Origin: an uncultured Candidatus Saccharibacteria bacterium | Lineage (GTDB): Bacteria > Patescibacteriota > Saccharimonadia > Saccharimonadales > Saccharimonadaceae | Direction of reading: 5' to 3' | Assembly (NCBI GenBank): GCA_947306745.1 | Contig: CAMZHH010000001.1 | Span: forward strand, 1,000-64,999 | Length of the DNA stretch: 64,000 nt | In this document: positions 1 through 64,000 of the stretch, piece after piece | Layout: every line of letters starts with the position of its first letter | Position numbering within the stretch: position 1 is the stretch's first letter | The notes under the pieces: model-generated | Seen by the model: the letters and a program-made list of their open reading frames with translations, nothing else | The model's database searches: none | Told to the model about the DNA's origin: nothing | Program-made: the position numbers and the translations under genes

Positions 1-2
1 CT

Positions 3-218
3 GCTGATCCATATTATCAAGGTATCCTTGACGCTACCGAAGAAGAACTCGTTTCCATCGATTACCGTGGCAACTCCCACTCTTCGATTGTCGACCTTAA
101 GCTTACTGATGTTATTGGTGGCACCCTCATCAAGGTTGTTGCTTGGTATGATAACGAATGGGGCTACAGCAACCGCCTCGTCGAATTAACTGCCGATCTC
201 GGCAAGATGGGCCAATAA
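3..218 (+). CDS. gap: glyceraldehyde-3-phosphate dehydrogenase, C-terminal fragment (5' end outside window)
   Basis: Frame-3 translation reads ...SSIVDLKLTDVIGGTLIKVVAWYDNEWGYSNRLVELTADLGKMGQ*. WYDNEWGYS is the conserved GAPDH C-terminal signature. Stop TAA at 216-218. Confidence 0.85.
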   Translation, partial: ADPYYQGILDATEEELVSIDYRGNSHSSIVDLKLTDVIGGTLIKVVAWYDNEWGYSNRLVELTADLGKMGQ

Positions 219-222
219 TAAT

Positions 223-663
223 ATGCATGTCTACCTCGGCGCCGATCATCGCGGCTTTCAACTTAAAGATGAAATTTTAGCTTGGCTTCAGGGCCGCCAA
301 ATTCAATTTACTGATTTTGGTGCTCATGAATACGACGCCGAGGATGACTTTAATGACTATGCCAAAAAAGTCGCCGTCGCTATGACTTCTAATACCGACC
401 CAGACGATTTTGGCATCCTACTTTGCGGTTCTGGACAAGGTATGGCCATGCAAGCCAACCGTTTCAAAGGCATTCGCGCCGCCATCTGCTCTTCTGCTAT
501 GGAAGCCATGGAGGCTCGTATGCACAATAATGCTAATATTCTCTGCCTTTCCGCCGACGAAAATTCCCATAATTACATTGAAATCATCAATGCATTCATG
601 GACACTAAACCACTTCCAGACGAAAAATATCAACGCCGCTGCGCAAAATTAGACGAGATATAA
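223..663 (+). CDS. rpiB: ribose-5-phosphate isomerase B (RpiB/LacA/LacB family)
   Basis: 146 aa. N-terminal GADHRGFQLKDEI and the central LLCGSGQGMAMQANRFKGIRAA match the RpiB signature. Confidence 0.85.
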   Translation: MHVYLGADHRGFQLKDEILAWLQGRQIQFTDFGAHEYDAEDDFNDYAKKVAVAMTSNTDPDDFGILLCGSGQGMAMQANRFKGIRAAICSSAMEAMEARMHNNANILCLSADENSHNYIEIINAFMDTKPLPDEKYQRRCAKLDEI

Positions 664-664
664 T

Positions 665-1315
665 ATGCCAATTACAACAGTTGCACCAAGTATTCTCACC
701 AATAGTCCAACACAATATAAAGAAATTATTAAGAAATATTATCCTTTTGTGCGCCGTGCACATATTGATATTTCCGACGGCACACTCTCTTCGAGTGTCA
801 CGATTAACGAGACCGCCGTTTGGTGGCCAAAAGGCTGGAGTGTCGACATTCACATGATGACTGCACAGCCTTCCGTTCACGTTGAGAATCTTATTAAATT
901 ACACCCAAATCTCGTCATTCTGCACGCCGAAGCACGCGAAGATCTTTTGCCAATTTTTGACACGCTCAAGAAAAACGGCATGCGCGTAGGTGTTGCAATG
1001 GTTAAAAACGTCTATCCAGGCTCTATTAAGCCGATTCTCGCCGCAGCTGATCATGCTATGATTTTCTCCGGTAAGCTAGGCGAGTATGGTGGCGAAGCTG
1101 ATTTACTCCTCGCCGAAAAAGCAGAACTTATTAACGATCTTCATCATGGTATCGAAATCGGTTGGGACGGCGGCGCCAATCTCGAAAACATCCGCACGCT
1201 ATCCTTAGCCGGTATTCAAGTCATCAACGTCGGCAGCGCAATTGCTAAAGCCGATGACCCGGCAGATATGTTCGCCAAATTAAATGCCGAAACTGAGAAG
1301 GAGGAACCACTATAA
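665..1315 (+). CDS. ribulose-phosphate 3-epimerase-like TIM-barrel protein (divergent)
   Basis: 216 aa. APSILT...HIDISDG resembles the Rpe PSIL...H(V/I)D(V/I)MDG motifs. It is tightly packed between rpiB and a sugar kinase. The sequence is divergent, so the assignment is tentative. Confidence 0.55.
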   Translation: MPITTVAPSILTNSPTQYKEIIKKYYPFVRRAHIDISDGTLSSSVTINETAVWWPKGWSVDIHMMTAQPSVHVENLIKLHPNLVILHAEAREDLLPIFDTLKKNGMRVGVAMVKNVYPGSIKPILAAADHAMIFSGKLGEYGGEADLLLAEKAELINDLHHGIEIGWDGGANLENIRTLSLAGIQVINVGSAIAKADDPADMFAKLNAETEKEEPL

Positions 1316-2268
1316 TGGCACGCATCGTCTCTATCGGTGCTGCTCTTCAGGATGTTTATTTGATCGATCACGACGATTTCGGTACAAATAAACGTGGTTT
1401 CTTTAACCAACTCGAGCTCGGCACTAAAGTTGATATCGACAAAATTCAGTTTAGCACTGGCGGTGGCGCTACAAATGCTGCTACTACTTTTGCGCGCAAT
1501 GGTCATGAATCTATTTTTATGGGTTGCATTGCCGACGATACGGCCGGTACTGCTATCATTAATTCCCTCGACGACGAAGGTATCGATAGTAGCTACGTTA
1601 CATACGTTAATAATATTCATACTGGCTATTCAGTCCTTCTGCTCGCACCAAACGGTGAACGCACTATTCTCACCTGTCGAGGCGCATCAGCCAAGTTTGA
1701 CTCCTTGAATCCTGATGATTTAGATAACATTTATCCAGATTGGCTTTACGTCACCACTTTCCGTGGCAATATGGATATGCTCGATCAATTCTTCACCAAA
1801 GCTAAATCTCTTGGCGCCAAGATCATGTTTAATCCAGGCAATCTCGAGCTTGCGCATCAACGCAAATTACTCGGCTTACTTTCCGATGTCGATGTCTTGC
1901 TTGTCAATAAATCTGAAGCGAAAAAGATTGTTCAGGGCACTTCCCTACATGAATTAATTCTTCGCATCAAGAATTACGTCCCGGCAGCTATTATTACTGA
2001 CGGCAACCAAGGCGCCATCGCCAATGATGGCACCGAGGTCTATCGCCTAGGCCTCTACGAAGACGTGCCAATTAAAGATGCAACAGGCGCAGGCGACGCA
2101 TTCGGTTCGGGCTTCCTCGCGGCTTATGCTGGTGGCAAATCATTCAAAGATTCACTCATTTTTGCATCAGCCAATTCTACATCCGTCGTACGTAAAATTG
2201 GTTCCAAAGCTGGAATTATTAGCCAAAATACAAAATTACACACAATGCCAATACAGGAGATAAGATAA
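1315..2268 (+). CDS. PfkB-family carbohydrate kinase (ribokinase-like)
   Basis: 317 aa. It has the GGGATNAA di-glycine motif and the C-terminal DATGAGDAFGSGFL PfkB signature. Its ATG overlaps the upstream stop (TAATG). Confidence 0.8.
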   Translation: MARIVSIGAALQDVYLIDHDDFGTNKRGFFNQLELGTKVDIDKIQFSTGGGATNAATTFARNGHESIFMGCIADDTAGTAIINSLDDEGIDSSYVTYVNNIHTGYSVLLLAPNGERTILTCRGASAKFDSLNPDDLDNIYPDWLYVTTFRGNMDMLDQFFTKAKSLGAKIMFNPGNLELAHQRKLLGLLSDVDVLLVNKSEAKKIVQGTSLHELILRIKNYVPAAIITDGNQGAIANDGTEVYRLGLYEDVPIKDATGAGDAFGSGFLAAYAGGKSFKDSLIFASANSTSVVRKIGSKAGIISQNTKLHTMPIQEIR

Positions 2269-2991
2269 ATGGATGAAGCAATTACTAAATGGCTTGATCA
2301 AATTGCTGAAAATAAATTAAACCCAGAAGATGTTGAACGTTCTTTGCGCTATGCCAAAGACCTCGAGCAAGGTCTCGCCAAGATTCGCACCTATTCTCAA
2401 GGTGTATCCATCTTCGGCTCCGCACGCTTGCCGATGAATGGCAAATGGTGTAAACTTGCCGAACAGCTCGGTTATAAGCTCGCACAAAATGGTCACCCAG
2501 TCATTACCGGCGGCGGCCCAAGCATCATGGAAGCTGCCAATAAAGGCGCTTACGAAGCAGGCGGTCGTAGCATTGGCCTAAATATCCAACTTGCCCACGA
2601 GCAACATATCAATCAATATGTTACCGACGAGATGGAGTTCCATTACTTCTTTGCTCGCAAAGTTATGCTAACGATGAGCTCTAAAGTATACGTCTTCTTC
2701 CCTGGTGGCTTTGGTACGCTTGATGAATTTTCCGAAATCCTCATCCTCATGCAAGAAAACAAAATGCCAAAGATGCCAATGTTCTTAATTGGTAAAAGCT
2801 ATTGGAAACCGCTCGATCGCTTCTTTGCAAGCAAAATGCAACGTGCTGGTACAATTAACGCCGCCGACCGCAAGATTTATCGCATCACTGACAATATTGA
2901 CGAAGTCGTTGAAGCTGCGAACAAAATTGGTCACCGCAGCATTTACGACAATCTCTACAACGACAAGAAAAGTAATTTCAAACTAATCTAG
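2269..2991 (+). CDS. LOG-family / TIGR00730-type Rossmann protein (nucleotide 5'-monophosphate nucleosidase-like)
   Basis: 240 aa with the GGGPSIMEAANKGA and PGGFGTLDEFSE motifs typical of the LOG (lysine-decarboxylase-like) family. Confidence 0.8.
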   Translation: MDEAITKWLDQIAENKLNPEDVERSLRYAKDLEQGLAKIRTYSQGVSIFGSARLPMNGKWCKLAEQLGYKLAQNGHPVITGGGPSIMEAANKGAYEAGGRSIGLNIQLAHEQHINQYVTDEMEFHYFFARKVMLTMSSKVYVFFPGGFGTLDEFSEILILMQENKMPKMPMFLIGKSYWKPLDRFFASKMQRAGTINAADRKIYRITDNIDEVVEAANKIGHRSIYDNLYNDKKSNFKLI

Positions 2992-2996
2992 TTCAT

Positions 2997-3027
2997 CAAA
3001 AAATCCCCCTCGCAGGGGGATTTTTTT
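2997..3027. terminator. bidirectional intrinsic terminator between convergent LOG gene and dnaE
   Basis: An A-tract, the hairpin tccccc-tcgca-ggggga, then T7. It can be read on either strand. Confidence 0.75.
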
Positions 3028-6000
3028 ATTTCACTACTACACCTTCAGCACCGAACACGCCGACTAATTCGTCTACTAGAGCCTTACCTGGCTCACAACG
3101 GAACGGCATACGCATAGCCTTCTTCTCTTCACCGATTACCAGAATCACTTCCGAAAGACCCGGATATACTGAGCAACTCTGTTTTAGACTGATTAGAGCA
3201 TCCTTATTTGATGGATCCATTACCCGAATAAATAATTTCTTCGGTTTAATTGGCGCTGCATTAACGTCGCTTTCGGTCGTTCTAAAATGTGTAGCTGGTT
3301 TTTCGCCGCCACCTCGACGGAATCCACCACCGCCGCCACCGCCATTACTCGAGACACCGGTTGCCATTGCTTTACCGCGCGGTTTTTGCGATACGCCCTT
3401 CGTTGGCGTCTTTAGCTTAGCTCCCGTCGATTGGTAGTTCTCTAATTCTTCATCAGTAATAATATCAATCTCTTCGGCGTTAATCTTCGCTTCGTCAGTC
3501 TTATTACCATCACGGTCGGAGGCATTTACTCTACCGGTTACCTTCACAACCGCATCTTGGACCAACTTCGCGCCAACTTGCTCGTAAGTCTTCGGAAATA
3601 CAATCACCTCAATCTCGGTTACCTTATCCTCAATCTTCACGAAAGCCATCTTCGAGCCGCTCTTCGTTACAAGCGAGCGAACGTTCGTGATAATACCGCC
3701 TACAATCACACTAGCGCCATCAATTTTTGGCGTGATTTCAGCAATTGGCATCGTTTGTTCTTCGAAGTAAGTGTCATATTTATCCAGTGGGTGCGCCGAG
3801 ATATAAAGACCCATCAATTCGCGCTCCCACATCAACTGCTCTTTATCGGAGTACTTCGTTGGCGCAGGTTGAATTTCAACTTCTGGCACCTCGGCAGCAG
3901 CACCCATCGCGCCAAACAAATCTGTCTGACCATTCGCGGCATCCTTTTGCATCTTGTTGCCATAAGCCTGAATCTTTTCCAAGTTGAACAATAAATCTGA
4001 ACGATCGCCAAACCTATCAAAACAACCAGTCTTGATTGCTGATTCCCAACTCTTCTTGTTGAACTTTTGTCCCGAAACGCGTTTTGCGAAATCGCAAATT
4101 GACAAGAACTTACCATTCTTATCGCGCTCTTCAATAACTTCCTCAGCAAGCGCCTTGCCCATACCCTTAATCGCCGCGATACCGAAGCGAATCGTCTTCG
4201 ACTTACCTACCGTAGCGAAGTCGGCATAAGATTCGTTAATATCTGGACCAAGCACCTGAATGCCCATACGCTTACATTCCGTCATCTCAATTGCGAGACG
4301 ATCCGTCCAACGCATATCTGCCGTCATCAAAGCCGCCATAAAGGCTTCAGGATAGTAAGTCTTAAGATAAGCCGTCCAGTAAGCGACCAAAGCATAACAT
4401 GCCGCGTGACTCTTGTTGAAACAGTAGTTCGCGAAGTCGAGCAACTGGCTCCAGAACGTTTCCGCAATTTCTGCCGTTGCGCCACCAACCTTTACTGCAC
4501 CCTCAATGAAGAGCGGCTTCATCTTGTTCATGAGGTCGACTTTCTTCTTACCTACCGCCTTACGTAAGGTATCTGCCTGACCGCCCGTAAAGCCACACCA
4601 TTCCTTCGACGCCTGCATGAACTGCTCCTGGTAAATCAAAATACCGTAGGTGCTCTTCAAAGAGTTTTCCAGACCAGGGTGTAAATAAGTAATTGGTTCT
4701 TCACCGTGTTTACGTTTAATGAAGCTCTCGATGAACTGCATTGGACCCGGACGATAGAGCGCGTTCATAGCGATCAAATCGTCAAAATGCGTCGGTTGCA
4801 ACTCGCGCAAATACCGCTTCATACCCGCAGATTCAAACTGGAATACGCCCGTCGTATCGCCTCTACGGAATAAGTCATAAACATTATCGTCATCGAGCGG
4901 AATATCGCTCATCACGATTTGTTTGCCGTGGACTTTCTTAATAATACGCAACGCTTGCTGAATCACTGAAAGATTCGAAAGACCCAAGAAGTCCATCTTA
5001 AGCAAGCCGAGCTCCTCTACCTGTGGACCAGGATACTGCGTTGCCAGTGGACCTTTGGCTGAAACTTCTAGCGGCATGAATTTTACTAAATCATCTGGCG
5101 CAATCACCACGCCACAAGCGTGCACGCCGTGTGAACGAATCGTGCCCTCTAGACGCATCGCGAGGTCAATCACCTCTTTCGCGGTCGGATTCGTCTCGTA
5201 TTCATGTTTCAAATCCGGCTCATTTACAATCGCATCTTTCAATTTCACATGGTGCCCCATCACTGGATCTGGCACCAACTTCGCAATACGGTCAGCTTCC
5301 GCAAACGGCACATCCAACACACGCGCCACATCGCGCACGGCGTTCTTTGCCATCATCTTACCGAAGGTCACAATGTTACTCACGCGACCTTTACCGTATT
5401 TTCGCGTACAATATTCAATCACCTCATCGCGACGGTTATCCTGGATATCGGTATCGATATCTGGCATCGAAATACGGTCTGGATTCAAGAAACGCTCAAA
5501 GAGCAAATCGTATTCCAGCGGGTTCAAATCCGTAATGTGAATTGCGTAAGCCAACAACGAACCAGCCGCCGAACCACGCCCCGGACCATAAATAATTCCC
5601 TGACTTTTACCCCAGTTAATGAAGTCTTGCACGATTAAGAAGTAACCGTTATAGCCCATATGATCAACTGTCGCTAGCTCATAATCGATACGATCCAAAA
5701 TTTCTTTCGAAAGCAATGGGCGAATCTCTTCTACGGTCTTTTTCTGCGCTTCCTCTTTCGATAGATAGCCAAAGCGCTCCGCTAAACCTCGGAACACCAT
5801 ATTATCCAAATATTGTTTTTCCGTCTCGCCAGTATCAATCGGGAATTTCGGAATCAAAATCCTACCCAACTCAATCTTCACATTACAACGGTCCGCAATC
5901 ACCTTTGTATTGCGAATCGCCTCCGGACAAGTCTTCTCCCAACGTGGAATTAATTCTTCTGGCGGAATCACATTCAACTGGAAATCCTTCAAAGTCATGC

Positions 6001-6745
6001 GGTTTGTATCAGTAATACGACTTCCGGTACCCACGCAAAGCAATACCTCATGCGCATCCTGGTCCTCATGCCTCAAATAATGACCATCACATGTCACTAC
6101 TAACGGCAAACCAGTCTCTTTCGAGAATTCCATTAAAGCATTATTAATCTTCGTCTGCTCCGACCAGTGTGTTGGCGAATCTGGATGACCATGATCCTGC
6201 ATCTCAAGATAGAAACGATCCTTATAAACGCTAGCGTACCAATCAATTAATTCACGAGCTTTCTTTAGATCGTCATTACGAATCGCCATGGAAATTTCCG
6301 AACCAGCACAACCCGAGCAACAAATAATGCCTTCGTTATACTCTTCCATAATGCGATGGTCGATACGCGGTTTATAATACTTGCCATCCGTCTCGGCGAT
6401 TGTCATCAAACGGCAAAGATTCTCAAAGCCTTTTTCGTTCATCGCAAGTAAAGTAATGTGGAAGCGCTCCTTGTCATAAGCTGGATCACGATCTTCCAAA
6501 CGACGTGCCGCCACATAAGCTTCCAAGCCTAAAATCGGTTTAATTCCCGCATCCGTAGCAGTCTTATAGAGGTCAATCAAACCAGACATCGTGCCGTGGT
6601 CGGTTACCGCCACTGCTTCCATGCCTTTTTCTTTTACAAAACTAACCAACTCATCAACTTTCGTCAGACCGTCCAGCAAAGAATAATGCGTATGATTATG
6701 CAGATGCACAAAATCACTTGGTTTTAGATGTTCCTCCGTACTCAT
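3026..6745 (-). CDS. dnaE: DNA polymerase III alpha subunit with unusual Gly-run and C-terminal extension
   Basis: 1239 aa. It has an N-terminal PHP domain (FVHLHNHTHYSLLDG), a polymerase core and an OB fold. A TAAAAT box lies just upstream of the ATG, suggesting a leaderless transcript. Confidence 0.95.
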   Translation of the reverse strand: MSTEEHLKPSDFVHLHNHTHYSLLDGLTKVDELVSFVKEKGMEAVAVTDHGTMSGLIDLYKTATDAGIKPILGLEAYVAARRLEDRDPAYDKERFHITLLAMNEKGFENLCRLMTIAETDGKYYKPRIDHRIMEEYNEGIICCSGCAGSEISMAIRNDDLKKARELIDWYASVYKDRFYLEMQDHGHPDSPTHWSEQTKINNALMEFSKETGLPLVVTCDGHYLRHEDQDAHEVLLCVGTGSRITDTNRMTLKDFQLNVIPPEELIPRWEKTCPEAIRNTKVIADRCNVKIELGRILIPKFPIDTGETEKQYLDNMVFRGLAERFGYLSKEEAQKKTVEEIRPLLSKEILDRIDYELATVDHMGYNGYFLIVQDFINWGKSQGIIYGPGRGSAAGSLLAYAIHITDLNPLEYDLLFERFLNPDRISMPDIDTDIQDNRRDEVIEYCTRKYGKGRVSNIVTFGKMMAKNAVRDVARVLDVPFAEADRIAKLVPDPVMGHHVKLKDAIVNEPDLKHEYETNPTAKEVIDLAMRLEGTIRSHGVHACGVVIAPDDLVKFMPLEVSAKGPLATQYPGPQVEELGLLKMDFLGLSNLSVIQQALRIIKKVHGKQIVMSDIPLDDDNVYDLFRRGDTTGVFQFESAGMKRYLRELQPTHFDDLIAMNALYRPGPMQFIESFIKRKHGEEPITYLHPGLENSLKSTYGILIYQEQFMQASKEWCGFTGGQADTLRKAVGKKKVDLMNKMKPLFIEGAVKVGGATAEIAETFWSQLLDFANYCFNKSHAACYALVAYWTAYLKTYYPEAFMAALMTADMRWTDRLAIEMTECKRMGIQVLGPDINESYADFATVGKSKTIRFGIAAIKGMGKALAEEVIEERDKNGKFLSICDFAKRVSGQKFNKKSWESAIKTGCFDRFGDRSDLLFNLEKIQAYGNKMQKDAANGQTDLFGAMGAAAEVPEVEIQPAPTKYSDKEQLMWERELMGLYISAHPLDKYDTYFEEQTMPIAEITPKIDGASVIVGGIITNVRSLVTKSGSKMAFVKIEDKVTEIEVIVFPKTYEQVGAKLVQDAVVKVTGRVNASDRDGNKTDEAKINAEEIDIITDEELENYQSTGAKLKTPTKGVSQKPRGKAMATGVSSNGGGGGGGFRRGGGEKPATHFRTTESDVNAAPIKPKKLFIRVMDPSNKDALISLKQSCSVYPGLSEVILVIGEEKKAMRMPFRCEPGKALVDELVGVFGAEGVVVK

Positions 6746-6833
6746 ATAAATATTTTATCACGCCACCCCGCTGACGATATGGCTATTTTTCGTTATTCTC
6801 ATCTTTAAACAACCCCGCTTTCTCGCCGCCATC

Positions 6834-6862
6834 TTGACAAAACGTAAGCTTTTTGATATAAT
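6834..6862 (+). promoter_or_regulatory. consensus sigma-70-type promoter (TTGACA-17-TATAAT)
   Basis: TTGACA at 6834-6839, an exact 17-nt spacer, and TATAAT at 6857-6862. This is followed by a ~45 nt leader, a GGAG RBS and the ATG at 6915. Confidence 0.75.
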
Positions 6863-6914
6863 TACAACATTGGGTATCGTTACATAACTAAAAACAAAAA
6901 AACGGAGAAAAAAC

Positions 6915-7163
6915 ATGAATCCAGAAAAACCAAGCAACGATAACAGCCCCAGCGAACCAAGCCCTTGGGATATTTTAGTCCCAGAGACTCCAGAAGCTCC
7001 ACCAGAACCTGAACCAATGCCAGAACCAGAACCGGAACCAGAACCTGAACCAATACCAGAACTGGAACCAGAACCTGAACCAATGCCAGAGCCGGAGCCG
7101 GAGCCGGAATGGTTAGAGCCTAAAAATTCAATGCCAGAAACAGAGCTATCGCGCGAGCCGTAA
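6915..7163 (+). CDS. small highly acidic Pro-Glu repeat protein (hypothetical)
   Basis: 82 aa with (PE)n tracts encoded by in-frame CCA-GAA hexamer repeats. It has a perfect promoter, a GGAG RBS and a downstream terminator. No signal peptide or TM segment is visible. Confidence 0.6.
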
Positions 7164-7241
7164 CTAATGCCAGATTAGTTTCGAGCGATTTCACTCAACC
7201 AGAAAACGATAATTAAATCGTCCATCATATTAAGTCATATT

Positions 7242-7270
7242 AAAGATACCCCCCGTCGGGGTATCTTTTA
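7242..7270. terminator. bidirectional intrinsic terminator
   Basis: Hairpin gatacccc-ccgtc-ggggtatc flanked by an A-run and a T-run, between the convergent PE-repeat gene and the tlyA-like gene. Confidence 0.7.
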
Positions 7271-7819
7271 TTTTCCAAGTTTCAAATAATAAAACCGCTC
7301 TACATTACCAAAGCGTCCAGCTAGTTCATTATCTCTCTTCCCCAGCACGACAAACTTATTGCGTCGCAGCCAATTTTCAAAATCTGCAATAATCTCACGA
7401 CGCATCTTATTATTTTTCACTACGCCATTTACTAATTGATCTGGTCGCGCTTCAAATTGCGGCTTTAACATTACGAGAAAATCCGTCTTACGTGTCGCAA
7501 ATACCTTTCCCGCATAAGCCAACACGTCGCGCAAACTAATGAAACTCACATCCGCCAAAATCACATCTGGCTTAACACCGGAAAACTCAAAAATATCCGT
7601 CTTCTCGTGAAGCTCAATCCGCGGATCGAAGCGTAAAGGCGCCTTCATTTGATTCGTACCCTTTTCTACCGCAATCACCTTCGTAGCGCCAGCGCGTAAA
7701 GCCATCTCCGTAAAACCGCCTGTCGATGAGCCGATATCGAGCACGGTTTTGTCACGCAAATCCACCCGAAACGCTCTTAAAGCGCCTTCCAATTTATACT
7801 CAGCACGTCCTACTACCAT
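7268..7819 (-). CDS. TlyA-family rRNA 2'-O-methyltransferase-like protein lacking the S4 domain
   Basis: 183 aa. LDIGSSTGGFTEMALRAGATKVIAVE is the FtsJ/TlyA SAM-binding motif. The protein begins where the TlyA methyltransferase domain begins, so no N-terminal S4 domain is encoded. Confidence 0.7.
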   Translation of the reverse strand: MVVGRAEYKLEGALRAFRVDLRDKTVLDIGSSTGGFTEMALRAGATKVIAVEKGTNQMKAPLRFDPRIELHEKTDIFEFSGVKPDVILADVSFISLRDVLAYAGKVFATRKTDFLVMLKPQFEARPDQLVNGVVKNNKMRREIIADFENWLRRNKFVVLGKRDNELAGRFGNVERFYYLKLGK

Positions 7820-8743
7820 TTATTTCATTATAGCAAGCAACGGTTTCCGCGACTTGCGCACTTCCACCAGTTCTACGCCATCAATCTTCTTATATTCGCC
7901 TTCGGCTTGAAACATAATCTTAGCCGGTTTCTTAAACACTAACTGGTCGTATTCGCTTTCCGTTCCTGGTACGCGATGGAAAATACTCTTAAACATCATG
8001 CCGCATAGGCGGAAAAACTTCGTCATCAAACCGTTGTAGCTGAGGAAGGTCTCATTCTGCAAGAAGTACTTCCCACCCTTCATCATCTTCGCTACCGTGC
8101 GACCATTCACCGCCATATAATCTGACGTATTCTTAATCTCAAGATACTCTTCCGAAGAGTTGCCCAACACATAATCTGGCATCGCATGTTTTTTGCGCTG
8201 CTTCAGCCACCAACGCGCTAATACGCCAAGACTAAAGAAGGTTCGCTTACGACCACTCTGTAGAGCCTTCCTCGTCTTTGGATGATCAAACACCGCACAA
8301 GCTTCTGCAAACATGCCCAGTGTGAAATAACACATACCATAGCGCCAGTGTTTGCCGTTAATCGATAGTTCGAGTGGCCATACCTCTTGCGCATCCCCTT
8401 TCAGGATATCCTCAAACTTCTGTACGCCAAAAGTGCGCGCCGTGTCATTAAAATTCCCGTAACCAAGCACGCCAATACGTACACCAGTCGCCTTCGAAAG
8501 CATAATTCCATTAATCGCAATGTTTGCCGTACCGTCGCCACCAGCCGCAACCACCAAATCATCATCATTCAAAATCAACGCCAAGCGCTTAGCATTATCA
8601 TCAACGTCAGTATCAGCCACTTCAAACTTCCCCACCATCCAGCCTTCCAACTTTGGAGTTTTACTCAAAATATCACGTTTTACTAATCTGTAATGCGAGC
8701 TGCGCGGATTATAAACAACAATCAAGCGTTTTCGTTTTATCAT
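7820..8743 (-). CDS. diacylglycerol/lipid kinase family protein (YegS/DAGK catalytic domain)
   Basis: 307 aa with the AAGGDGT motif of the DAGK catalytic domain. It abuts the downstream gene with no gap. Confidence 0.7.
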   Translation of the reverse strand: MIKRKRLIVVYNPRSSHYRLVKRDILSKTPKLEGWMVGKFEVADTDVDDNAKRLALILNDDDLVVAAGGDGTANIAINGIMLSKATGVRIGVLGYGNFNDTARTFGVQKFEDILKGDAQEVWPLELSINGKHWRYGMCYFTLGMFAEACAVFDHPKTRKALQSGRKRTFFSLGVLARWWLKQRKKHAMPDYVLGNSSEEYLEIKNTSDYMAVNGRTVAKMMKGGKYFLQNETFLSYNGLMTKFFRLCGMMFKSIFHRVPGTESEYDQLVFKKPAKIMFQAEGEYKKIDGVELVEVRKSRKPLLAIMK

Positions 8744-8747
8744 AGTA

Positions 8748-9416
8748 TCAATCTTTATTCTTCAACAAATCTATTGTGTCATAAAACGCCAAGATGTCAT
8801 CTCTTGACATTTCTAGAACGTCCACTAAGTTCATTTTGGCATAACGTTGCGTCAATTCCTCGCCAAGCTTCACTAGCGCGTCCTTTGCCGTATTCATTTC
8901 ATCATTTTTGCTAATATCAACATCTTTATATTGCGTATAAAACTCCGCAACTTTCGCTTTATAATCACCCAAATCTGTCGCATAGGCCGAAATCGTGCCA
9001 ATTTCCGATTCTTTCATTTTCGCGATATCTTCATCGCTCAATTCACCATCGGTCGCGAGTTTAATTACCTGCTCGGCTTTATATAATTTCTCAACTCGCT
9101 TCCATTCCTCGTCTGTTTTATCGCGCTCAGACCTCATTAAGTCATAATTGCGCGCTTTATTGTAGCTATTGTTCGCTTTGCTATAAGCTTCCTCAAAATC
9201 CGTCCAAACCTTCAACTCTTCATCGGTTAACTTCACATCTTCGGCCTTTGAGTCAATAAATTTCTCAATCGCACTGCGCGTACTAGCCACCTCAGCTAAA
9301 CTCGCCCGACATTCATCATTAGCTCGAATTCGCCCCACCAATAGCATACTGAATACGATTCCCGCCGCAATAAAAGCTGCCCCAACCGTAGACCCCACAA
9401 CAACTGCCTTCTTCAT
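8748..9416 (-). CDS. hypothetical membrane-anchored protein
   Basis: 222 aa. It has an N-terminal TM segment (VVVGSTVGAAFIAAGIVFSMLLVG) followed by a charged helical region. It is in operon packing and ends in TGA. Confidence 0.6.
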   Translation of the reverse strand: MKKAVVVGSTVGAAFIAAGIVFSMLLVGRIRANDECRASLAEVASTRSAIEKFIDSKAEDVKLTDEELKVWTDFEEAYSKANNSYNKARNYDLMRSERDKTDEEWKRVEKLYKAEQVIKLATDGELSDEDIAKMKESEIGTISAYATDLGDYKAKVAEFYTQYKDVDISKNDEMNTAKDALVKLGEELTQRYAKMNLVDVLEMSRDDILAFYDTIDLLKNKD

Positions 9417-9417
9417 C

Positions 9418-10038
9418 TTATAAACCTCTTACCCATAATTCGTTATTCAGCGGCCACTCGTTTGCCAAACAGCCACGCAATCCTGTCGACTGTTGTAGCA
9501 TTATCGGTGCATAGCCATTTACACATCCCGTCACATGATCGTGTCCGAGGAAATGCCCTACTTCATGATTAATCACCATTTGACGATATTTCTTCAATGA
9601 TTGCCCAGCATTATTATAGCTATCCGTCGACAAACGCCAACGCGTATCGTTTATTAGCACATATGGCTTTACTGTACAGCTAAGCTCGGTCGAGCAGCCA
9701 GACGGCGATACTGCCTTCACCTGGTCGCCCGAGGCTAATACTACGTGCAGACGACCACCCGAAGAAACTTCTTTAAAAGTTACGCCAGCACGCGCCCATC
9801 CATTAGGAGAAGTTAATGTTTCGCGCACTAAGTTTCGGAATTCTTCCTTATCCGCCTGAATCGTTCCGCGATAGCTTACATCGTAAGTAACGGTATAAGT
9901 AGCTGTTACTTTTGGAGCGGCAGTCTTCTGCTTTTCTAACAAAATAGCTGCAGCGTAACTATCACTAGTTTGCTGCAGCTCTAGATTAGTACGGTTTACT
10001 TCCGCCGATAAAATCAAGCTCAGTAATCCGTCAATCAT
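9418..10038 (-). CDS. putative secreted zinc metalloprotease-like protein (HExxH)
   Basis: 206 aa containing NHEVGHFLGHDH (HExxHxxGxxH, metzincin-like). Confidence 0.6.
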   Translation of the reverse strand: MIDGLLSLILSAEVNRTNLELQQTSDSYAAAILLEKQKTAAPKVTATYTVTYDVSYRGTIQADKEEFRNLVRETLTSPNGWARAGVTFKEVSSGGRLHVVLASGDQVKAVSPSGCSTELSCTVKPYVLINDTRWRLSTDSYNNAGQSLKKYRQMVINHEVGHFLGHDHVTGCVNGYAPIMLQQSTGLRGCLANEWPLNNELWVRGL

Positions 10039-10040
10039 TT

Positions 10041-10886
10041 TTACTCTTCAGTTTTAGTTTCGTCGTCGGTCTTGGTCTCTTTATCGTCGGTCTTCTTCTG
10101 TTCGCTAGACTTGGCAGCCTCTTTCTGCTCCTCATCTATCTCTTCTTGGAGAGCCTCACAGTCGATAATGCCCTTGATTGCTTCCGCTTCGTCGCCCTCG
10201 ACGTCTGCGCATGGCTTGAGCTCGTTTACATTGAACTTGCCCATTACCCACTCGCCGCTTGCGATCTTCTGATAAAGCACTACACGCTTCGTGCCAGTTA
10301 CTTGAACAATACCTAAACTAAGTACTTTATATTTACCGTTGATTTTCAAAAAGTTGATATTTGACTCATCGTAATCAATCACATAGTTGGAGCCAAAACG
10401 TGCAGTCAATAATTTGTCTACTGACGCAAAGTCGCTGCCATTCATGTACTGCTTATCAAGCGACAATGCTTCGGCAGCACTAACTTGATCATCAGCACCA
10501 ATCAATTCGTATAGCTGCGAAATCTGAGACTTCGTATTTTGCTTCTCTTTATCGGCTTGCGTAGCATTATTGATTTGCATAACACAAATCACGACCGAAA
10601 TTACCATACCTACCAAGAAAATTGCCGAAACGCCCATCAAAGCCTTCGCAATATTCTTCCAGGAATAGTCTACCGTTGGACGGCCACTTACAACGCCGTT
10701 AGCGTTCGTCAAAGAAATCGTAACTTCTTCTGGTTTTTTCTCAGTGTCAATTTTTGCTTGTTCTTCTGGCGAGTTAAAACTTTCGTAAGAAATATTTGGC
10801 CCACCAAATCCATCGAAGCCATCACCAGAATTATTACCGTTTCCGGCATCCGGATTTGGCGTAACTATATCACCGTTTGGATACAT
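10041..10886 (-). CDS. hypothetical membrane protein
   Basis: 281 aa with a central TM segment (ALMGVSAIFLVGMVISVVICVM) and an acidic, Lys-rich C-terminus. It is the first gene of the minus-strand operon 10886->7268. Confidence 0.6.
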   Translation of the reverse strand: MYPNGDIVTPNPDAGNGNNSGDGFDGFGGPNISYESFNSPEEQAKIDTEKKPEEVTISLTNANGVVSGRPTVDYSWKNIAKALMGVSAIFLVGMVISVVICVMQINNATQADKEKQNTKSQISQLYELIGADDQVSAAEALSLDKQYMNGSDFASVDKLLTARFGSNYVIDYDESNINFLKINGKYKVLSLGIVQVTGTKRVVLYQKIASGEWVMGKFNVNELKPCADVEGDEAEAIKGIIDCEALQEEIDEEQKEAAKSSEQKKTDDKETKTDDETKTEE

Positions 10887-11136
10887 TTATTTCTCCTAAT
10901 AGCGTATTACTGAAAATATTTTACCATAAACGCTATTACTTTGATAATAATTTATTTACGATAACTTTTTTCGCCGGTCATTAGACGAACCCCTGAGCTT
11001 CTCATCCCCACTCTCCATATAATAAATATTTTTAAGAATAAAAGCCGGTAGATTGGTATTTTCTTATGCTCTCGCGCTATTTCTCATAGAGCGACGAGCA
11101 TAAAAAATGCCGAGATATCGGCTTTTAACTTAAAAA

Positions 11137-11226
11137 TGGCGGAGAGATGGGGATTCGAACCCCAGATACGGTTGCCCGCATACACGCTTTCCAAGCGTGC
11201 TCCTTCAACCACTCGGACACCTCTCC
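11137..11226 (-). tRNA. tRNA-Ser (anticodon GGA), CCA encoded
   Basis: The reverse complement GGAGAGGTGTCCGAGTGG...CTTGGAAAG...GGGGTTCGAATCCCC...CTCTCCGCCA folds as a cloverleaf with a long variable arm. The anticodon loop is TTGGAAA. Confidence 0.9.
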
Positions 11227-11358
11227 AGCTCCACTCATTCTAGCATAAAAAACCTCTCTTGTCATCCCACTCGCCTATCTTGACTTTTTGCACAATCCGT
11301 GATATAATTATAAGATAGCTTTTGTCTATAGATCTTTAATGAAAGAGAGGTGATTTTT

Positions 11359-11682
11359 ATGCCAACACGTAGAATTTTCATCCTTACCAAGGATGGCTCT
11401 ATTGTTGACAAATCGGTGAAAGATCAACTACCCATCATGCTCAATGATCCCGACGACGTCGAATATCAATATATGGAGGGCGAAGACTGGCTGCCTGCTT
11501 ATCGCGTAGGCTACAACCTACATCCGAACCATGCATTAGTCTTCTATGAGCAAAGCGACACTCGTCGCGGATTCTTTGTCTTTACCGACCCAGAGCTTTT
11601 AAAAGAAATTTCCAAACGCCTGATTGCGGTCGATAAAGCCCGTACTTCCTGGGAAGTTGTTCGCGAATTCATGGAAGAATAA
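11359..11682 (+). CDS. hypothetical protein
   Basis: The ORF track starts at GTG 11350. ATG 11359 sits 7 nt after AGAGAGG, so it is the preferred start. A terminator follows. Confidence 0.6.
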   Translation: MPTRRIFILTKDGSIVDKSVKDQLPIMLNDPDDVEYQYMEGEDWLPAYRVGYNLHPNHALVFYEQSDTRRGFFVFTDPELLKEISKRLIAVDKARTSWEVVREFMEE

Positions 11683-11690
11683 CCACTCAC

Positions 11691-11720
11691 CCGCCGGGGC
11701 TCCGCGCCCCGGCATTTTTT
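11691..11720 (+). terminator. intrinsic terminator
   Basis: GC-rich hairpin ccgccggggc/gccccggc followed by T6. Confidence 0.7.
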
Positions 11721-11783
11721 AGTCTAACTTTTTTAACATATTCATTTTTAATTCGGGTTTTTAAGATATATAATGATAAAAGC

Positions 11784-12857
11784 ATGCCAAATCAAGATAA
11801 TGAAACCATAATTGAGCTCAAGGCCGTTTCGAAGCGCTACGGCTTTGGTGACGCAGAATCTTATGCGCTTCACAACTTTGATTTAACCGTTAAACGCGGT
11901 GAATTTATTATGATCATGGGGCCATCCGGCTGTGGTAAAACCACCCTACTCAACATTATTGGCCTCCTAGATAAAGCTACCTCTGGCGAATATAAGCTCG
12001 CCGGCAAATCTGTCGATCGCATTTCTTCCCGCAAGAAGGCTCGCTTCCGCGCCAAAGAAATCGGCTTCATTTTCCAGAGCTTTAACCTTATTCCTAATCT
12101 TTCCGTTATTGAAAACGTTTCTCTTCCGCTCATCTATAACGGCTACAGTAAGACTCGTCGTCTCAAAATGGCAGACACTATTCTTGAGCACTTCCATCTC
12201 CGCGAACGCGAATATTACATGCCATCTCAACTTTCCGGCGGCCAGCAACAGCGCGTCGCTATCGCTCGCAGCTTAATTGCCAATCCAAGCATCATTCTCG
12301 CTGATGAGCCTACTGGTAACCTCGACAGCCGCGCCAGTCACATCATTATGGAAGAACTCCAAGATATCCATGCACTTGGCAATACCATTATCATGGTCAC
12401 ACATAATCCCGCTTTAACCACCTACGCCACCCGCGTCATTAATATGCTTGACGGCGAAATAGATACGGATATTAAGACTGTCGCCGACCAAGATTTGCCA
12501 AAACCAGGCGATCCAGAAAAAATATCCGTCCGTGTTCTCTCTAAGAAGAAAAAGGCCGTCGAGCTCGAAGTTGATTCCTCTTCCCCAGTCATCGTTTCCG
12601 GCAACAATATCACCATCGCCGGTCTTGACGATGAAGATAAGCCTGCAAAATCTACCAAAAAGGACAGCAAGAAATCCGATTCCAAGTCTGAAGAATCTGA
12701 AAAGGTCGAGAAAAAGACCCGCTCTACACGTAGCCGCTTCGGCAACATTATCAATAAAGCCAAGAAAGCTAAGTCTGAAAAAACTCCGAAAAAGACCAAA
12801 ATCGAAGTAAAACCAGAAAAGTCTAAAAATACTAAAACTACGAAGAAGGAATCATAA
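11784..12857 (+). CDS. ABC transporter ATP-binding protein (MacB/LolD-type) with Lys/Ser-rich C-terminal tail
   Basis: 357 aa with Walker [10 protein letters not shown], signature [14 protein letters not shown] and Walker [12 protein letters not shown]. The last ~130 aa are low-complexity and K/S/E-rich. Confidence 0.9.
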
Positions 12858-12859
12858 TC

Positions 12860-14089
12860 ATGGGCTTACTAATCAATACACACTTCCACCTCGCCATCGA
12901 TAGCCTTCGTCGCAATCGTGGGCGCACTTTCCTTTCCGCGCTCGGCATTGCAATTGGTGTCGCTAGCATCGTCTTAATTCTTTCTCTCACCGGTGGCGTC
13001 AATCGCTTAATCAGCACCAATACCAACCGCGACAATGCCAACCTTATCTTGGTTCGTCCAAGTAATGGCAAGAATGTCACAGAAAACATCATCGACGAGC
13101 TCACTTCAAACGCGCAATATATCAAGTCTAACCTTGCGCTTGATGACGTCGACGTACTCAAACGCATCGACAACGTTTCTGCCGTCACGCCACTCGCCAT
13201 CTCGAATTCTCCAGTAACCGTCAGCGACAAAATCTACCAATCTATGACCGTTGTCGCTACTAACTCCGACTTCGCTAAAATGGCAAATGTTCATCTCAAA
13301 AACGGTCAATTCCTCGATTACGATATTCGCGACGATGTTGCCGTTATTGGCTATAAGGCCGCTCTTACAATGTTCGGTGGACCAGAGGCTATCACTAAAA
13401 CTTTCAAATACAACGGCAAACAATTCATGGTCATTGGCGTCATGGACGAAGTTGACGACCCAATTAACTACAATAACTTCGACCTAGACAATTCCATCTT
13501 AATTAACATCGAATACGCCAGCACTTTTGAATCTTCCCTCCAAATCCAACAAATCGATGTACGTACCTCCACGACCGATGCTGTCGGCGACGTTGCAAAT
13601 AATATCAAAGATAAGCTCACCCAGATTAAAAACGGCGACCAAAACTTCTCCGTCATCACTGGCGAATCTAATATGCACCCAGCTGGCGGTTTACTATCAA
13701 TTGTTTCCAGCATGCTCACACTCGTAGCGTCCATCTCGCTCATCGTTGGTGGCGTTGGTATTATGAATATCATGCTCGTCTCCGTCTCGGAGCGTACGCG
13801 CGAAATTGGCATCCGTAAAGCCGTGGGCGCATCTGGTGGCAATATTCTTTTGCAATTCCTCTTCGAATCGCTCATTCTGAGTATTCTAGGTAGTTTAATG
13901 GGTTTTGCGCTCGGCTACATTCTCGCCTTCCTCATCTCCCTTATTACACCATTCGCACCGCATATCTCATGGCAGATTCTCGGCATCACCGGCTGCGTAT
14001 CAGTTGCTGTTGGTATCATCTTCGGCATCTATCCTGCCGTTAAAGCGGCCAGCAAAGATCCAATCACTTCCCTTAAGTTCTACCGTTAA
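12860..14089 (+). CDS. ABC transporter permease (MacB periplasmic domain + FtsX-like)
   Basis: 409 aa. It has an N-terminal TM, a large extracytoplasmic domain and three C-terminal TM segments, with ERTREIGIRKAVGA typical of FtsX/MacB permeases. Confidence 0.85.
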   Translation: MGLLINTHFHLAIDSLRRNRGRTFLSALGIAIGVASIVLILSLTGGVNRLISTNTNRDNANLILVRPSNGKNVTENIIDELTSNAQYIKSNLALDDVDVLKRIDNVSAVTPLAISNSPVTVSDKIYQSMTVVATNSDFAKMANVHLKNGQFLDYDIRDDVAVIGYKAALTMFGGPEAITKTFKYNGKQFMVIGVMDEVDDPINYNNFDLDNSILINIEYASTFESSLQIQQIDVRTSTTDAVGDVANNIKDKLTQIKNGDQNFSVITGESNMHPAGGLLSIVSSMLTLVASISLIVGGVGIMNIMLVSVSERTREIGIRKAVGASGGNILLQFLFESLILSILGSLMGFALGYILAFLISLITPFAPHISWQILGITGCVSVAVGIIFGIYPAVKAASKDPITSLKFYR

Positions 14090-14100
14090 TTAAATCCATC

Positions 14101-14130
14101 AAAATACCTCCCATCTGGGAGGTATTTTTT
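14101..14130. terminator. bidirectional intrinsic terminator
   Basis: A4, the hairpin tacctccc-atct-gggaggta, then T6, between the convergent ABC operon and the giant gene. Confidence 0.8.
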
Positions 14131-14138
14131 ATGTCGGA

Positions 14139-17100
14139 TTATTCGCGTCCGCTTTCTGGCCTAAAGGCACTAATATTGTTCACGGTGCGCTCAAAGCTTG
14201 GCGCAAACTTCATCGCCTCACCCTTACTATTCCTAATCGTAAAGGTCATCTTTTCACTTTCACGCTGAATCAATCCAAGTCCTTCGAGGAGTTGAAGGTC
14301 ATCATCGCTAATCTCGCTACTATGGTATTTCGCATTAGCTAGAATCTTGCGCTGTTCTTCTTCAGTAGAGTAGTTCCAATTCTTTAGCGCCATGCGAATT
14401 GCATCGTAGTCGGCCTGTGACATGACCGGATTATGTGATAATTCACGAATTTGGTCATCCGAAACGTTAATGCGAATATCTCCATCCGTATACAATCGAA
14501 TTGTATCTTTGAAATCTGGGAATACATCCGGCCCCCAGAAAGCATCTGGATCTATTGCGTCTAGCGCATCAGCGTGCGCGCCTTTCTCAGGAGCCGCCTT
14601 TACACCTTCCGCCAACTTGCCATCATTATGGTCGGACTTGATGATACCGAGCCCCTCCAGAGTCTTTGCAACATCGAGCGAATCTGCGTCCATACCGGCT
14701 TCTTCGTCACTTTCAGCTAATAAGTACTTACGACGCATCTCGACTGGTAATTTATTCCAACGGTCAATCGCCGCACGTGCTACCGATGTTCTATTCTCTG
14801 GCACGATCTTCGTCAAATCGCCATCACTAATCTCAACCAAAGTCGAGTAAGAGTCGCCATCGACCATTTCATATTTTTCGGTCAAGACATTTGGCAATTC
14901 AACTTCGCCCGGACGAACCACCTTAATCTCGTTATTATTCGAAGCGGTAAATTCTTTCGTTTCACCTGGCTTATTATTTTCCATTTCTCTACGAGCGGCC
15001 TCAACTGCTTCAGCTGGTGACATCGTTGGATCAACATCAATAATCCGATCGCCGTCGTGTACCCATGCCATAGTACGCTGCAATTTTCCAATTTTTCTGT
15101 AATCAATACTCTGCTCGCCATCGTCTACCGGAGAACCTTCACTCACCGCTGAGGTACTTGCTGGAGTCTCACTGGCCGTTGGTGTAGTGCTCGGCGGAGT
15201 TTCACCACCACTCCGTACATCCGAAGGCGTATTGTCGCCAGGATTATCTTCGATAATAACCTTCGCTCCAGTTGGTACACGTACATCAACAGTTCCATTC
15301 CCTCTTCTACCGCGCGTCAAATTCTTACGTCTAGCAGCGCCTAGAGCTGGGAAACTTGCAACGGCACGCTCGATTGACTGGTTAAAGCCAATAACATCCC
15401 ATACCGTTTCCGATGTACTAACTTGTGTCTTAATCATATCAGGCACATCACCAGAGCCACCGAAAGTCCAAAGCGACGCGAATAGTTCTTTACCATTTTC
15501 GACGCCAGTCGCAAAACCACCTTGAATCTGATAGAATGTGCGATCGCGAAGCATATCGGTAATTGCGCTATCCATATTAGAAGTATCTGGTACAATTTCG
15601 CCAGCACTATTAACCATACCATTAATTGCAATTGGAGAACTATCTGGTGTTGCACGCATATAGAACTTAATCTGGTCACCCATCTTACTCAAATCATACG
15701 TTTTACCGCCACCAGAAGCCATACCGCGAGCAAATGTATATGGACCTTCGCCTGAGCGGAAATAACCTTGTAATTCTGTACCATCCGAGCCACTTGTACC
15801 ATTATCCAACCAGCTTTCGCAAGACGAGTTACCACGCTCGCCGAAGTATTGCGACGCCGGCACCTCACCTTCTTTTATGGTACCTACCTCACGGCTCTTA
15901 ACTGTATATCCCATTTGCTCAAGCTCTTGCTTATGCTCAGGAGTCATGTCGGAATCTTTTATGCCTTGAGCAGCTTCCACATCGATAAACGTCGAGCCCT
16001 TATTTAATCCAAGTGCGCCAGCCATCAAGGTAGCTTGCGCATCCTCATTATTCTTTAGATGAAATACATTATCGAAGATACCGTATTGTTTCGGACTGAC
16101 CATTGCGACTACTTCCTGTGAAGCAACAGACATTACGCCAGCGACGGCAGCAGATTTAACACCCTGACCTACCATACGGCGACGACGAAGTTTCCTAAAG
16201 GCTGCATCCTTTGCGGAAATATCCTTCTCAAAGGTCTGCGTGGCACCCTCAATGGCTCTCGTCATCACTTCACTATCAAAAGCAACGCCTTGTCTCTTCA
16301 GTTCAGCCTTCGCCTTCGCGCGCTGAACCGCTAAATCCATACGCTCTTGTTCAATTACGTCAGTATTACCACTCGAATAGCGGATTAAATCAATCTTGCC
16401 ACGGTCGCTCAAACGAGTTGCCGCTTCGGCGGAAGCTAACGCTGTCTTAATTTGATCTGCGTTACCACTCTTTAACGCCCTCTCAAGATCGTCAGTGTAG
16501 GCCTTAGCGCTACGCGCCTCATATTGCGTACGCTCCATTCTTTCATCGTAAGACGTATCGCCAGCACTTTCGCCTTGTGCCATACGACGAGCCTGAGTTT
16601 CACGATCAGTTGTTGAACGGTTGCGTTCACGAATACTTGCCAATACGCCAGTAGTAACCATACCGACCGCGACTGGAACCACAGCAGGAGCCACAGTAGC
16701 GCCAACCACAATGGAACCAGCACTAATTAAAGCCGTACGAAGACCACTCTTGCCGAGATTTGTCGCTAAGCTCGCGGCCGTACCGATGACTTCCGGTGGA
16801 AGCACACGACCAATTGCGCTATTAGACAACCTTTCCGTGATCTTATCTAACGCATCGCGATGAGCTTCCGTACGGACGTTTCTACGCGCCTCGCCATTAA
16901 TGAAGGTAAAGCCCTCCATAATAGATTCGATACTCTCTTCGTGGTCATAACGATCTCTCGCGGCTTCTGCAACGTTCATATAGTTGCTAATCATCAAATC
17001 AGTATTAGCACCCTCATCGTTTAGACTCTTTTGAATCAAGCGCATCTGGTTTTCGAATTGCTCTCTATTTAATTTGCCCTGAGCATATTGAGCAATCGCA

Positions 17101-19322
17101 TCATGCATACTTCTCGTAGCAATCGCTTCATTTGAATTATCGTCGAGACGTTCTTTCTTACGATTACCGTCTTTGTCTTGATCGTAGCGATAGGCATGTT
17201 CCGTACCGTCTTCATCTTTTTCGAGACCATAAACGTCCATCTTTTCGCCCGCATCGGTCGAAATTAGCTCGGTCTTCATGCCTTCAACGTAAGCCGCCAC
17301 AAAGCGTTCAATACCAGCCTTTGAGCCAGACCAATCACGATCATCTAATTCAGTTGATTCGCCACGTTGTTTGGCTTGAATCATCTCGTAAGCTTGCTTC
17401 TGGTAGCGTTGCAATACACCTTCACGGAACATCTGCCCCCATACGATACCTTTAATAATGCGACCTACCTTATTTCCTTGCGACAATCTTTCAGCCAACA
17501 TATTCTGTGCAATTAGGCGCGCTGCATCTTTCGCATCTTTTTGAAGGTCAATCGATGCGACAATCAACTCTTCTTTCATCTTCGGCTCTTTTGGCTCACC
17601 CTCGCCTTTGCCGTCGTCTTTACCTGGTTTCTCTACGCCACCACCAGCGGCCGCACCGCGGTTATTATATTCATCAATTAATTTCTGCAACTCATCGGTC
17701 GACATTTTATCCAAGTCGCCACGAGTCAGACCTTTTTCTTTCTGAATCCAGTCCGCAATTGCACCGGCAGACAATTCACGCATCAGACGCTTCTTTAATG
17801 CTTCATCGTCTTCCTTGCCCTCAGACTTTTCATATTCATCAATTAATTGCTGCAATTCATCAGCCGACATCTTGTCTAGATCACCACGAGTCAGACCTTT
17901 TTCTTTTTGAATCCAGTCTGCGATTGCGCCGGCGGACAATTCACGCATCAGACGCTTCTTGCGCGTTTCTTCGTCTTCCTCGTCTTCCTTCTTCTCACTG
18001 TCTTCTTGCTTGTTTGGATCTTCCTCATTATTGTCAGATTCTTGTTCTGCGCCAAAAATACGATGACCTTCCGAAGCCTCAATACGCTTAGCCCAATCTT
18101 CCGTACTCTCGCCTTCATTGCGTGGATATTTGTGAATTAAGGCATCTTTTTCTTCATCAGACATCTGACTCCAACGAGACTTCGTCGGATCATATTCACC
18201 GCCTTCGTCGTCTTCCCCATTTGGACGCACTTCTGAACCGAGATTTGGCTGACCGTCATTGTCCAACATATCTGGGTTAGCATTCGACTTTAACCAAGCT
18301 TCATAAGAAAGGTCGTCTTGGGTTGGGTTTTCAATATCACGAGTGTCGAAAGGTTTATCTGGCGTAACAGCACCAGTTGGATTACCGTCTGCGTCAAGTT
18401 GATCTGGATTTGCATTTGAGCGCAACCACGCCTCATAGGAGAGGTCATCCTGAGTCGGGTTTTCAATATCGCGCGTATCAAATGGTTTGTCTGGATTTTC
18501 GCCATCAATATCCGAAGAATCAGTTTCTTCTTCGGCCATTGCATTAGATTTCAACCAAGCTTCATAAGAGAGGTCATCTTGGATTGGGTTTTCTACCTTT
18601 GAGGCGTCGAATGGTTCATTTGGAGTATCATTATTCTCTTCAGCTTCCTGCTCGGCTTTCTGTTGTGCCGCCTGGCTAAGAACATCAACTAATTCCTGGC
18701 CAGCTTTCTTGCGAGCAACTTGCTCAAGCACATTCGCCAAATCTTGCTCAGCCTGTTTCACTTCTTCATTATTTTCTTCGGATGGAACTTCAGCGGATAC
18801 ATCCTCGGCTGACGTGCCTTCATCTACGCCTTCATTGCCCATATATTCAGCAAGTGTTGGCGCACCCACACGTTCACGCCAAGCTGCTTCCGTAGCCGCA
18901 GCATCGCGTTCGCCGTTTTCTTTATAGCGATAATCGCCCTCTTCGAGTGGGCTCTCTATCGCTTTCTCGGCCATCAATTTCTGCCATCTTAAACGTTGAC
19001 CGTATTGGCTATTCGACTCGCCCTCTTGTCGCGGCGTGTAATCAAAAGGATTTCCAGTCGCAGAACGCTTGCGCATAATCGGGTCACCATTCTCGTCTTG
19101 CAGAATCTCGCCATGATCAGTAGCGAAAGTCTCATTCTTTTCGCCGCCAAATTCCCCTTCCTCTTCGGCAGCCTCACCACTCAAACGTTTCTCATATCTT
19201 TCGCGGTCTTCATCGGACATTTCCTCCGCCATCGAATCTTTGAATGGCGGCCATTCCTGATCAACGAATCCATTTCCGTCGGTATTCGGATTATCTTCGT
19301 TTCTTCCTTCTTTTTCGCTCAT
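14139..19322 (-). CDS. giant repeat-containing membrane protein (hypothetical, 1727 aa)
   Basis: A single uninterrupted 5.2 kb ORF. It has an acidic N-terminal third with internal tandem repeats, hydrophobic segments near the middle, and a Ser/Thr/Pro linker. No family was recognised. Confidence 0.8.
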   Translation of the reverse strand: MSEKEGRNEDNPNTDGNGFVDQEWPPFKDSMAEEMSDEDRERYEKRLSGEAAEEEGEFGGEKNETFATDHGEILQDENGDPIMRKRSATGNPFDYTPRQEGESNSQYGQRLRWQKLMAEKAIESPLEEGDYRYKENGERDAAATEAAWRERVGAPTLAEYMGNEGVDEGTSAEDVSAEVPSEENNEEVKQAEQDLANVLEQVARKKAGQELVDVLSQAAQQKAEQEAEENNDTPNEPFDASKVENPIQDDLSYEAWLKSNAMAEEETDSSDIDGENPDKPFDTRDIENPTQDDLSYEAWLRSNANPDQLDADGNPTGAVTPDKPFDTRDIENPTQDDLSYEAWLKSNANPDMLDNDGQPNLGSEVRPNGEDDEGGEYDPTKSRWSQMSDEEKDALIHKYPRNEGESTEDWAKRIEASEGHRIFGAEQESDNNEEDPNKQEDSEKKEDEEDEETRKKRLMRELSAGAIADWIQKEKGLTRGDLDKMSADELQQLIDEYEKSEGKEDDEALKKRLMRELSAGAIADWIQKEKGLTRGDLDKMSTDELQKLIDEYNNRGAAAGGGVEKPGKDDGKGEGEPKEPKMKEELIVASIDLQKDAKDAARLIAQNMLAERLSQGNKVGRIIKGIVWGQMFREGVLQRYQKQAYEMIQAKQRGESTELDDRDWSGSKAGIERFVAAYVEGMKTELISTDAGEKMDVYGLEKDEDGTEHAYRYDQDKDGNRKKERLDDNSNEAIATRSMHDAIAQYAQGKLNREQFENQMRLIQKSLNDEGANTDLMISNYMNVAEAARDRYDHEESIESIMEGFTFINGEARRNVRTEAHRDALDKITERLSNSAIGRVLPPEVIGTAASLATNLGKSGLRTALISAGSIVVGATVAPAVVPVAVGMVTTGVLASIRERNRSTTDRETQARRMAQGESAGDTSYDERMERTQYEARSAKAYTDDLERALKSGNADQIKTALASAEAATRLSDRGKIDLIRYSSGNTDVIEQERMDLAVQRAKAKAELKRQGVAFDSEVMTRAIEGATQTFEKDISAKDAAFRKLRRRRMVGQGVKSAAVAGVMSVASQEVVAMVSPKQYGIFDNVFHLKNNEDAQATLMAGALGLNKGSTFIDVEAAQGIKDSDMTPEHKQELEQMGYTVKSREVGTIKEGEVPASQYFGERGNSSCESWLDNGTSGSDGTELQGYFRSGEGPYTFARGMASGGGKTYDLSKMGDQIKFYMRATPDSSPIAINGMVNSAGEIVPDTSNMDSAITDMLRDRTFYQIQGGFATGVENGKELFASLWTFGGSGDVPDMIKTQVSTSETVWDVIGFNQSIERAVASFPALGAARRKNLTRGRRGNGTVDVRVPTGAKVIIEDNPGDNTPSDVRSGGETPPSTTPTASETPASTSAVSEGSPVDDGEQSIDYRKIGKLQRTMAWVHDGDRIIDVDPTMSPAEAVEAARREMENNKPGETKEFTASNNNEIKVVRPGEVELPNVLTEKYEMVDGDSYSTLVEISDGDLTKIVPENRTSVARAAIDRWNKLPVEMRRKYLLAESDEEAGMDADSLDVAKTLEGLGIIKSDHNDGKLAEGVKAAPEKGAHADALDAIDPDAFWGPDVFPDFKDTIRLYTDGDIRINVSDDQIRELSHNPVMSQADYDAIRMALKNWNYSTEEEQRKILANAKYHSSEISDDDLQLLEGLGLIQRESEKMTFTIRNSKGEAMKFAPSFERTVNNISAFRPESGRE

Positions 19323-19333
19323 TGCCTATTCCT

Positions 19334-19675
19334 TTATTCCGCAACTTCGGCGCTTTCTTCCGCCTTAGGAGCTTCAGCTTCACCTAAGTAAAGCATTCTA
19401 AATTGCAACATCGTTTCAAGCGCAATTCTTTGCAAATCAATACCGCTATCTTGCATAAACTGCGTAACTTTTTCATCATCGAATGACTCATCATCCAACT
19501 TATCAGCAAGCTCAATCGCCTTATCTTCCGGCAAGGCATTAATCGCTGCCTGATCAATCTGATCCATCAAACGTTGAATCATATCAACCTTTAGCTCTTG
19601 ACGTACATCATCATCCAGATCCGAATAACCTTTTTCATCAATCAACTGATTGATAAAATCCTCGACATTTTCCAT
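19334..19675 (-). CDS. small acidic hypothetical protein, co-transcribed with giant gene
   Basis: 113 aa with an AGAGAGG RBS and an extended -10 (TGGTAAAAT on the minus strand) upstream. It ends 11 nt before the giant ORF start. Confidence 0.65.
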   Translation of the reverse strand: MENVEDFINQLIDEKGYSDLDDDVRQELKVDMIQRLMDQIDQAAINALPEDKAIELADKLDDESFDDEKVTQFMQDSGIDLQRIALETMLQFRMLYLGEAEAPKAEESAEVAE

Positions 19676-19769
19676 TTGTTTTTGACCTCTCTTGATATAT
19701 TTATCCTTATGTTAATTTTACCACATCCCGCTCATGTCTAAAAACCTTTTAAGTATAAATGAACTATTA

Positions 19770-19888
19770 GGATACATTAGCTACCTCTGAAGACGATTAT
19801 GGAACCGAGCCGGCGAGTAACAAGCACTCGTCGCCCATAAAGATGAGCCGACGAGATGCTGTGTCTTCAGAGGTAGCTCAATGTAGCC
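19770..19888. repeat. 119-bp element bounded by 25/26-nt imperfect inverted repeats (structured RNA or MITE-like)
   Basis: The left arm ggatacattagctacctctgaagac pairs with the right arm gtcttcagaggtagctcaatgtagcc: 16 bp perfect, one bulge and one mismatch. The interior has two mutually exclusive hairpins. Confidence 0.5.
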
Positions 19889-19909
19889 TTTGATGTTATA
19901 ATATCTTCA

Positions 19910-20947
19910 ATGAAAATCTTGGGAATTGAGTCCAGTTGCGACGAAACCGCCGCCGCCATTGTTGAAGATGGCGCTAAAATTTTGTCGAACGTCGTTGTTT
20001 CACAAATCGATATCCACGCATCTTATGGTGGCGTAATTCCTGAAGTTGCCGCTCGTTCTCATATTGAAGCCATTCAGCCAGTCATCCAAAAAGCTTTTGC
20101 GGATGCAAATCTTACTTGGGATGACATAGATGCAATCGCCGTTACGCATACACCAGGCCTTGTCGGTTCTCTGCTCGTCGGCACATTAGCCGCTCGCACC
20201 GAAGCAATTTTACACAATAAGCCCTTCTATCCAACTCATCACCTTAAATCTCATATTTATGCCAACTGGCTAAGCGGCCACCAACCAGAATTCCCTCTTC
20301 TCGCTGCTGTTATTTCCGGAGGACACACGCAGATTATTTACATGGAGCGTCATGACCACTTCGAAATTATCGGCACCACGCGCGACGACGCAATCGGCGA
20401 ATGCTTCGATAAGGTCGCTAAAATTCTCGGTCTCCCCTACCCTGGCGGCCCAGCCATCGCCAAAGCAGCCCAATCTGGTAATCCACATAAATACCATCTG
20501 CCAATTCCACAAGTTAACGACCTCGACTTCTCTTTTAGCGGCCTCAAAACCGCCGTTTTGCGTGCCGTTCAAAAGGAGCTTGGTCTACCAATCACTACGC
20601 CAAGCCACGAATTGAAGGACCATCTCACTGAGCAACAAATTTCCGACTTTGCAGCAAGTTTTCAGTTCACGGCCGTAAAAATTCTTATTCAAAAATTACA
20701 AAAAGCTAGTACAACTCATCCCGCCAAATCTGTGTTGCTGGCTGGCGGCGTCTCCGCCAACCAAGTCTTGCGCGAAGAACTCACTAAAGCCTTCAGCAAA
20801 ACACACCAAGTCTACTTCCCTGAGCCGCAATATAGTACCGATAATGGCGCCATGGTTGCCTCCGCCGCCTACTTCTCTGCCCAATCTGGCGACCAGCCGA
20901 CCGACCCATACGAGCTCGACATTTCTCCACGTTCAGTCATTTATTAA
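19910..20947 (+). CDS. tsaD: tRNA N6-adenosine threonylcarbamoyltransferase
   Basis: 345 aa. MKILGIESSCDETAAAIV is the canonical TsaD/Kae1 N-terminus. An extended -10 (TGTTATAAT, 19894-19902) lies 7 nt before the ATG. Confidence 0.9.
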   Translation: MKILGIESSCDETAAAIVEDGAKILSNVVVSQIDIHASYGGVIPEVAARSHIEAIQPVIQKAFADANLTWDDIDAIAVTHTPGLVGSLLVGTLAARTEAILHNKPFYPTHHLKSHIYANWLSGHQPEFPLLAAVISGGHTQIIYMERHDHFEIIGTTRDDAIGECFDKVAKILGLPYPGGPAIAKAAQSGNPHKYHLPIPQVNDLDFSFSGLKTAVLRAVQKELGLPITTPSHELKDHLTEQQISDFAASFQFTAVKILIQKLQKASTTHPAKSVLLAGGVSANQVLREELTKAFSKTHQVYFPEPQYSTDNGAMVASAAYFSAQSGDQPTDPYELDISPRSVIY

Positions 20948-20968
20948 AATGGTAAAATAACTATAGTT

Positions 20969-22174
20969 ATGAATATTAGTCTATCTAATCTCGAGGTGCG
21001 CAAAAAACTTGCCAAGTATTCCAACACCAATCCAGACGATTGGTTCCTCTGTTTAAAGGCGCGTTACGGCATGGCTACCGTTTTTAAAGCCATCCACGAT
21101 CGCATGGGTACCGGCGAAGTTATTACTTGTCCATATACTTGCATTACAGCAGTTAATCCTATTATTGTCGGTGGGTTAAAACCGATTTATTGCGATATTG
21201 ACCCCTCTACCCTATCGATGGTCGGCGCTTCGGTTTTAATTAAACCCCGCACGCGCGCTATCGTCGTTCAGCATACGCTCGGCATCATGAACCGCGAAAT
21301 TCAACGCGTTTATAAAGCTATCAAAGATCGCAATATTGTATTAGTTGAAGATTGCGCACATTGCCTCGCACGCATGTCGCTCACGCACAAACTCGAACCC
21401 CTAGCAGATATTTCGATTCATTCTTTCGGCGTAGAGAAAGTTCTTCAAAACACCAAATTCGGAGGCGCAATTTACGTCAATCCGAAACTCAAGGATCGCA
21501 ATCCTAAACTCTACAACGATATCATTACCGCTTTACTAGATTTGCCAGAACCACCAACAAGTCTTAATCTTAAAATTCGAACTTATCGTACCCAAAATGC
21601 CATCATTCAACGTCTACCAGGCAACCTAAAAGGCGGCGTTCGCTCTGCCCTACTTAAGGCGCACGTTTTCGAACCGGCAGTTTCCGCTATAGAACAAGAA
21701 GCCGACCAAGGAAAAGCTTATACAACCAATGAGTTTATCAATAAAACAATTCTCGACCATATCGACGAATTGCCATCCAATTATCGACGACGCGAGCAAA
21801 ATGTCGATATCTATCTGAAAAACCTCCGACACGGTCGCAAATTTAAACTATTAGTACGCGAAAAATCGGCACTACTAGCCTTCCCTATCGTATTTGAGAA
21901 TACCGCCAAGGCTACTGAAGCCTATCAAGCACTCACCGCCTCAGGCTACTTTATACGTCGTTGGTATTCCCCGTTGCTTTATCCAGGCCCAACACAAAAT
22001 CGTTACTATTATTACGAGCCAAGCATGGCGCCAATCGCAGAAGATATTTCAACGCGAATTCTTTGCCTCCCAACAAATTATTCCGCAGCAGACACTAGAA
22101 AAATCGTCAAAATCCTTAACCCGGTGGAAAACCCTGTGCAAAAAAATTCCAAACCTGTGGAAAAGTCAAAATAA
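20969..22174 (+). CDS. DegT/DnrJ/EryC1/StrS-family PLP-dependent aminotransferase-like protein
   Basis: 401 aa. The pattern ...VEDCAHCL...HSFGVEKV... (a candidate PLP lysine) and the overall spacing resemble sugar aminotransferases. The sequence is divergent. Confidence 0.65.
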   Translation: MNISLSNLEVRKKLAKYSNTNPDDWFLCLKARYGMATVFKAIHDRMGTGEVITCPYTCITAVNPIIVGGLKPIYCDIDPSTLSMVGASVLIKPRTRAIVVQHTLGIMNREIQRVYKAIKDRNIVLVEDCAHCLARMSLTHKLEPLADISIHSFGVEKVLQNTKFGGAIYVNPKLKDRNPKLYNDIITALLDLPEPPTSLNLKIRTYRTQNAIIQRLPGNLKGGVRSALLKAHVFEPAVSAIEQEADQGKAYTTNEFINKTILDHIDELPSNYRRREQNVDIYLKNLRHGRKFKLLVREKSALLAFPIVFENTAKATEAYQALTASGYFIRRWYSPLLYPGPTQNRYYYYEPSMAPIAEDISTRILCLPTNYSAADTRKIVKILNPVENPVQKNSKPVEKSK

Positions 22175-22364
22175 CGGCAAAAATATCACCAAACGCATAA
22201 AAAACTACCGCCCAAACTGGCGGTATTTTTTGAATTTTTAACGAAAATCAATTAAAATATACCTAAAGTTATCAGAAAAATAGAAATCAAGACCTAAAAT
22301 TTATATTTTTTCGCGCCACAGACGAAAATTTTTTGTCAATTCTTGACACTATCTGTAAAAAATA

Positions 22365-22440
22365 AAAAATTCGGCAGCGCCGAAAAAATTTTTTAGAAAA
22401 AAATAAGCTTTAATGCGCGAAGCGCAAAAAAAATTTTTTT
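22365..22440. terminator. two tandem A-tract/hairpin/T-tract bidirectional terminators
   Basis: aaaaaa-ttcggc-agc-gccgaa-aaaaatttttt and gcgc-gaa-gcgc-a8t8, between the convergent DegT-like gene and the transposase-like fragment. Confidence 0.55.
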
Positions 22441-22454
22441 TGGAAAATCGACCC

Positions 22455-22670
22455 CTATTTTTCGGTTTTTTTATCGAAATCACGCAGATCGAAAAGCGGA
22501 CGCTTCCCTTCATCCATTACTTTTTGGGCTTTTTTAAGTAATTTTTCCAGGCCCAAATCGGAATTTGCGGAACCAATATGCACAGTTTTTACTACTTCCC
22601 CGCCCTTTTTCCAACAAACCTGGACACCAGTCGCACCGGAAGCAGTTTTAAATTTCCGTATAAAAGCCAT
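22455..22670 (-). pseudogene. transposase-like N-terminal fragment (71 codons), probable IS remnant
   Basis: From the internal ATG the ORF reads MAFIRKFKTASGATGVQVCWKKGGEVVKTVHIGSA.... From memory, this resembles the conserved N-terminus of an IS4/IS1634-type transposase family common in Actinobacteria. No catalytic domain follows, and the surrounding DNA is AT-rich non-coding. Confidence 0.4.
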
Positions 22671-23103
22671 ATCCACATCTATTTTGCCACTTTTTCCCAC
22701 AAAAGTGCAAATCATAATCATAGTGCTTATCTTTATATTAGCCACCGTTTGACTTAGCATCCCGCTTACGATAAAATTTAATCAACAAATAGCCATGAGC
22801 TGTTTGGGAAAACAAAAAGGTGTGGTTTGCAACTACCACGACACAAAAAAGAAAATTTGTGAAATTCTCCACGTGAAATATTTTAAGGTTCGCGAGTATT
22901 TTCTTGTGAAAAAATTAAGCCCGAAAGGGCATTTTTTAAACTCATAACAGGGGTAGAGCATAACTTTTCGATCCATAAAAAACATATTAGAACATATTTT
23001 CAGAAACTTGATTGACTGGGACTTTATGTTATACCTAAAGCGAACGTTAAGCGGGGAAGTGCAGACAGGGGTAAAAACGGTCATACTATGGTATAATTAA
23101 CCC

Positions 23104-25659
23104 ATGAAATTTAGTAAAACCTATGAGCCGAATCAATACGAGCCAGACATATACGCACTCTGGGAAAAATCCGGCGCTTTTAGACCAAAAGACAATCCCG
23201 ACGCCGATCCTTACACTATCGTCATGCCTCCACCAAACGCCAATGGTAATCTCCATATTGGCCACGGCTTAACAATCGCATTACAAGACATTCTTATCCG
23301 TTATCACCGCTTAAAGGGGGATAATGCATGGTATATTCCTGGTGCTGACCACGCCGGCTTTGAAACTTGGGTCGTTTACGAACGCCGCCTCGAGTCGGAA
23401 GGGAAGACACGTTTCGATTATTCCCGAGACGACCTCTATAACCAAGTCTGGAACTTCGTCCACGAGCAGCGTGGCAATATGGAGCTCCAAATTCGCGCTT
23501 TAGGTGCATCTTGCGACTGGGAAAGTCTCACTTTCACTCTAGATCCAAAGGTTATCGACACCGTTTACGGCACTTTCGAAAAACTCTGGCACGACGGCCT
23601 CATCTACAGAGGTGAGAAGCTCGTTAATTTCTGCACGAAGCATCAAACCGCCTTCGCCGATATTGAGGTCACCCACAAAGACGAGAAAGGCAAGCTCTGG
23701 CAAATCGCTTACCCACTCGTCAAAGAGACGCACGGCGTAAAAGAACTTATCGTTTCCACAACTCGCCCAGAAACACTTCTTGGCGATACCGCCGTCGCAG
23801 TAAACCCTAAGGATGACCGCTATAACGACCTAATTGGCCAAATGGTCAAACTACCTCTTACAGACCGCGAAATCCCAATCATTGGCGACGAACATGCCGA
23901 TATGGAATACGGTACCGGCGTAGTTAAGATAACTCCAGCACACGATCAGAACGATTACGAAGTTGGCCAACGCCACAATCTACCGATGATTACCGTAATC
24001 GGTTATGACGGTAAAATGAACGCCAATGCCGGCGCCAACTACGAAGGCCTCACTACCGAGCAAGCTCGTAGAAAATGTCTCGAAGTTCTCAAAAATCAAG
24101 GTCTCTTAAGAGGCGAAACCGAGATTGAGCACTCCGTCGGTCACTGCTATAAGTGCGACACCGTTATCGAGCCGCTCCTTAAAGAGCAATGGTTTATTAA
24201 CGTCAAACCTCTTGCTGAACGCGCCATAAAGGTACTTAAGGAAGGGAAAATCAAATTCCATCCTGCTAGCAAGAAACAAGTACTCATCAATTACCTCAGT
24301 CAGCTTAAGGACTGGAACATCTCCCGCCAAATTCCGTGGGGCATCCCAATTCCTGCCTTCGTAAATACCGAAGATCCAACCGATTGGATTTTTGATACTC
24401 GTGTCGATCAGCCAGAAATTAAGGTTAAAGGCAAGACTTATCGACGCGATAATGACACCTTCGACACTTGGTTCAGCTCTGGTCAATGGCCATACATCAC
24501 CACTAGTAGCAGAGAAGCGCATTACCCAACTTCTGTCATGGAAACCGGTGCCGACCTCTTATTCCAGTGGGTAGGCCGCATGATCATGCTTGGCCTCTAT
24601 GTCACTAACGACACCCCATTCAAAGAAGTCTACATGCACGGTATGGTTTTAGACGAAAAAGGCCAAAAGATGTCCAAATCTAAAGGCAACGTCATCAATC
24701 CTATTGAAGTTGTCTCGAAGTACGGATCAGATGCACTCCGTCTCGGCTTAATCGCAAGCCGTTCGGCTGGCGTCAATCAGGCCTTCAGCACCAGCAAGGT
24801 CGTAGCTAGCCGCAACCTCTGCAATAAGCTCTGGAATATCGCTCGCCTAATCCAAGATCTCGTAGATAAGGGCAAAGAATCCGACGAAGTCGTCGTCGAT
24901 AACCTCTGCGAAGACTGGATTTGCCGCGAAATCAACAAAACCAGCAAAGAGTTGCAAAAGCTCCTTGAGCACTATCGTTTCGCCGAAGCTGGCGACCTCA
25001 TCTATGATCTCATCTGGAACAAATACGCTGACTGGTTCATCGAATGCGAGAAACTCTGGAAAGATACCGCTTTGCTTAAATCCACTTTTGAGCAAATTCT
25101 CATCATGATGCACCCATTTGCACCATTCGTCACCGAGACCATCTGGCAGACTCTCAGCTGGACCGAAGGCATGCTTATCAACCAAAGCTGGCCAATCCCA
25201 TACAAGTACGATGAAGCCATGGCTAACCACTTCGACGAGCTTATCGCTATCATCACTGATATCCGCAGCCATTATCAGGCACTCCCTGGTGCACAAAAGT
25301 ATCCAGTCGCCTTCCATGACGACCCACTCATGTACAAGAATCAGCTTCTAATTCAACATCTCACTAAATGCCCATGCGTACCACAGATTAATCTTAACGA
25401 GATTAAGGGCCTTCGCCTTGCCGTCCAAGGCCACAACATCTATCTACAGATTCCAGAAGATATTCACAAGAAGTACAAGGCCAACCTCGAAGATCGTATC
25501 CTAAAGCTTGGTCGCGAAATTGAAACTCTCGAGGCTCGCCTCCGTAGTCCAAACTACGTCCAAAAGGCACCAAAGGAGCTCGTTGAGGAGACACGCAATA
25601 CGCTCGCCGAGAAGCAAGATCTCCTTGGCAAGATGAAAGCTGAGTTTAGCTACATCTAA
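23104..25659 (+). CDS. valS: valine--tRNA ligase
   Basis: 851 aa with the HIGH motif (PPPNANGNLHIGH), KMSKS, and a C-terminal coiled coil. An extended -10 (TGGTATAAT) ends 6 nt before the ATG. Confidence 0.95.
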   Translation: MKFSKTYEPNQYEPDIYALWEKSGAFRPKDNPDADPYTIVMPPPNANGNLHIGHGLTIALQDILIRYHRLKGDNAWYIPGADHAGFETWVVYERRLESEGKTRFDYSRDDLYNQVWNFVHEQRGNMELQIRALGASCDWESLTFTLDPKVIDTVYGTFEKLWHDGLIYRGEKLVNFCTKHQTAFADIEVTHKDEKGKLWQIAYPLVKETHGVKELIVSTTRPETLLGDTAVAVNPKDDRYNDLIGQMVKLPLTDREIPIIGDEHADMEYGTGVVKITPAHDQNDYEVGQRHNLPMITVIGYDGKMNANAGANYEGLTTEQARRKCLEVLKNQGLLRGETEIEHSVGHCYKCDTVIEPLLKEQWFINVKPLAERAIKVLKEGKIKFHPASKKQVLINYLSQLKDWNISRQIPWGIPIPAFVNTEDPTDWIFDTRVDQPEIKVKGKTYRRDNDTFDTWFSSGQWPYITTSSREAHYPTSVMETGADLLFQWVGRMIMLGLYVTNDTPFKEVYMHGMVLDEKGQKMSKSKGNVINPIEVVSKYGSDALRLGLIASRSAGVNQAFSTSKVVASRNLCNKLWNIARLIQDLVDKGKESDEVVVDNLCEDWICREINKTSKELQKLLEHYRFAEAGDLIYDLIWNKYADWFIECEKLWKDTALLKSTFEQILIMMHPFAPFVTETIWQTLSWTEGMLINQSWPIPYKYDEAMANHFDELIAIITDIRSHYQALPGAQKYPVAFHDDPLMYKNQLLIQHLTKCPCVPQINLNEIKGLRLAVQGHNIYLQIPEDIHKKYKANLEDRILKLGREIETLEARLRSPNYVQKAPKELVEETRNTLAEKQDLLGKMKAEFSYI

Positions 25660-25670
25660 TCTAATCGCAA

Positions 25671-25700
25671 AATAGCCACCCACAAAGAGGTGGCTTTTTG
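25671..25700 (+). terminator. intrinsic terminator of valS
   Basis: Hairpin agccacc-cacaaaga-ggtggct followed by T5. Confidence 0.7.
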
Positions 25701-25707
25701 CTTGTAC

Positions 25708-25736
25708 TTGACAAATTAAACCATCTATGCTATAAT
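25708..25736 (+). promoter_or_regulatory. sigma-70-type promoter (TTGACA-17-TATAAT)
   Basis: TTGACA at 25708-25713, a 17-nt spacer, and TATAAT at 25731-25736. It would give a ~105 nt leader before ATG 25848. Confidence 0.7.
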
Positions 25737-25847
25737 GAACAGGTCCGAGTGAGACATCGCGGATTAATTTCGGAGTCTCTAATTCAAAACGGGCTTTATT
25801 TGAGCTACCAGTTATTTCCTCAAATAAATTTTCAGGGGGTGAACTTT

Positions 25848-26120
25848 ATGGCAAGACAAAAAATTCTTGCCGTACCTGGCACCGGTCGCATTGACATTCA
25901 TTTCGATGAGAATCTCTACAAGCCTGATGGCGAGATGCTTTCCGAAATTGCCTTAGCGACGGTCGTGGACGGAGAATCGAAAGGATTCGATCTTACACGC
26001 GCCAGCGAAGGCTGCGTGGTCTGCTACTTCAATCCGACCAATATGACATTGGATCAGGCCCAGAAGGGCAGCAAAAAAATGATCGAATACATCGAATCTT
26101 GCAGCACTGCGAATGCCTAA
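25848..26120 (+). CDS. small hypothetical protein (90 aa)
   Basis: The internal ATG is preceded by a GGGGGTG RBS. The longer ORF-track start at 25698 lies upstream of the promoter and was rejected. Confidence 0.6.
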   Translation: MARQKILAVPGTGRIDIHFDENLYKPDGEMLSEIALATVVDGESKGFDLTRASEGCVVCYFNPTNMTLDQAQKGSKKMIEYIESCSTANA

Positions 26121-26133
26121 TCGCATTCACACC

Positions 26134-26163
26134 GGGGCGCCACACGGCGCCCCATTTTTTTTT
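26134..26163 (+). terminator. intrinsic terminator
   Basis: Hairpin ggggcgcc-acac-ggcgcccc followed by T9. Confidence 0.8.
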
Positions 26164-26255
26164 AGCTCACCGCCGTTCACTACCTCTTGACTTTTTAAAG
26201 CGTTTATGCTATGCTCAACCATAGAAATCAACAAAAACAAACACAGCCGAACAAC

Positions 26256-27362
26256 ATGTCAAATCCAGAATCAAGAATCTTTCGCGAGATGGAAGAAAAC
26301 ACTCGTCGCGAAAACGAACAGAAAGCTCAATTATTTGAGCGCGCCGCCGCACATAATACTCCGACGCTTGAGGATTTCCGCGCCGACGAGAACTCACGCC
26401 AAATTAATGCCGACGAGCGCTACGTCGAGCGCACAAAAGAACGTTTCAATAACGAGGAAAATTCTTACCATGCCAAGGCATTTGAGCACATTTTTCAGCT
26501 CAACGTTGCTCAAGGCCGCTGGCTAAACAACCCAGAAGACGATTCCTATCGTGCTGAAGCCATCCCAGTCACTGAGTACGATGATTTTCGCAACCGCATC
26601 GACATCGCCTCTACTGTCCATATCCCAGGCGAACATAGCGACAGCGGAGAAGACGAGGAGTACACCTTTGGTATCGACCTCACGACTAGCGCCGATGAGG
26701 CGACTATTCGCAAAAAGATTCTCTACGCAAGCAATGATCCAGACTTTGACGGCCCAGTTGGTTTCAGTCAGCTCCGCTATTATCGCAATCATGCTGGCCA
26801 AATCGGTAAGAAACCATTGATTCCACGCTATTGTATCGGCGTAAACCGCGACAGCGTTGATGATGTACTCACCAATACTAATATCCAAAACGGCCACATC
26901 CGTTCTCGCAAGCCAGATTATCTCCAACAGTTCAAAGTGCTACACGAAATGGCAGTTCAAAACGAGCTCTTTGAAGGCCCTCTCTACACAAAAGAGGACG
27001 ACGGTACAATTTCCGAAGAAGAAGAGCAAGCTCTTCGCGGCATTGAGCAACTCGACCGCGTCTATCTTGATGAACGCGAACGTATCGCTAAGCTACTTCC
27101 AAAATGGACTACCGAAGGCGCTATCGATAAAAACGGTAACTTCAACCTCGATCGCATTGCACAGAACATTATCACTAACGACGAAGATCGCACCTTTGCT
27201 ACCATTCTAAGCGTCACCGAGCGTCTCTCGCTCGACGCTTTTGCCGACCCCGATCAACTCAAAATCGAAGCCAGACGTTATGGCCGCCGCCAATCCGGTG
27301 AAACCGATCGAAATCTTGGCCATAGTGCGATACGCAACATTCATGCGGAAGGAGTGAACTAA
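26256..27362 (+). CDS. hypothetical protein (368 aa from ATG 26256; ORF open from 26211)
   Basis: TTGACT (26187-26192) with a 17-nt spacer to TATGCT (26210-26215) places the ATG at 26211 inside the -10 box, so the next ATG (MSNPESR...) is the likelier start. No family was recognised. Confidence 0.6.
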   Translation: MSNPESRIFREMEENTRRENEQKAQLFERAAAHNTPTLEDFRADENSRQINADERYVERTKERFNNEENSYHAKAFEHIFQLNVAQGRWLNNPEDDSYRAEAIPVTEYDDFRNRIDIASTVHIPGEHSDSGEDEEYTFGIDLTTSADEATIRKKILYASNDPDFDGPVGFSQLRYYRNHAGQIGKKPLIPRYCIGVNRDSVDDVLTNTNIQNGHIRSRKPDYLQQFKVLHEMAVQNELFEGPLYTKEDDGTISEEEEQALRGIEQLDRVYLDERERIAKLLPKWTTEGAIDKNGNFNLDRIAQNIITNDEDRTFATILSVTERLSLDAFADPDQLKIEARRYGRRQSGETDRNLGHSAIRNIHAEGVN

Positions 27363-28577
27363 ATGTCTGAACAACTCAAAACCGAACAGACCAACGAAAG
27401 CTCTGCATGGGACATGCAAGAGCCACGTTTTCCAGAAGATCCAAATCAGTACACCGAGCAAGAATTGCAAGCCGACCCTGCTAAACGCTATCATGTAGAT
27501 CCGAAAGATTTTCCAATCTTTTCTAAGCAAGCTGAGATGGGTTCCCGTTGGGGCGATAAAGCTAAAACTCTTCCGTTAGACGAAACGATGGGACGCTTCG
27601 TAAAATCTACCGCCGACTGCATTGCCGTCATCGCCGGCGAAGATGAGGGCTTTCGCTCTACCGAAAAACTCCCAGCCGCCGATCATGTCATTTACCTAGA
27701 TAAATCCGCCCGTCCAGTCAGTTGGTTAAATAATGTTTTCTGGGATTCTTTCACCGACAAACCGCGTCCTAAACATTCCTATCTCGCCATCGACCGCATG
27801 GAGTGGTTCGCGCGTACAGATACTCCCGTCGACGCTACTGGTTACATTAAGGACTCCGACGGCAAATCGTCTCACGTTGCTAGATTTGAGGACTTCTTAA
27901 GGGAAAACGTTTCCGATGAAGATATTGCCCGTGTTCGTGCTCTTTATATTCCGGGCGGCATCGAAGACGAAGACGTTGAAAAAATCATGAGCACCCCAAC
28001 TGGCCTCGAGGGGAAGAATATTACCATTATCGACGAGGTAGGCCGTAGCGGCTCTACCCTAAATATCGCAAAATATCTCGTATCGCGCGCCATTCCAGAG
28101 GCAGCAAGCGTCAACGGCTACACTTATTGGAATGCTGGCGTACAGATCGGACCAGACGGCCAACAACAAATGCGTGGCGTACCGGTTTGGTATGACGCTA
28201 GCTCTCACGTCGGCCGCGGTATTGGCGACGTTAATGAACAATTCTTCGCCGAACGCTACGAGAAACATCCTACCCCAAAAACTCGCGCCCAAAAATTTGG
28301 CTCCATCGTCTTAGGCGAATTCATCAACCTCGCCGAAGAACCAGGCCAACGCTCACGCGAGCTTGCTAAAGAAATTAAAACCATGCGCAAAGAATGGGAT
28401 GCCGGCCATATTATGATGCCAATGCCAGAGCATTACGACACAGATAAGTGGTCCGAACGCCTCGAGGAGCAGGGTATAGTCTTTATGCGCCAACAGCCGA
28501 ATATGCCAAAAAACGCCTACGTAAAGGTTCAAGCGGATATTCAAAGTCGCGAACCGGTCAAACCATATCAGCAGTAA
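27363..28577 (+). CDS. hypothetical protein with phosphoribosyltransferase-type PRPP-binding motif
   Basis: 404 aa. KNITIIDEVGRSGSTLNIA matches the PRTase PRPP loop (hydrophobic run, two acidic residues, xxxSGST). Its start abuts the upstream stop (TAAATG). Confidence 0.6.
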   Translation: MSEQLKTEQTNESSAWDMQEPRFPEDPNQYTEQELQADPAKRYHVDPKDFPIFSKQAEMGSRWGDKAKTLPLDETMGRFVKSTADCIAVIAGEDEGFRSTEKLPAADHVIYLDKSARPVSWLNNVFWDSFTDKPRPKHSYLAIDRMEWFARTDTPVDATGYIKDSDGKSSHVARFEDFLRENVSDEDIARVRALYIPGGIEDEDVEKIMSTPTGLEGKNITIIDEVGRSGSTLNIAKYLVSRAIPEAASVNGYTYWNAGVQIGPDGQQQMRGVPVWYDASSHVGRGIGDVNEQFFAERYEKHPTPKTRAQKFGSIVLGEFINLAEEPGQRSRELAKEIKTMRKEWDAGHIMMPMPEHYDTDKWSERLEEQGIVFMRQQPNMPKNAYVKVQADIQSREPVKPYQQ

Positions 28578-28601
28578 TAGAAAAGCCAGATAAAAGAGAA
28601 A

Positions 28602-28628
28602 CTCCGCTAGAAACTAGCGGAGTTTATT
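28602..28628. terminator. bidirectional hairpin terminator
   Basis: ctccgctag-aaa-ctagcggag (9 bp) with flanking A and T residues. It overlaps the last codons of the minus-strand ORF. Confidence 0.6.
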
Positions 28629-28949
28629 GATCATTGATGGCGGTGCCTGAGGAAAAACGGCGATGGTATCAGATTTGGGTTCATTCTTATGCAAACGGAT
28701 TTCAACCTGATGATATTCGCCCGCAGGGGCGTCCTGCAATTTACCGTAAATCCAACGCTGCCACCTGCCAAGGTGCGCGTCTCGCGTCACGCGAAACTGT
28801 AAGATCATTGCCTCATTTTGGTCGTTTTCGACTTCCATTACTACGATGGAGCCAACTTTAATGCGCTCGAGTTCCTTACGTTTGTTTCCTTTGAAGAAAT
28901 AAACTTTCTTCTTGAGTGCTTCGTCAAAAACAACGCTGTTCATCTTCAT
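28614..28949 (-). CDS. hypothetical protein
   Basis: ~111 aa, preceded by a G-rich RBS (GGGGGGGG). The start is ambiguous among GTG 28952, ATG 28949 and ATG 28943. Confidence 0.55.
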   Translation of the reverse strand: MKMNSVVFDEALKKKVYFFKGNKRKELERIKVGSIVVMEVENDQNEAMILQFRVTRDAHLGRWQRWIYGKLQDAPAGEYHQVEIRLHKNEPKSDTIAVFPQAPPSMINKLR

Positions 28950-29029
28950 CACCCCCCCCTTCGATACAAGATGACAGGCAATAATTAGATTATATCACAC
29001 TTTGGCAAAAATGTCAATACAGCTCAAGC

Positions 29030-29404
29030 TTAGAACGCTAACTTAGCGCGAATTTCTTCAAATTCATCCTCGCGCAATTTGAGAGTCTTTCCATACTCCC
29101 AAGTTTCACTCAGTGGCGTTAAATGCACGTGTGCGTGCGGCACATCAGTACCTACAACCTTCATTACTACACGACGACCGGTCACTTCCTCCATGTGCTT
29201 TGCCACTTTCTTAACAGAGGCCCATAAAGCATTCCAATCATCATCTTCAAGATCATAAATCTTATCCACTTCAACTTTTGGTACTACAAGGGTATGACCT
29301 TTTGCTTCTGGATTTATATCAAGAAACGCATAAGTCTTCTCGTCTTCGTAAATCTTATAACTCGGAATTTCACCGTTAATAATCTTCGTAAAAATACTTG
29401 CCAT
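29030..29404 (-). CDS. HIT-family (histidine triad) nucleotide hydrolase
   Basis: 124 aa with the N-terminal IFTKIINGEIPS and the triad HAHVHL. Confidence 0.9.
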   Translation of the reverse strand: MASIFTKIINGEIPSYKIYEDEKTYAFLDINPEAKGHTLVVPKVEVDKIYDLEDDDWNALWASVKKVAKHMEEVTGRRVVMKVVGTDVPHAHVHLTPLSETWEYGKTLKLREDEFEEIRAKLAF

Positions 29405-29424
29405 ACCTTCATTATAACAGAGCA

Positions 29425-29450
29425 GGAAAAACCGGGCCTTACGGCCCGGC
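29425..29450 (-). terminator. intrinsic terminator
   Basis: On the minus strand: ccgggcc-gtaa-ggcccgg followed by T5, directly after the MraZ-like stop. Confidence 0.7.
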
Positions 29451-29452
29451 GA

Positions 29453-29734
29453 TTAGGCTTCAACCAGACGCAATACAACGCGACCAGATTCGTCCTTACA
29501 GACAAAAGCACTCTTTGCCTCACGGCGGAAATACTTCGACAAGGCGATTCGACCCTTCATATCGCATTTGCGCCTGCATTTTTCGGGCACTGGCTGATCG
29601 GTATAGGGTTCGATATAAACCAAGTCGACGCGCTCGTCCTCAACATAAATCACATAAGTGTTTCCAGGCTCAATATAACCGCTCAGGCAAATGCGTCCGG
29701 CTTTATCGATGCTAATTCCATCGTAAAACTTCAT
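29453..29734 (-). CDS. mini MraZ/AbrB-like protein with two DxxxR motifs (93 aa)
   Basis: The internal ATG 29734 is preceded by GGAGGTGG. The sequence has SIDKAGRICL and CDMKGRIALS, i.e. two D-x-x-G-R-I motifs like the duplicated MraZ DXXXR motif. The 49-aa hydrophobic N-terminal extension in the ORF track was rejected. Confidence 0.55.
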   Translation of the reverse strand: MKFYDGISIDKAGRICLSGYIEPGNTYVIYVEDERVDLVYIEPYTDQPVPEKCRRKCDMKGRIALSKYFRREAKSAFVCKDESGRVVLRLVEA

Positions 29735-30020
29735 GTTATCCACCTCCAGGAATGAAACTATAGCAAATGCTATCTCTATAATTATAACATAATTCACATA
29801 TTTAATCAACCAAACCGTATATGCTAAAATAAATATAAGCATGGACAACAATACGAATCCAACCAACCCAAGCCCTACCAATCCTCAGCCAACGCCACCT
29901 AATCCACCCGTCGCCAGTCCGTTTTCCAACTACCCACCAATGGGCACTATGACTATCGGCACCCCAGCTGGCGCTATGGGCACGACTCCATAACAACCAC
30001 AACCGCAGGGCGCAGCACCT

Positions 30021-30530
30021 ATGCCAAGTTCAGCTCCAATTCCGACTGTCGTACCGACTACTTATGGCGATAATCATATGCCAGAGGGGAAGCATAATAA
30101 AACCATTCTTATCATTATTATTGCTATCGTCGGCTTACTAATTCTCGGTGGCATTATTGTTTGGATTATCATATCAAACGGCAATAGTGTTCTATCATGT
30201 TCCAACACAATCACTGAGCAAAATGTCACTTATTACACTGAATTTACCGTCAACTTCAAGATGTACGTCGCGGACTCAGGCTCAGCTTATCAAAAAATCA
30301 CTTTCCCTTATCACATTAGCGAACGTTACGCGGAAGAATATCGCGAAGCACTTAAACAGAGCGAAACAGATAGCTTATACGATACTCTAAGCGTTCGCAT
30401 TGATGGAAATAGTATCATTACCGAAGGATCACTCCGCATCACAAATCTCGGCAAGAATCGCATCGGGAAGAGTAAAGAAGAGGTCATCGACATCCTCAAG
30501 GAAGACGGATTTGCCTGTAGAGAAAAATAA
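30021..30530 (+). CDS. single-pass membrane protein; probably the 3' part of a gene (from 29841) interrupted by an in-frame TAA
   Basis: 169 aa with the TM segment ILIIIIAIVGLLILGGIIVWIII. There is no RBS or promoter at 30021. An in-frame 50-codon Pro-rich ORF (29841-29993) with its own extended -10 lies upstream. Confidence 0.55.
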   Translation: MPSSAPIPTVVPTTYGDNHMPEGKHNKTILIIIIAIVGLLILGGIIVWIIISNGNSVLSCSNTITEQNVTYYTEFTVNFKMYVADSGSAYQKITFPYHISERYAEEYREALKQSETDSLYDTLSVRIDGNSIITEGSLRITNLGKNRIGKSKEEVIDILKEDGFACREK

Positions 30531-30534
30531 AAAA

Positions 30535-30563
30535 GCGACCCCCAACAAGGGGGTTGTTTTTTC
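30535..30563 (+). terminator. intrinsic terminator
   Basis: Hairpin cgaccccc-aacaa-gggggttg followed by T6. Confidence 0.75.
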
Positions 30564-30574
30564 GCTAGCCCTCG

Positions 30575-30765
30575 TCCTCTCGCAGAAGATTAAAAAATAC
30601 GACCACAAGGGTCGTCTTTTTAATCCTGGCGGAAGCGAGAGGATATAAACAATGCGCCGTTGCTTCGCCGGGCATTGGACGAACCTTAGGCTCTCATCCT
30701 CTCGCAGAAGATTAAAAATACGACCACAAGGGTCGTCTTTTTAATCCTGGCGGAAGCGAGAGGAT
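30575..30765. repeat. direct duplication (~70 nt x2, 52-nt spacer) of the tRNA-Ser(CGA) 3' end plus its 3' flank
   Basis: Copy 1 (30575-30644) and copy 2 (30697-30765) are identical except for one A in a homopolymer. Each contains the hairpin acgacc-acaa-gggtcgt and the last 18 nt of the tRNA (tggcggaagcgagaggat). Confidence 0.85.
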
Positions 30766-30835
30766 TCGAACCTCCGAGACATTGCTGCCCACACGATTTC
30801 GAGTCGTGCGCCTTCAACCACTCGGCCACGCTTCC
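30748..30835 (-). tRNA. tRNA-Ser (anticodon CGA), CCA encoded
   Basis: Reverse complement GGAAGCGTGGCCGAGTGGTTGAAGG...CTCGAAA...GGAGGTTCGAATCCTC...CGCTTCCGCCA, with a long variable arm. Confidence 0.9.
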
Positions 30836-30901
30836 ACGTATTATCTTATCATATTTAAGGCCACTCTGCACGTCCTGTATGCTAAAATTATCTTAAGCAA
30901 T

Positions 30902-31180
30902 ATGAAGAACGTTCAACCAAGCAAAAACGCGTCAGAGAGCCTCTCAGCCACTCAGAAGGACAATAAAGTCCTCATCTCGACTGTCTATCCTACAAAACAT
31001 CCACTTGAAACACCAAAAGAATACAAACCCCTACGCGAAATTGAATCTGCAACTTATATTAGCGACTATCGCAAAGAAAAATCTCGCAAAAATAGCATCA
31101 TTTTAACCATTGTCTTGCTCGGCATGGTCCTATTCGTCGCCGCTATCACTAGCTTGATTTTTGTTATTACCGGCCGATAA
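30902..31180 (+). CDS. small membrane protein (92 aa, C-terminal TM)
   Basis: The internal ATG lies 13 nt after an extended -10 (TGCTAAAAT). The upstream part of the ORF-track ORF overlaps the tRNA and was rejected. The TM segment is IILTIVLLGMVLFVAAITSLIFVI. Confidence 0.5.
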   Translation: MKNVQPSKNASESLSATQKDNKVLISTVYPTKHPLETPKEYKPLREIESATYISDYRKEKSRKNSIILTIVLLGMVLFVAAITSLIFVITGR

Positions 31181-31201
31181 CACAGAGAAGAAAAGCGCAA
31201 C

Positions 31202-31399
31202 AAAAAATGCCCAAATAGGCAACTTTTGATTCTCAAAAAATATTTCATAGAAAAAAATCGCCTAGATTGGTATTTTCTCTCTTTGAAATATTTTGAAGAC
31301 AAAATCGTCCAGATGGGTGTTTTCTTGGTGCCTCGCGCGACTAATGGTCGAGCGATGGCAACAAAAAACGCCCAGATGGGCGACTTTTGATTCAAAATA
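31202..31399. repeat. array of four A-tract/short GC hairpin/T-tract modules downstream of tRNA-Arg
   Basis: Two well-formed modules (tgcc-caaata-ggca at 31208-31221 and cgccc-agat-gggcg at 31369-31382), both followed by cttttgattc. Two degenerate modules lie in between. Confidence 0.6.
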
Positions 31400-31476
31400 T
31401 GGTATGCCCGATACGATTCGAACGTACGACCTTCAGCTCCGCAAGCTGACGCTCTATCCAACTGAGCTACGGGCAC
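31400..31476 (-). tRNA. tRNA-Arg (anticodon GCG as read), CCA encoded
   Basis: Reverse complement GTGCCCGTAGCTCAGTTGGATAGAGCGTCAGCTTGCGGAGCTGAAGGTCGTACGTTCGAATCGTATCGGGCATACCA. It folds as a 77-nt cloverleaf with anticodon loop TTGCGGA. Confidence 0.85.
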
Positions 31477-31605
31477 ATATGTGGATAACATCAGTCATTT
31501 GAGACTGATATTATTCCACCGTCAAAGATTAAAAGACCATCGCACCATAGATGCAACGTAGCTATTATAGCACAAATCTTCAAGAGGTGCTATACTAATT
31601 TTATT

Positions 31606-32346
31606 ATGGCAGATCCAAAGAATAAATCAGGTGGAATCAAACCAAAACTTCAAAAAGCCAAAGCTAAATTTTTACAGACATACTACAGCAATCCCGCCAA
31701 GGATCTTCGCATTATTGCAGTCACCGGCGACCATGGTCGTGATGTTACTGCTCATTATATCCAGAGCATCCTTAAGTCTAAAGATGAAAAGACTGGTATT
31801 ATCCTCGATCCGAAAACTACTTCTGAACTCTATAAAAAGCTCTACCAAATCTGGAAGACCGGCACTGACCATGTAGTCATTTCTGCCGATAGTGCCGCTA
31901 TCGCTAATCATCTCTTCTATGGAATGCCAATTTATACTGCCGTTCTCACCGACACCACCGAGCCAAAAACTATTGCCACCGATAGCATTTCCGCCGACGA
32001 CGCCAAGGGCATCCTCTTTAATACTCAGCCTACCTTCAGTATCCTCAATCGCGACGATGCCAACTACGATTTCTTCACTAAGTACCCAACTAAGACCGCT
32101 ATGCTCAGCTACGGACACGAGCGCAGCTCTGACCTTTGTATTCAGCGCCATAAAGTTTATAAAGTTGGCACTGAGGCTACTTTTAAGTACAAAGAAGAGA
32201 AGTTCGACGTCGCTACTTACATTACTGGCGAAGAGGCTACACACTACATGGCCGCTGCTGCTCTCACCGCTTTCGCACTCGGTCTCAGTTCTTCCGATAT
32301 TACCGACGGCATTGCCGACTACGAGCCTCAGGAATCGAAAAAATAA
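31606..32346 (+). CDS. Mur-ligase-like protein with degenerate P-loop, lacking the C-terminal domain
   Basis: 246 aa. IAVTGDHGRDVT replaces the Mur ligase VTGTNGKTT P-loop, and the layout otherwise resembles a Mur ligase central domain. The protein ends where domain 3 would start. Confidence 0.5.
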   Translation: MADPKNKSGGIKPKLQKAKAKFLQTYYSNPAKDLRIIAVTGDHGRDVTAHYIQSILKSKDEKTGIILDPKTTSELYKKLYQIWKTGTDHVVISADSAAIANHLFYGMPIYTAVLTDTTEPKTIATDSISADDAKGILFNTQPTFSILNRDDANYDFFTKYPTKTAMLSYGHERSSDLCIQRHKVYKVGTEATFKYKEEKFDVATYITGEEATHYMAAAALTAFALGLSSSDITDGIADYEPQESKK

Positions 32347-32361
32347 TTTGTAAAGGACAAT

Positions 32362-33213
32362 ATGATTAACCAAAAACTTATGGTTTCCGGTGCCGACTAT
32401 TTTGCGGACACCTACGAAATTAACCCTTACTACACTCAAAGCGCTATCGATATCGAAAAAGCTAAAGCCGAGCACGCTCTAATTCTTGACTGCTTTCGTG
32501 AAGCTGGTATTGAACTAGTTAAAGTCGATCCACCAAAAGATTGCCAAGATGGCGTCTATACCGCCAACTGGGCCCTCGTTAAAGACGGCGTAGCCGTTCT
32601 CGCGCGTTTGCCAGAAGCTCGTCGCGCCGAAGAAGCTGTTGCATGCAAATATTTACAAGAGCAGGATATTAAAGTAGTTCAGGTTCCAGATAATTACTTA
32701 TATTCTGGCCAGGGCGATTCGCTCCGTTGCGGTAAATATCTCATCGGCGGTCGCGGTTACCGTTCAGATCCTGAAGCTCAACAATTCGCCGCCGAGACTC
32801 TTGGTCTCGAATTAGTCCAAGTCCACGCCAAGCCACAGCTCAATTCTGATGGTAGCCCACATATCAACCCATACACCAACCATGCCGATAGCTTCTGGTA
32901 TGATCTTGATCTTGCCGTTTCTGTCATTGATGAGCAAACAATCGCTTACTGCCCAGGCGCCCTTGACGAAGAGTCTAATCGTAAGCTTGAAGACCTTCAT
33001 GATCTCGATAAAATCATCGTCGATTACGACGAGTGCACAAAAGGTTTCGCTAATAATCTCGTCAGCACCGGCAAGCATGTCATTATGTCCAATAAAGCTC
33101 CAAAGCTCCAAGCCGAACTCGAAAAGCGTGGCCTTATCTGCCTCACGCCGGACGTCACCGAGCTTAAAAAGGGCGGTGGTTACATTCGCTGCGTCAGTCT
33201 CTGGCTTAGCTAA
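32362..33213 (+). CDS. amidinotransferase / DDAH / arginine-deiminase-fold (guanidino-group modifying) enzyme
   Basis: 283 aa. The C-terminal GGGYIRCVSLWL matches the catalytic-Cys motif (GGGxxxC) of the superfamily. Confidence 0.65.
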   Translation: MINQKLMVSGADYFADTYEINPYYTQSAIDIEKAKAEHALILDCFREAGIELVKVDPPKDCQDGVYTANWALVKDGVAVLARLPEARRAEEAVACKYLQEQDIKVVQVPDNYLYSGQGDSLRCGKYLIGGRGYRSDPEAQQFAAETLGLELVQVHAKPQLNSDGSPHINPYTNHADSFWYDLDLAVSVIDEQTIAYCPGALDEESNRKLEDLHDLDKIIVDYDECTKGFANNLVSTGKHVIMSNKAPKLQAELEKRGLICLTPDVTELKKGGGYIRCVSLWLS

Positions 33214-33261
33214 AAATTATTGTTGAATAATTTTTTGCATCTCTTGGTATAATTATTTTGT

Positions 33262-34176
33262 ATGGCCAAAGCATTTACCACCAAAGCAGAGACCCGCAAT
33301 GGCTTTTTCGTCTCCGAAAAGCGCAAAGCTGTTTGGAAAATCCAACTTGAACTTTTTGACGAATTATACCGCGTCTGCAAGAAGCATCATCTTAAATTAT
33401 TCGGCGACAGTGGCACATTACTTGGCGCAGTACGCCACAAAGGCTTCATTCCGTGGGATGATGACATGGATTTCGTAATGTTCCGAAAAGATTACGACAA
33501 ACTTATGAAAATTGCGCCCGATGAGATTAGGGCGCCTTACTTCTTCCAGACACCATATACCGATCACGGTTTCGTGCGTCCTCATGCGCAACTTCGCAAA
33601 AACGGCACTACCGCCATGCTTTTGAACGAATCCACCAAAGTTAAATATCACCAGGGCATCTTCATTGATATTTTCCCGCTCGACTTTATTTCCGAAGATG
33701 AAGAAATCGAAAAGGCCCGTTTCGACGAGAAGATGTCTCGCATGCGCCTAGTCGAACGATGGTACGGTGATATGTTTGTCTCGAATGGCATTAAAGGCTC
33801 TATCAAAAAAATCCTACGCAGCCTAATCCCACATCCAAGTATTAAAAAGCTTTATAGAGATTTTGAATATTCCTGCTCCCACGTCGAAAAACCTAGTGAT
33901 ATCGTAGCACAAGTATCATTCTATGGAAAATATACCGACTATAAGCCCACCCCAGCAAAGTGTTTTAGCGAAATTATCTATTTACCATTTGAAGATCGTA
34001 AAATACCATTTCCGAAAGATACAGATACCGTCCTAAAAGCGTACTATGGAAAAAACTACATGAAGCCGGTCATGGATTCTTCTGCACATGGCGAATTAAT
34101 CCTCGATACTAAAAAAGATTATAAACAAGTTCAATCGGAATTGAAGAATAACACATATAAAATAGTTAACTTATAA
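33262..34176 (+). CDS. LicD-family phosphotransferase (phosphocholine/phospho-alcohol transfer to glycopolymers)
   Basis: 304 aa. GTLLGAVRHKGFIPWDDDMDFVM is the LicD signature. An extended -10 (TGGTATAAT) lies 8 nt before the ATG. Confidence 0.8.
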   Translation: MAKAFTTKAETRNGFFVSEKRKAVWKIQLELFDELYRVCKKHHLKLFGDSGTLLGAVRHKGFIPWDDDMDFVMFRKDYDKLMKIAPDEIRAPYFFQTPYTDHGFVRPHAQLRKNGTTAMLLNESTKVKYHQGIFIDIFPLDFISEDEEIEKARFDEKMSRMRLVERWYGDMFVSNGIKGSIKKILRSLIPHPSIKKLYRDFEYSCSHVEKPSDIVAQVSFYGKYTDYKPTPAKCFSEIIYLPFEDRKIPFPKDTDTVLKAYYGKNYMKPVMDSSAHGELILDTKKDYKQVQSELKNNTYKIVNL

Positions 34177-34185
34177 GGATCACAT

Positions 34186-35151
34186 ATGAAAGTAATCGAC
34201 TTTAATCAAATTAATTCTTTACATATTGAACCTTCCCAATGCTACGAATGGGCAGAGGAGATGATTAAGCACAAAGCCGACACATTATTACCCCCGAAAA
34301 CACACCTAAATATGCCAGATGGTGTTTTCTGCAACGTTATGCCAAGCCTATTATATCTACCAAACGGAAACTGGGGTGGCGTTAAGATGGTCACCCGTTA
34401 TCCAAAACGCGAGCCCGCTCTCGACAGTAAAATTGTTCTATTTAATTCGGACACCGGTGACTTTCTAGCCATCCTCGACGGCAACTGGATTACCGCTATG
34501 CGTACTGGCGCAGTTGCCGCTCATTCCATCATTACTTTGGCTAAGAAAAATTATTCTACCATGGGCATGCTTGGACTCGGCAATACGGCCCGCGCTACCT
34601 TACTTGTCCTCGCGTCACGAATAGGGAATAAAGAACTCAACATTAAACTTCTACGTTACAAAAACCAAGCCGAATTATTCCAAAAGCGTTTTGCAGACTA
34701 TAAAAATCTTCATTTCACAATCGTCGATTCCGTCAAGGAACTAATCACCGGCTCTGACGTCGTGGTTTCTTGCGCTACCTACTTCGATCACGACATAGCT
34801 AAAGATAGTTATTTCGATAAAGGCGTATTAGTCGTACCAGTCCACACGCGCGGCTTCACAAATTGCGATTTATTCTTTGATAAAATTTTCGCCGATGATA
34901 CCGGCCACGTACAAGATTTCAAAAACTTCAATAAATTTAAATCATTTGCTGAAATGACCGAGGTTGTAAATGGTCGCAATCCTGGCCGCGAGTCCGACGA
35001 TGAGCGTATCTTAGCTTACAACATCGGCGTATCTATGCACGATATTAACTTTGCAGCTCATGTATACGAGCAATTCGAGCAACAACCATCGAAGTTCAAT
35101 AAGCTCCAAGATATTGATATGCACGAGCCAACCGAAAAATTCTGGATTTAA
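34186..35151 (+). CDS. ornithine cyclodeaminase / mu-crystallin family protein
   Basis: 321 aa. ITAMRTGAVAAHSI and the LGLGNTARA Rossmann motif are typical of the OCD/mu-crystallin family. Confidence 0.7.
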   Translation: MKVIDFNQINSLHIEPSQCYEWAEEMIKHKADTLLPPKTHLNMPDGVFCNVMPSLLYLPNGNWGGVKMVTRYPKREPALDSKIVLFNSDTGDFLAILDGNWITAMRTGAVAAHSIITLAKKNYSTMGMLGLGNTARATLLVLASRIGNKELNIKLLRYKNQAELFQKRFADYKNLHFTIVDSVKELITGSDVVVSCATYFDHDIAKDSYFDKGVLVVPVHTRGFTNCDLFFDKIFADDTGHVQDFKNFNKFKSFAEMTEVVNGRNPGRESDDERILAYNIGVSMHDINFAAHVYEQFEQQPSKFNKLQDIDMHEPTEKFWI

Positions 35152-35725
35152 TTTAATAGAATTTTCTCAATTTCTTTCCAACCGGTGCGCCATTCGCGAC
35201 CAGCACAAATAATACCTTTTTGCCGCAATTCGTTTTCATCAAAATGTTTATTGTGATACGAAGGGAAGAGAATTTTCATCTCTACGTTATTATCAAAATT
35301 CTCAACCCGATCATCAATCTGAATATCCGCCGTAAATAAATGCTTCACCGACGTAAAAATGAAATGCTCAGGATCCAAAAACGGCAAATACTTAATTAAG
35401 AAATCGTATTTATCCGCAAACATTCTACCAGAGCCAGCAATATTCAGACGCGTCACGCAAGAAGAGTAGATGTAAATCTGATATTGTTGATTTAATTTCT
35501 CAATTACTTCAATCGCATCTGGCAATATATCTGGATTCTCATAGAAATTTCGTCCAGCCATAAATTTTTGCCATTCCTCAACTCTCTCTGGCGGGATTAA
35601 AGTCCGATCAATATAGAAATCCTCAATATCATCAATCTCATAATTTGTTCCCAAAAATTCATTTACCGCCGGCAAAAACCAGAAAAAGTTATGACTTCAT
35701 CAACATCAAGCAAGATGCTTTTCAT
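35148..35725 (-). pseudogene. HAD-superfamily 5'(3')-deoxyribonucleotidase-like gene with a frameshift in a T5 run
   Basis: ATG 35725 overlaps the murE stop (ATGA) and encodes MKSILLDVDEVITFSGF (HAD motif I, DxDxV), then stops. The main ORF (35148-35675) continues in another frame as LPAVNEF.... One extra T in the run at 35674-35678 would fuse the two. Confidence 0.6.
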
Positions 35726-36981
35726 TTCTTCTTAATCGTTTTAAGCGCTTTCTTGATTTCGTCTAACTCGTAATAATCATGCGCACCATCCGCGCGTTCA
35801 ATCGTTTTCTCGTTACCTTTGCCGAGGAAGAGCACCGTATCGCCTTTCTTGGCCATCTTACAACATTCCAAAATTGCGCTTGGACGATCGAGCACCTTAA
35901 AGAGATTGACGCCATCTTTTTTGCCTTTTTCGCGCGCACCTTCAGCAATCATCTCAAGAATTTCATCACCTGGTGTATCGCGGTCATCTTCTTCAGTTAA
36001 CATTACAATATCTGCGTACTTACCAGCTATTTCGCCCATCGGTTTACGCTTTGACGGATCGCGACGACCACCAGCCGAACCAAACATTACAATCAAACGA
36101 CCGCTCGTAGCTTTCTTCATATCTGGCAACAGCTTCTCAAAGGCATCTGGCGTATGTGCATAATCCATAATTGCCGTAAAGCTCTGACCTCCATCAATCT
36201 TTACCATCCGGCCTTCTACCTCAGTCAACGCATAAATACCTTTTGCAATTTCGTCATCCGTTAAGCCAAGACGTTTACCTACCGCTACACAGGCCAGGGA
36301 ATTGGAAACGTTAAATTGACCTGCAATACGCGTCTTAATGTGTAGATTCTCCGATGGAATATCATACTCAACGCCATCCGGCATCAATTTAACTTTCGCC
36401 GCCTTTAGCTTGCCACTCTTAATACCGTAAGTTGTGTATTCTTTAATATCCGTCTCAAAGTATTTTGCCGACGGATCGTCCGCATTAATCACGCCGTAAC
36501 GTGCTTTTTTGAAAAGTTTACGTTTCGCATCACGATAGCGTTCAAAGGTTTTGTGATAATCTAAATGCTCATGCGTTACATTCGTCATCACCGCAACATC
36601 AATCGGTATACCTAAGTCACGATGTTGAGCCATCGCATGACTCGTTAACTCAAGCACTAAATATTCCGCGCCTTCATTCGCAATCGTACGAATTCTTTCA
36701 TTTAACACCTTAGAATCGACCGTTGTCATATGTTCCATTTGTTCGTGAATCTCCGTCACGCCCCAACCAACTGTTGTCATTACACCAGTTTTATGGCCAG
36801 CCTCATTCAACATCTTCCAAATCATAAACGAAGTTGTTGTTTTACCATTCGTACCAGTGACACCAATCACGGTCAATTTTTTCCCAGGGAAACCGCTCTT
36901 TATACCATAAAAAGCCGCCTTACCGATGTGGTAGGGAATTACTAAACTATCATAAAAAGGAATTTTCTCTTTAATGCTCAT
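35722..36981 (-). CDS. murE: Mur ligase, MurE-like (UDP-MurNAc-dipeptide:diamino acid ligase), short N-terminus
   Basis: 419 aa with the P-loop IGVTGTNGKTTT, DYAHTPDAFEKLL and the C-terminal GKGNE. Only ~40 aa precede the P-loop, whereas typical MurE has an N-terminal domain of roughly 80-100 aa. Confidence 0.75.
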   Translation of the reverse strand: MSIKEKIPFYDSLVIPYHIGKAAFYGIKSGFPGKKLTVIGVTGTNGKTTTSFMIWKMLNEAGHKTGVMTTVGWGVTEIHEQMEHMTTVDSKVLNERIRTIANEGAEYLVLELTSHAMAQHRDLGIPIDVAVMTNVTHEHLDYHKTFERYRDAKRKLFKKARYGVINADDPSAKYFETDIKEYTTYGIKSGKLKAAKVKLMPDGVEYDIPSENLHIKTRIAGQFNVSNSLACVAVGKRLGLTDDEIAKGIYALTEVEGRMVKIDGGQSFTAIMDYAHTPDAFEKLLPDMKKATSGRLIVMFGSAGGRRDPSKRKPMGEIAGKYADIVMLTEEDDRDTPGDEILEMIAEGAREKGKKDGVNLFKVLDRPSAILECCKMAKKGDTVLFLGKGNEKTIERADGAHDYYELDEIKKALKTIKKK

Positions 36982-37009
36982 ACCTTTATTTTATCACTAT
37001 CTGATAACA

Positions 37010-37040
37010 AAAATATCCCCACCGTATGGGGATATTCTTT
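37010..37040 (-). terminator. intrinsic terminator
   Basis: 9-bp hairpin atatcccca-ccgta-tggggatat with a T-run on the minus strand, after the stop of 37052..37669. Confidence 0.7.
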
Positions 37041-37051
37041 TATTCGATATT

Positions 37052-37669
37052 TTAATAATCGTAACAGTAGTACATATTGTAACTAGATGTAAATATCGTG
37101 ATAGCTTGTTTGCCATCTTTCGTCTTCGTAATACCCATTTCCATCTCGGATAAATTATTCTGCTGATCCTGCACTACGCCATCCGTCATGAATTCATCCG
37201 ACTTAAATGTTACCATGTAGTAACTATAATCACCACTGCCATTCTTCTTATCTTCATCCTTGAAAGTATAAGTACCTTTATAATGATTATTCTTCAAATC
37301 ACCATATGGACCATAACGGAAAGTCATATCTTCGTTCAACTCAAGGGTAGTGCTATAGTTGTCGCGATCTTTTTCAGAACCCGTACCAGCAGCGCAATTC
37401 CATGTACCAGCCACATAATTATCCGAATTCGTACGCTCAATTTCTTTACCGATATCCTCAATTACTTGTTGAGTTTCATCACTTGTTGCTAGCTGAAAAA
37501 TTCCATTAAAAATCAAGAAAAATCCCACACATGGTAAAACCACAAATATCACAATCGCCAACACCACAAGACCAATAATCAAACCAGTATTCTTCTTTTT
37601 TGGTTCTACTGGCGCCGGTGTCGGCGTCGGTGCTGTTGGTTGTGCTGGAGGAACTTGTCCGTTATCCAT
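37052..37669 (-). CDS. hypothetical membrane-anchored protein
   Basis: 205 aa with a Pro-rich N-terminus, a single TM segment (GLIIGLVVLAIVIFVVLPCVGFFLIF) and an extracytoplasmic domain. Confidence 0.6.
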   Translation of the reverse strand: MDNGQVPPAQPTAPTPTPAPVEPKKKNTGLIIGLVVLAIVIFVVLPCVGFFLIFNGIFQLATSDETQQVIEDIGKEIERTNSDNYVAGTWNCAAGTGSEKDRDNYSTTLELNEDMTFRYGPYGDLKNNHYKGTYTFKDEDKKNGSGDYSYYMVTFKSDEFMTDGVVQDQQNNLSEMEMGITKTKDGKQAITIFTSSYNMYYCYDY

Positions 37670-37679
37670 ATTTTCCTTT

Positions 37680-38516
37680 CTAATTCTTTATATAATTATA
37701 ATAATTTTCTAGCTCAAATACTAAATTCATCACTTCTTCATACAACTTCTGATCACGTCGCCAGTCTTTCGCGTAAATAAACTCCAACCAGCGCATCTTT
37801 CCATTCACGCAAACATACTTCAAATATTCGCTATCGTTAAAATCTGCATATTTCCGATATTCCTTGAGATATGCTTTAAATTTTTCGTCGTCAATCTTAC
37901 CTTTCTCATAAGAAAAAGTTAACGCACTCTCATATGCGGCGCAGGTAGGATTCACCTTACTTACTGCATCAAAATCTACCAAGTATGATTCATCGTCGCG
38001 CCATAAAATATTTTTTGGCTTATAGTCGTTATGCGAAATTACGACGTTTTTCTTTGCGTTTGCAATTCCTTTATTACATCTCTGAATTAAATCTTGAATA
38101 TTATCGTTCTTTATATCGAGCTCTATCTTCTTATAGTCGCAACTAAGGGAAGAGTTAGTATTCAAATTATGTATTTGCGCCTGAATTTTCGCTAGTTTCT
38201 TAATATCATCTAAGCTCAGACGTTTTCGCGTATCATTATCGAAGTACTCGTATATCACATAATACCCTTGCGCCCCCATACAAAAATCACTAATCGGCAA
38301 AATGCACTTAATGCCATTTTCGTTCCATATCTTACTGACTTCTACTTGCGCACGTCGCTTTTCCAATAAATCGTCGTCGTAATACTTAATCACATAGTGG
38401 CCGACATTCGTAAATACGTCGAAAACCTGGTTCTGATAGCTGTCTATACCTCGAATACCACTAATTGCACCGAGACTCCTATTTGCTAAGATTTTCTCTA
38501 TTTCATCGTGCATCAT
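37680..38516 (-). CDS. APH/choline-kinase-family phosphotransferase
   Basis: 278 aa. ISHNDYKPKNILW....LVDFD is the Brenner/APH catalytic motif (HxDxxxxN...D). Confidence 0.7.
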   Translation of the reverse strand: MMHDEIEKILANRSLGAISGIRGIDSYQNQVFDVFTNVGHYVIKYYDDDLLEKRRAQVEVSKIWNENGIKCILPISDFCMGAQGYYVIYEYFDNDTRKRLSLDDIKKLAKIQAQIHNLNTNSSLSCDYKKIELDIKNDNIQDLIQRCNKGIANAKKNVVISHNDYKPKNILWRDDESYLVDFDAVSKVNPTCAAYESALTFSYEKGKIDDEKFKAYLKEYRKYADFNDSEYLKYVCVNGKMRWLEFIYAKDWRRDQKLYEEVMNLVFELENYYNYIKN

Positions 38517-38552
38517 ATCTATTATTATACTATTTATGCTATATTTTTATTA

Positions 38553-39242
38553 ATGAACCCCAATTCAGCGCCAAAATCAAAAACAAGAAAATACGTCATT
38601 ATCTTACTTGTTATCTTATTGATTGTGATACTAATCATCGTAGCCGTATTCAGTTATCCCTTTATTCTCGCGGCTACTAGTCGTGAATATCGCACTATCG
38701 ACAATATACCGAGTCCAATTCAAAACTCCGTTTCGGGGAACGTCAACACAAGATTATCTGGCTCCAACTGGAGCGCTAACGCTAAGCATCTCGCCTCATA
38801 CCAAATCGAAGGTTTAGTTGTTGGCTTAGACGACTACACTACTAATTCGCTCTATGATAGGGTTTCACCAAGAGATATCAGTCTCGCTTGGGGTGACATG
38901 GCTGCTCATAACAATCTAATCACTTGGGAGCGCAGCCATCGCGAGATGAATGCAGAGGTTAGCCTTTTTGCTGAAATCGTCATCGGTAAAAAGTATGACG
39001 AACTGTTTTCACAATATTCTAACAACCATCTCATATTTAACGACGACTCCGTTCGTGAAACCGCCCTTAGCGTTAAGCGCGGCGACCATATTATAATCAC
39101 CGGCTCTCTTGTCGATGTCACTATTCGCGATAATAATGATCGTAATGCCTACTACAAACTCACCTCTAGTCTGCGCCGTGACGATGACGGCGATGACTCT
39201 TGTGAAGTAATCTTAGTAACAGATATAAAGATACTAGATTAA
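38553..39242 (+). CDS. hypothetical single-pass membrane protein
   Basis: The internal ATG (MNPNSAPKSK...) follows a TATATT box and avoids overlap with the divergent kinase gene. The TM segment is VIILLVILLIVILIIVAVF. Confidence 0.55.
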   Translation: MNPNSAPKSKTRKYVIILLVILLIVILIIVAVFSYPFILAATSREYRTIDNIPSPIQNSVSGNVNTRLSGSNWSANAKHLASYQIEGLVVGLDDYTTNSLYDRVSPRDISLAWGDMAAHNNLITWERSHREMNAEVSLFAEIVIGKKYDELFSQYSNNHLIFNDDSVRETALSVKRGDHIIITGSLVDVTIRDNNDRNAYYKLTSSLRRDDDGDDSCEVILVTDIKILD

Positions 39243-39285
39243 TCCCACCCCTTATATTAAAATTACCCTATAAGAGGAGTGTGTG

Positions 39286-40773
39286 ATGAAGAAATATAAC
39301 TTCAAATATCTTTTGTGGGCAATTATTACAGCGCTAAGCATCAACCTGCTACCATTTGCAGCCATCTATGCTGAAGGGGAATCATCAAATCAAATCGTTA
39401 GGACTTCTAACCAGTCCTATGCGACAACAGTCGAGGTACGTTATAACATCTATAACCGCTCACTCAATATCAGTTACGAGCGCATTCTCACTTCCGACGA
39501 AATTATGGGTGATATTGATAGCGCAAGTGTTAAAAAAGTTGTCGAAGAATATACAACTCAGATTAAAAACGAAATTGGTGGCTATGAGACTCACGCCGAC
39601 GTCGTCACTAATATCGAAGATAATACTCAAACCGTCGTCACTAAAACCGACGAAATGACTACGATTACTGGCAAGAAAACGGATGGCACAGAGGAGGTTA
39701 TTAAAGCTGATCCATCTATGCTCGATGAGCTATATCCGGATTATGACGGCATCTTTTATATAAATACCGCCCAGACGAGGCATCAAAAATATACCGTAAC
39801 TCATACTTCTACCGTTGAATACCAATTAATTGATAATGTCGATGTTACCGTCGCTCAACCGACTGTTGGTACCGAGATATCCAGATGCGAAGAGCGTTGC
39901 ACGAACGAGCAAAAGAACACGCCAATCGTAGCTCCTTCTGAATCTATCAAAACAGACTCTAGCAACTGGGTTACAGAAGAAAGCAACTATAATCAAAACT
40001 ATTACGGTACTATCGAAAAAGATACCGATTATTATGCCTATCTAAATCTTTCCACCAAACATGGCTTCATGTTTAGTAATACGCCAGATATTACCGCTAA
40101 TGGCGAAAAGCCGTATGATAACCTCGGCTTCCGCGACAATCTCGCCGTTACTATTATTGTAAAAGTTCTTAGCACAATCCAACCGTCTAAGTACACCATT
40201 CTCTATGGTGCGAATCAAACCTACCAAAAGGAAGACGTCATCATTAAAGCCAGTGGTGATCTGGAAAAACTTCATGACATTATGTTAAACGGCGCAAAAC
40301 TAAGTCCAGATTTCTACAGTCTCGTTAGTGGCAGTACAGTTCTTACTATAAAATCCTCTTATCTCGACACCTTACCTGCCGACACATACACCGTAACCTT
40401 CGTTTATGAGGATGGGGAAGTTGAAACTAATCTAATTATCCCGGAAGGGACCACTACTCCAGACGAACCAACCACCCCAGATGAACCAACCACCCCAGAC
40501 GAACCGACCACTCCAGTCACACCAGGCCAAGACCCAGTCGCTCCAAGCGAGGGTGAAACTGACGATACTCAAGATGAAGACGATCCAATCGTACCAGCTG
40601 AAACCAACCCTACGCAAACCGCAGAGACTACGCCAAAGGCTGTAGCTATTACAAAATCGACTGGTATTAAAAACCCTCAAACATCAGACGACATTCAAGC
40701 TAACTTCGCAATTTTCCTACTTAGCATCGTCGGCTTCTTAGGCGCTGCTATTACTATTAGCAAGAAAAAATAA
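39286..40773 (+). CDS. secreted surface protein with PTTPDE repeats and C-terminal sorting-signal-like tail
   Basis: An AGAGGAG RBS precedes ATG 39286. It has an N-terminal signal peptide, three PTTPDE repeats, and then NPQTS, a hydrophobic stretch and KKK at the C-terminus. Confidence 0.75.
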   Translation: MKKYNFKYLLWAIITALSINLLPFAAIYAEGESSNQIVRTSNQSYATTVEVRYNIYNRSLNISYERILTSDEIMGDIDSASVKKVVEEYTTQIKNEIGGYETHADVVTNIEDNTQTVVTKTDEMTTITGKKTDGTEEVIKADPSMLDELYPDYDGIFYINTAQTRHQKYTVTHTSTVEYQLIDNVDVTVAQPTVGTEISRCEERCTNEQKNTPIVAPSESIKTDSSNWVTEESNYNQNYYGTIEKDTDYYAYLNLSTKHGFMFSNTPDITANGEKPYDNLGFRDNLAVTIIVKVLSTIQPSKYTILYGANQTYQKEDVIIKASGDLEKLHDIMLNGAKLSPDFYSLVSGSTVLTIKSSYLDTLPADTYTVTFVYEDGEVETNLIIPEGTTTPDEPTTPDEPTTPDEPTTPVTPGQDPVAPSEGETDDTQDEDDPIVPAETNPTQTAETTPKAVAITKSTGIKNPQTSDDIQANFAIFLLSIVGFLGAAITISKKK

Positions 40774-40776
40774 CTA

Positions 40777-40803
40777 TTAGCACTCGACGCTTGACAGTGC
40801 TAA
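40777..40803. promoter_or_regulatory. CIRCE operator (HrcA binding site) overlapping the groESL promoter
   Basis: TTAGCACTC-gacgcttga-CAGTGCTAA versus the consensus TTAGCACTC-N9-GAGTGCTAA (one mismatch). TTGACA (40791-40796) lies within it and TACACT is 17 nt downstream. Confidence 0.85.
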
Positions 40804-40850
40804 TTTACCGCGCTACACTAAAGATATACCAATTCATTAGGAGGAAATAC

Positions 40851-41105
40851 ATGGCAATTAAACCACTAGCTGATCGCGTCGTCGCAAAGAAAGATGCCGC
40901 CCTCGAGCAAACCGCCTCTGGTATTCTTCTCGGCGAAGCCAAAGAAAAACAGAATACCGCTATCGTTGAATCCGTCGGTCCAGATGTCAAAAATGTAAAG
41001 AAAAATGACCGCATTCTTTATCGCGAATTCGCTGCTACTGAAGTTAAAGTTAATGGGGAAGAATATCTCATTATTAAAGAAGAAGATATTCTTGCCACCC
41101 TCTAA
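40851..41105 (+). CDS. groES: co-chaperonin GroES
   Basis: 84 aa from the internal ATG after the AGGAGG RBS. MAIKPLADRVV...ASGILL... is canonical GroES. Confidence 0.95.
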   Translation: MAIKPLADRVVAKKDAALEQTASGILLGEAKEKQNTAIVESVGPDVKNVKKNDRILYREFAATEVKVNGEEYLIIKEEDILATL

Positions 41106-41121
41106 GGAGATTATATAAATT

Positions 41122-42744
41122 ATGGCAAAGAAAGTATTCTATGATGCTGAAGCGCGCGAGAAAGTTCTCGGTGGCGCTAAGGCTCTCTATGATGCCGTTA
41201 AAGTTACATTTGGTCCAAAAGGCCGTAACGTCGTAATCGAAAAAAGCTATGGCGCTCCAACCATCACACATGATGGCGTAACTGTTGCCGAAGCTATCGA
41301 TCTTGGGAAAGAAGACGATGAATCCCTCGGTTATCAAATGGGCGCAAAACTCATTAAGACCGCTGCGCAAAAGCTTAATAAAGTTGCCGGCGATGGCACG
41401 ACTACTGTTACCGTATTAACCTACAACATTATCGCTGAAGCTAATAAGCTCATTGCCGCCGGCCATAACCCAATGGATCTCCGCAAAGGCATCGAAGCTG
41501 CTGGCGCCGAAATCGTTAAAGGCATCAATAAAACTGCCGAAAAAATCGATGGCGACAGCCAAAAGATTGCCGAAGTTGCCACCATTTCCGCTGGCGACGC
41601 CGAAATCGGCAAACTTATTGCTGACGTAATTGAGAAAATCGGCAAAGATGGTGTCGTCACTGTCGAGCAAGGTCAAGGTCTCGAAATGCAATCCGAAATT
41701 ACCGAAGGCTATACCTATGATAAGGGCTTCGCTTCCGCATTCTTCGTAACTGATCCAAACCGCCAAGAAGCCACATTCGACAAGCCTGATATTCTTATCA
41801 CCGACAAGAAAATTTCCGCCGTCAATGATATTGTTCCTTTCCTCGAAAAAATGGCTCAGGCTGGTCGTAAAGACCTCGTCATTATCGCCGAAGAGGTTGA
41901 AGGTGAAGCACTCAGCGTGCTCGTACTTAATAAACTCAAAGGCGTCTTTAATACGCTCGTTTTGAAAGCTCCAGCCTTTGGCGATCGCCGCAAGGAGATT
42001 ATGGAAGATATCGCTATCCTTACTGGCGCTACCGTTGTTTCCTCAGAGAAGGGCATGAGTCTTGAAAGCTCCGGCCTCGAAGTCCTTGGTTCTGCGCATA
42101 AGATTATTGCCACAAAAGATGAAACTACAATCATTAAAGGCGCTGGTTCTTCAGCTGAAGTTAAAGCTCGTATTGCTCAAATTGAGGCTCAAGCCGAAGC
42201 TTCTACTTCCGATTACGAAACTGGCGAATTTAATAAGCGCGCAGCCGCTCTCAAGGGTCGCGTTGCTGTTATTAAGGTCGGTGGCGCTACCGAAACCGAA
42301 ATCGATGAAAAGAAATACCGCGTCGATGATGCTGTAGCTGCCACAAAGGCTGCTCTTGATGAAGGTATTGTCCCAGGTGGCGGTGTCACTTTAGTTAATC
42401 TCAGCAAGAAGCTCAAAGACGACAATGCTGGTGTAACTATTCTTAAGAACGCCCTCAAGGCACCATTTACCCAAATCATGGAGAATGCCGGTCTTAATAG
42501 CCAGGCCCTCTTAGCCCAAGTTGAAGATGCTAAAGACGGTCAGGGTATTAACGTTATGACTCCTGAAAAAGGCCTCATTGACCTCAAGAAGGAAGGCGTC
42601 ATTGATCCAGCTCGTGTTACTCGCGAAGCTGTCCAAAGCGCAGTCAGCATTGCAGCTACAACTATCACTATGGGCGCACTTATCGTGGAGCTCCCAGAAA
42701 AGAACCCAGCCCCAGCCGGTGGCGACATGGGTGGAATGTACTAA
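41122..42744 (+). CDS. groEL: chaperonin GroEL
   Basis: 540 aa. AKKVFYDAEAREKVLGG...AGDGTTTVTVL...GGVTLV with a C-terminal GGDMGGMY tail. Confidence 0.97.
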   Translation: MAKKVFYDAEAREKVLGGAKALYDAVKVTFGPKGRNVVIEKSYGAPTITHDGVTVAEAIDLGKEDDESLGYQMGAKLIKTAAQKLNKVAGDGTTTVTVLTYNIIAEANKLIAAGHNPMDLRKGIEAAGAEIVKGINKTAEKIDGDSQKIAEVATISAGDAEIGKLIADVIEKIGKDGVVTVEQGQGLEMQSEITEGYTYDKGFASAFFVTDPNRQEATFDKPDILITDKKISAVNDIVPFLEKMAQAGRKDLVIIAEEVEGEALSVLVLNKLKGVFNTLVLKAPAFGDRRKEIMEDIAILTGATVVSSEKGMSLESSGLEVLGSAHKIIATKDETTIIKGAGSSAEVKARIAQIEAQAEASTSDYETGEFNKRAAALKGRVAVIKVGGATETEIDEKKYRVDDAVAATKAALDEGIVPGGGVTLVNLSKKLKDDNAGVTILKNALKAPFTQIMENAGLNSQALLAQVEDAKDGQGINVMTPEKGLIDLKKEGVIDPARVTREAVQSAVSIAATTITMGALIVELPEKNPAPAGGDMGGMY

Positions 42745-42773
42745 ACATCTCCTATTTAAACCTCACACACAAC

Positions 42774-42798
42774 AAATCCCCCAAATGGGGGATTTTTG
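42774..42798 (+). terminator. intrinsic terminator of groESL
   Basis: Hairpin atccccc-aaat-gggggat followed by T5. Confidence 0.8.
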
Positions 42799-42876
42799 TT
42801 GCATATCATTATTTTTCATGTTATAATAATCAAGCTTTGTAACAAAGTGTTCTTTGTTCGAAAGGAAGGTAAGAAT

Positions 42877-43095
42877 ATGAGTTTTTCATCAATTCTTCAG
42901 TCCATTTTACATCCTCGCAAAAAAGCAGGGAAGCATTCGACGCACCAGCACATTGGCTTTGATCCGAACCTTGGGCTTGTTTGCCCGTACTGCCATGGTA
43001 CTGGTTTCCGAAACAACAGTAACCCTATCACCGCTATTTCACTCCAGCCTCAACGCTGTAATGTTTGTGGCGGCAGTGGCCGCATTCCCTGTTAA
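42877..43095 (+). CDS. DnaJ-type zinc-finger miniprotein (two CxxCxGxG motifs)
   Basis: 72 aa from the ATG after the AAAGGAAGG RBS. It contains CPYCHGTG and CNVCGGSG. Confidence 0.6.
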   Translation: MSFSSILQSILHPRKKAGKHSTHQHIGFDPNLGLVCPYCHGTGFRNNSNPITAISLQPQRCNVCGGSGRIPC

Positions 43096-43116
43096 ACGGG
43101 AATCCTTTCATCTACA

Positions 43117-43141
43117 ACCGCCCAGCCTTGGGCGGTTTTTC
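43117..43141 (+). terminator. intrinsic terminator
   Basis: Hairpin accgccca-gcct-tgggcggt followed by T5. Confidence 0.8.
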
Positions 43142-43147
43142 CATTGC

Positions 43148-43180
43148 AAAAATACCACCGGAGGAGTGGTGGTATTTTCC
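43148..43180 (-). terminator. intrinsic terminator for minus-strand gene 43195..43746
   Basis: Hairpin ataccacc-ggaggagt-ggtggtat with a T-run on the minus strand. Confidence 0.7.
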
Positions 43181-43194
43181 TAGATTAGATATTT

Positions 43195-43746
43195 CTACTG
43201 TGCAGGATTCTCATCAACTTTCATTGCAATACCGAGACGGTCGATCGCGTCAACGATATAAAGCAATGCTTCCGCGCGAGCCCTATCGTCTTCGATTTGC
43301 TTCGCAGCGTTATAGGCAAGCTCAATACAAGCTTTATCATCAGTTAAATCAATAATTTCTTTATAAATCATGAATTTCTTCTCCACTGGAATATCGACAG
43401 TTTCGAGAATAGGGCGCAAATCACTTAATGCAGAAGCTTTCACGCGGGCTAAATCAGGATCGCCATAAGCAGCCTTAATTGCCTCTTCCATCACGTTCTT
43501 CGTCTCCGGGCTAACGGTATTAGCTGCTACTGGTTCTGGAGCTGCCGCTGGAGCAGAAACTGGAGGCATCGCCGCTGCGAGATCTGCCGCTGAAACTTCT
43601 GGGACTGCCATTGCCGGTGCCGCACCTGCTGCTGAATTGTCCAACATTTGCGACATATCGACTGCGCCGGTCTGTCCACCGCCACCCGTTATACTATTAA
43701 TCGCTGCTTGCAACTCATCTTGAGTCGCCCCATTTGCTTGGTCCAT
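43195..43746 (-). CDS. hypothetical protein (Ala/Pro-rich N-half, helical C-half)
   Basis: 183-aa ORF with coding-like composition. No family was recognised. Confidence 0.6.
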   Translation of the reverse strand: MDQANGATQDELQAAINSITGGGGQTGAVDMSQMLDNSAAGAAPAMAVPEVSAADLAAAMPPVSAPAAAPEPVAANTVSPETKNVMEEAIKAAYGDPDLARVKASALSDLRPILETVDIPVEKKFMIYKEIIDLTDDKACIELAYNAAKQIEDDRARAEALLYIVDAIDRLGIAMKVDENPAQ

Positions 43747-43805
43747 TTATTGCCCACCTTTTAACATTTATCTAATCTATTTTATTCAACTATAACACGC
43801 TTAAG

Positions 43806-44276
43806 CTAAATTCTCAACCATCGAACTAGCTTGTCTAATGCATCCAATTTGACTGGTTCCATCGGTAGGTGACCACCAAATACGTCTACAATCTGCTCTC
43901 CCTCAGTTTCAGGGAAGGCCACAATCATACGTGGCGCTAAGCGTTGTTTTGGAATTAAGACAATCGAATAATGCGTAGATTCTTCTAGCACGCCAAAAGA
44001 CTTAAACTGATCAAAGGTATGCAAATTATTACCTTCAGATAAACCTTTATCGGATAGGGAATAGTGCAGCACGCGCGGCTTACGCAAAGTGTAAGTCAAC
44101 AGTGCTACTACGGCCACTATAATTAAAATCAAAAATGATATTTGCTTTAACCAAATTGCTAAGCCACATAACAATAGAGTAACAACAGCTAGGCCTACGT
44201 ACCACCCAGCGTTTTTCTTGTACTCAACGTACTCCTTGGCCTCCCAATTCACGATCGTCTTATTTGCCATAACCAT
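43806..44276 (-). CDS. hypothetical membrane protein (two TM segments then soluble domain)
   Basis: 156 aa with a hydrophobic hairpin WYVGLAVVTLLLCGLAIWLKQISFLILIIVAVVALL. An alternative start is at 44270. Confidence 0.6.
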   Translation of the reverse strand: MVMANKTIVNWEAKEYVEYKKNAGWYVGLAVVTLLLCGLAIWLKQISFLILIIVAVVALLTYTLRKPRVLHYSLSDKGLSEGNNLHTFDQFKSFGVLEESTHYSIVLIPKQRLAPRMIVAFPETEGEQIVDVFGGHLPMEPVKLDALDKLVRWLRI

Positions 44277-44331
44277 ATTGTATCATTTTTTTACACGTAC
44301 AACAAAAAATGCCCATTTAATGAGCATCTTT

Positions 44332-44424
44332 TGGCGGAGGGTGAGAGATTCGAACTCTCGCACCAGCTTTCGCCAGTCTAACGATTTAGCAAACCGTCCC
44401 CTTCAGCCACTTGGGTAACCCTCC
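44332..44424 (-). tRNA. tRNA-Ser (anticodon GCU), CCA encoded
   Basis: Reverse complement GGAGGGTTACCCAAGTGGCTGAAGGGGACGGTTTGCTAAATCGTT...GAGAGTTCGAATCTCTCACCCTCCGCCA, with a long variable arm. Confidence 0.9.
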
Positions 44425-44551
44425 AGGTAACTCCTATTTTATCATGTTTTCGTTCATCTGAAAAGCAAGCAATTTTTAGCTCCTTATGTTTGCATAATGC
44501 TAAATATTTATGTATAATTTAAATAACTTTTAAGGATAAGTTTATATAAAT

Positions 44552-44953
44552 ATGAAAAACATCATCAAAACTGCGAGCAGAGTAATGACCGGAGCAGCCG
44601 CCACCGTCACTATTCTTGCTGGTCGCGTTATGGCAACTGTTGGAAATTATGAAAACCCTGCTCAGGCTGGCGCTGAAGCCGCTCGTGCAAATGGCATGCC
44701 GGCCGAATTAGTTGGCGTTAATGGCGTTTTCACTAAGATTACCAATACGGTTCTTTATGCCGTTGGCATCATTTCCGTTATTATGCTTATTTACGGCGGT
44801 TTACGTTATGTAGTATCCGGTGGCGACAGCAAGAAAGTTACCGATGCAAAAAACACCATCATGTACGCTATTATTGGCCTCATCATTGCAATCCTTGCAT
44901 ACGCTATCGTTAACTTCGTCATCAGCGCCGTTGGTGGCGGTACCACCGTCTAA
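44552..44953 (+). CDS. VirB2/TrbC-like T4SS pilin-like protein, paralog 1
   Basis: 133 aa with an N-terminal signal-like segment and a C-terminal two-helix hydrophobic hairpin. The loop motif GGLRYVVSGGDSKKVTDAKNTIMYAIIGLII...IVNFV is shared with the six genes at 46338-49193. Confidence 0.7.
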   Translation: MKNIIKTASRVMTGAAATVTILAGRVMATVGNYENPAQAGAEAARANGMPAELVGVNGVFTKITNTVLYAVGIISVIMLIYGGLRYVVSGGDSKKVTDAKNTIMYAIIGLIIAILAYAIVNFVISAVGGGTTV

Positions 44954-44955
44954 AC

Positions 44956-45660
44956 TTATCCACTTTTTGCAATTATCATTGCGCCAACTCTAGTTATCTC
45001 TCGCTCGCAAAATCTTCGTGCAGCCTCAAGCATGCTACTTCCAGTAGTTCAAACATCATCTACTAAAATGTAGTACTTATCACAGCTTATATCTCCTTTT
45101 AAGGTATAAGCCGTTTTTGCTTGCTCTTTACGTTTATCCGCATCAGCACCAACTTGTGTCGCATTATTACCACGTACCAATAGCCGAGCGCATTCTACAC
45201 GCTCTAGGCGCGCTAAGCGCCGCACTAGCAGTCATGTATGATCAAAACCTCTTTCGCGTATGTGCTTGCTAATTGTCGGCAGGGGAACTAAAACGGCATT
45301 TTCTGGGAGCGATACGCATCGTGCTACCATTTCAGATATTATTTCGCCGCATGACCGTACAGAATTGTATTTGTAATTATTCACTAACTCCTTTAGTACA
45401 CCAATCCTTTTTCCTAAATGGAATTGCCATTTAAAGGGAAGAGGGCAGTTTAGGCATTCATTATTTCACAACAATTCGCCACACGACAAACATCTTTCCA
45501 CATGTGCCGATGTGATGTATTTTTTACAACATTCACATAGAATTCCACCATATTTTCCACAGGATAGACAGGGTTGAGGGCAAAAAATCTCACCCAAATG
45601 CCAAAATATTGTATTTTTCACAACAAAAACTCCGTTTTTCTTGATTTTAAGAGTAAACAT
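44956..45660 (-). pseudogene. comF: comF (ComFC-type amidophosphoribosyltransferase-like competence gene) with three in-frame TGA codons
   Basis: The 235-codon frame has no frameshift. It has an N-terminal CxxC zinc-finger pattern, LVPLPTISKHIRERGFDHT and the PRT motif YYILVDDV*TTGSS. TGA codons are at 45466-45468, 45232-45234 and 45049-45051, and the terminal stop is TAA at 44956-44958. Confidence 0.75.
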
Positions 45661-45708
45661 CCATATAATAAAGCTTAAGAGTGTAATTAGTGGAGGAAAA
45701 AAATTATT

Positions 45709-46224
45709 ATGGCTCGCAAACAAGACGAAATGAGCTTAGACGATGAGCTCACTGCTGCCTTCCTCGACGAGAGCAGCGAACCTGGTTTAGCAGAGGAGGA
45801 ACCGGTGGAAACTCCAGCTAGCGCTCCAGTCGCTACGGTCGAAGAAGAAACCTATATCGAAGAAGATGGCGACGGTTGGGATGATGTCGATGACAACGTT
45901 CCTGGTCAGCTTGCAGTAGATGTCTACGAAACTGCCGATAAATTAGTTATTAAAGCTCGTACTGCCGGTATCGAACGCAAAGATCTCGATGTTTCTATTT
46001 CTGATAACATCCTTACTATTTCTGGTGTTCTTAATGGTGGCGAAGACGACAAGGCTACCCAATGGCACATTCAAGAGTGCTACTGGGGTGAATTCAGCCG
46101 TACTATCGCTTTGCCAGTACAAGTTAAAGAAGATGGCGTTGAAGCCGTCCTCAAAGATGGTGTTCTTACTATTTCCTTCGAAAAGGAAAAGGTTGAAGCT
46201 CCAAAGCGCATCACCATTAACTAA
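45709..46224 (+). CDS. Hsp20/alpha-crystallin family small heat-shock protein
   Basis: 171 aa with a GGAGG RBS, an acidic N-terminus and an alpha-crystallin domain (LAVDVYETADKLVIKARTAGIERKDLDVSI...DGVLTISFEK). Confidence 0.9.
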   Translation: MARKQDEMSLDDELTAAFLDESSEPGLAEEEPVETPASAPVATVEEETYIEEDGDGWDDVDDNVPGQLAVDVYETADKLVIKARTAGIERKDLDVSISDNILTISGVLNGGEDDKATQWHIQECYWGEFSRTIALPVQVKEDGVEAVLKDGVLTISFEKEKVEAPKRITIN

Positions 46225-46246
46225 TTCTTATACCATCGTCAAACCG

Positions 46247-46274
46247 AATACGCCTCGTAAGGGGCGTATTTTTA
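46247..46274 (+). terminator. intrinsic terminator of hsp20
   Basis: Hairpin atacgcc-tcgtaagg-ggcgtat followed by T5. Confidence 0.75.
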
Positions 46275-46288
46275 TATAGTACATTCAC

Positions 46289-46321
46289 AAAAAATCTTCC
46301 TCGACTACCTCGAGGAAGATT
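46289..46321 (-). terminator. intrinsic terminator of the pilin gene 46338..46706
   Basis: 10-bp hairpin atcttcctcg-actacct-cgaggaagat with T4 on the minus strand. Confidence 0.7.
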
Positions 46322-46337
46322 CACTATATATAGTATA

Positions 46338-46706
46338 TTAAGCGCCAAGCTGAGTTAATACGAAGTTCGTAATAGCAAAGGCGAGGAGAACCACGATCAA
46401 ACCAATGATACCGTAAAGAATAGTGTCTTTACCTTTCTTTACTTTAGATGCATCACCTTGGGAAGTAGCATAGCTAACACCACCGAGAATAATCATAATA
46501 ACGGCAACCATACCGACTACTACATATACAGCGTTAAGGATTAGCTGAATTTGCGATTCGAGAGTAACGTTTTTATCAGTATTTGGGTTTACGCTATCGA
46601 GACCAGTCTTAGCTTTACCGGCCGCAGCAAACGTAGAAACAGCTGGAAGAGTAGCGCTAAAGACTGTAGCTGCACATCCTTTTGCGATAGTCTTAATTTT
46701 ATTCAT
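46338..46706 (-). CDS. VirB2/TrbC-like pilin-like protein, paralog 2
   Basis: 122 aa from the ATG after the AAGGAG RBS (the ORF track starts 11 codons upstream). It has a signal peptide and the C-terminal motif IILGGVSYATSQGDASKVKKGKDTILYGIIGL. Confidence 0.75.
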   Translation of the reverse strand: MNKIKTIAKGCAATVFSATLPAVSTFAAAGKAKTGLDSVNPNTDKNVTLESQIQLILNAVYVVVGMVAVIMIILGGVSYATSQGDASKVKKGKDTILYGIIGLIVVLLAFAITNFVLTQLGA

Positions 46707-46763
46707 TTTATAGGTTTTCTCCTTATCTATACTTAGCATAACATAAACGCATTATTTTCGCCA

Positions 46764-46792
46764 CAAAAAGCGCCCTTTGAGGGCGCTTTCTC
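46764..46792 (-). terminator. intrinsic terminator between pilin paralogs 3 and 2
   Basis: Hairpin agcgccc-tttga-gggcgct with T5 on the minus strand. Confidence 0.7.
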
Positions 46793-46805
46793 TTCTATGA
46801 TTCTA

Positions 46806-47312
46806 TTACGCAGCGATAGCTTGGAGTACGAAGTTGACAATTGCAAATGCAAGAATTGCAACTACGAGACCAATGATACCGTAAAGAATGGTATCTTTGC
46901 CTTTCTTGACCTTAGAAGCATCACCTTGGGAAGTAGCATAGCTAACACCACCGAGAATAATCATTACAACGGCAACCATACCAATGACGAAGATTACAGC
47001 GTTAATAATAGTCTGAACCATCGTGTTAAGGTCGTTACCATTACAGCTTTCTGGGTTAGAAGCAAGCGAACCTGCTTTTGCACAGTCAGCAGTACTTTTA
47101 CCGTAAATAGTAGTGACGGTAGCTTTTGAGCCCGTACCTTCCTTCACGGTCGTACATTTGATAGTGAAGGTCTTATCTTGCTTTGCGGAAAGGTTTGCAT
47201 ACTCACCCTTACCGAGACAATCCTTTACGGCAGCCATAGAAGGTGCTGCAATAATAAGCACTGCAAATACGGAGAGTGCCGCAATTTCAAATGCTTTTTT
47301 AAGTTTATTCAT
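46806..47312 (-). CDS. VirB2/TrbC-like pilin-like protein, paralog 3 (Cys-containing variable domain)
   Basis: 168 aa with a GAAGGAG RBS and a signal peptide. Its C-terminal motif is identical to paralog 2 over most of its length. Confidence 0.75.
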   Translation of the reverse strand: MNKLKKAFEIAALSVFAVLIIAAPSMAAVKDCLGKGEYANLSAKQDKTFTIKCTTVKEGTGSKATVTTIYGKSTADCAKAGSLASNPESCNGNDLNTMVQTIINAVIFVIGMVAVVMIILGGVSYATSQGDASKVKKGKDTILYGIIGLVVAILAFAIVNFVLQAIAA

Positions 47313-47390
47313 GTTTTCTCCTTCTTTTATAATTTTCGAAAAACCTTAACCTTATTTTAACATAAAATAATTATTTCAATACCACTATGT

Positions 47391-47702
47391 CTAAATCGTC
47401 CCCTGTAATGCTCTAATTACGAAGTTCACAATCATGAACGCAAGTAAACAAATAACTAAACCAATTACGCCAGCGATAATGGCGTCTTTACCTTTCTTTG
47501 CTTTTCCTGGATCGCCTTGAGAAGTCGTTAATTGAACACCACCGATAATAATCGCAATTACTGCAATTACCGCAAAGAAACCAGTAACAAAATTAATAAT
47601 CGTGCCTACAGAAGACTGCAAATTGCCACTTGCACCAGTACCGCCTTGCGAGGTAGTTACCTGATCTTTAATACTTGCACCAAATACTTGAATAATATTC
47701 AT
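47391..47702 (-). CDS. VirB2/TrbC-like pilin-like protein, paralog 4 (short, no obvious signal peptide)
   Basis: 103 aa with the motif IIGGVQLTTSQGDPGKAKKGKDAIIAGVIGLVI...IVNFV. Its ATG overlaps the upstream stop (TAATG). Confidence 0.7.
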   Translation of the reverse strand: MNIIQVFGASIKDQVTTSQGGTGASGNLQSSVGTIINFVTGFFAVIAVIAIIIGGVQLTTSQGDPGKAKKGKDAIIAGVIGLVICLLAFMIVNFVIRALQGTI

Positions 47703-48076
47703 TAGCCGACTGCCCTCAAAATAAAGTTAACAATTGCGTACGCTAAAATAGCTACAATTAAGCCGATAATAGCGTAGAGAATAGTATCTTTTGCTGATTT
47801 AACTTTGCCGGGATCGCCTTGCGAGGTCATATATTTTACGCCACCGATAATAATTACAATTACCGCGATGATACCCATCCAAATAAAGACAGTGCTCAAG
47901 ATATTTTTAACATGCCCCTGCAAATCTGCCTCTGTGCCACCACCGCAAAGCGTTTGATAGTTTGGCAAGTTTTTAGCCTCAGCACTATTACAAATGTCAT
48001 CAACTGCAAATGCCGAAGTAGTTCCAATCGTAATAATCGCCACTAAGGCTACTAATACCGCTAATATTCTTTTCAC
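47702..48076 (-). CDS. VirB2/TrbC-like pilin-like protein, paralog 5
   Basis: 124 aa with a signal peptide and the motif IIGGVKYMTSQGDPGKVKSAKDTILYAIIGLIV...IVNF. Its GTG start overlaps the upstream TAG by 1 nt. Confidence 0.7.
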   Translation of the reverse strand: MKRILAVLVALVAIITIGTTSAFAVDDICNSAEAKNLPNYQTLCGGGTEADLQGHVKNILSTVFIWMGIIAVIVIIIGGVKYMTSQGDPGKVKSAKDTILYAIIGLIVAILAYAIVNFILRAVG

Positions 48077-48729
48077 TACAATGCTCCTAACACAGTATTA
48101 ACAATTGCGATGGATAGAATAACAATCAATAAACCGATTGAAGCATACATAATAGTATTCTTCGCTTTCGATACTTTGCCAGGATCGCCAGTACTGGTTG
48201 CATAATAAATACCACCGATAATAATCATCGCAACCGCTACAATCGCCGCCCAAGTAAAGGCGTGGTTAAATACGTTTACAAATATATTCTTTGCACCGGC
48301 TTCACCAAGAATGCCTGTAATCGTCTTTGAAATTGTGGATGCTAAAACGGTAATTACTAAGCCAATCATGGCATTACGAATCGTGGTTTTACCCTTAGCT
48401 GCCTTCGCTGGTTCACCTTGGGAGAACATATATAAATAACCACCCCAAATCACCATCAAAATCGCAAGATAACCTACGACACCCACCACGTCACCGACAA
48501 TATTTAATACAATTGTCCAAATCGACACGGTAATTTTATCTTCGCTCTTCCAGTTGCTATCCTCAAGCAGACAAGAGCCGGATCCAGACTTGTACCATGG
48601 AGTTAGACCCATGAAATCAGCCATCGAACCGCAGTCTGCAGCGTAAGTATTTGTAGCCAATACGCCACTAAAGCTCAACGCTAATACTGCGAAGAGGGAA
48701 GCGAATAGCAAATATATCTTCTTTCTCAT
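48076..48729 (-). CDS. tandem (two-domain) VirB2/TrbC-like pilin-like protein, paralog 6
   Basis: ~217 aa with two copies of the motif (WGGYLYMFSQGEPAKAAKGKTTIRNAMIGL and IIGGIYYATSTGDPGKVSKAKNTIMYASIGL). ATG 48729 overlaps the upstream TAA (TAATG). The ORF track offers TTG 48735. Confidence 0.7.
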   Translation of the reverse strand: MRKKIYLLFASLFAVLALSFSGVLATNTYAADCGSMADFMGLTPWYKSGSGSCLLEDSNWKSEDKITVSIWTIVLNIVGDVVGVVGYLAILMVIWGGYLYMFSQGEPAKAAKGKTTIRNAMIGLVITVLASTISKTITGILGEAGAKNIFVNVFNHAFTWAAIVAVAMIIIGGIYYATSTGDPGKVSKAKNTIMYASIGLLIVILSIAIVNTVLGAL

Positions 48730-49193
48730 TACCAAACCCTTACATTAATTACCGTTAACATGCTTGTATCAGCACCAGGCAAGATAAATCCTACCAATAC
48801 CGCCGCTAATACCCACAAAACTAGACCAATCACAATCTCAAAGATACGCTTCTTCGCTTTTTCGACCTGCGCCGCATTATCTCGGGCCGTTAGCATTGTA
48901 ATACCACAGATAATTACACCAATCGTACCAGCTACGACTACACCAGCGGTCAAAATCGTAATCACAAGCTTAATTAGGCTCATTATATCGTCACCCGAAC
49001 CATTGCACATCCATGTCAGCAATGACGCACACTCACCCTCCTCAGCGGTGTCTAATGTTTTGTCCGTCGCGGTTGGAGTATCGTCGCCCGAATCCGGATC
49101 GGCATATACACTCTGTACCGATGTTACGCCTAAGCTAAAAACCGCTAGAAATGCGGCTAATACGAGGCTAATTACTTTTCGTTTTTTCAGCAT
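48729..49193 (-). CDS. divergent VirB2/TrbC-like pilin-like protein, paralog 7 (first gene of the pilin operon)
   Basis: 154 aa with a signal peptide, a Cys pair and a looser motif (CGITMLTARDNAAQVEKAKKRIFEIVIGLVL). Confidence 0.6.
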   Translation of the reverse strand: MLKKRKVISLVLAAFLAVFSLGVTSVQSVYADPDSGDDTPTATDKTLDTAEEGECASLLTWMCNGSGDDIMSLIKLVITILTAGVVVAGTIGVIICGITMLTARDNAAQVEKAKKRIFEIVIGLVLWVLAAVLVGFILPGADTSMLTVINVRVW

Positions 49194-49389
49194 TTTTTAT
49201 CCTTTTTGACCTATCTATAATAAATTATACGATATTTTCGTAAAAAATCTCTATTTACCTAAATTATAACATAAGCGATAATATAGAGGCACAAGTAACC
49301 AAGGGAAACACTTAAACACTATATCTAGCGTAGTTATAAAGCTTATGTTCGCTAAATCTAGCGGAATGTTTAGTTTTCACTTATAATAC

Positions 49390-49418
49390 TTGACTAAAAT
49401 GCTTATGTGTGCTATAAT
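49390..49418 (+). promoter_or_regulatory. sigma-70-type promoter (TTGACT-17-TATAAT) for the T4SS-like operon, leaderless geometry
   Basis: TTGACT at 49390-49395, a 17-nt spacer, and TATAAT at 49413-49418. The ATG at 49428 is 9 nt downstream with no SD. Confidence 0.7.
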
Positions 49419-49427
49419 AAAAGAGTT

Positions 49428-52139
49428 ATGGGTAAGTGTGTTAAAAACATAATCTTATCTCTGTTAGCGACCGTATTTAGCCTAGTGGCGTTCTCCGGTC
49501 CAGTTTTTGCTGTAACCCCAAATACAACCGTAAACACGGTTACTTCTTTTGCTACCGTCACGCCAAATCCAACCAACCCAGACAACCCTGATGACCCAGA
49601 AAACCCAGAAGAGGAGACCACTACAGAAGAAAATCCTTCCTGTTACGATCAAGTCGGCGGTATTGGCTGGCTTATTTGTCCTGGTACCGGCTTCCTCGCC
49701 AATGTTATCGATGGCGCTTACGATGTTCTTGAGAATCTTATCAAGGTTAATCCAATCCCAACCGATGAAGAAAGCCCAATCCATGTTGTTTGGGAATATC
49801 TCCGTAACATCACCAATGTAGTATTTATTATCTTCCTCTTGATCGTCATCTATTCTCAGCTCACTGGTTTCGGTATTAATAATTACGGCATCAAGCGTGT
49901 TCTTCCGCGCATTATTATCGCCGCCATCCTCGTAAACCTTAGCTACATCGTCTGTATCTTTGCCGTAGATATTAGCAACATCATCGGCGGTGGCCTTCGT
50001 GGCGCTCTGAATGATATTCAGCAAGCCGCTCTCACTAGCGGAAAGGTTAGCGAGGTCGCAGCGAATGCCTCTGTTGCTGGCATCGTCGCTACAATTCTTG
50101 GTATTGGCACTGTCGGCACAGTAGTAGCATTCACTTTTGCTGGTGGCCTTAGCGGTATCTTATGGTTGTTGATCCCAATCGTCTTATCTGGCGCCATCGC
50201 CATTCTTTCTGCGGTCGTCACAATGGCGGCTCGTCAAGCACTCATCTTCTTACTCGTCATGGTATCGCCATTAGCATTCGTCGCTTATCTGTTACCGAAT
50301 ACAGAGAAGTGGTACAAACGCTGGCTCAATCTCTTCGCCAGTATGCTTTTCTTCTACCCAATGTTCAGCCTCCTTTACGGCGCTAGCCGCCTCGCAGGCT
50401 TAGTAATTATTACATCTGCCACTAACTGGCTCGGCGTCGTCTTGGGTATCGCTGTAGAAGTTTTGCCATTATTTATGTCAATTCCACTCATGCGCATGTC
50501 TAATACGATGCTCGGCCGTATCGACGGTCTCATCCATCGCGCAGGCGCACCAGTTCATGGTATGGCCGTCCGCCGCGCTACCGAAGGTCAAATTTTGGCC
50601 AAACAACGCCAACTTTCTTCCACTAGCCATCGTCCATCCACTCGTCTTGCTCAATATCTCGAGCAACGCCGCTTGAACCGCAAACTCGATACCGATGACG
50701 CTATCGCCACTGGCCACAAGATGCGCATGGCTAACTATAACCGTAGTATGTACGACAGCTACGGCCGTCTCACCAACCGCGGTCTTCGCCGTTACACTAA
50801 TATTCAACGTGGCATCGATGCCGATAATCTCATCACTAAGACCGCTATCGACTTCGATGAAGGATTCGGCGATGACGGTACCGATACTCGCGTCCGCACT
50901 CGCGATCTCCAGCGCATCCGCACCGTAAACTCCGCCTTAATCCAAGGCGTTGATACGGCTCAAATTCTCAAATCTCGCCAACGCGCAGTTGAGCTCGAAA
51001 ATACTCGTAGTCGCGCTGAGCGCATCCGTAGTGAAGCAGAGAATGAGCACTCCGAAATCCATCGCCAAATTACCTCCGCATTTAATATGCGCAACACGTC
51101 AAATAACCCAGCAGAGCAACGCGCAATTCAAAGCTCTATCAATGCAACACTTTCCGATGCTATTACTGATAGCCGTAAGGTTGACGCTATCGCCAAGGGT
51201 AACTACCGCGAACTCTACGACGATATGCCAGCCGGCCACGGCCCGCAAGATAAACTCGTCGAGGCATTCGGCCAGCAAGATTACAACTCCATGGCTGCCG
51301 CTATTGAAGTTATGGCTAAGCGTGGCGACTTCAAAGATATCCAAGAAACCCTCTTCGACAACTCTGGTGCCGTTGCTGATAATATTCGCATGCAGAAACA
51401 ACTTGCCGACTCGCTTATTACTCAAAAAGCCGACGACCAGATCCTCTGGGCATACGCTAAGGCTAATATGGTTCGCCGCGGTATGAACAGCGGTGGCAAG
51501 CAAATCGCACCATTTATCGATTTCAAGACCTTTATTAATGGTGGCACCATGCCAGGCGACGTCGATGCTGACGCTATAAAGACCACTTCGCTTGATAAGA
51601 TTCTCGAAGATGTTAAGGGTGCTGGCACCACCGCAACTCAGGACCGCACGGTCTTCAAGGCTATGCTCAGCTTTATGAAGAAGGGCGAACTCTCGGTTGG
51701 TACTGTTGACAATCCAAACCTCCATATCCCAATGAAGTATCTCCGCTCAGCTGCTGTATCTGGCGCTATGGATGGTGAGCAACTTGGTACACTTAACAAA
51801 TTCATCACCTTCGGCTTCGATCCAAACGCTACAACTCAAGATGCCTTCTTTACCGCTAACCAAGCCATTGTCCAGAAGAATATCGAAAGCTTCTTCAAAG
51901 ATATGGCCGCTTCACAGCTCGTTGGCATTAAGAGCTCTACCTTTAAGTCGATGAACTCCGCAATGCTCGCTATCGATCCAGCTTCCGCTGTCACTCAGCC
52001 AAACGGTTCCGTAGTCAGCCAGCACGTCCTCGACGCACTTGCTCCACAAATCGCTGCAGTCAGCAAGCAGAACTATACGGCTCGCGGTGGCATGAACCCA
52101 GAAATCCGCGGCATGCTCAATATTCCAGTCGATCGCTAA
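49428..52139 (+). CDS. VirB6/TrbL/TcpH-like polytopic T4SS membrane protein with ~520-aa soluble C-terminal domain
   Basis: 903 aa from ATG 49428 (the ORF track start 49407 lies inside the promoter). It has a signal/TM segment, an acidic Pro/Asn-rich segment, ~7 TM helices (aa ~120-390), then a long hydrophilic region. The call rests on topology and context. Confidence 0.6.
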   Translation: MGKCVKNIILSLLATVFSLVAFSGPVFAVTPNTTVNTVTSFATVTPNPTNPDNPDDPENPEEETTTEENPSCYDQVGGIGWLICPGTGFLANVIDGAYDVLENLIKVNPIPTDEESPIHVVWEYLRNITNVVFIIFLLIVIYSQLTGFGINNYGIKRVLPRIIIAAILVNLSYIVCIFAVDISNIIGGGLRGALNDIQQAALTSGKVSEVAANASVAGIVATILGIGTVGTVVAFTFAGGLSGILWLLIPIVLSGAIAILSAVVTMAARQALIFLLVMVSPLAFVAYLLPNTEKWYKRWLNLFASMLFFYPMFSLLYGASRLAGLVIITSATNWLGVVLGIAVEVLPLFMSIPLMRMSNTMLGRIDGLIHRAGAPVHGMAVRRATEGQILAKQRQLSSTSHRPSTRLAQYLEQRRLNRKLDTDDAIATGHKMRMANYNRSMYDSYGRLTNRGLRRYTNIQRGIDADNLITKTAIDFDEGFGDDGTDTRVRTRDLQRIRTVNSALIQGVDTAQILKSRQRAVELENTRSRAERIRSEAENEHSEIHRQITSAFNMRNTSNNPAEQRAIQSSINATLSDAITDSRKVDAIAKGNYRELYDDMPAGHGPQDKLVEAFGQQDYNSMAAAIEVMAKRGDFKDIQETLFDNSGAVADNIRMQKQLADSLITQKADDQILWAYAKANMVRRGMNSGGKQIAPFIDFKTFINGGTMPGDVDADAIKTTSLDKILEDVKGAGTTATQDRTVFKAMLSFMKKGELSVGTVDNPNLHIPMKYLRSAAVSGAMDGEQLGTLNKFITFGFDPNATTQDAFFTANQAIVQKNIESFFKDMAASQLVGIKSSTFKSMNSAMLAIDPASAVTQPNGSVVSQHVLDALAPQIAAVSKQNYTARGGMNPEIRGMLNIPVDR

Positions 52140-52192
52140 AATCATATATTATACTGAGCCAAAAATCATTTTGTTTATGTTAAAATGAAAGT

Positions 52193-53392
52193 ATGGCTCA
52201 GTATAAGGTCCCACAAGATGTTGAGGCGGACGATAAACTTCTTGGTCCGTTTACTTTTCGTCAGTTTGTGTATCTTATGATTATCGGCGGTCTTGTCGCC
52301 ATCGGATTTTTGCTCTGGCAAATTTTCCCACTATTAATTATTATTTTGATTCCACCGATTCTTTTATTAGGCGTTCTCGCCCTACCATTTAAGAAAGATC
52401 AGCCGATGGAGACTTATCTTTCTGCTATCGTTTCGTATCACTTGAAGCCTCATACTCGCATCTGGGAGCCAGGCGAGCCAGAGGCTACTATTGTTATTAC
52501 CGCACCGAAGAAAACCGATGAGGTTCACTTGAAGGGAATTAGCCAAGAGGAAGCTACTCATCGTCTGTCTTTCCTTGCCGATATCGTCGATACGGAAGGT
52601 TATGCTATTAAAGGCGGTGTCAAAGAGGAAATCTACGCTGAGGCAAATGCCACAAAAGATATCTTCGAAATGGCGCAAACTTCCACCCTTAATCAGGCAT
52701 TACAATCCAATGCTACTTCACGTCATGACGAGTTAGTCAATCAAATGCGCGAAGCTATTGAACGCAATAATTCATTCAATGCCGCGAATGGCCCAGCCAT
52801 CAATCATCATTTCAATAATCCTCAAGTTCAACCACTTAATCAGCCTACACCATATCCAAGCACTCCAGCTTATAACCCAATGCCAACTGTTGCTCCTATG
52901 CCAACGGTTACACCTATGCCGACCGTAGCACCACAACCAACTATGGATCAAGCGCCTCTTTCTGCCTATGGCGGAAATAATCTAAACACTGATCCATACC
53001 AAAATTCTTCAGCTGTCATTCAGCCAGATCTTCCATTGCCAGAAGCTACTGCTCCGCCGTCTTATGATGAGCAAATCGCCGAATCTAGCGAATATTTACC
53101 AGAAGACGAAAAAGAGCGCCTCGAAGGAAATGGCCCTTCTGAGCACCATACAGAAGAGGAGCAACCAATCTCCGAAGAAGCACAACAAGATGTAGATTAT
53201 TACGATAATACCGATGCTGACCAAGTCGACGAGCCACAGCCAGAACTGGAACCAGAGCCAGAACCAAATCAGCAAATGATTGACCTAGCTAATAATCCTG
53301 ATTTCTCGATTGAAACTATTGCGCAACAAGCCAATCGTATCAATAACGAAGAAAACAATAATAAAGACGAAGTTTACGTATCATTACATTAA
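52193..53392 (+). CDS. PrgI-family (VirB3-like) T4SS membrane protein with long Pro-rich/acidic C-terminal extension
   Basis: 399 aa. The N-terminus MAQYKVPQDVEADDKLLGPFTFRQFVYLMIIGG... plus two TM helices matches the PrgI family pattern. Confidence 0.65.
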   Translation: MAQYKVPQDVEADDKLLGPFTFRQFVYLMIIGGLVAIGFLLWQIFPLLIIILIPPILLLGVLALPFKKDQPMETYLSAIVSYHLKPHTRIWEPGEPEATIVITAPKKTDEVHLKGISQEEATHRLSFLADIVDTEGYAIKGGVKEEIYAEANATKDIFEMAQTSTLNQALQSNATSRHDELVNQMREAIERNNSFNAANGPAINHHFNNPQVQPLNQPTPYPSTPAYNPMPTVAPMPTVTPMPTVAPQPTMDQAPLSAYGGNNLNTDPYQNSSAVIQPDLPLPEATAPPSYDEQIAESSEYLPEDEKERLEGNGPSEHHTEEEQPISEEAQQDVDYYDNTDADQVDEPQPELEPEPEPNQQMIDLANNPDFSIETIAQQANRINNEENNNKDEVYVSLH

Positions 53393-53401
53393 GGAGTTAA
53401 C

Positions 53402-54271
53402 GTGCAACCACAATATCAATACCCAAATCAAACTCCGCAAATGGGCGGACAAATGATGGCCCCAATGCAAGCTGGCCAAACTCAAATGCAGCCACAAGCT
53501 AATAATCAAATCGCTACCGCCCAACCACAGCAAGGTCAAGGTCAGCCGAATGCTATCCCAGTCCCATCCAAAGAAAACCCAAACTCTACCCAGGCTACAT
53601 TATTAATATCTGAGCTTCGTGACTCTATGGTCATTATGAAAGATGGTTCTTTCCGTGCAGTGGTTGCCTGCAAATCCATCAACTTCGACCTTATGAGCGA
53701 GACTGAAAGGGAAGCTGTTGAGTATTCGTACCAAAACTTCCTTAACTCCTTAAACTTCCGTATTCAAATCCTCATCCGCTCTCAGCGCGTTGATATTGGC
53801 CCATATATTGATCGTCTCTCCGAACTTCGCCGTAATAACGACAATATGCTTCTTGGTATCTTGATGGACGATTATATCAACTTCATCGATATCCTTTCTC
53901 AGGAAGCGAATATTATGGATAAATCATTCTTTATCGTAATTCCATATTACACTTCCGCTGAAGCAGAAAAGGCTATGGAAGCTACAAAAAACTTCTTTAA
54001 GTCATTTAGTAAAACTAAAGCTCCAGCCATCAACCGCATTGACCGCGCCACCTACGATAAAGCCGTTACTGAAATTAATAACCGCGTTGAAGCTGTCATT
54101 TCCGGCCTCTTCCAGATCGGTATTCACTCAGTTCGCCTCAACACTAAGGAACTTGGCCAGCTTTATTACAACTTCAATAACCCAGATACAGCCGTTCGCG
54201 AACCACTCGGAGACTTTAATAAACTTGCGCATCTTTATGTAAAGAAAGGCGAAAAGGGAGAACAACAATAA
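53402..54271 (+). CDS. hypothetical T4SS-associated protein resembling a VirB4 N-terminal domain, Gln-rich N-terminus
   Basis: 289 aa with an AAGGAG RBS and a GTG start. The segment ISELRDSMVIMKDGSFRAVVACKSINFDLMSETEREAVEYSYQNFLNSLNFRIQIL follows the pattern seen at the N-terminus of Gram-positive VirB4 homologs. Its stop overlaps the next ATG (TAATG). Confidence 0.5.
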   Translation: MQPQYQYPNQTPQMGGQMMAPMQAGQTQMQPQANNQIATAQPQQGQGQPNAIPVPSKENPNSTQATLLISELRDSMVIMKDGSFRAVVACKSINFDLMSETEREAVEYSYQNFLNSLNFRIQILIRSQRVDIGPYIDRLSELRRNNDNMLLGILMDDYINFIDILSQEANIMDKSFFIVIPYYTSAEAEKAMEATKNFFKSFSKTKAPAINRIDRATYDKAVTEINNRVEAVISGLFQIGIHSVRLNTKELGQLYYNFNNPDTAVREPLGDFNKLAHLYVKKGEKGEQQ

Positions 54272-56076
54272 TGGCAAAACAACCACAACTTAGCGCCGCC
54301 GATATTGCCGCGCAAGCCCAACTTCAAGAAGAAGTTGAAATCCAGAAGGCGTTCGAAACTGGTATTACTACGCTTCGTGATCTTATTTCGCCATCTTCCA
54401 TCGAAATCCACTCCGACTATTTCCGTCTCGGTACAAAATATGGCCGCACTATTTATGTTTACGGTTACCCACGCTCACTTTATACCGGCTGGCTCAGCTC
54501 GATTATTAACATCGATGAAGTTCTCGATATTTCTATGTATATTTATCCAGTCGATACCACCGTCGTCATGAAGAACCTTCAAAAGAAGGTGACTCAGCTC
54601 GAGGCTAGCGCAAACATCAACAGTGAAAAAGGTAAGATTCGCGATCCAGAGCTCGAAGCCGCCATCTCCGATGCTGAGGAACTTCGTGATCAACTCCAGG
54701 TTGGTGCTGAGAAATTCTTCCGTTACGGTCTCTATGTAACCATCTATGCCGACTCGCTTGATGAGCTTCAGTTCGTTCAACACAAGATTGAGAATATTTT
54801 CGGTCAGCAAATGGTCTTCAGTAAAGTTGCTAGCTCGCAGCAAGAGCAGGGCATGAATACCACTATGCCGCAATGTACCGACCAATTACAGATTCGCCGT
54901 AACATGAACACGGGCGCTATTTCCACTAGCTTCCCGTTCACCTCAGCCGACCTTACTCAGGAAAAAGGCATCCTTTACGGCATTAATATGCACAACAACG
55001 GTCTTGTCATCTTCGACCGCTTCTCACTAGAAAACGCCAACATGGTCGTCTTCGCTAAGTCCGGTGCAGGTAAATCTTTCACCGTCAAGCTTGAAGCGCT
55101 TCGCTCTATGATGGTTGGTACCGAAATCTTGATTATCGACCCAGAAAACGAATATCAAAAACTCTGCGACGCTGTTGGTGGTGCATATATTCGCTTGAGC
55201 CTTAACTCTGACGTACGTATTAACCCATTCGACCTACCAAAGGTTGTCGACTCCGAAGATGCTAACGATGCACTTCGCGCTAATCTCGTTACACTCCACG
55301 GTCTTTTCCGTTTGATGCTTGGTGGCGCCGCTGGCGGTACTGCTCAGCTCACACCAAATGAGGAAGCCGATCTCGACCAAGCCTTAATCGATACTTATGC
55401 GCGTGCCGGTATTACTAACGATCCACTCACGCATACTTCCACACCGCCTACCATTATTAACTTGTTTGATACTCTACTTCATATGGGCGGCACCGGTCCA
55501 AGCCTCGCTCAGCGTCTCCGTAAATATACCACTGGTACTTTCGCTGGTATCTTCTCACAACAATCCAACATCGATATCAATAACCAGATGGTCGTCTTTA
55601 ACATTCGTGACCTCGAAGATGAACTCCGTCCAGTCGCTATGTATATCGTACTTAGCCACATTTGGAACATTACCCGTGCCAACCAAAAGAAACGCCTTCT
55701 CCTCGTAGATGAGGCCTGGCAGTTAATGAAATACGAAGACTCCGCAAACTTCCTCTTTAGCCTTGCGAAGCGTGCCCGTAAATATTATCTCGGTCTTACT
55801 ACAATTACACAGGACGTTGAGGACTTCATGTCGTCCAAGATGGGACGCGCCATCGTGGCTAACTCTTCCATGCAGCTACTTTTGAAGCAGTCCGCATCCG
55901 CCGTCGATGTCTTGTCTGACGTCTTTAAGCTCACTGATGAGGAACGCAAACGTCTATCAAACTTCCCAGTTGGTCAAGGTCTCTTCTTTGCCGGTCAAAA
56001 CCACGTCCATATTCAAATCGTGGCGTCCGAAACTGAGGAAAGCCTCATTACGACGAATCCGAACGCTCGCAAGTAA
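54271..56076 (+). CDS. virB4: VirB4-family T4SS ATPase
   Basis: 601 aa with Walker A KSGAGKSF and Walker B LLLVDEAW. The N-terminal ISPSSIEIHSDYFRLGTKYGRTIYVYGYPRSL pattern is typical of VirB4/TrbE/CagE proteins. Confidence 0.85.
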   Translation: MAKQPQLSAADIAAQAQLQEEVEIQKAFETGITTLRDLISPSSIEIHSDYFRLGTKYGRTIYVYGYPRSLYTGWLSSIINIDEVLDISMYIYPVDTTVVMKNLQKKVTQLEASANINSEKGKIRDPELEAAISDAEELRDQLQVGAEKFFRYGLYVTIYADSLDELQFVQHKIENIFGQQMVFSKVASSQQEQGMNTTMPQCTDQLQIRRNMNTGAISTSFPFTSADLTQEKGILYGINMHNNGLVIFDRFSLENANMVVFAKSGAGKSFTVKLEALRSMMVGTEILIIDPENEYQKLCDAVGGAYIRLSLNSDVRINPFDLPKVVDSEDANDALRANLVTLHGLFRLMLGGAAGGTAQLTPNEEADLDQALIDTYARAGITNDPLTHTSTPPTIINLFDTLLHMGGTGPSLAQRLRKYTTGTFAGIFSQQSNIDINNQMVVFNIRDLEDELRPVAMYIVLSHIWNITRANQKKRLLLVDEAWQLMKYEDSANFLFSLAKRARKYYLGLTTITQDVEDFMSSKMGRAIVANSSMQLLLKQSASAVDVLSDVFKLTDEERKRLSNFPVGQGLFFAGQNHVHIQIVASETEESLITTNPNARK

Positions 56077-56087
56077 TATCAAAGCAC

Positions 56088-56118
56088 TAAATCTCCCTAA
56101 AAATAGGGAGATTTTTTG
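56088..56118 (+). terminator. intrinsic terminator after virB4
   Basis: Hairpin atctccct-aaaaat-agggagat followed by T6. Confidence 0.8.
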
Positions 56119-56190
56119 TTGTAAATATTACAACATTATCCCTTAAAAAAGTTGCGTATTTCAGATAAATATTATAAAATATATACATCT

Positions 56191-59100
56191 ATGGTCTCCA
56201 CACCAAATGACGGTCGCTATCGCGGCAAACATGATCCATATAATAATATGGAAGAGGCGAGTATTCGTCCTAGCAACATCGCTCGCCAAGAGCTATCTGC
56301 CGCAGAAAAAGCCGCTACGAAAAATCCTAGCGACTCCGCCTCGTCAGGCCAAAAATCTTTTACTTCAAATCGTATTACGCGCTCACTTCAACAATCCGAA
56401 AATAACCAAAAATCCCAACTCCAGAATCAATTCCGCAACTCCGTAAGAGGGAAGAATGAGCCGAAAACTACCGGACGCACACGTTTCTTAAAGAAAGTTG
56501 CCCCACTTACCATTATTGTTGGTGTTTTGTTTGGTGGTGGTGCGTTTTTCTATGGTGCTCAATCCTTGCTTGCACCACATCTCTCCGCTTTATACACTAA
56601 TGCTACCGACTTACAGTTTACTTCCTACTCTATGCGCAACTCGCGATTAATTTCCTATATGATTAATGGCGGCGGACAAGTAAAAATTAGTGGTTTCACT
56701 ACTAAATATGCCGCTTTTTCGCCATATCTAAAAAGCCGCTTAGCCAAAAATGGTATCGAAGTTGGACATCTCGACTCGTCTGGCGCTTTTCAGTCCGGCC
56801 AAATCGGCGGCAAAACCGTTTTAAAATTCGAAGATAAAATTATCGACGCGGGTTCATTCCAAACCGAATTCGCAAATAATGCTAATTTTCGCGACGCCTA
56901 TTACCAAGCAAAGCGTGGTAGAATTGCTGGTTTCTTTGATGATTCAGCCGATTATTACTACAAGAAGAAAGGCGCTACGCGTGATATCTTTGACCAATAT
57001 AAGTCCACTGGCGATAACGATGCTGATACCGAAAAATTCGAAAGTACAGTTTCTGAACGTGTCACTGGCTCCGACGCATCCGTAAATACCGTTCGTCATG
57101 AGACTGACGAAGAAACCGGCGAAGACCATATTCGCGAAAATGGTGAAGATATCGACACCACCAGAGTTTCCGGCGACACGCCAGAGTCAAAAGCGCGCGC
57201 CATGGTAAATAATATTGCCGGTAAAGTTTCGTCAATTGGTGTACCAGTTTGTTCTGCTTTGCGTATCGCAAATATTGCCGCCGTCACAGTTTCGGCGTAT
57301 CAAATATATCAATCCATCGCGTACTTCTTAAGCCTCATGGAACCGATTAGTAAAATGATGGCCGGCGAAGGTGAAGCTTCGGCGATTAATGAAAACTTAA
57401 ACTTCCTTACAACTTCAACTTATTCAGATGTTAATTATGTAGATAGCCAAGGCAATCAACAGACTAAACAAGTTTACGGTTCACCAGTTGAATCGGCTGG
57501 CGCTAAACTTGTTATGGGTAACACTTTATCGAAAAAAGAAGATTACGAACCATATTCCTTCGATAATATTACTCGCGCCGCAACAACTATTGCAGTTTCT
57601 ACTGGCGTCACTAATACTGCCTGCGCTGGCGTTATGGCTGCTTCTGCAATTATGTCACTCTCCGCAACCGCAATTCCTGGCGGTAAACTCGCTACTTTCA
57701 TCGTTGGCGCCATTGCGCAAACTGTCGGTGGTATCGTTTTGACAGGCATTGTCGCTGCAATTGTCAGTGCGATTATTCCATATGTCGCTAAAATCTTCGC
57801 TAGCAACATTTTTGAAACCTACACTGGTATCCCAGCTGGCGAGCTATTCTCACAAGGTGCCGCCACCGCTAACTTTAATCTCGCTACACAGGGCAGTGCT
57901 TATATGCCATCTGATAAATCTGCTGTAAAAACCCAAAATCGCAACACTACTCTCGCGCTCGCCCAGGAAGCTGAGCTTGATCGTCTCCATCGTAGCCCAT
58001 TTGACGCAACGAGTCCAAACACCTTCCTCGGCTCACTACTATCCAACTTCACTTATTTATCCTCCAGTAATAATGCAATGAGCAATATTGCAAACTTCAC
58101 AAACGTAGTTGGTAAATCTATCCGTAAAATTAATACTGTTTCTGCCGCTGACGAAGAATTAACTTACATTTCCAATAACCAAGATTGTACTTTCTTACCA
58201 GGCGCCGTCTGCGATATGTATGGCTTGCCAATTCCGACTTCTGATTATTCTACCATCGACGTTTCACCAGATGATCCCAACTATATTGCAGCCATCTCTC
58301 CAAATCTCGATTCAGACGGCAAAATTAAGGAAGGCTCCGAATTAGCGAAATTTATTAACTTCTGCGGCAATCGTCAATCTCCATGGGGCGTCAAAGATGC
58401 AAATATCCTCAATGCGCTTCAAACTGATTTCGGCATTGTCGGAAACAACCTTCCAGTTGTGAATGACATTGTAGACGTTATCAATGCCGCCGAAGATGTT
58501 GCGAATGAAGGTTGGGCTACCGGTTCAGTTTGTATGAATTCCGCAGATAATCCACGTTGGGATAGTGAATTCAAATATTATCAACGCTACATTGAAGATA
58601 TGCGCATCTTATCCAGTATGGATGGTAGTAATAATACTTCCGCAAGCGCATCAGGTGGCCTTAATGATGATTTAGCTCAAAAAATTGTCGAACATTTTAA
58701 AGATTCATCCAACGACGATAAATGGACCCCATCTCTAACTAAATGGAACTGTGTTAGCCTGAGTACTTATTTCGTGCAATTATTTACAAACATTGACGGT
58801 AAATCCGCCCTAAACGGCGGCGGTAAAAAGGGATGTATCTCTTGTAGTAATGGTGTTACAGTAGCCGATGGTCTAGCCGCCTATGGCGTACCAGTCGGCA
58901 CCGAGCCTCGTCCATATTCAATTTTTAGTGTCTCCGGCCCAAGTGCCTATGCATCAGGCGAAGCAGGGCACACGGGTGTAGTATTAGCTGTTAATGGTAC
59001 TGATTTAACCATTATCGAAGCTGGTTGGGGCGCCGATGGCTATGCTGCCGTTCGCCACTACGACCTAAATCAAATGCAAGATCGCAAATTCGCTTATCTT

Positions 59101-59487
59101 GAAGATTATATGGACTGGGATGCATTATCAAAAGCTACCGGAACCAAAGTAACGAATAATATTTCATCTACCGAACCAACCACTCCAAGTAATCCAGTTC
59201 TAGCATACCTCCAAGAGTATGATGCCACTCATCCAGAAGATAATTCTTTTGAGGGGATCCTTGCACGCATTTCTGGTCAAACAAAAGACGATATCGCTAT
59301 GATGCTCGAATTCGTGGATTATAGTACAAAGATTGCTAATTATGATCCATCTACACGCTATGTTTTCGGCCAAAACGAAACGTCAGAAACGCAAATATCC
59401 TTCGAGGAAGAAAACTTACCAAATATTACTGCCGTAATTCGTAATTCCAATCGTATTTTTATCGATAAGAGGAACTACGTTTTATGA
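56191..59487 (+). CDS. large polytopic membrane protein with C-terminal CHAP peptidoglycan hydrolase domain (VirB1/PrgK/TcpG analog)
   Basis: ~1098 aa from ATG 56191, which lies 10 nt after TATAAAAT. The ORF track start 56152 overlaps the -35 region. It has TM helices at aa ~115-140 and a cluster at ~360-560. The CHAP motifs are KWNCVSLSTYFV (Cys) and GHTGVVLAV (His). Confidence 0.7.
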   Translation: MVSTPNDGRYRGKHDPYNNMEEASIRPSNIARQELSAAEKAATKNPSDSASSGQKSFTSNRITRSLQQSENNQKSQLQNQFRNSVRGKNEPKTTGRTRFLKKVAPLTIIVGVLFGGGAFFYGAQSLLAPHLSALYTNATDLQFTSYSMRNSRLISYMINGGGQVKISGFTTKYAAFSPYLKSRLAKNGIEVGHLDSSGAFQSGQIGGKTVLKFEDKIIDAGSFQTEFANNANFRDAYYQAKRGRIAGFFDDSADYYYKKKGATRDIFDQYKSTGDNDADTEKFESTVSERVTGSDASVNTVRHETDEETGEDHIRENGEDIDTTRVSGDTPESKARAMVNNIAGKVSSIGVPVCSALRIANIAAVTVSAYQIYQSIAYFLSLMEPISKMMAGEGEASAINENLNFLTTSTYSDVNYVDSQGNQQTKQVYGSPVESAGAKLVMGNTLSKKEDYEPYSFDNITRAATTIAVSTGVTNTACAGVMAASAIMSLSATAIPGGKLATFIVGAIAQTVGGIVLTGIVAAIVSAIIPYVAKIFASNIFETYTGIPAGELFSQGAATANFNLATQGSAYMPSDKSAVKTQNRNTTLALAQEAELDRLHRSPFDATSPNTFLGSLLSNFTYLSSSNNAMSNIANFTNVVGKSIRKINTVSAADEELTYISNNQDCTFLPGAVCDMYGLPIPTSDYSTIDVSPDDPNYIAAISPNLDSDGKIKEGSELAKFINFCGNRQSPWGVKDANILNALQTDFGIVGNNLPVVNDIVDVINAAEDVANEGWATGSVCMNSADNPRWDSEFKYYQRYIEDMRILSSMDGSNNTSASASGGLNDDLAQKIVEHFKDSSNDDKWTPSLTKWNCVSLSTYFVQLFTNIDGKSALNGGGKKGCISCSNGVTVADGLAAYGVPVGTEPRPYSIFSVSGPSAYASGEAGHTGVVLAVNGTDLTIIEAGWGADGYAAVRHYDLNQMQDRKFAYLEDYMDWDALSKATGTKVTNNISSTEPTTPSNPVLAYLQEYDATHPEDNSFEGILARISGQTKDDIAMMLEFVDYSTKIANYDPSTRYVFGQNETSETQISFEEENLPNITAVIRNSNRIFIDKRNYVL

Positions 59488-61688
59488 AAAAACATCTCTC
59501 TATTCGTATAGTTCAAATCATTAAATCAAGCTTCTTAATTTTGATTGCTTTGACTTTAGTAAAACCGGCTTTTGCTGTAATTCCAGATGAAAATATTCTC
59601 GATTTTTATAATCGCAACGGCATTTATTATTACAACCCAGTCGGCAATGAAGATGAATGCAACACAAGTTCAACCACTCTAGTCGGTAATGATTTAACTG
59701 AAAAAATGTGGAACTTTTTCATCCAGAACGGCTTCAATGATGCACAGACCGCAGGCATTCTTGGAAATGGCATGGCTGAATCCGGAAATCAACCGACGCG
59801 TGCTAGTAATAGTTCTTATTTTGGTCTATTTCAATGGGGTGGCGGTCGCAAAGATGCGCTTTTCGCAAAATTCCAAAAAGCCGGTTTGCTAAAATATACG
59901 TCCACCGAATATTGGGGTGTTGATGCTTATAAAAATATTCCAGAAGCTGACCTAGATAAACTCTTGCAAATCGAGCTCGAGCATACCATAGAAGAGAAGG
60001 ATCTTGACTGGCAAAATGAGATTAAAAAGACTAATAAACCAGAAGTTGCAGCTGAAATTTTCTTAGTACTATTCGAGCGCGCCGTTGGTGGTAATTCCGA
60101 AGTATTATATTACGCGCCATATGCTGGCCAGCTTTACCAGGGCACTAAAGCACGTCGCGATTTCGCCACGGAATTTTACGAAAAATATGCCGGTAAAGGC
60201 GTAAGCTCTACCGGTAGCTCGGGCAGCGTCGCACAAAATGGCGAGAAACTCACGATTATTGGCGATTCAATTACCGTAGGATCACAAGACGCACTTCAAA
60301 AGAAATTCCCAAAACTTTCTAATTCTAATATCAACGCTCGTATTAGCCGCCCATGGAGTGAAGGTATCCAAATTGCTAAAACTATGCCACTTCAAAGCAC
60401 AGTAGTATTTGCTTTAGGTACTAATTCACCAGGCTTAACTAAAGCTCAAATCCAAGAGGCTATTACCACTATTGGTACCGACAAAAAAATCGTCTTCGTT
60501 ACGAATTATGATGGTACATCCGCCTTCGATTCAAATAACCGCCTATTCCAAGAACTCGCAAAAGAAAATTCCAACATTATTATTGCAGACTGGGCTACTA
60601 CGGTCAGTAAAGAACCTAATACCTACCTTTATAGCGACCACGTACATCCAAATGCCGCCGGCGCCGAATTATTCGCTGAAACAATTTGGTCTGCCATCAA
60701 TAGTAATACGAATGATAACGGCTGTAGCGTAAATGGCGAATTTCAAGCACTCGTTTTAGGCTATGCATGGCCAGAATATCATCCAGCACCATGGCACGAT
60801 CGTATGCCAGCTTACGCCGAAGCCGTAACGCAATCTATTAGCGAAGGCCGCTACGTAGGTGGTTCCGTTGCTGGTGTTCCAGGTATTGACTGTGGCGGTT
60901 TCGTAACTATTCTTGTACAAAATTCCGGTCTAGAACCGAACTATAATGACGGAGGCGGCGGCACTGATACGCAGGAAGCCTGGGTAAAGGCGCATAACTG
61001 GACGTTAATTAATGCTAATGCCGGCACTCGCGTCGACACGAGTCTATTACAACCGGGCGATGTTGCGTTTTCTAGCGGTCACACTTTTATTTATGTTGGC
61101 GAGATTGAAGGCTTCGGCTCCGTAATCGCATCAGCCTCATATTCCACCCATGGTGCCGGACGCGCCCCAATGGCTGGTAAAGAAGATTTACAATTCGGCA
61201 ATGGCGCCATTGTACGCTGGTATCGTAATCCAGACTTCCATCCAGCCGAAACCACTAATGCGCAGGCAATGGTAGCCGGCGGTAATGTTTCAAATACTGC
61301 TCCGAGTGGCTCAAATCTTATTAGCGACCATCACATCACATTCTATAGCGCCGCCGCAGAAGAAAATGGCGGTTACGCCGGCCGCAATGCAAGCGAAAAA
61401 TATAATAACGGTTACCTCGCTCCAGGCCAGGCTGCTAGCGACTCGTTGCCACTTGGTACAGTCGTATATGTCCAAACACAAGCTAGCGGGGAAGCATCTT
61501 ACGCTCATGGTAAGTATTTCCTAATTACCGATCGTGGCGCAGGTTCTGGAAATCTTGATATTTATCACGATGTCGCAAAGCCATCTGATAATAATTATCC
61601 ACCGTACGGCTCAAGTAATTCCGCCAAAATCTATAAAGTTGCAGAAAACGTTTCATGGCAAACATTTAAAGCTAAATACGGGTGGTAA
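59484..61688 (+). CDS. secreted four-module cell-wall hydrolase (tail-lysozyme-like + SGNH/GDSL + NlpC/P60-like + 3D/RlpA-like)
   Basis: 734 aa with a signal peptide. The modules are marked by TAGILGNGMAESGN...GLFQWGGGRKDAL, GDSITVG...DHVHPN, DCGGFV...GHTFIYVG, and the C-terminal LPLGTVVYV...FLITDRGAG..LDIY. The ATG overlaps the upstream TGA (ATGA). Confidence 0.7.
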   Translation: MKKHLSIRIVQIIKSSFLILIALTLVKPAFAVIPDENILDFYNRNGIYYYNPVGNEDECNTSSTTLVGNDLTEKMWNFFIQNGFNDAQTAGILGNGMAESGNQPTRASNSSYFGLFQWGGGRKDALFAKFQKAGLLKYTSTEYWGVDAYKNIPEADLDKLLQIELEHTIEEKDLDWQNEIKKTNKPEVAAEIFLVLFERAVGGNSEVLYYAPYAGQLYQGTKARRDFATEFYEKYAGKGVSSTGSSGSVAQNGEKLTIIGDSITVGSQDALQKKFPKLSNSNINARISRPWSEGIQIAKTMPLQSTVVFALGTNSPGLTKAQIQEAITTIGTDKKIVFVTNYDGTSAFDSNNRLFQELAKENSNIIIADWATTVSKEPNTYLYSDHVHPNAAGAELFAETIWSAINSNTNDNGCSVNGEFQALVLGYAWPEYHPAPWHDRMPAYAEAVTQSISEGRYVGGSVAGVPGIDCGGFVTILVQNSGLEPNYNDGGGGTDTQEAWVKAHNWTLINANAGTRVDTSLLQPGDVAFSSGHTFIYVGEIEGFGSVIASASYSTHGAGRAPMAGKEDLQFGNGAIVRWYRNPDFHPAETTNAQAMVAGGNVSNTAPSGSNLISDHHITFYSAAAEENGGYAGRNASEKYNNGYLAPGQAASDSLPLGTVVYVQTQASGEASYAHGKYFLITDRGAGSGNLDIYHDVAKPSDNNYPPYGSSNSAKIYKVAENVSWQTFKAKYGW

Positions 61689-61690
61689 AA

Positions 61691-62623
61691 ATGGATAAGA
61701 TTCAGAAAAAAGCAAAAATCTTTTGGAATAACCTTGATCAGAAAAAACGCATTATCCTTATTGCGGCTGTTGCGCTTTTTATCTTTATAATTATTTATTC
61801 TGTCGCAACTTTAATATTTCGTTCCGGCAAAATTGAAACCACTGTCAAATTTGCACCATATAAATCAACAATTACTTTAAATGATGCAAAAATATCTAAC
61901 AATACTACTATTTGGCTCGAACCTGGCACATATAATCTCAAAGTAGAATTTGAACATTTTGAATCATTAGAACGCCAAATAACCATAGATAAGGATCATC
62001 ATTATATTGTTGGAATTCTAAACTCGAGCGACGAGCAGGGCGTTGAGTATTATAATAAACATAAAGAAGAATTTGCAGAGACTGAAGGTATTGTTGGCCG
62101 TTTTCTAAACGAAGAAGGTCTTGCAATAAAGAAAAAATATCCAATTTTAAATTATCTTCCAATTAATAATTCGCTTTATTCTATAGGCTACGATTATACC
62201 GACGAAATGGTGCCGATTATTTCTGTTAAAACTCAACCAAAATACCTCGATGCGGCTGTCGCAAAATTAAAAACACTCAAAAATGTCGACCTCACCGCAT
62301 ATCAAATTAACTTTACACCAGCTAATCCATTCGCCATTTATAACGACATTACCGCCGACGAGCCTTTAAATGTAATTAAAAAAGCATTTAAAGATATCGA
62401 CAGTTACTATATCCTGGAAGGCCAATATATCGGCGGTGAATACTTTACTACACAAATCTACACGTACGATTACGATTCAGATTTATCTTTTGCACACTAT
62501 CGCGCACTATTACACAAAGATGGGGATAAATGGAAACTGGTTTCCGCTCCGCAACCATTATTAACGACTGAAAATACCCCAAATACCGAAAAATCTATCC
62601 TCGATTCTGCAAATTCATTTTAA
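61691..62623 (+). CDS. bitopic membrane protein, candidate VirB8/TcpC-type T4SS component (topology only)
   Basis: ~310 aa with one N-terminal TM segment (IILIAAVALFIFIIIYSVATLIF) followed by a beta-rich extracytoplasmic region. It is the last gene of the operon. GTG 61682 is an alternative start. Confidence 0.5.
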   Translation: MDKIQKKAKIFWNNLDQKKRIILIAAVALFIFIIIYSVATLIFRSGKIETTVKFAPYKSTITLNDAKISNNTTIWLEPGTYNLKVEFEHFESLERQITIDKDHHYIVGILNSSDEQGVEYYNKHKEEFAETEGIVGRFLNEEGLAIKKKYPILNYLPINNSLYSIGYDYTDEMVPIISVKTQPKYLDAAVAKLKTLKNVDLTAYQINFTPANPFAIYNDITADEPLNVIKKAFKDIDSYYILEGQYIGGEYFTTQIYTYDYDSDLSFAHYRALLHKDGDKWKLVSAPQPLLTTENTPNTEKSILDSANSF

Positions 62624-63639
62624 AGCTCAGCGTTTACGCGCATATCGCTAGGTACCGTCGTACTCGTAATAATCATTTGGTAATCTTTAAAATTCGCAAT
62701 CAAGTGTTTTTGACGCATTTCATCCAATTCCGAAAAAATATCATCTAATAACACTACGGGCGCCTTCCCAACTTCCTGCTCTAAAATTCGCGCTTCAATA
62801 AACTTTAGGGCTAATATCATACTACGATTTTCGCCGCGCGACGCGGAGCCGTCAGCTTTTTCGCCATTAAATCTAAACTCATAATCATCGCGGTGTACAC
62901 CAAAACTTGTATATCCTAAAATCCGATCTCGCTCATAATTCTGCTCTAAGTGCTGTAAATATTGACTCTCATCACACTCTAAACCGATATATTTAATACC
63001 GCATTCATCATTATTATTTGCAATATTTCGATAAACTTCAGTCATTTTTTCATTTATTTTCGCTAAGTTTTGCACACGCCAGTGGATAACTTTTGCGCCA
63101 TAATTTGCGCACATAATATTCCACGAAAATAAATCATCACGCGACACATTTTCTTGCTTTAAAAGATCATTTCTTTGTTTTAAAGCCTTATTATATTTAC
63201 CTAACGCTAAGCTATAATTCTCATTAATTTGCTTAAATAACTCATCAAAATAATCACGTCGTCGCGACGGGGAAGAACCTACCAAATAAATATCATCAGG
63301 TTCAAATAACACTACCGGATAACGATTTTTCTTTGGTAAACGTAGGCTTTTCTTACCATCAATTTCGAAACTTTTTTTCACTCCATCAAAACGAATAATG
63401 ATTTTTTGCGCATCAATTAAGTCAATTTCTGCCCGATAAAAATCCTGTTCTCGCTTCATGATCTCACGATCTATACCTTTAAAACTTTTTCCACGTAGCG
63501 CAAGATAAATCGCTTCAAGAACCGATGTTTTTCCGCTTCCATTTTCGCCAATAATTAAGGTTGTTGGTCGATTACAATCCAACTCGAACTCATCATGGCA
63601 GCGAAAATTCTTCAAACTAATTTTCTGAACAACATTCAT
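62620..63639 (-). CDS. recF: DNA replication and repair protein RecF
   Basis: 339 aa with Walker A GENGSGKTSVLEAI and the C-terminal LLDDIFSELD signature. Its stop overlaps the convergent gene by 4 nt. Confidence 0.9.
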   Translation of the reverse strand: MNVVQKISLKNFRCHDEFELDCNRPTTLIIGENGSGKTSVLEAIYLALRGKSFKGIDREIMKREQDFYRAEIDLIDAQKIIIRFDGVKKSFEIDGKKSLRLPKKNRYPVVLFEPDDIYLVGSSPSRRRDYFDELFKQINENYSLALGKYNKALKQRNDLLKQENVSRDDLFSWNIMCANYGAKVIHWRVQNLAKINEKMTEVYRNIANNNDECGIKYIGLECDESQYLQHLEQNYERDRILGYTSFGVHRDDYEFRFNGEKADGSASRGENRSMILALKFIEARILEQEVGKAPVVLLDDIFSELDEMRQKHLIANFKDYQMIITSTTVPSDMRVNAEL

Positions 63640-64000
63640 TAGCTATTTAAAGGCATAATAATATGCGTATAATCATCACTCTTAGCATTCTTAATCTTGA
63701 TTGGATCAAGTTTATTCGACATACTAAAGATAATTTTTCCTTCAACCGTGGAATTCAAAGCATCAAGAAGATAACGTGAGTTTAAAGTAACTTTCGCATC
63801 TTTTTCCACTTTTGCCTCCATTGCAGAGGAGTTTTCCCCAACTTCACTCGCAACGGCAGCAATAGAGAATGTACCATCATCAGCTTTCGCTTCACAGACA
63901 ATTGAGCCGCCAGAATCACGCGCAAACAATGCAGCTACTTTAGTCATACGAATTAATTCCGCCTTATCTAGCTCAATATTAGAGATACAATTTTCAGGAA
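63639..64000 (-). CDS. dnaN: DNA polymerase III beta sliding clamp, C-terminal part (5' end outside window)
   Basis: The C-terminal domain reads ...VTLNSRYLLDALNS...IIMPLNS*. The dnaN-recF order is the classical origin-proximal arrangement. The ORF runs off the window edge. Confidence 0.8.
   Translation of the reverse strand, partial: PENCISNIELDKAELIRMTKVAALFARDSGGSIVCEAKADDGTFSIAAVASEVGENSSAMEAKVEKDAKVTLNSRYLLDALNSTVEGKIIFSMSNKLDPIKIKNAKSDDYTHIIMPLNS

Follow-up and report, generated by a model that had tools for sequence, protein, structure and literature searches.

Type IV secretion systems (T4SSs) closely resembling the locus analyzed here have been described in Patescibacteria. A survey of about 3,000 Patescibacteria genomes reported T4SSs with pilin arrays, TrsD, PrgI, and VirB6 that lack a relaxase and lie near dnaA/dnaN; VirD4-like genes were distant from virB4 in most genomes (Quinonero-Coronel et al. 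2025, PMC12102498). In Southlakia epibionticum ML1 (Se ML1), Tn-seq classed nearly all counterparts of our locus as essential (ES) to host-dependent growth, with comEC dispensable (Wang et al. 2023, Cell, PMC10633639). That study also read the S. epibionticum locus as a host-interaction T4SS of an epibiotic CPR bacterium. In Gram-positive bacteria, a preprint reported VirB2-like pilins in almost all conjugative plasmids (ter Beek et al. 2025). The locus described below is real, was correctly read in an earlier note on this DNA, and is already known from papers of 2023 to 2025, which described it and showed that epibiotic growth depends on it. The earlier note had left the novelty of the architecture open; the pilin arrays, the missing relaxase, and the proximity to dnaA/dnaN all have published precedent.

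Boundaries and gene content of the locus

The window (the whole 64-kb stretch of DNA that was analyzed) carries a T4SS-like gene set at positions 44552-62623, between tRNA-Ser(GCU) and recF-dnaN, with every element of the earlier note in place (Table 1). The name recF follows one protein of the same cluster that is annotated RecF. Elsewhere the window carries housekeeping genes (dnaE, valS, tsaD, groEL, Mur ligases, an ABC transporter); the 30 ORFs scanned upstream, which cover nearly all of at least 150 aa there, are housekeeping genes or unknowns. As claimed previously, no relaxase, coupling ATPase (T4CP), VirB11, or integrase match was detected among the scanned ORFs of the window (covering nearly all of at least 150 aa), and the locus lies beside core replication genes without an obvious island: no step in GC content marks one out, and GC skew stays negative throughout the window. 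For comparison, ≥581 stretches of GTDB representative genomes had a confirmed VirB4 relative, and the best 80 of these were used. The earlier note left out two features within 44552-62623, an Hsp20 gene and a comFC-like frame. The Hsp20 gene was found in 54 of the 80 related loci (best 80 of ≥581), and its positional counterpart, SEML1_0020, is classed as essential. The conceptual translation of the comFC-like frame aligns to an intact comFC-like gene in the distant Saccharibacteria genome L081 and in about 50 related loci; at the equivalent place in Se ML1 lies the non-essential comFC-like gene SEML1_0021.

Table 1. Coordinates of the locus features and flanking genes in the window
Feature	Coordinates	Strand	Basis or remark
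tRNA-Ser(GCU)	44332-44424	-	conserved left boundary marker; ARAGORN and Rfam
Pilin 1, VirB2-like, apart from main array	44552-44953	+	PF18895, 44.4 bits (gathering score 26.6)
comFC-like frame	44956-45660	-	three in-frame TGAs (45466-68, 45232-34, 45049-51); syntenic neighbor, not assigned to the T4SS
Hsp20/alpha-crystallin small heat-shock protein	45709-46224	+	PF00011, 68 bits; conserved within locus
Six-gene pilin array, seven PF18895 domains	46338-49193	-	all at or above Pfam gathering score
Array pilin	46338-46739	-	PF18895
Array pilin	46806-47312	-	PF18895
Array pilin	47391-47702	-	PF18895
Array pilin	47702-48076	-	PF18895
Array pilin, two domains	48076-48735	-	PF18895
Array pilin	48729-49193	-	PF18895
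Extended VirB6/TrbL-like polytopic membrane protein	49407-52139	+	signal peptide, TM segments, weak profile matches
PrgI/VirB3-like protein	52193-53392	+	PF12666, 45.8 bits (gathering score 27), residues 5-90
TrsD-like protein, detached VirB4 N-terminal domain	53402-54271	+	N-terminal part of VirB4/TrsD models only
VirB4 ATPase (motor)	54271-56076	+	PF19044, 104 bits; Walker A at residue 262
Terminator-like hairpin between VirB4 and hydrolase genes	56089-56114	+	11-bp stem, then T run
1111-aa polytopic protein with CHAP-like cysteine peptidase domain	56152-59487	+	TM segments, sub-threshold CHAP
734-aa secreted multi-domain peptidoglycan hydrolase	59484-61688	+	signal peptide; lysozyme, SGNH, NlpC/P60-like modules
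Bitopic PEGA-domain protein	61682-62623	+	PEGA, 26.8 bits vs 20.8; one TM at 19-51
recF	62620-63639	-	right, origin-proximal boundary; SMC_N/AAA_23
dnaN 3' end (C-terminus)	63639-63947	-	right boundary; DNA_pol3_beta_3

In profile and structure searches, the earlier pilin, PrgI, and VirB4 assignments all held. Seven genes reach the Pfam gathering score for PF18895 (T4SS_pilin) with eight domains in total, as first counted, and an HMM made from these domains retrieved exactly eight from the window. Each gene encodes the expected leader and two-helix hairpin, and five of the seven score 39.6 to 61.7 bits against NF045849 (cut-off 40). Pilin 1, with 30.7 bits for NF045849 and two TM helices, was detected, by best tblastn match, in 66 of the 80 related loci (best 80 of ≥581). 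The pilin core domains are 27 to 76% identical to one another; the two most alike genes, 46338-46739 and 46806-47312, share 83% DNA identity across 196 nt. The PrgI/VirB3-like protein has an N-terminal TM hairpin (TM region residues 22-68) and a long Pro/acidic-rich tail, and its alignment in related loci is often limited to about the N-terminal half. VirB4 is split in two, as the earlier note had it. The TrsD-like ORF matches the NCBIfam models VirB4_plasma (99-254/894, E = 2e-8), TrsD (13-161/201, E = 1e-7), and TIGR00929 (model positions 13-178/792); its relatives carry PF26593 (TraC-like), and it is 29% identical (E = 5e-24) to the Pontibacillus ORF at the same position. The ATPase ORF passes NCBIfam NF045971 (VirB4-like, CD1110 family; 389.6 bits, cut-off 325, model positions 173-732/752), and its best solved relative is 4AG5 (E = 3e-48).

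Other earlier assignments stood in part. The polytopic protein described as VirB6/TcpH-like has a signal peptide and about 6 to 7 TM segments (residues 130-364), followed by a hydrophilic tail of roughly 550 aa. Its VirB6 identity is tentatively suggested by weak profile matches: PF19590 (TrbL_3) is a weak precomputed match of its orthologues, and PF04610 (TrbL) matches 4 of 39 distant relatives (best E = 0.0012). Two profile searches found no VirB6 among PDB structures. The gene probably starts at the ATG at 49428, giving 903 aa, the length of the cluster representative with 99% identity; the family comprises 14,126 representative clusters. The best promoter-like site by this gene is at 49390-49418. 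For the polytopic CHAP hydrolase, about 4 to 5 TM segments were found (115-136, 362-380, 490-554), and the CHAP domain, at 22.7 bits, fell short of its gathering score (26). The protein is predicted to fill a VirB1/PrgK-like wall-hydrolase role, and its positional counterpart is the essential SEML1_0007 (1114 aa). The secreted hydrolase, a counterpart of SEML1_0006, had been credited with four modules. Its signal peptide, its lysozyme module (Phage_lysozyme2, phage-tail type, 70.5 bits), and its SGNH module, which matches OatA-type domains (5UFY/5UG1, E = 1e-8), were recovered; GDSL_2 and NlpC/P60 matches were weak and sub-threshold, and the fourth module is a candidate.

A bitopic protein at 61682-62623 had been proposed as a candidate VirB8 analog. 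Its high-confidence AF2 model (pLDDT 92.6) instead predicts a PEGA/transthyretin-like sandwich; Foldseek matched transthyretin-like domains, and no VirB8-family structure was among the 50 matches listed. The VirB8 reading is unsupported, and no VirB8-like component was identified in the locus. The Se ML1 counterparts, SEML1_0004/0005, are classed as essential.

Conservation in relatives

The synteny comparison called for earlier showed conserved gene order. The best 80 of ≥581 VirB4 loci come from Saccharibacteria of gut or rumen, and synteny is conserved among them. Across these 80 species, VirB4 is 84 to 99% identical, and median identities in the same best 80 loci are 87% for VirB4, 72% for the TrsD-like protein, 56% for recF, 58% for dnaN, 39% for the VirB6-like protein, 31 to 65% for the pilins, and about 35% for the hydrolases. 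Judged by these identities, the VirB4 motor is more strongly constrained than the adjacent replication genes, and the putatively exposed parts diverge fast. L081 keeps the gene order, with groEL upstream, recF downstream, and a 39% identical VirB6-like protein. In Se ML1, SEML1_0004-0022 is gene-for-gene syntenic with our locus: tRNA-Ser (SEML1_0022, at the matching locus end), comFC-like, Hsp20, pilins, VirB6-like, PrgI, a 294-aa ORF, VirB4, the 1114-aa peptidase, the lysozyme protein, the PEGA protein, recF, and dnaN. The hairpin junction between VirB4 and hydrolase genes is the synteny break point in 20 of 55 related loci, where the hydrolase-recF half is detached from virB4; origin proximity and hydrolase linkage are therefore common but not obligatory.

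Outside the Saccharibacteria, homologous pilins stand in the same order beside a related VirB4 gene in Pontibacillus (a Bacillota megaplasmid) and Embleya (an Actinomycetota plasmid). The combination of a Gram-positive-style core with VirB2-like pilins, which the earlier note called unusual, is thus present, but its oddity was overstated in light of these cassettes and of the ter Beek preprint.

Origin and function of the locus

We consider it likely that the locus is a chromosomally fixed, vertically inherited Saccharibacteria "Patescibacteria-clade" T4SS, derived from a monoderm MPF-FATA lineage and orthologous to SEML1_0004-0019. Were it instead the transfer module of an intact or decayed ICE, its relaxase, coupling protein, and integrase would lie beyond the window. 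The locus is indeed flanked by a tRNA gene, and such genes are classic integration sites; in the Embleya cassette, among the nearest plasmid-borne VirB4 relatives, virB4 is immediately followed by a T4CP and a relaxase-like gene; the distant VirD4-like genes of most Patescibacteria (PMC12102498) point the same way. However, the 64 kb yielded none of the three genes among the ORFs scanned and no compositional island, and both flanks (tRNA-Ser, Hsp20, groEL, recF-dnaN) keep their synteny in Se ML1 as well as in distant genomes. A decaying element would also show the opposite of VirB4 conservation above recF/dnaN between species, and growth of Se requires the counterpart locus but not its distant T4CP homologue (PMC10633639, PMC12102498). 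The ICE reading is highly improbable and largely refuted.

It is also unlikely, though less remotely so, that the locus encodes a DNA-import machine like archaeal Ced or H. pylori ComB, feeding a nucleotide-auxotrophic cell. The Ced parts list (PMC9905601) matches that of the locus: a pilus of VirB2 type, a channel of VirB6 type, and a VirB4 motor, with neither relaxase nor T4CP; VirB4 weakly matches CedB (E = 6e-13) and CedD, and the comFC-like gene is a conserved neighbor. Yet the CedB match is far below that to conjugative VirB4 families, the comFC-like frame of the window is interrupted by TGAs, and competence in Se ML1 needs ComEC, whose deletion is viable although the T4SS is essential (PMC10633639). 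Marginally less unlikely is an organelle for attachment or wall remodeling only, with an adhesive pilin fiber, hydrolases for division or host-wall feeding, and no translocation. Several divergent pilin paralogues recall the adhesion-type Trw T4SS of Bartonella (PMC12102498, PMC2883598), the hydrolase module can stand apart from the core, as in the 20 loci noted above, and no coupling protein for substrate recruitment was seen among the ORFs scanned. Against this, a full inner-membrane translocon (VirB3, VirB4, VirB6) is kept under very strong constraint, type IV pili implicated in adhesion already exist in Saccharibacteria (PMC10633639), and protein secretion does occur in some T4SSs that have no T4CP, namely Ptl and Brucella VirB (PMC12102498).

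The chromosomal T4SS is Gram-positive in style and origin-proximal, and probably serves an epibiotic CPR bacterium in host interaction rather than in conjugation. This function, favored in the earlier note, agrees with the tests here and with both published studies (PMC10633639, PMC12102498). Because neither a relaxase nor a dedicated coupling protein was found among the ORFs scanned, we propose that the machine is non-conjugative; either could be encoded elsewhere in the genome. For this organism, we infer the pilus as well as what is transported and in which direction. A VirB4 hexamer, held at the membrane by PrgI/VirB3 and the TrsD-like domain, would dock onto the VirB6-like channel, pull VirB2-like pilins out of the membrane, and assemble them into a pilus or conduit of short length. 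Cutting of peptidoglycan would fall to the CHAP protein, anchored in the membrane, and to the secreted lysozyme/SGNH/NlpC-P60 enzyme, letting the structure cross the epibiont wall and then reach or breach that of the host. Such a machine may mediate host contact and macromolecule exchange, either exporting proteins or taking up material from the host, and the fast-evolving pilins, VirB6 tail, and hydrolases may be its host-facing, specificity-determining parts.

Gene content of the T4SS-like locus

The gene set that the earlier note placed between tRNA-Ser(GCU) and recF-dnaN (positions 44552-62623 of the window) is present in that interval, together with a comFC-like frame and an Hsp20 gene that it had not listed.

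Features of the T4SS-like locus and of the surrounding window (window positions)
Feature	Position	Strand	Remark
1727-aa ORF	14139-19322	-	
383-aa and 404-aa ORFs	26211-28577	+	
tRNA-Ser(GCU)	44332-44424		
comFC-like frame	44956-45660	-	between first pilin gene and Hsp20 gene
In-frame TGA codons	45466-45468, 45232-45234, 45049-45051		in comFC-like frame
Hsp20 gene	45709-46224	+	
Pilin gene	46338-46739	-	
Terminator-like hairpin	46767-46789		palindromic; separates two adjacent pilin genes
Pilin gene	46806-47312	-	
Pilin gene	48076-48735	-	two PF18895 domains
Sigma-70-like site	49390-49418		
Core operon	49407-62623	+	13 kb
VirB6-like gene	49407-52139	+	910 aa
PrgI gene	52193-53392	+	
TrsD-like gene	53402-54271	+	289 aa
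VirB4 gene	54271-56076	+	601 aa
Terminator-like hairpin	56089-56114		between virB4 and hydrolase genes
Hydrolase gene	56152-59487	+	1111 aa
Hydrolase gene	59484-61688	+	734 aa
PEGA protein gene	61682-62623	+	313 aa
recF and end of dnaN	62620-63947	-	

Seven ORFs in the interval matched PF18895 (T4SS_pilin) at or above the Pfam gathering score, with eight domains in total, and an HMM built from the window's own pilin domains recovered exactly eight domains in the window. The seven genes and eight domains counted previously were thus confirmed. In every product a leader precedes two hydrophobic helices, which flank a conserved loop (consensus GG-x-x-Y-x-T-S-Q-G-D-P-x-K-V-x-K-A-K), and the core domains share 27-76% pairwise identity. 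All seven pilins also matched NF045849, the NCBIfam model of the Mbov_0395 pilin-like protein of the Mycoplasma ICE, four of them above the cut-off and one just below it. Across 62 related loci, the number of pilin domains per locus ranged from 4 to 8 (mode, 5), placing the window at the top of the range. The two adjacent pilins on either side of the hairpin have nearly identical C-terminal halves (76% amino acid identity); their DNA is 83% identical over 196 nt, including a run of ~60 nt that is almost perfect. Such likeness points to duplication or gene conversion inside the array in the recent past.

The VirB4 assignment is solid at the level of profile and structure-sequence matches. The ATPase scored 389.6 bits against NCBIfam NF045971 (CD1110-family VirB4-like; cut-off, 325), and its best solved relative was the Thermoanaerobacter VirB4 C-terminal domain (4AG5, E = 3e-48), with TrwK of R388 a remote match only. 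By these matches, this Patescibacteria genome encodes a VirB4 related to the MPF-FATA ATPases. Directly upstream of virB4 lie the genes for a PrgI-family protein (45.8 bits; gathering score, 27) and for a soluble TrsD-like protein, the matches of which are confined to the TrsD model and the N-terminal parts of VirB4 models. The TrsD-like ORF covers positions 99-254 of 894 in the Mycoplasma VirB4 model (its best NCBIfam match), 13-178 of 792 in TIGR00929, and 13-161 of 201 in TrsD, and the 601-aa ORF covers positions 281-893 of the Mycoplasma model and 238-731 of TIGR00929. Since this coverage is complementary, the two ORFs tile one full-length VirB4, and on profile evidence the pair is a split of the TrsD/TrsE type. 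Pfam PF26593 ("TraC-like") is present in relatives of the 289-aa protein; the protein's own AlphaFold2 model reached a pLDDT of 41.8 from 26 sequences (73-85% identity), and its assignment rests on the NCBIfam matches. Among the locus proteins, only VirB4 and recF have Walker A motifs; one further match, in the loop of a pilin, is a chance one.

The core strand begins at a 214-bp divergent intergenic region facing the pilin array. The VirB6-like ORF at its head encodes a signal peptide, ~6 to 7 TM segments, and a hydrophilic tail of ~550 aa; its true start is probably the ATG at 49428, which gives a protein of 903 aa. The region's best sigma-70-like site (TTGACT-17-TATAAT with an extended TG; 11 of 12 positions, a consensus match only) ends 10 nt ahead of this ATG, the start used by related proteins, and with such spacing the 5' leader of the gene would be very short or absent. 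Promoter-like sites overall were not enriched (36, versus 40 in shuffles). The VirB6 assignment is the weakest of the core calls. The protein is polytopic (at least five TM segments) and encoded beside VirB3/VirB4, as expected of the VirB6/TrbL family. The window protein itself had no Pfam match; its orthologues carry PF19590 (TrbL_3) as a weak, sub-threshold precomputed match, and PF04610 (TrbL) was detected in 4 of 39 distant relatives, the best at a sub-threshold E of 0.0012. Neither TrwI nor VirB6 was recovered when the family was compared with PDB sequences in one single-sequence and two profile searches, and the top 150 matches listed from an exhaustive representative search with the profile were strong family members, with no bridge to classical TrbL. 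The call is supported by the position of the gene, by the topology of its product, and by structural matches published for the counterparts in Southlakia epibionticum ML1.

Two predicted wall hydrolases do lie inside the cluster, as claimed before, with domain matches of unequal strength. The secreted 734-aa protein carries a phage-tail-type lysozyme domain (Phage_lysozyme2, 70.5 bits, above the gathering score), an SGNH module matching an OatA-type domain (5UFY, E = 1e-8), and a weak NlpC/P60 match (17.1 bits; gathering score, 23), and the polytopic 1111-aa protein has a sub-threshold CHAP match (22.7 bits; gathering score, 26). The T4SS cluster would thus contain the peptidoglycan-cleaving domains of VirB1-type proteins. 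The SGNH module resembles OatA-type peptidoglycan O-acetyltransferases/esterases and would suit an enzyme that faces O-acetylated peptidoglycan. The PEGA protein, proposed earlier as a VirB8 analog, is bitopic, but its predicted fold is a different one: the AlphaFold2 model (pLDDT, 92.6) best matched transthyretin-like/PEGA sandwiches (E from 3e-3). None of the 50 listed structure matches was VirB8, TcpC, or TraM, and NTF2-like matches were nonsignificant (E = 0.4 to 0.8; TM at most 0.3).

Conservation across related loci and genomic setting

VirB4 relatives were confirmed in at least 581 stretches of GTDB species-representative genomes. The best 80 of these loci (84-99% identity) came nearly all from Saccharibacteria/Nanosyncoccaceae (Nanosyncoccus) of the gut or rumen, with a few carrying another or no taxon label. 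Synteny in sister genomes held among these 80 in the order pilin, (comFC-like), Hsp20, pilin array, VirB6-like, PrgI, TrsD-like, and VirB4. It also held in L081, a far more distant Saccharibacteria genome (VirB6-like protein 39% identical), where the entire arrangement from groEL through recF was kept. Among the 55 loci with enough downstream sequence, recF lay 2.2 to 7.8 kb past virB4 in 35; the hydrolase-PEGA-recF segment was not downstream of virB4 in 20 (L036, for instance, has DnaJ and RNase Y behind virB4). The break point is the site occupied in the window by the terminator-like hairpin behind virB4.

VirB4 is far more conserved than the neighboring recF and dnaN, while divergence is rapid in the pilins, the hydrolases, and the tail of the VirB6-like protein. 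Over the 80 best related loci, median identity to the window protein was 87% for VirB4, 72% for the TrsD-like protein, 58% for dnaN, 56% for recF, 39% for the VirB6-like protein, 31-65% for the pilins, and about 35% for the hydrolases. An almost frozen ATPase combined with fast-diverging exposed parts fits a host-facing interface.

The claim that the locus adjoins core replication genes rather than sitting in an obvious island was upheld: recF-dnaN is adjacent, the flanks show conserved housekeeping synteny, and GC content has no island-like step. From end to end of the window, the + strand has a negative GC skew. The core operon converges on recF-dnaN, in the same relative orientation as in S. 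epibionticum ML1. If the origin lies beyond dnaN, this orientation would set the core genes head-on to replication and the pilin array co-directional with it; the head-on genes are those whose ML1 orthologues are classed as essential. The remaining 44 kb encodes dnaE, valS, tsaD, groEL, Mur ligases, an ABC/FtsX transporter, LicD, and a few unknowns. Among the latter, the 1727-aa ORF and the adjacent 383- and 404-aa ORFs matched nothing significantly in Pfam or NCBIfam (DUF5881 was hit once, below threshold) and may be further lineage-specific surface proteins. An Rfam scan of the window returned four tRNAs and nothing else.

Two genes of the pilin region had escaped notice. The Hsp20/alpha-crystallin gene is syntenic in L081, in ML1 (SEML1_0020, classed as essential), and in 54 of the 80 related loci; its product may serve the hydrophobic pilins as a chaperone, or the gene may be no more than a conserved neighbor. 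The comFC-like frame is continuous, with no frameshift, and ends in TAA, with its three TGA codons in frame. Orthologues with one or two in-frame stops were found in eight loci among the window's closest relatives (L002, L003, L005, L006, L007, L009, L012, and L015) and in the distant L081, at differing positions and with TGA accounting for 10 of the 11 stops; the gene is intact in more than 40 more distant species. Genome-wide UGA recoding was ruled out, as TGA terminates three confident genes (of 46 in the window) and, apart from the comFC-like frame, interrupts no real gene there. The stops could represent repeated nonsense decay or tolerated UGA read-through.

Relationship to known secretion systems

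The system is already known, and the window is a rediscovery that adds another orthologue. Wang et al. (2023, Cell; PMC10633639) described an "apparent T4SS (SEML1_0006-0019)" in S. epibionticum, akin to Gram-positive conjugative systems, with a series of essential predicted pilins and without recognizable coupling or relaxase proteins, and suggested that it may export proteins or play another role. From the replication side, the ML1 order is dnaN, recF, a hypothetical gene, PEGA, a 644-aa lysozyme protein, a 1114-aa peptidase, and VirB4 (PMC10633639 supplement), followed by a 294-aa ORF, PrgI, two VirB6-like genes flanking an NTF2-like gene, six PF18895 pilins, Hsp20, a comFC-like gene, and tRNA-Ser; nearly all of the locus genes are Tn-seq-essential, and comEC is dispensable (PMC10633639). 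This order is the mirror image of that in the window. Shared in like order and orientation are tRNA-Ser, comFC-like, Hsp20, and the PF18895 pilins on one strand, and on the other VirB6-like, PrgI, a ~290-aa TrsD-like protein, a ~600-aa VirB4, a ~1110-aa peptidase, a lysozyme-type hydrolase, and PEGA, then recF-dnaN(-dnaA), in a cluster without relaxase or T4CP. The two loci differ in detail. The window has one VirB6-like gene, compared with two in ML1 (SEML1_0011 and 0013), no counterpart of SEML1_0012 (TAT-signal, NTF2-like), and, in place of six pilins, seven pilin genes with eight domains, one of these genes lying beyond Hsp20. Its secreted hydrolase combines lysozyme, SGNH, and NlpC/P60 modules, whereas that of ML1 has two lysozyme-like domains and a cysteine proteinase; a single PEGA protein replaces two genes (0004 and 0005); and the comFC-like frame is interrupted by TGA. 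S. epibionticum is oral; the window comes from a Saccharibacterium of Nanosyncoccaceae type from the gut or rumen.

A survey of 3,035 Patescibacteria genomes (Quinonero-Coronel et al. 2025, PMC12102498) defined a distinct VirB4 clade related to MPF-FATA, accompanied by TrsD, PrgI, VirB6, and arrays of 2 to 11 VirB2-like pilin genes, at loci close to dnaA/dnaN in which relaxases are nearly absent; a 2025 review repeats these findings and speculates on a pilus conduit. By sequence, the window has the features of this clade: the VirB4 type, TrsD-like and PrgI genes upstream of it, a pilin array, no relaxase or T4CP among the ORFs scanned, and a chromosomal position near recF-dnaN.

Unusual pilins were the earlier note's reason for calling the gene mix odd, on the premise that Gram-positive systems lack VirB2-like pilins. 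That premise was overturned by a December 2025 preprint, which reports them in almost all Gram-positive conjugative plasmids, including PrgF of pCF10. Our own searches agree, through the NF045849 matches and the nearest plasmid-borne VirB4 relatives (37-38% identity), which lie in pilin-bearing cassettes of Pontibacillus and Embleya. These pilins were located via VirB4 neighborhoods; a tblastn search of PLSDB plasmids with a window pilin, a short and hydrophobic query, gave no match. The megaplasmid of Pontibacillus sp. ALD_SL1 (NZ_CP062975.1, 351-361 kb) carries a cassette in the window's gene order, comprising two PF18895 pilins, a TrbL-like protein of 779 aa, a TraL/PrgI-like protein, a TrsD-like protein of 274 aa (29% identical, E = 5e-24), a CD1110-family VirB4 (37%), and a 1050-aa M23 plus NlpC/P60 hydrolase. 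As in the window's cluster, no T4CP or relaxase is annotated within 12 kb. Unlike the window, it belongs to Bacillota and sits on a large secondary replicon beside flagellar and chemotaxis genes, with just two pilins and no PEGA protein or Hsp20. On the Embleya plasmid (NZ_CP108778.1), a homologous pilin ORF absent from the PLSDB gene table (locus positions 7595-8125) precedes VirB6-like, PrgI, VirB4, T4CP, relaxase-like, and NlpC/P60 genes. Replicons of Bacillota and Actinomycetota carry the entire cassette, pilins included, with its gene order unchanged. Inheritance together with a monoderm donor system is therefore the probable origin of the pilins, rather than co-option from diderm T4SSs, an alternative left open by the 2025 survey (PMC12102498).

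With the MPF-FATA systems (pGO1/pSK41 Trs with TrsD and TrsE; pCF10 Prg/Pcf with PrgF, PrgH, PrgI, PrgJ, and PrgK; CTn/CD1110-type elements; the Embleya plasmid) the locus shares a CD1110-family VirB4, an N-domain split off in the TrsD manner of pGO1, PrgI, and a large multidomain wall hydrolase in the PrgK/TrsG role. Features of those systems that were not found in the window are a T4CP and relaxase, location on mobile elements, recognizable VirB8-like subunits with the NTF2 fold, and possession of just one pilin gene. The Mycoplasma ICE shares its pilin family (Mbov_0395) and VirB4 model (Mbov_0397) with window ORFs; however, its VirB4 is one polypeptide, it is conjugative and has a VirD4 homologue, and it has no hydrolases, since its host is wall-less.

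Predicted function and significance

From the parts list, its conservation, and the lack of DNA-processing genes nearby, we infer a machine in which VirB4, its detached N-domain, and PrgI would dock on the VirB6-like channel and polymerize VirB2-like pilins into a pilus or conduit. The two hydrolases would open the epibiont wall and probably the host wall too, and the machine would not conjugate but mediate contact with the host and the exchange of macromolecules. The earlier interpretation of a T4SS for host contact was essentially right in this respect and agrees with the published reading of the ML1 system.

An integrative conjugative element or genomic island is a less likely reading, which we rejected on the conserved housekeeping synteny of the flanks and the absence of a compositional step. 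A conjugative role is further opposed by the Pfam scan of ORFs in the 64-kb window, which found no relaxase, coupling ATPase (VirD4/TcpA), VirB11, or integrase families, as the earlier note had claimed. A DNA-import machine is also less likely. It would have a parallel in the Ced system of Sulfolobales (CedA/A1/A2/B), which likewise combines a VirB2-like pilus, a VirB6-like channel, and a VirB4-like ATPase without relaxase or T4CP, is chromosomal, and serves its own cell rather than a mobile element. Ced, however, is archaeal and nonessential and imports DNA after UV damage, and the only similarity of Ced/ComB uptake type was a remote one to the CedB/CedD ATPases, far below cut-offs (CedB, E = 6e-13; 48.3 bits versus 700). 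An organelle for adhesion only, which would leave macromolecule exchange out of the proposed role, is less likely as well.

Within the host-contact reading, we consider it improbable, though worth stating, that the system is an essential feeding conduit, a VirB2-type pilus that the two hydrolases would drive through the wall of the host and that would take up host macromolecules or metabolites rather than export DNA or effectors. To our knowledge, no bacterial T4SS has this uptake direction and feeding purpose, and the idea has only been speculated on in the 2025 review.

What this window adds is the rate contrast between VirB4 and recF/dnaN, a hydrolase-recF half that is detachable in about one-third of related species, the pilin-bearing cassettes in Bacillota and Actinomycetota, a PEGA protein without a VirB8 fold, and the odd comFC-like frame. 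The larger significance has already been published: no T4SS other than the Saccharibacteria system has been reported as essential for growth of its own cell, and this one probably acts where epibiont meets host, in a vast radiation that is largely uncultured.

What the first reader, a model, noticed from the sequence alone, without database searches (positions are those of the whole stretch)
44956..45660. comF reading frame intact for 235 codons except three in-frame TGA codons, one inside the PRPP-binding motif
The minus-strand frame from ATG 45660 to TAA 44956 encodes a recognisable ComF/ComFC-type protein. It has a CxxC...CxxC zinc-finger head, LVPLPTISKHIRERGFDHT, and YYILVDDV-TTGSS. There is no frameshift, and all three interruptions are TGA (45466-68, 45232-34, 45049-51).

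The third TGA replaces the residue between DDV and TTG, which is a sense position in all PRTases. Elsewhere in the window TGA behaves as a true stop (ATGA overlaps at 35722-35725 and 59484-59487). Long conserved genes contain no TGA, so genome-wide recoding is unlikely.

Three options remain:
- a young pseudogene produced by GC->AT transitions (TGG or CGA -> TGA)
- a gene recently acquired from a UGA-sense lineage (code 4 or 25)
- gene-specific readthrough

Either way, it bears on natural competence.
Basis: partly seen in the sequence, partly recalled or inferred. Interest (0 to 1): 0.65.

Follow-up and report, generated by a model that had tools for sequence, protein, structure and literature searches.

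The report
Conserved in-frame UGA codons in comF
The DNA-uptake gene comF of this rumen Saccharibacterium, and of about fifty related gut species, carries in-frame UGA stop codons yet remains under purifying selection, so it is not a dead gene and is apparently made by reading through UGA.

Summary
The minus-strand comF frame has three in-frame TGA codons (45466-68, 45232-34, 45049-51), no frameshift and no TAA/TAG. The same three TGAs appear in independent rumen and gut metagenomes.

The pseudogene and foreign-gene interpretations are wrong. Among 89 comF loci, 51 of 53 distinct sequences in one monophyletic clade carry 1-3 in-frame TGAs at 15 different alignment columns. None of 34 outgroup sequences does.

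Species pairs that share a TGA have dN/dS of 0.08-0.3 downstream of it, even at dS>1. Neighbouring genes in the same loci have about 3,350 TGG Trp codons and no homology-supported in-frame TGA. TGA still ends about 9% of genes.

Window site 3 replaces the invariant Trp of DDVWTTG. Sites 1 and 2 sit in variable columns.

Site states need at least 26 changes on the tree, but "has at least one TGA" needs only 3. That pattern is positional turnover with the trait maintained.

Best reading: comF is functional and gene-specific UGA read-through makes the full-length protein, probably by inserting Trp. The tRNA involved, the status of RF2 and the purpose (throttle or gate on competence) remain inferred. 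I found no report of this in the searched literature.

The parts
44956..45621 (-). comF (ComF/ComFC-type competence protein). The likely CDS runs from GTG 45621 to TAA 44956-44958: 221 sense positions, three of them UGA.
   Evidence: Translation. TIGR00201 comF hit. GTG start with an SD conserved across the clade. dN/dS against L001 is 0.21.
45466..45468 (-). In-frame TGA no. 1 (alignment column 78), in the zinc-finger region after CLSCGELL. It is shared with L001 and with L009, a species with 60% amino-acid identity.
   Evidence: The column is variable (N/K/I/V/D) and has no TGG in any homolog.
45232..45234 (-). In-frame TGA no. 2 (alignment column 178), after RGFDHT. It is found only in this species (window and L001).
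   Evidence: The column is variable (L/G/K/E), and relatives have AGT, GGA, CAG or GAA.
45049..45051 (-). In-frame TGA no. 3 (alignment column 253). It replaces the invariant Trp of the PRPP-loop motif DDV-W-TTGSS.
   Evidence: Column 253 is TGG in 74 sequences, TGA in 13 and Leu in 2. At least 7 state changes are needed on the tree.
45630..45633 (-). Shine-Dalgarno GGAG, 8 nt upstream of the GTG start. Strong SD plus GTG is the hallmark of the TGA-bearing clade.
   Evidence: Upstream alignment of 68 loci.
45641..45669 (+). Promoter of the divergent hsp20 gene (TTGATT-17-TATAAT).
   Evidence: The same sequence is conserved in all loci.
45709..46224 (+). hsp20 (small heat-shock protein), the divergent neighbour of comF in every related locus.
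   Evidence: ORF list. PF00011 annotation in syntenic loci.

Best explanation
comF here is an intact gene under selection. Its mRNA contains three in-frame UGA codons that the ribosome must read as sense to make full-length ComF.

This is an inherited hallmark of a whole clade of gut and rumen Saccharibacteria (Nanosyncoccaceae-like). At the base of the clade, comF acquired a strong SD plus a GTG start and at least one in-frame UGA. Since then UGAs have been gained and lost at many positions, while almost every lineage has kept at least one.

Shown:
- The TGAs are real.
- They are clade-wide and specific to comF within the DNA sampled.
- The frame downstream of them is under purifying selection.
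- TGA still terminates other genes.

Inferred:
- UGA is decoded by near-cognate tRNA-Trp(CCA), or by a clade-specific UGA-reading tRNA-Trp variant, in competition with RF2.
- Each UGA lets through only a fraction of ribosomes, so three UGAs cut ComF yield multiplicatively.
- The UGAs therefore act as a translational throttle or gate. This keeps ComF, and hence DNA uptake, very low, or ties it to conditions that raise read-through (charged tRNA-Trp level, RF2 activity).
For: 1. The three TGAs are present in an independent, diverged contig and in contigs from six public runs.

2. tblastn gives a single unbroken HSP per locus. In the clade, 51 of 53 distinct sequences have 1-3 in-frame TGAs, all stops are TGA, and there are no frameshifts. 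None of 34 outgroup sequences has one.

3. Species pairs sharing a TGA show dN/dS of 0.08-0.3 downstream of it at dS up to >1. Examples: L010/L082 0.08, L030/L033 0.08, window/L001 0.21-0.26. The clade median of 0.23 is no higher than the outgroup's 0.32.

4. In clade comF there are 65 TGA against 68 TGG codons. Neighbour genes in the same loci have about 2,900-3,350 TGG and no homology-supported in-frame TGA.

5. TGA ends about 9% of genes in both clades.

6. Column 253 is the invariant Trp of DDVWTTG and is TGA in 13 sequences, with at least 7 state changes on the tree.

7. Site states need at least 26 changes, while the trait 'has at least one TGA' needs only 3.

8. The base after in-frame TGAs is mostly A or C (55 of 67) and rarely T. 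TGA terminators are followed by T in 33% of cases and by C in 7%.

9. In the clade, TGA terminators are followed by another in-frame stop sooner than TAA/TAG terminators are (median 4.5 against 11.5 codons, p=2e-4). This is a weak hint that UGA is leaky.

10. Contigs from runs labelled metatranscriptomic cover comF and keep TGA.
Against: - There is no direct evidence of a read-through protein.
- The decoding tRNA and RF2 could not be examined. No tRNA-Trp or RF gene lies in any DNA held.
- Only about 20 kb around comF per genome, plus this 64-kb window and about 20 kb beyond its ends, was sampled. Other genes with in-frame TGA may exist elsewhere in these genomes.
- Thirteen of the 15 TGA columns have no TGG, or very few, in homologs. 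Trp as the inserted residue therefore rests mainly on columns 253 and 201.
- The +4 base bias also holds for TGG codons in comF, so it is not independent evidence of a read-through context.
- With three UGAs, the yield from ordinary near-cognate read-through would be very small.
- Two clade members (L023, L075) have no in-frame TGA.
- dN/dS values at dS>1 are saturated and approximate.
- The tree is a simple NJ tree.
Confidence: 0.8

Rival explanations
1. Genome-wide ambiguous UGA decoding. The clade carries a UGA-reading tRNA-Trp (UCA anticodon, a 4-bp anticodon stem, or a Hirsh-type variant) alongside RF2. This would be an early 'ambiguous intermediate' of UGA->Trp reassignment, and comF is simply the gene in which TGA was seen.
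For: - Many independent TGA gains in one clade and none outside it.
- TGA terminators in the clade have unusually close back-up stops.
- Related CPR lineages have reassigned UGA: Gly in Gracilibacteria and Absconditabacteria, Trp in Minisyncoccia JAKLIH01 (PMC13092985).
Against: - No in-frame TGA among about 3,350 Trp codons in neighbour genes, against 65 of 133 in comF.
- TGA terminator use is the same (about 9%) in the clade and the outgroup.
- No other homology-supported split gene in 1.5 Mb of loci.
- This rival concerns mechanism. It is compatible with comF being the preferred or only target.
Confidence: 0.2
2. Young or recurrent pseudogene. comF is being lost in gut Saccharibacteria through nonsense mutations.
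For: - Com genes are dispensable for growth of a cultured Saccharibacterium (Tn-seq, PMC10633639).
- Code-11 gene callers report truncated ComF fragments such as P0040, P0050 and P0052.
Against: - Purifying selection downstream of shared TGAs.
- No frameshifts and no TAA/TAG in 53 distinct sequences.
- All stops are TGA, although TGG->TAG is an equally easy mutation.
- TGAs are shared across species whose synonymous sites are saturated.
- All catalytic and zinc motifs are retained.
Confidence: 0.04
3. mRNA editing (A-to-I at UGA, giving UGG) restores Trp codons after transcription.
For: - It would explain gene specificity without altering termination elsewhere.
- Bacterial TadA can edit some mRNAs (general knowledge).
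Against: - Contigs from two runs labelled metatranscriptomic span comF and keep A at all three sites.
- The TGA contexts (TGAA, TGAC) do not resemble the TadA target loop UACG.
- Fifteen different positions would each need a recognisable structure.
- Caveat: contigs hide minority variants, and the libraries may contain DNA.
Confidence: 0.04
4. Recent horizontal acquisition from a UGA-sense lineage (code 4 or 25).
For: The TGAs are confined to one gene in the window.
Against: - Locus synteny is conserved in all 80+ Saccharibacterial relatives.
- All best homologs are Saccharibacterial.
- The gene tree is clade-structured.
- GC content and neighbourhood are unremarkable.
Confidence: 0.01
5. Split gene. 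Termination at each UGA and re-initiation yield fragments that assemble into a working ComF, or only the N-terminal fragment is functional.
For: Code-11 ORFs with possible GTG starts exist after the TGAs.
Against: - The break points differ between lineages (15 columns).
- One break falls inside the PRPP loop DDV|TTG.
- The codon-for-codon alignment is preserved across each TGA, with no conserved restart signal.
- The parts downstream of the TGAs are under selection in the same frame.
Confidence: 0.03

Closest known systems
Leaky-UGA read-through genes decoded by tRNA-Trp (e.g. the phage Qbeta A1 read-through protein; low-level UGA->Trp decoding in Bacillus subtilis). From general knowledge.
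   Same: An in-frame UGA is read by near-cognate tRNA-Trp in competition with RF2, so the full-length product is a minor fraction. UGA followed by A or C is the leaky context.
   Different: - Here the UGAs lie inside the core of a single-domain-pair protein rather than at the end of one ORF extending into another.
- There are up to three per gene.
- Their positions turn over between species while their presence is maintained.
- The truncated product has no evident function.
'Pseudo-pseudogenes': genes with premature stop codons that still yield protein (Salmonella proteogenomics, PMC9122581, seen; Drosophila sechellia Ir75a from general knowledge).
   Same: The gene is annotated as broken by an in-frame stop yet remains functional through read-through.
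   Different: The bacterial examples are strain-level, low-expression cases without deep conservation. Here the feature is conserved over about fifty species with purifying selection.
UGA reassignment in CPR/Patescibacteria: code 25 (UGA=Gly) in Gracilibacteria and Absconditabacteria, and UGA=Trp in Minisyncoccia family JAKLIH01 (PMC13092985).
   Same: The same superphylum, the same codon, and Trp as the probable meaning.
   Different: In those lineages the change is genome-wide and UGA is no longer a terminator. Here UGA still terminates about 9% of genes and is sense-like only in comF within the DNA sampled.
ComFC / ComF competence proteins (H. pylori ComFC, PDB 7p0h, PMC9005727; Saccharibacterial ComF, PMC10633639).
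   Same: A four-Cys zinc-finger N-terminus plus a PRT-like C-terminal domain with the DDxxTTG loop. It belongs to the conserved com set of naturally competent Saccharibacteria.
   Different: No in-frame stop codons have been described for these. The Saccharibacterial family has an invariant Trp in the PRPP loop, which this clade often encodes as TGA.

Membership tests
ComF/ComFC family | N-terminal zinc finger with two CxxC pairs | tested here: met
   C31, C34, C42, C45, C57, C60, C69 and C72 are invariant or nearly invariant in alignment A1, and all are present in the window protein.
ComF/ComFC family | C-terminal phosphoribosyltransferase-like domain with the PRPP loop (DDxxTTG) | tested here: met
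   YYILVDDV-TGA-TTGSS is present. Pfam PF00156 scores 18.6 bits (below the gathering score of 26.3). TIGR00201 comF gives E=8e-21 at 74.8 bits over profile positions 1-186 of 190, below the curated cut-off of 233. The family profile hits H. pylori ComF 7p0h at E=1.6e-4.
ComF/ComFC family | Required for DNA uptake or transformation | not testable with these tools
   Literature context only: Saccharibacteria are naturally competent and carry ComEC, ComF and DprA (PMC10633639).
Programmed or tolerated stop-codon read-through gene | In-frame stop conserved between species, with the frame intact on both sides | tested here: met
   For example, the column-52 TGA is shared by 9 species and the column-60 TGA by 11.
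Programmed or tolerated stop-codon read-through gene | Purifying selection on the sequence downstream of the stop | tested here: met
   NG86 dN/dS is 0.08-0.3 downstream of shared TGAs. The clade median is 0.23.
Programmed or tolerated stop-codon read-through gene | A cis element or context that stimulates read-through | tested here: inconclusive
   The +4 base is A or C in 55 of 67 cases, but TGG codons in comF show the same bias. No shared downstream element is possible across 15 positions. RNA structure was not tested.
Programmed or tolerated stop-codon read-through gene | Direct detection of the read-through product | not testable with these tools
   Needs proteomics, ribosome profiling or reporters.
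Genetic code 4 (UGA=Trp genome-wide) | TGA occurs at conserved Trp positions across many genes | tested here: not met
   No in-frame TGA among about 2,900-3,350 aligned Trp codons in neighbour genes. No other homology-supported split gene was found.
Genetic code 4 (UGA=Trp genome-wide) | TGA is not used as a terminator | tested here: not met
   TGA ends about 9% of genes of 150 aa or more in the clade. This includes the ATGA overlap at 59484-59487 and the Mur ligase stop at 35722-24.
Genetic code 4 (UGA=Trp genome-wide) | Loss of RF2 and presence of tRNA-Trp(UCA) | not testable with these tools
   No RF gene or tRNA-Trp lies in the window or in any locus held.
Pseudogene | Relaxed selection (dN/dS near 1), with frameshifts and mixed stop types accumulating | tested here: not met
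Selenoprotein gene | UGA aligned with Cys or Sec in homologs, with a SECIS hairpin just downstream | tested here: not met
   The TGAs align with Trp or with variable residues at 15 different columns. Only one (L020, column 203) aligns with Cys. SECIS was not searched for, because the positions are too varied for a shared element.

The most novel reading that the evidence does not exclude
In-frame UGA codons in comF are a selected translational gate. A clade of gut Saccharibacteria keeps at least one UGA in comF, with its position drifting, together with a strong SD. Full-length ComF, and hence DNA uptake, would then be made only when UGA read-through is high (abundant charged tRNA-Trp or low RF2 activity). 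This would be a new kind of gene-specific recoding control in bacteria, and possibly a living intermediate on the road to the UGA reassignments seen elsewhere in the CPR.
Probability: 0.35. Interest if true: 0.88.

Novelty: new variant of a known kind. Interest (0 to 1): 0.8.

Why it matters
1. Standard code-11 annotation calls comF truncated or a pseudogene in a whole clade of gut and rumen Saccharibacteria. Short contigs, by contrast, are silently translated with table 4 and give 'W' at these sites. Both outcomes mislead inferences about competence in CPR bacteria.

2. This is a rare natural case in bacteria of in-frame stop codons held in one gene across about fifty species under purifying selection, with no shared cis element. 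It offers a tractable test of how much UGA read-through a cell sustains, and why.

3. It may link DNA uptake to translation-termination efficiency or to tRNA-Trp charging in an amino-acid-auxotrophic epibiont.

4. It may show what an early, gene-limited stage of UGA reassignment looks like, in a superphylum where UGA has been reassigned at least twice.

Tried and rejected
- Treating 'W' in database homologs as evidence that TGA means Trp. Rejected: P0001, P0002 and P0004 do not translate to their database sequence under table 11, and L001's DNA has TGA at those sites. They were called with table 4. Only TGG in DNA was counted afterwards.

- A first all-ORF scan for in-frame TGA in other genes was swamped by shadow ORFs of conserved genes. 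After redoing it with non-overlapping ORFs, the remaining non-comF hits were all false: a tRNA-Ser pseudo-ORF, GroEL antisense ORFs, adjacent same-frame genes, and 5' leaders.

- In-frame TGAs just upstream of VKNT in several species looked like extra sites. They lie in the variable spacer of the hsp20 promoter or the 5' region, upstream of the GTG start.

- The +4 context as a read-through signal is not independent of protein constraints.

- Searches for tRNA-Trp or RF2 in the window, in 88 loci and in 20 kb beyond the window ends found nothing.

- Literature searches for a prior report of UGA in Saccharibacterial comF found none. The nearest is UGA=Trp in Minisyncoccia JAKLIH01.

- RNA editing: contigs from runs labelled as RNA keep TGA.

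Full report
**1. Observation**

The minus-strand frame 45660..44956 translates to a 235-codon ComF-like protein. It is interrupted by exactly three stops, all TGA, at 45466-68, 45232-34 and 45049-51. It ends in TAA and has no frameshift.

- It matches NCBIfam TIGR00201 comF (E=8e-21; 74.8 bits, below the curated cut-off of 233) and, weakly, Pfam PRTase.
- A profile of the family finds H. pylori ComF (7p0h) as its best solved relative (E=1.6e-4).
- The window belongs to a rumen Saccharibacterium. The evidence is the T4SS pilin array, groES/EL and best homologs all from "Candidatus Saccharibacteria/Nanosyncoccaceae". It lies next to dnaA-dnaN-recF.

**2. The TGAs are real**

- A separate metagenome contig (L001) differs from the window at about 23 positions inside the gene but carries the same three TGAs.
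- Contigs of four DNA runs from sheep and cattle gut, and of two runs labelled metatranscriptomic, show no difference at 45049, 45232 or 45466.

**3. The start codon**

- The ATG at 45660 lies inside a near-consensus promoter on the other strand (TTGATT-17-TATAAT, 45641-45669). That promoter serves the divergent hsp20 gene.
- The ATG is not conserved among relatives.
- What is conserved throughout the clade is a strong SD followed by GTG at the VKNT motif. In the window these are GGAG 45633-30 and GTG 45621.
- All three TGAs lie downstream of that start.

**4. The feature is clade-wide**

I fetched comF loci from 80 species-representative genomes and from several metagenome contigs. In every locus tblastn gives one unbroken HSP.

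- On a neighbour-joining tree the sequences split into two groups.
- In one monophyletic group, 51 of 53 distinct sequences carry one to three in-frame TGAs.
- In the other group, none of 34 does.
- There is no internal TAA or TAG and no frameshift anywhere.
- The TGAs occupy 15 alignment columns.
- Many are shared by several species: column 52 by nine, column 60 by eleven, and column 253 by thirteen.

**5. Not pseudogenes**

- For species pairs that share a TGA, so that it predates their split, Nei-Gojobori dN/dS downstream of the TGA is 0.08-0.3, even where synonymous sites are saturated. Examples are L010/L082 at 0.08, L030/L033 at 0.08 and L024/L026 at 0.14.
- For the window against L001 there are 13 synonymous and 10 non-synonymous differences, giving omega of 0.21-0.26.
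- The clade median (0.23) is not higher than that of the TGA-free outgroup (0.32).
- All zinc-finger cysteines and PRT motifs are retained.

The frame is therefore translated through the TGAs.

**6. Not a genome-wide code change**

- In the same loci, genes homologous to window genes contain about 2,900 aligned TGG codons and no TGA aligned to Trp. A wider count gives about 3,350 TGG.
- A scan of all 1.5 Mb held, looking for ORFs with an in-frame TGA spanned by homologs, returned only comF. The few other hits were a tRNA-Ser read as protein, GroEL antisense ORFs, adjacent same-frame genes and 5' leaders.
- TGA ends about 9% of genes of 150 aa or more in both groups. In the window it ends Mur ligase (35722-24) and the 1111-aa gene whose stop overlaps the next ATG (59484-87).
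- Within clade comF there are 65 TGA against 68 TGG. In the outgroup the figures are 0 against 81.

**7. What the TGAs replace**

A caution is needed here. Full-length database proteins with 'W' at these sites (P0001, P0002, P0004) do not translate from their own DNA under table 11, and L001's DNA has TGA where P0001 has W. They were called with table 4 on short contigs and are not independent evidence.

Counting only TGG in DNA:

| Column | TGG | TGA | Note |
|---|---|---|---|
| 253 | 74 | 13 | W of DDVWTTG; window site 3 |
| 201 | 19 | 4 | |
| others | 0-4 | varies | variable positions |

- Window sites 1 and 2 (columns 78 and 178) are variable positions. Relatives have AAT, AAA or GAC at column 78, and AGT, GGA or CAG at column 178.
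- The TGAs are therefore not simply TGG>TGA hits on conserved Trp codons. New ones arise where a substitution is tolerated.
- Trp is the most likely inserted residue, on the evidence of column 253 and of what is generally known about near-cognate UGA decoding. It is not proven.

**8. Turnover with maintenance**

- Fitch parsimony on the tree needs at least 26 changes for the 15 site states. The trait "has at least one in-frame TGA" needs only 3: one gain at the base of the clade and two losses.
- A worked example comes from one subclade. L015 has TGAs at columns 52 and 186. L028 has lost 52 and has 98 and 186.
- The base of the clade also coincides with a change in the initiation region. The outgroup has an ATG with no clear SD. 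The clade has a strong SD plus GTG.

**9. Mechanism**

Shown:
- The UGAs are sense-like only in comF within the DNA sampled.
- UGA still terminates other genes.
- No consensus RNA editing is visible.

Inferred:
- Decoding is by tRNA-Trp in competition with RF2, so each UGA passes only a fraction of ribosomes.

Weak supporting hints:
- The base after in-frame TGAs is A or C in 55 of 67 cases. However, TGG codons in comF show the same bias.
- In the clade, TGA terminators are followed by a further in-frame stop sooner than TAA/TAG terminators are (median 4.5 against 11.5 codons, p=2e-4; tandem stops 16.7% against 7.2%). The outgroup shows no significant difference. These data are not phylogenetically independent.

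Open questions:
- I could not find tRNA-Trp or RF2 in any DNA held.
- It therefore remains open whether the clade has a UGA-reading tRNA-Trp variant, of the kinds discussed in PMC13092985.
- The functional reading is a translational throttle or gate on ComF, and thus on competence. That is an inference from maintenance plus turnover.

**10. Comparison with what is known, and novelty**

- Saccharibacteria are naturally competent and carry ComEC, ComF and DprA, which are dispensable for growth in co-culture (PMC10633639).
- Searches for UGA or stop codons in Saccharibacterial comF returned nothing.
- Known relatives of the phenomenon are leaky-UGA read-through genes, bacterial "pseudo-pseudogenes" (PMC9122581) and the genome-wide UGA reassignments in other CPR lineages.
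- This case differs from all of them. It is confined to one gene, conserved over about fifty species, multi-site and positionally fluid.

I rate it a new variant of a known kind. The chief uncertainty is whether other genes elsewhere in these genomes share the feature.

Noticed in passing
window 45641-45709 (+), and the same region in L002-L088: The hsp20 promoter (TTGATT-17-TATAAT) and the hsp20 5' leader (GCTTAAGAGTGTAATTAGTGGAGG on the + strand) are almost invariant across more than 80 species. This could be a heat-shock operator. The element sits back-to-back with the comF start region.
   Followed up: partly
upstream of comF in L009-L088: The two comF clades differ in translation initiation. 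The TGA-bearing clade has a strong SD (AAGGAGG) plus a GTG start. The TGA-free clade has an ATG four codons further upstream with no clear SD and a very short leader.
   Followed up: partly
loci L002-L088, TGA-terminated genes: In the TGA-bearing clade, TGA terminators are followed by a second in-frame stop unusually soon (median 4.5 codons, 16.7% tandem) compared with TAA/TAG terminators (median 11.5 codons, 7.2%). The outgroup shows no significant difference. The data are not corrected for phylogeny.
   Followed up: partly
database proteins P0001, P0002, P0004 (loci L001, L097, L095/L096): The public gene calls for these short contigs give W at TGA, which means table 4 was used. On long contigs the same gene is called as truncated fragments (P0040, P0050, P0052, P0021). 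The annotation of this one gene family is therefore inconsistent.
   Followed up: yes
window 44552-49193: Seven paralogous T4SS pilin-like genes (PF18895-type in syntenic loci) flank comF. They are followed by TrbL/PrgI/TraC/VirB4-like genes at 49407-56076. The whole arrangement is conserved across the family.
   Followed up: no
window 44332-44424 (-): tRNA-Ser(GCT) contains a TGA in one frame. Together with the downstream 156-aa gene it mimics a conserved ORF with an in-frame TGA, which is a trap for recoding scans.
   Followed up: yes
window 14139-19322 (-), 56152-59487 (+), 26211-28577 (+): Large ORFs of 1727 aa, 1111 aa, 383 aa and 404 aa have no Pfam match at E<=1e-5. The 734-aa gene at 59484-61688 has a phage-tail-lysozyme domain.
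   Followed up: no
window 22349-23084 (-) and 28614-30002: These stretches contain only short ORFs (54-153 aa), several ending in TAG, with unclear coding status. They were not examined further.
   Followed up: no
L093 2985-4609, compared with L092 2773-4542: The LytR_cpsA_psr gene just beyond the window's right end is one 589-aa ORF in two samples. In a third it is split into 123 aa plus 419 aa, which looks like a strain-level frameshift.
   Followed up: no
window 1-64000: GC skew is negative across the whole window, and dnaA-dnaN-recF lie immediately beyond the right end. The window therefore abuts the replication origin.
   Followed up: no

Follow-up and report, generated by a model that had tools for sequence, protein, structure and literature searches.

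The 64,000-nucleotide stretch of saccharibacterial DNA analysed here (the window) carries six consecutive minus-strand genes, A to F (46338–49193), and a plus-strand gene, G (44552–44953). All seven proteins match the T4SS_pilin family PF18895 above its gathering score of 26.6 bits in a Pfam HMM search (Table 1). The six minus-strand ORFs of the original prediction all exist, and the further domain that it placed on the plus strand is G. Alignment of the eight encoded hairpins shows the common motif GG(V/I)xYxTSxGDxxKxxKxKxTIxYxxIGL…IVNF, the divergent members being A and B1, the first hairpin of B. The top NCBIfam match of all seven proteins is NF045849 (Mbov_0395 pilin-like conjugal transfer protein), whose 40-bit cut-off is exceeded by four of them (F, D, C and B). 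With the TrbC/VirB2 family PF04956 (gathering score 27.9 bits), all seven stay below the cut-off: E falls 0.2 bits short (27.7 bits, E=3.3e-6), A, C and D reach 22–24 bits (E=4e-5 for A), with significant E-values at scores under the cut-off, and the Pfam HMM search gave no match to B, F or G. Precomputed PF04956 matches are present in some database homologs. A VirB4-type ATPase gene and a PrgI/VirB3-like gene lie within 7 kb of the pilins, with hydrolase genes adjacent, and the assignment of the genes as VirB2-like pilin paralogs was thereby supported. The exact pilin proteins were called on 5–168 independent public contigs, and the cluster to which GroEL belongs bears the name Candidatus Saccharibacteria. 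We conclude that the locus is the VirB2-like pilin array of a saccharibacterial chromosomal T4SS of the Gram-positive type (MPF-FATA-like).

Table 1. Features of the pilin array and the neighbouring T4SS operon (bits without a family name are PF18895 scores)
Feature	Position	Strand	Remarks
Pilin G	44552–44953	+	133 aa; 44.4 bits; solitary, past Hsp20, adjoins tRNA-Ser
Terminator of F	46296–46330	-	-21.3 kcal/mol, z = -5.2
Pilin F	46338–46706	-	122 aa, start MNKIKT; 50.2 bits; Shine-Dalgarno AAGGAG
Gene-conversion tract in F	46401–46514	-	114 nt, 8 mismatches (93% identical); paired with E 46869–46982
Promoter-like motif upstream of F	46735–46746	-	TTATGTTATGCT; conserved in relatives
Intrinsic terminator after E	46764–46792	-	-19.1 kcal/mol, z = -3.9, U-tract
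Pilin E	46806–47312	-	168 aa; 44.6 bits; predicted signal peptide, 68-aa N-terminal region (four Cys), hairpin; own Shine-Dalgarno site
Promoter-like motif upstream of E	47354–47365	-	TTATGTTAAAAT; conserved in relatives
Pilin D	47391–47702	-	103 aa, short; 48.3 bits; no classical signal peptide
C/D overlap	47702	-	TAATG
Pilin C	47702–48076	-	124 aa, GTG start; 50.1 bits; predicted signal peptide, Cys29/Cys44, hairpin
B/C overlap	48076	-	TAGTG
Pilin B, fused double pilin	48076–48729	-	217 aa; 75.0 bits (two stretches)
Hairpin B2	48079–48285	-
Hairpin B1	48304–48543	-
Cys-pair/Trp region of B	48544–48639	-
Predicted signal peptide of B	48640–48729	-
A/B overlap	48729	-	TAATG
Pilin A	48729–49193	-	154 aa; 29.2 bits; predicted signal peptide, acidic N-terminal region with Cys55/Cys63, divergent hairpin
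Divergent control region, pilin block/T4SS operon	49194–49427		motifs in both directions
Extended -10-like motif in control region	49263–49274	-	TTATGTTATAAT
Promoter-like motif in control region	49390–49418	+	TTGACT-17-TATAAT
T4SS operon	49428–62623	+	Pfam matches; divergent from pilin block
Polytopic protein, first in operon		+	903 aa; VirB6-like by synteny with SEML1_0013 only
PrgI/VirB3-like	52193–53392	+	PF12666
Protein between PrgI/VirB3-like and VirB4 genes		+	289 aa
VirB4 ATPase	54271–56076	+	PF19044, 104 bits
CHAP hydrolase	56152–59487	+
Lysozyme-like protein	59484–61688	+
PEGA protein	61682–62623	+

Arrays of this kind in Patescibacteria were first noted in 2018 (McLean et al., bioRxiv 10.1101/258137), and 441 of them, with 2–11 genes each, have since been described (Quiñonero-Coronel et al. 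2025, Microb Genom; PMC12102498). They are defined there by at least two PF18895/PF04956 genes near virB4, in tandem or with one non-pilin gene between, and the present locus has six tandem genes 5 kb from virB4. The described arrays likewise consist of tandem, highly divergent genes, are abundant in Saccharimonadia and have no relaxase or coupling protein nearby. The core observation is one more case of these arrays and adds nothing to their catalogue. However, the top within-array identity reported in that survey is 54%, whereas E and F share a 114-nt tract that is 93% identical; moreover, its main text contains neither fused pilins nor gene conversion, whereas one double pilin and conversion are found here. 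The same arrangement is present in more than 60 related species loci, with 2 to 7 genes (3–8 hairpins) per array. Orthologs exist across species for each of the paralog groups A, B1, B2, E, F and G, those of A in the closest species only and those of E in nine of nine close species.

Each hairpin has two long hydrophobic helices and a short polar or basic loop, as judged from hydrophobic segments and, for D and B, from AF2 models (for D, pLDDT 77, hairpin helices 28–59 and 65–99). The net charge of the loops is +1 to +2, except in G, where it is 0. At the N-terminus, A, B, C and E have clear hydrophobic segments with Ala-X-Ala-like sites, F and G have weaker ones, and D, which is nearly devoid of an ectodomain and has many homologs of about 100 aa, has none. 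The Cys pairs expected in N-terminal regions are present in A, B and C, and E has four Cys. The N-terminal ectodomains are the fastest-evolving parts of the proteins, with 25–66% identity between species whose VirB4 proteins are 93–97% identical. G evolves slowly (64–95% identity across species; hairpin dN 0.06–0.09). Two start codons were corrected, that of F to the ATG at 46706, with AAGGAG just upstream, instead of 46739, and that of B to the ATG at 48729 instead of a TTG at 48735.

The proposal that B is a head-to-tail fusion of two pilin domains was well founded. In addition to its two PF18895 stretches, the AF2 model (pLDDT 75.8) shows two successive helical hairpins (helices 63–101, 107–142, 149–178 and 183–216), B1 and B2 being joined by a 6-aa linker, and hhalign of a single-pilin profile against B2 gave 99.8%. 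The fused form is a conserved family: among 60 related species loci, 46 have a double pilin, two a triple one, and 12 a split form consisting of adjacent genes of about 140 and 100 aa. Two domains are found in 112 of 120 clusters of database homologs and three in the other eight, and relatives reach 16–17 tandem hairpins (about 17) behind a single signal peptide. That two different hairpins (elsewhere three or more) are covalently joined, and that this fusion is conserved, serves as a 'Rosetta stone' and argues that the paralogs touch within one assembly.

The original prediction had counted four junctions with 1-nt stop/start overlaps or an equivalent. Three of them, A/B, B/C and C/D, were confirmed, and a Shine-Dalgarno site resembling GGAG lies 8–12 nt upstream of each (TAGGAG at B/C), but the fourth was not, since D/E and E/F are separated by gaps of 78 and 99 nt. 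Overlaps of the -1/-4 type are the commonest junctions across the 60+ loci. A TTATGT-type extended -10 motif, which is evidence at the level of a consensus, lies upstream of A, the first gene of the coupled block, and upstream of E, F and G, and is kept in relatives; a general promoter scan gave no signal above chance. The internal terminator proposed after E is indeed a stable hairpin followed by U's, and a GC hairpin with a U-tract occurs at the same place, in unrelated sequences, in nine of nine close species. The surroundings of the promoters showed neither invertible nor phase-variable elements. The layout sets a coupled block against individually transcribed genes, which predicts minor versus major subunits. 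According to the TM7x transcriptome, stable symbiosis brings a rise in just half of the genes of the array.

The 47-nt identity claimed between F (46450–46496) and E (46918–46964) is exact, and it forms part of the 114-nt conversion tract, whose flanks are only 54–56% identical. The GENECONV-type recombination check suggested at the outset, a Sawyer-type permutation test, was significant (p=2e-4). Within a genome, the cores of E and F lie 0.04–0.08 apart, whereas between orthologs the core distance is 0.11–0.19; the flanks show the reverse. The conversion was repeated independently in sister species. Moreover, three assemblies (L081–L083) carry a within-species deletion of 468 bp between E and F that leaves a five-gene array and has its crossover point inside the tract, and hybrid (recombinant) E/F alleles occur in the population alongside this product. 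The test, the recurrence and the recombinant alleles uphold the earlier suggestion of gene conversion. Recurrent conversion confined to the hairpin core of two paralogs maps the part that needs to stay compatible.

The divergent T4SS operon is conserved in 80 species loci. Its order is that of SEML1_0013–0005 in Southlakia epibionticum ML1, and the whole locus matches SEML1_0005–0024 gene by gene: PEGA, lysozyme, a CHAP-size gene, VirB4, a small gene, PrgI and a VirB6-like gene are followed by six PF18895 pilins, with Hsp20, tRNA-Ser and a separate extra pilin on the other flank. Gene sizes are similar, including a 103-aa pilin without signal peptide (SEML1_0016, the size of D), and the early genes are tightly overlapped, with a larger gap ahead of the last. 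By gene order, the array is the positional ortholog of the essential six-pilin array of ML1, and G is the positional equivalent of SEML1_0024. In ML1, Tn-seq classified SEML1_0014–0019 as all essential (classes GD/ES/ES) and 0024 as non-essential (Wang et al. 2023, Cell; PMC10633639). Polar effects could contribute in part to the essentiality of upstream genes in that dataset. The two systems differ in several respects. ML1 is an oral isolate, whereas the present organism belongs to another family and is represented by a gut/rumen Nanosyncoccaceae MAG. In place of the 217-aa fusion, ML1 apparently has, from gene sizes, separate genes of 185 and 103 aa (0015/0016), and these overlap by 4 nt.

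We then compared the array with better known systems. Like the VirB2/TrbC/TraA pilins of the T-pilus and F-pilus, its products are small two-helix hairpins with a short basic loop, most of them with a predicted signal peptide, are co-encoded with VirB3, VirB4 and VirB6 homologs, and show sub-threshold but significant PF04956 matches. In Gram-negative T4SSs, one pilin gene gives a homopolymer with phospholipid, a VirB5 tip and a diderm envelope around the system; the present system, in contrast, has seven paralogs, includes fused forms and sits in a monoderm envelope, and VirB5 was not found. An hhalign comparison with Agrobacterium VirB2 (sequence checked against 8cue) gave a non-significant probability of 3.9%, a simple hairpin carrying little signal. 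Foldseek against the PDB returned no pilin for either model, only generic helical matches (best E-values 0.11 and 0.76, the latter to ATP synthase subunit c for the single pilin), and PDB sequence searches found nothing. Such fold searches are unable to separate a pilin hairpin from generic membrane hairpins. Mbov_0395/MMCAP2_0565 of Mycoplasma ICEs resembles the array in its NF045849 match and its monoderm T4SS context. However, an Mbov_0395-type protein is encoded by a single gene on a mobile element and serves conjugation, whereas the present array is chromosomal and multi-gene, with no relaxase or coupling protein seen in the window. Type IV pili and type II pseudopili offer an analogy for the working mode, not for membership. 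The layout here agrees with it: several related small subunits are co-encoded in a coupled low-copy block, and high expression would go well with genes that are transcribed on their own and have individual terminators. They have an unrelated fold, with a single N-terminal helix and a globular head, and depend on PilB/PilC instead of VirB4/VirB6.

Taken together, the paralogs probably serve as non-redundant subunits in a single heteromeric T4SS conduit or pilus; the fusions and the coupling favour this reading, as does the fact that all six genes at orthologous positions in S. epibionticum are essential. Since no filament has been observed, we infer the filament itself, its heteromeric packing and the major and minor roles. 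Each subunit would be a two-helix hairpin in the membrane, its short loop rich in Lys, most of them adding a Sec signal peptide and a fast-evolving, often Cys-bridged N-terminal ectodomain. The loop would be cytoplasmic according to the positive-inside rule, so that both termini would face outward. A VirB4/VirB3/VirB6 machine may pull the subunits from the membrane into a conduit or short pilus that reaches across the wall to the host bacterium. The genes A to D would be translated from a single mRNA, in a ratio fixed by the 1-nt overlaps, and supply low-copy initiator or adaptor subunits, and the B1–B2 fusion would fix two different hairpins as neighbours. E and F would be the bulk subunits: each with its own promoter-like motif and terminator, they could be produced at levels that differ and are probably higher. 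Short-tract conversion may keep their hairpin core, the putative packing module, homogeneous while the exposed N-termini diverge, and G would be a separate accessory copy. Array size varies between species and a five-gene deletion variant exists within the present one, which speaks against this model insofar as not every paralog is indispensable everywhere.

A different explanation, proposed for the virB2 families of Anaplasma/Ehrlichia and Bartonella and raised in the 2025 survey (PMC12102498), is that the paralogs act as alternative major pilins that can largely replace one another, each able to form a homopolymer, and that recombination shuffles these cassettes within a repertoire suited to different host strains or to escape from their defences. 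Those families, which the survey uses as an analogy, also show tandem amplification and divergence in a host-dependent bacterium and, on the current view, express one copy or another to achieve antigenic variation. The fast-evolving ectodomains, the copy number of 2 to 7 genes, the E/F conversion and unequal crossing-over with hybrid alleles in the population, and the separate promoter-like motifs and terminators of E and F would all fit such a repertoire. However, A to D are coupled in translation, most species carry covalent fusions of different hairpins, and all six array genes are essential in ML1 with one host and culture condition. Moreover, the paralog groups, whose orthologs extend across species, are old and not products of rapid birth-and-death, the promoters lack a detectable phase-variable switch, and conversion homogenises the conserved core and leaves the variable N-termini unshuffled. 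We therefore regard this explanation as unlikely.

It could also be that no filament is built, the hairpins being channel or stalk parts of the T4SS in or just outside the cytoplasmic membrane, two-helix anchors displaying the small N-terminal ectodomains, or effectors released after processing. The proteins have the fold of a generic membrane hairpin, for which ATP synthase subunit c is the nearest PDB structure, and their strong match in NCBIfam, a pilin-like protein, comes from Mycoplasma ICEs; we know of no conjugative pili described in wall-less Mycoplasma. Gram-positive T4SSs are normally without pili, the TM7x literature labels the array 'putative effectors' or a 'Sec-secreted array', and proteins of 6–17 hairpin units would be awkward subunits of a thin helical pilus. 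In the literature searched, no VirB2-type filament is reported on any Saccharibacterium, and the filaments purified from another CPR bacterium are unrelated Ig-fold Pam pili. Against this stand the membership of the sequence family in the pilin clan (PF18895) with near-threshold TrbC/VirB2 matches, the fact that the conserved and homogenised part is the hairpin and not the ectodomain, and D, which has almost no ectodomain to display. We consider the absence of any filament quite improbable. Gram-negative VirB2 is needed for pilus and channel alike, so that this possibility overlaps with the heteromeric conduit or pilus and does not exclude it.

Within the heteromeric conduit or pilus, a more specific architecture can be put forward only tentatively: the T4SS may build a VirB2-type tube that is a heteropolymer, with different hairpins set side by side in defined positions and repeatedly fused (double, triple and 6–17 tandem), and with gene conversion keeping a common packing core between the bulk subunits. 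To our knowledge, the characterised conjugative pili are homopolymers of one VirB2. For this reason, a heteropolymeric tube with fixed neighbours, if true, would have no precedent among the filament architectures of T4SS pili. The fusion, the operon layout and the conversion provide three handles, each testable in the genetically tractable relative S. epibionticum.

The locus is almost certainly a T4SS pilin array. The six consecutive genes A to F and the separate pilin gene G on the opposite strand, both originally predicted, are present in the ORF list (see the table), and all seven products match PF18895 as well as NCBIfam NF045849 (Mbov_0395 pilin-like conjugal transfer protein). The product of B contains two separate PF18895-matched stretches. 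An alignment of the resulting eight hairpins over ∼75 residues carries the shared motif proposed earlier, the hairpin of A and the first hairpin of B (B1) being the most divergent. For PF04956 (TrbC/VirB2), the E-value was significant (3e-6 for pilin E), with a score 0.2 bits below the curated cut-off. Because each exact protein sequence is also found on independent public contigs, between 5 and 168 depending on the protein, the pilins are real genes of the sampled population.

Coordinates of the pilin genes, their signals and other features of the window and of related loci
Feature	Position	Strand	Details
Pilins A–F	46338–49193	minus	six consecutive genes in ORF list
Pilin G	44552–44953	plus	single gene in ORF list
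TAATG junction	48729
TAGTG junction	48076
TAATG junction	47702
Corrected start of F	46706		MNKIKT, 122 aa
Terminator 3' of E			hairpin + U-tract; -19.1 kcal/mol, z = -3.9
Terminator 3' of F			hairpin + U-tract; -21.3 kcal/mol, z = -5.2
8-mer TTATGTTA	19707, 23024, 29785, 40280, 46739, 47358, 49267, 52175		eight copies in window
E/F tract	46401–46514 vs 46869–46982		114 nt
Codon Val77 of F	46476-46478		same residue as in E
E/F hybrid gene	L081:194-700, L082:770-1276, L083:231-737		equivalent to window 46338–47312
Poly-hairpin example loci	L084:10001-15328; L085:1777-3435
Three short ORFs	45049-45723	minus	between Hsp20 and pilin G, different frames
VirB6-like gene, start region	49390-49428		holds promoter-like TTGACT-17-TATAAT with upstream TG
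VirB6-like gene, start codons	GTG 49407; ATG 49428
1727-aa ORF	14139-19322	minus	no Pfam match at E<=0.001
383-aa ORF	26211–27362		no Pfam match
404-aa ORF	27363–28577		weak, sub-threshold DUF5881 match only

The operon divergent from the pilin block encodes a 903-aa polytopic protein, PrgI (VirB3-like), a 289-aa protein, a VirB4-type ATPase (PF19044, AAA_10) and CHAP-domain, lysozyme-like and PEGA proteins. It is this T4SS gene context, together with the sequence family PF18895, that supports the reading of the paralogs as VirB2-like pilins. Neither a relaxase nor a coupling protein was found among the other large ORFs of the window, which are housekeeping genes. The cluster to which the neighbouring GroEL belongs is named Candidatus Saccharibacteria, and a VirB4 scan of species-representative genomes recovered 80 loci (VirB4 identity 84–99%). 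The titles of nearly all of them name Candidatus Saccharibacteria, Nanosyncoccaceae or Nanosyncoccus, with ruminant rumen or intestine as the source of many. Two loci with the same T4SS and pilin-array organisation (L059 and L061) were deposited as 'Clostridiales bacterium' and 'Candidatus Nomurabacteria bacterium'; these names are probably bin or taxonomy mislabels.

Arrays of 4–6 small signal-peptide VirB2-related proteins beside VirB4 and VirB6 have been described in Saccharibacteria (McLean et al. 2018 preprint, bioRxiv 10.1101/258137). In Southlakia epibionticum ML1, the supplementary tables of Wang et al. (PMC10633639) list PEGA, lysozyme, a 3.3-kb gene, VirB4-like, a small gene, PrgI, VirB6-like genes, six PF18895 genes, Hsp20, tRNA-Ser and pilin 0024, a gene order identical to that of the window, gene for gene. 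Essentiality of the array at the orthologous position is known from the same work: SEML1_0014–0019 are all classed GD/ES/ES and pilin 0024 is non-essential (PMC10633639). A recent survey of Patescibacteria found 441 arrays in 383 assemblies, each array with 2–11 pilin genes, a mean identity of 25% and a maximum of 54% (Quiñonero-Coronel et al. 2025, PMC12102498). In view of these three reports, the array belongs to an already described kind.

Three short ORFs separate Hsp20 from pilin G in the window, at a place occupied in S. epibionticum by a 675-nt comFC-like gene (SEML1_0021, K02242). CxxC pairs and a weak double-zinc-ribbon match (E=0.039) were seen in the first of these ORFs, the equivalent region of the related locus L002 is likewise split, into two ORFs, and the region may be a decayed or frameshifted comFC. 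Elsewhere in the window, Pfam searches of three large ORFs gave at most a sub-threshold match (see the table).

A 1-nt stop/start overlap with a Shine-Dalgarno site is the classic layout for translational coupling. Three of the four such junctions originally predicted were confirmed, each with a GGAG-like Shine-Dalgarno site upstream; the count of four was an error, since D and E are separated by 78 nt and E and F by 99 nt. Two starts were corrected: B (217 aa) begins at an ATG sharing its A with the stop codon of gene A, and the new start of F has AAGGAG just upstream. In related loci, -4 and -1 overlaps are the commonest junctions among the first genes and the last one or two genes are preceded by gaps of 66–110 nt. 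The ML1 array shows the same pattern, with a 4-nt overlap between 0015 and 0016 followed by gaps of 5, 20 and 83 nt (PMC10633639).

The internal terminator proposed after E is borne out by folding, and F is followed by another. A GC-rich hairpin with a U-tract lies at the same site 3' of E in all nine closest species; that the site is kept despite unrelated sequences argues that this terminator is under selection. For promoters, we relied on a motif kept in position across species instead of a generic sigma-70 scan, whose signal was not above chance. The motif, TTATGT(T)A…, resembles an extended -10 element (TGnTATAAT) and is found upstream of A, E and F, at 29–70 nt from the start codon, and at the equivalent sister-species sites, and a close variant, TTATGTATAAT, precedes G. 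The 8-mer TTATGTTA occurs more often in the window than the 3.2 copies expected (2 of 100 shuffles reach its count of 8). Its copies apparently lie mostly just upstream of ORF starts, e.g. ValRS (23104) and PrgI (52193), and it may be the organism's preferred extended -10 element. Read from the overlaps, terminators and TTATGT-type motifs, the pilin genes would form four transcription units: A-B-C-D (possibly into E), E, F and G. More than one transcription unit would agree with the TM7x transcriptome, where no more than half of the array genes are reported to increase during stable symbiosis. Phase variation by inversion was rejected, as no inverted repeats flank the promoter regions. The VirB6-like gene, called as 910 aa by the ORF finder from a GTG codon, presents a separate problem of start assignment. 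Because this GTG sits inside a near-consensus promoter-like site, the ATG downstream is more likely the true start and would leave a very short leader.

The proposal that B is a head-to-tail double pilin was upheld. B is predicted to form two successive hairpins with a six-residue joint: its AlphaFold2 model (76 homologs, pLDDT 75.8) has a signal-peptide helix, a short Cys/Trp-containing region and helices 63–101/107–142 and 149–178/183–216. Moreover, the second hairpin is matched, at 99.8% probability, by a profile of single pilins of ∼100 aa. The fusion extends well beyond this locus, since the best 120 clusters homologous to B have two domains (112) or three (8). In the 60 species loci whose upstream flank is complete, a double pilin is encoded in 46, a triple one in 2 and single-domain genes only in 12. 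In several of the latter, the B1-type hairpin has a ∼140-aa gene of its own, and a pilin gene of ∼100 aa begins within 7–9 nt of its end; as this hairpin is fused in most loci and stand-alone in others, fusion and fission have both occurred.

A full HMMER scan with the single-pilin profile found 66,854 family representatives (50% identity clusters), and most of the best 150 have at least two hairpins. PF18895-type relatives contain 6, 8, 10, 11 and about 17 tandem hairpins per polypeptide (rows P0342–P0488). The three largest sequences inspected, with 6, 8 and 17 hairpins, each have a single N-terminal signal peptide, and one six-hairpin protein is located within a five-gene pilin array. An archaeal origin is suggested for the contig encoding the 17-hairpin protein (1775 aa), since it also carries genes for ribosomal protein L39e and Cas4; T4SS genes were not in view on that contig. 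Following 'Rosetta stone' logic, the fusions speak for an assembly in which different hairpins lie next to each other.

The perfect 47-nt identity between E and F is exact. It forms the core of a 114-nt tract with 8 mismatches, whose flanks are only 54–56% identical. Among the nine closest species, all nine have E orthologs and eight have F orthologs. Over the core (alignment positions 36–134), the E–F distance within a genome is 0.04–0.08 (window, L002 and L003), whereas between orthologs of these genomes it is 0.11–0.19; the flanks show the opposite relation (paralogs 0.34–0.37, orthologs 0.24–0.34). Third-codon positions show 4–7/33 differences within genomes versus 10–13/33 between orthologs. 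A Sawyer/GENECONV-style permutation of polymorphic sites supported the suspected gene conversion between E and F in the window (p=2e-4) and revealed it recurrently in L003 (1e-4), L002 (4e-3) and L012 (1e-4); for three ortholog pairs it was non-significant (p = 0.17 and 0.58) or marginal (p = 0.03). Derived residues also co-vary by genome, with 'GDAS…TILY' in both E and F of the window and 'GDPG…TIMY' in both of L002 and L003. Conversion homogenises the hairpin core of E and F and leaves out the variable N-termini.

Recombination between the two genes is also seen in the population. Its 90% clusters include E alleles with the C-terminal helix of F (P0051, P0055) and an F allele with the C-terminal tail of E (P0071). 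P0055 is represented by three contigs, each from a different, independent metagenome assembly of the same species, in which a five-gene array has a single E/F hybrid replacing E and F, with Hsp20 directly next. This hybrid is a 468-bp deletion with its crossover within the shared tract; an assembly (collapse) artefact is unlikely because the three assemblies are independent and one contig was built with k=141, exceeding the 47-nt identical core. The perfect run itself is a minority-allele feature, since the Val77 allele of F is on 5 public contigs and an Ile77 allele, which would break the run, on 129. The Val77 allele possibly results from a very recent micro-conversion.

Between species whose VirB4 proteins are 93–97% identical, the hairpins of the array pilins share 44–79% identity and their N-terminal regions mostly 25–54% (up to 66% for E); the hairpin of G is 86–91% identical. 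Between species, synonymous sites are saturated (dS > 1), so that dN/dS ratios are only rough and positive selection is not claimed. A separate history of the array by HGT was rejected, because the flanking genes, virB4 included, are also diverged, with only ∼70–79% DNA identity to the nearest species. At the protein level, the pilins evolve much faster, in relaxed or diversifying evolution.

A hairpin with a basic loop (net charge +1 to +2), encoded in a T4SS context, is consistent with VirB2-type pilins. Neither D nor its 103-aa counterpart in ML1 has a signal peptide. The PDB structures that Foldseek matched to the AlphaFold2 models of B and D were helical bundles or hairpins of a generic type (syntaxin, 14-3-3, ATP synthase c), with no conjugative pilin among them. 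The best match of a single-pilin model was ATP synthase subunit c (E=0.76), a fold too generic to discriminate. Sequence and profile searches of the PDB gave only chance profilin matches, and hhalign placed the short-pilin profile in register with Agrobacterium VirB2, non-significantly. The 'Novel Pilus System in CPR' preprint was rejected as a filament match, its Pam pili being Ig-fold and unrelated. Since fold searches cannot separate these proteins from a 'generic membrane anchor', the pilin assignment is carried by sequence family and genomic context. The generic fold, a Mycoplasma ICE relative and the fact that a filament has not been observed would also fit a role outside any filament, as membrane or channel parts, anchors or effectors, which we consider improbable and the least likely of the readings weighed here.

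We moderately favour, as the best explanation overall, a heteromeric T4SS conduit or short pilus of non-redundant pilins; for heteromeric assembly of the paralogs as such, we judge the chances to be about even. The hairpins would sit in the membrane with the Lys-rich loop on the inner side and both ends on the outer side, and the VirB4/VirB3/VirB6 machine would extract them and stack them into a conduit or short pilus that crosses the wall and leads to the host cell. A–D could be minor subunits in a fixed ratio and E/F the bulk subunits, with conversion keeping their common core compatible, while the N-terminal ectodomains would face outward and diversify. Copy-number variation, fast-evolving N-termini and recombination might instead reflect interchangeable pilins, kept as a repertoire for variation in host range or antigenicity; this seems rather unlikely in the face of the translational coupling, the hairpin fusions, the old orthologous groups and the six-fold essentiality of the ML1 array. 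The main text of the 2025 survey (PMC12102498) contains neither the fused double or triple pilin, nor the poly-hairpin relatives, nor the core-restricted E/F conversion with its deletion variant. With the fused pilins, the poly-hairpin relatives and the E/F conversion, the question whether Patescibacteria build a heteromeric T4SS pilus becomes easier to test.
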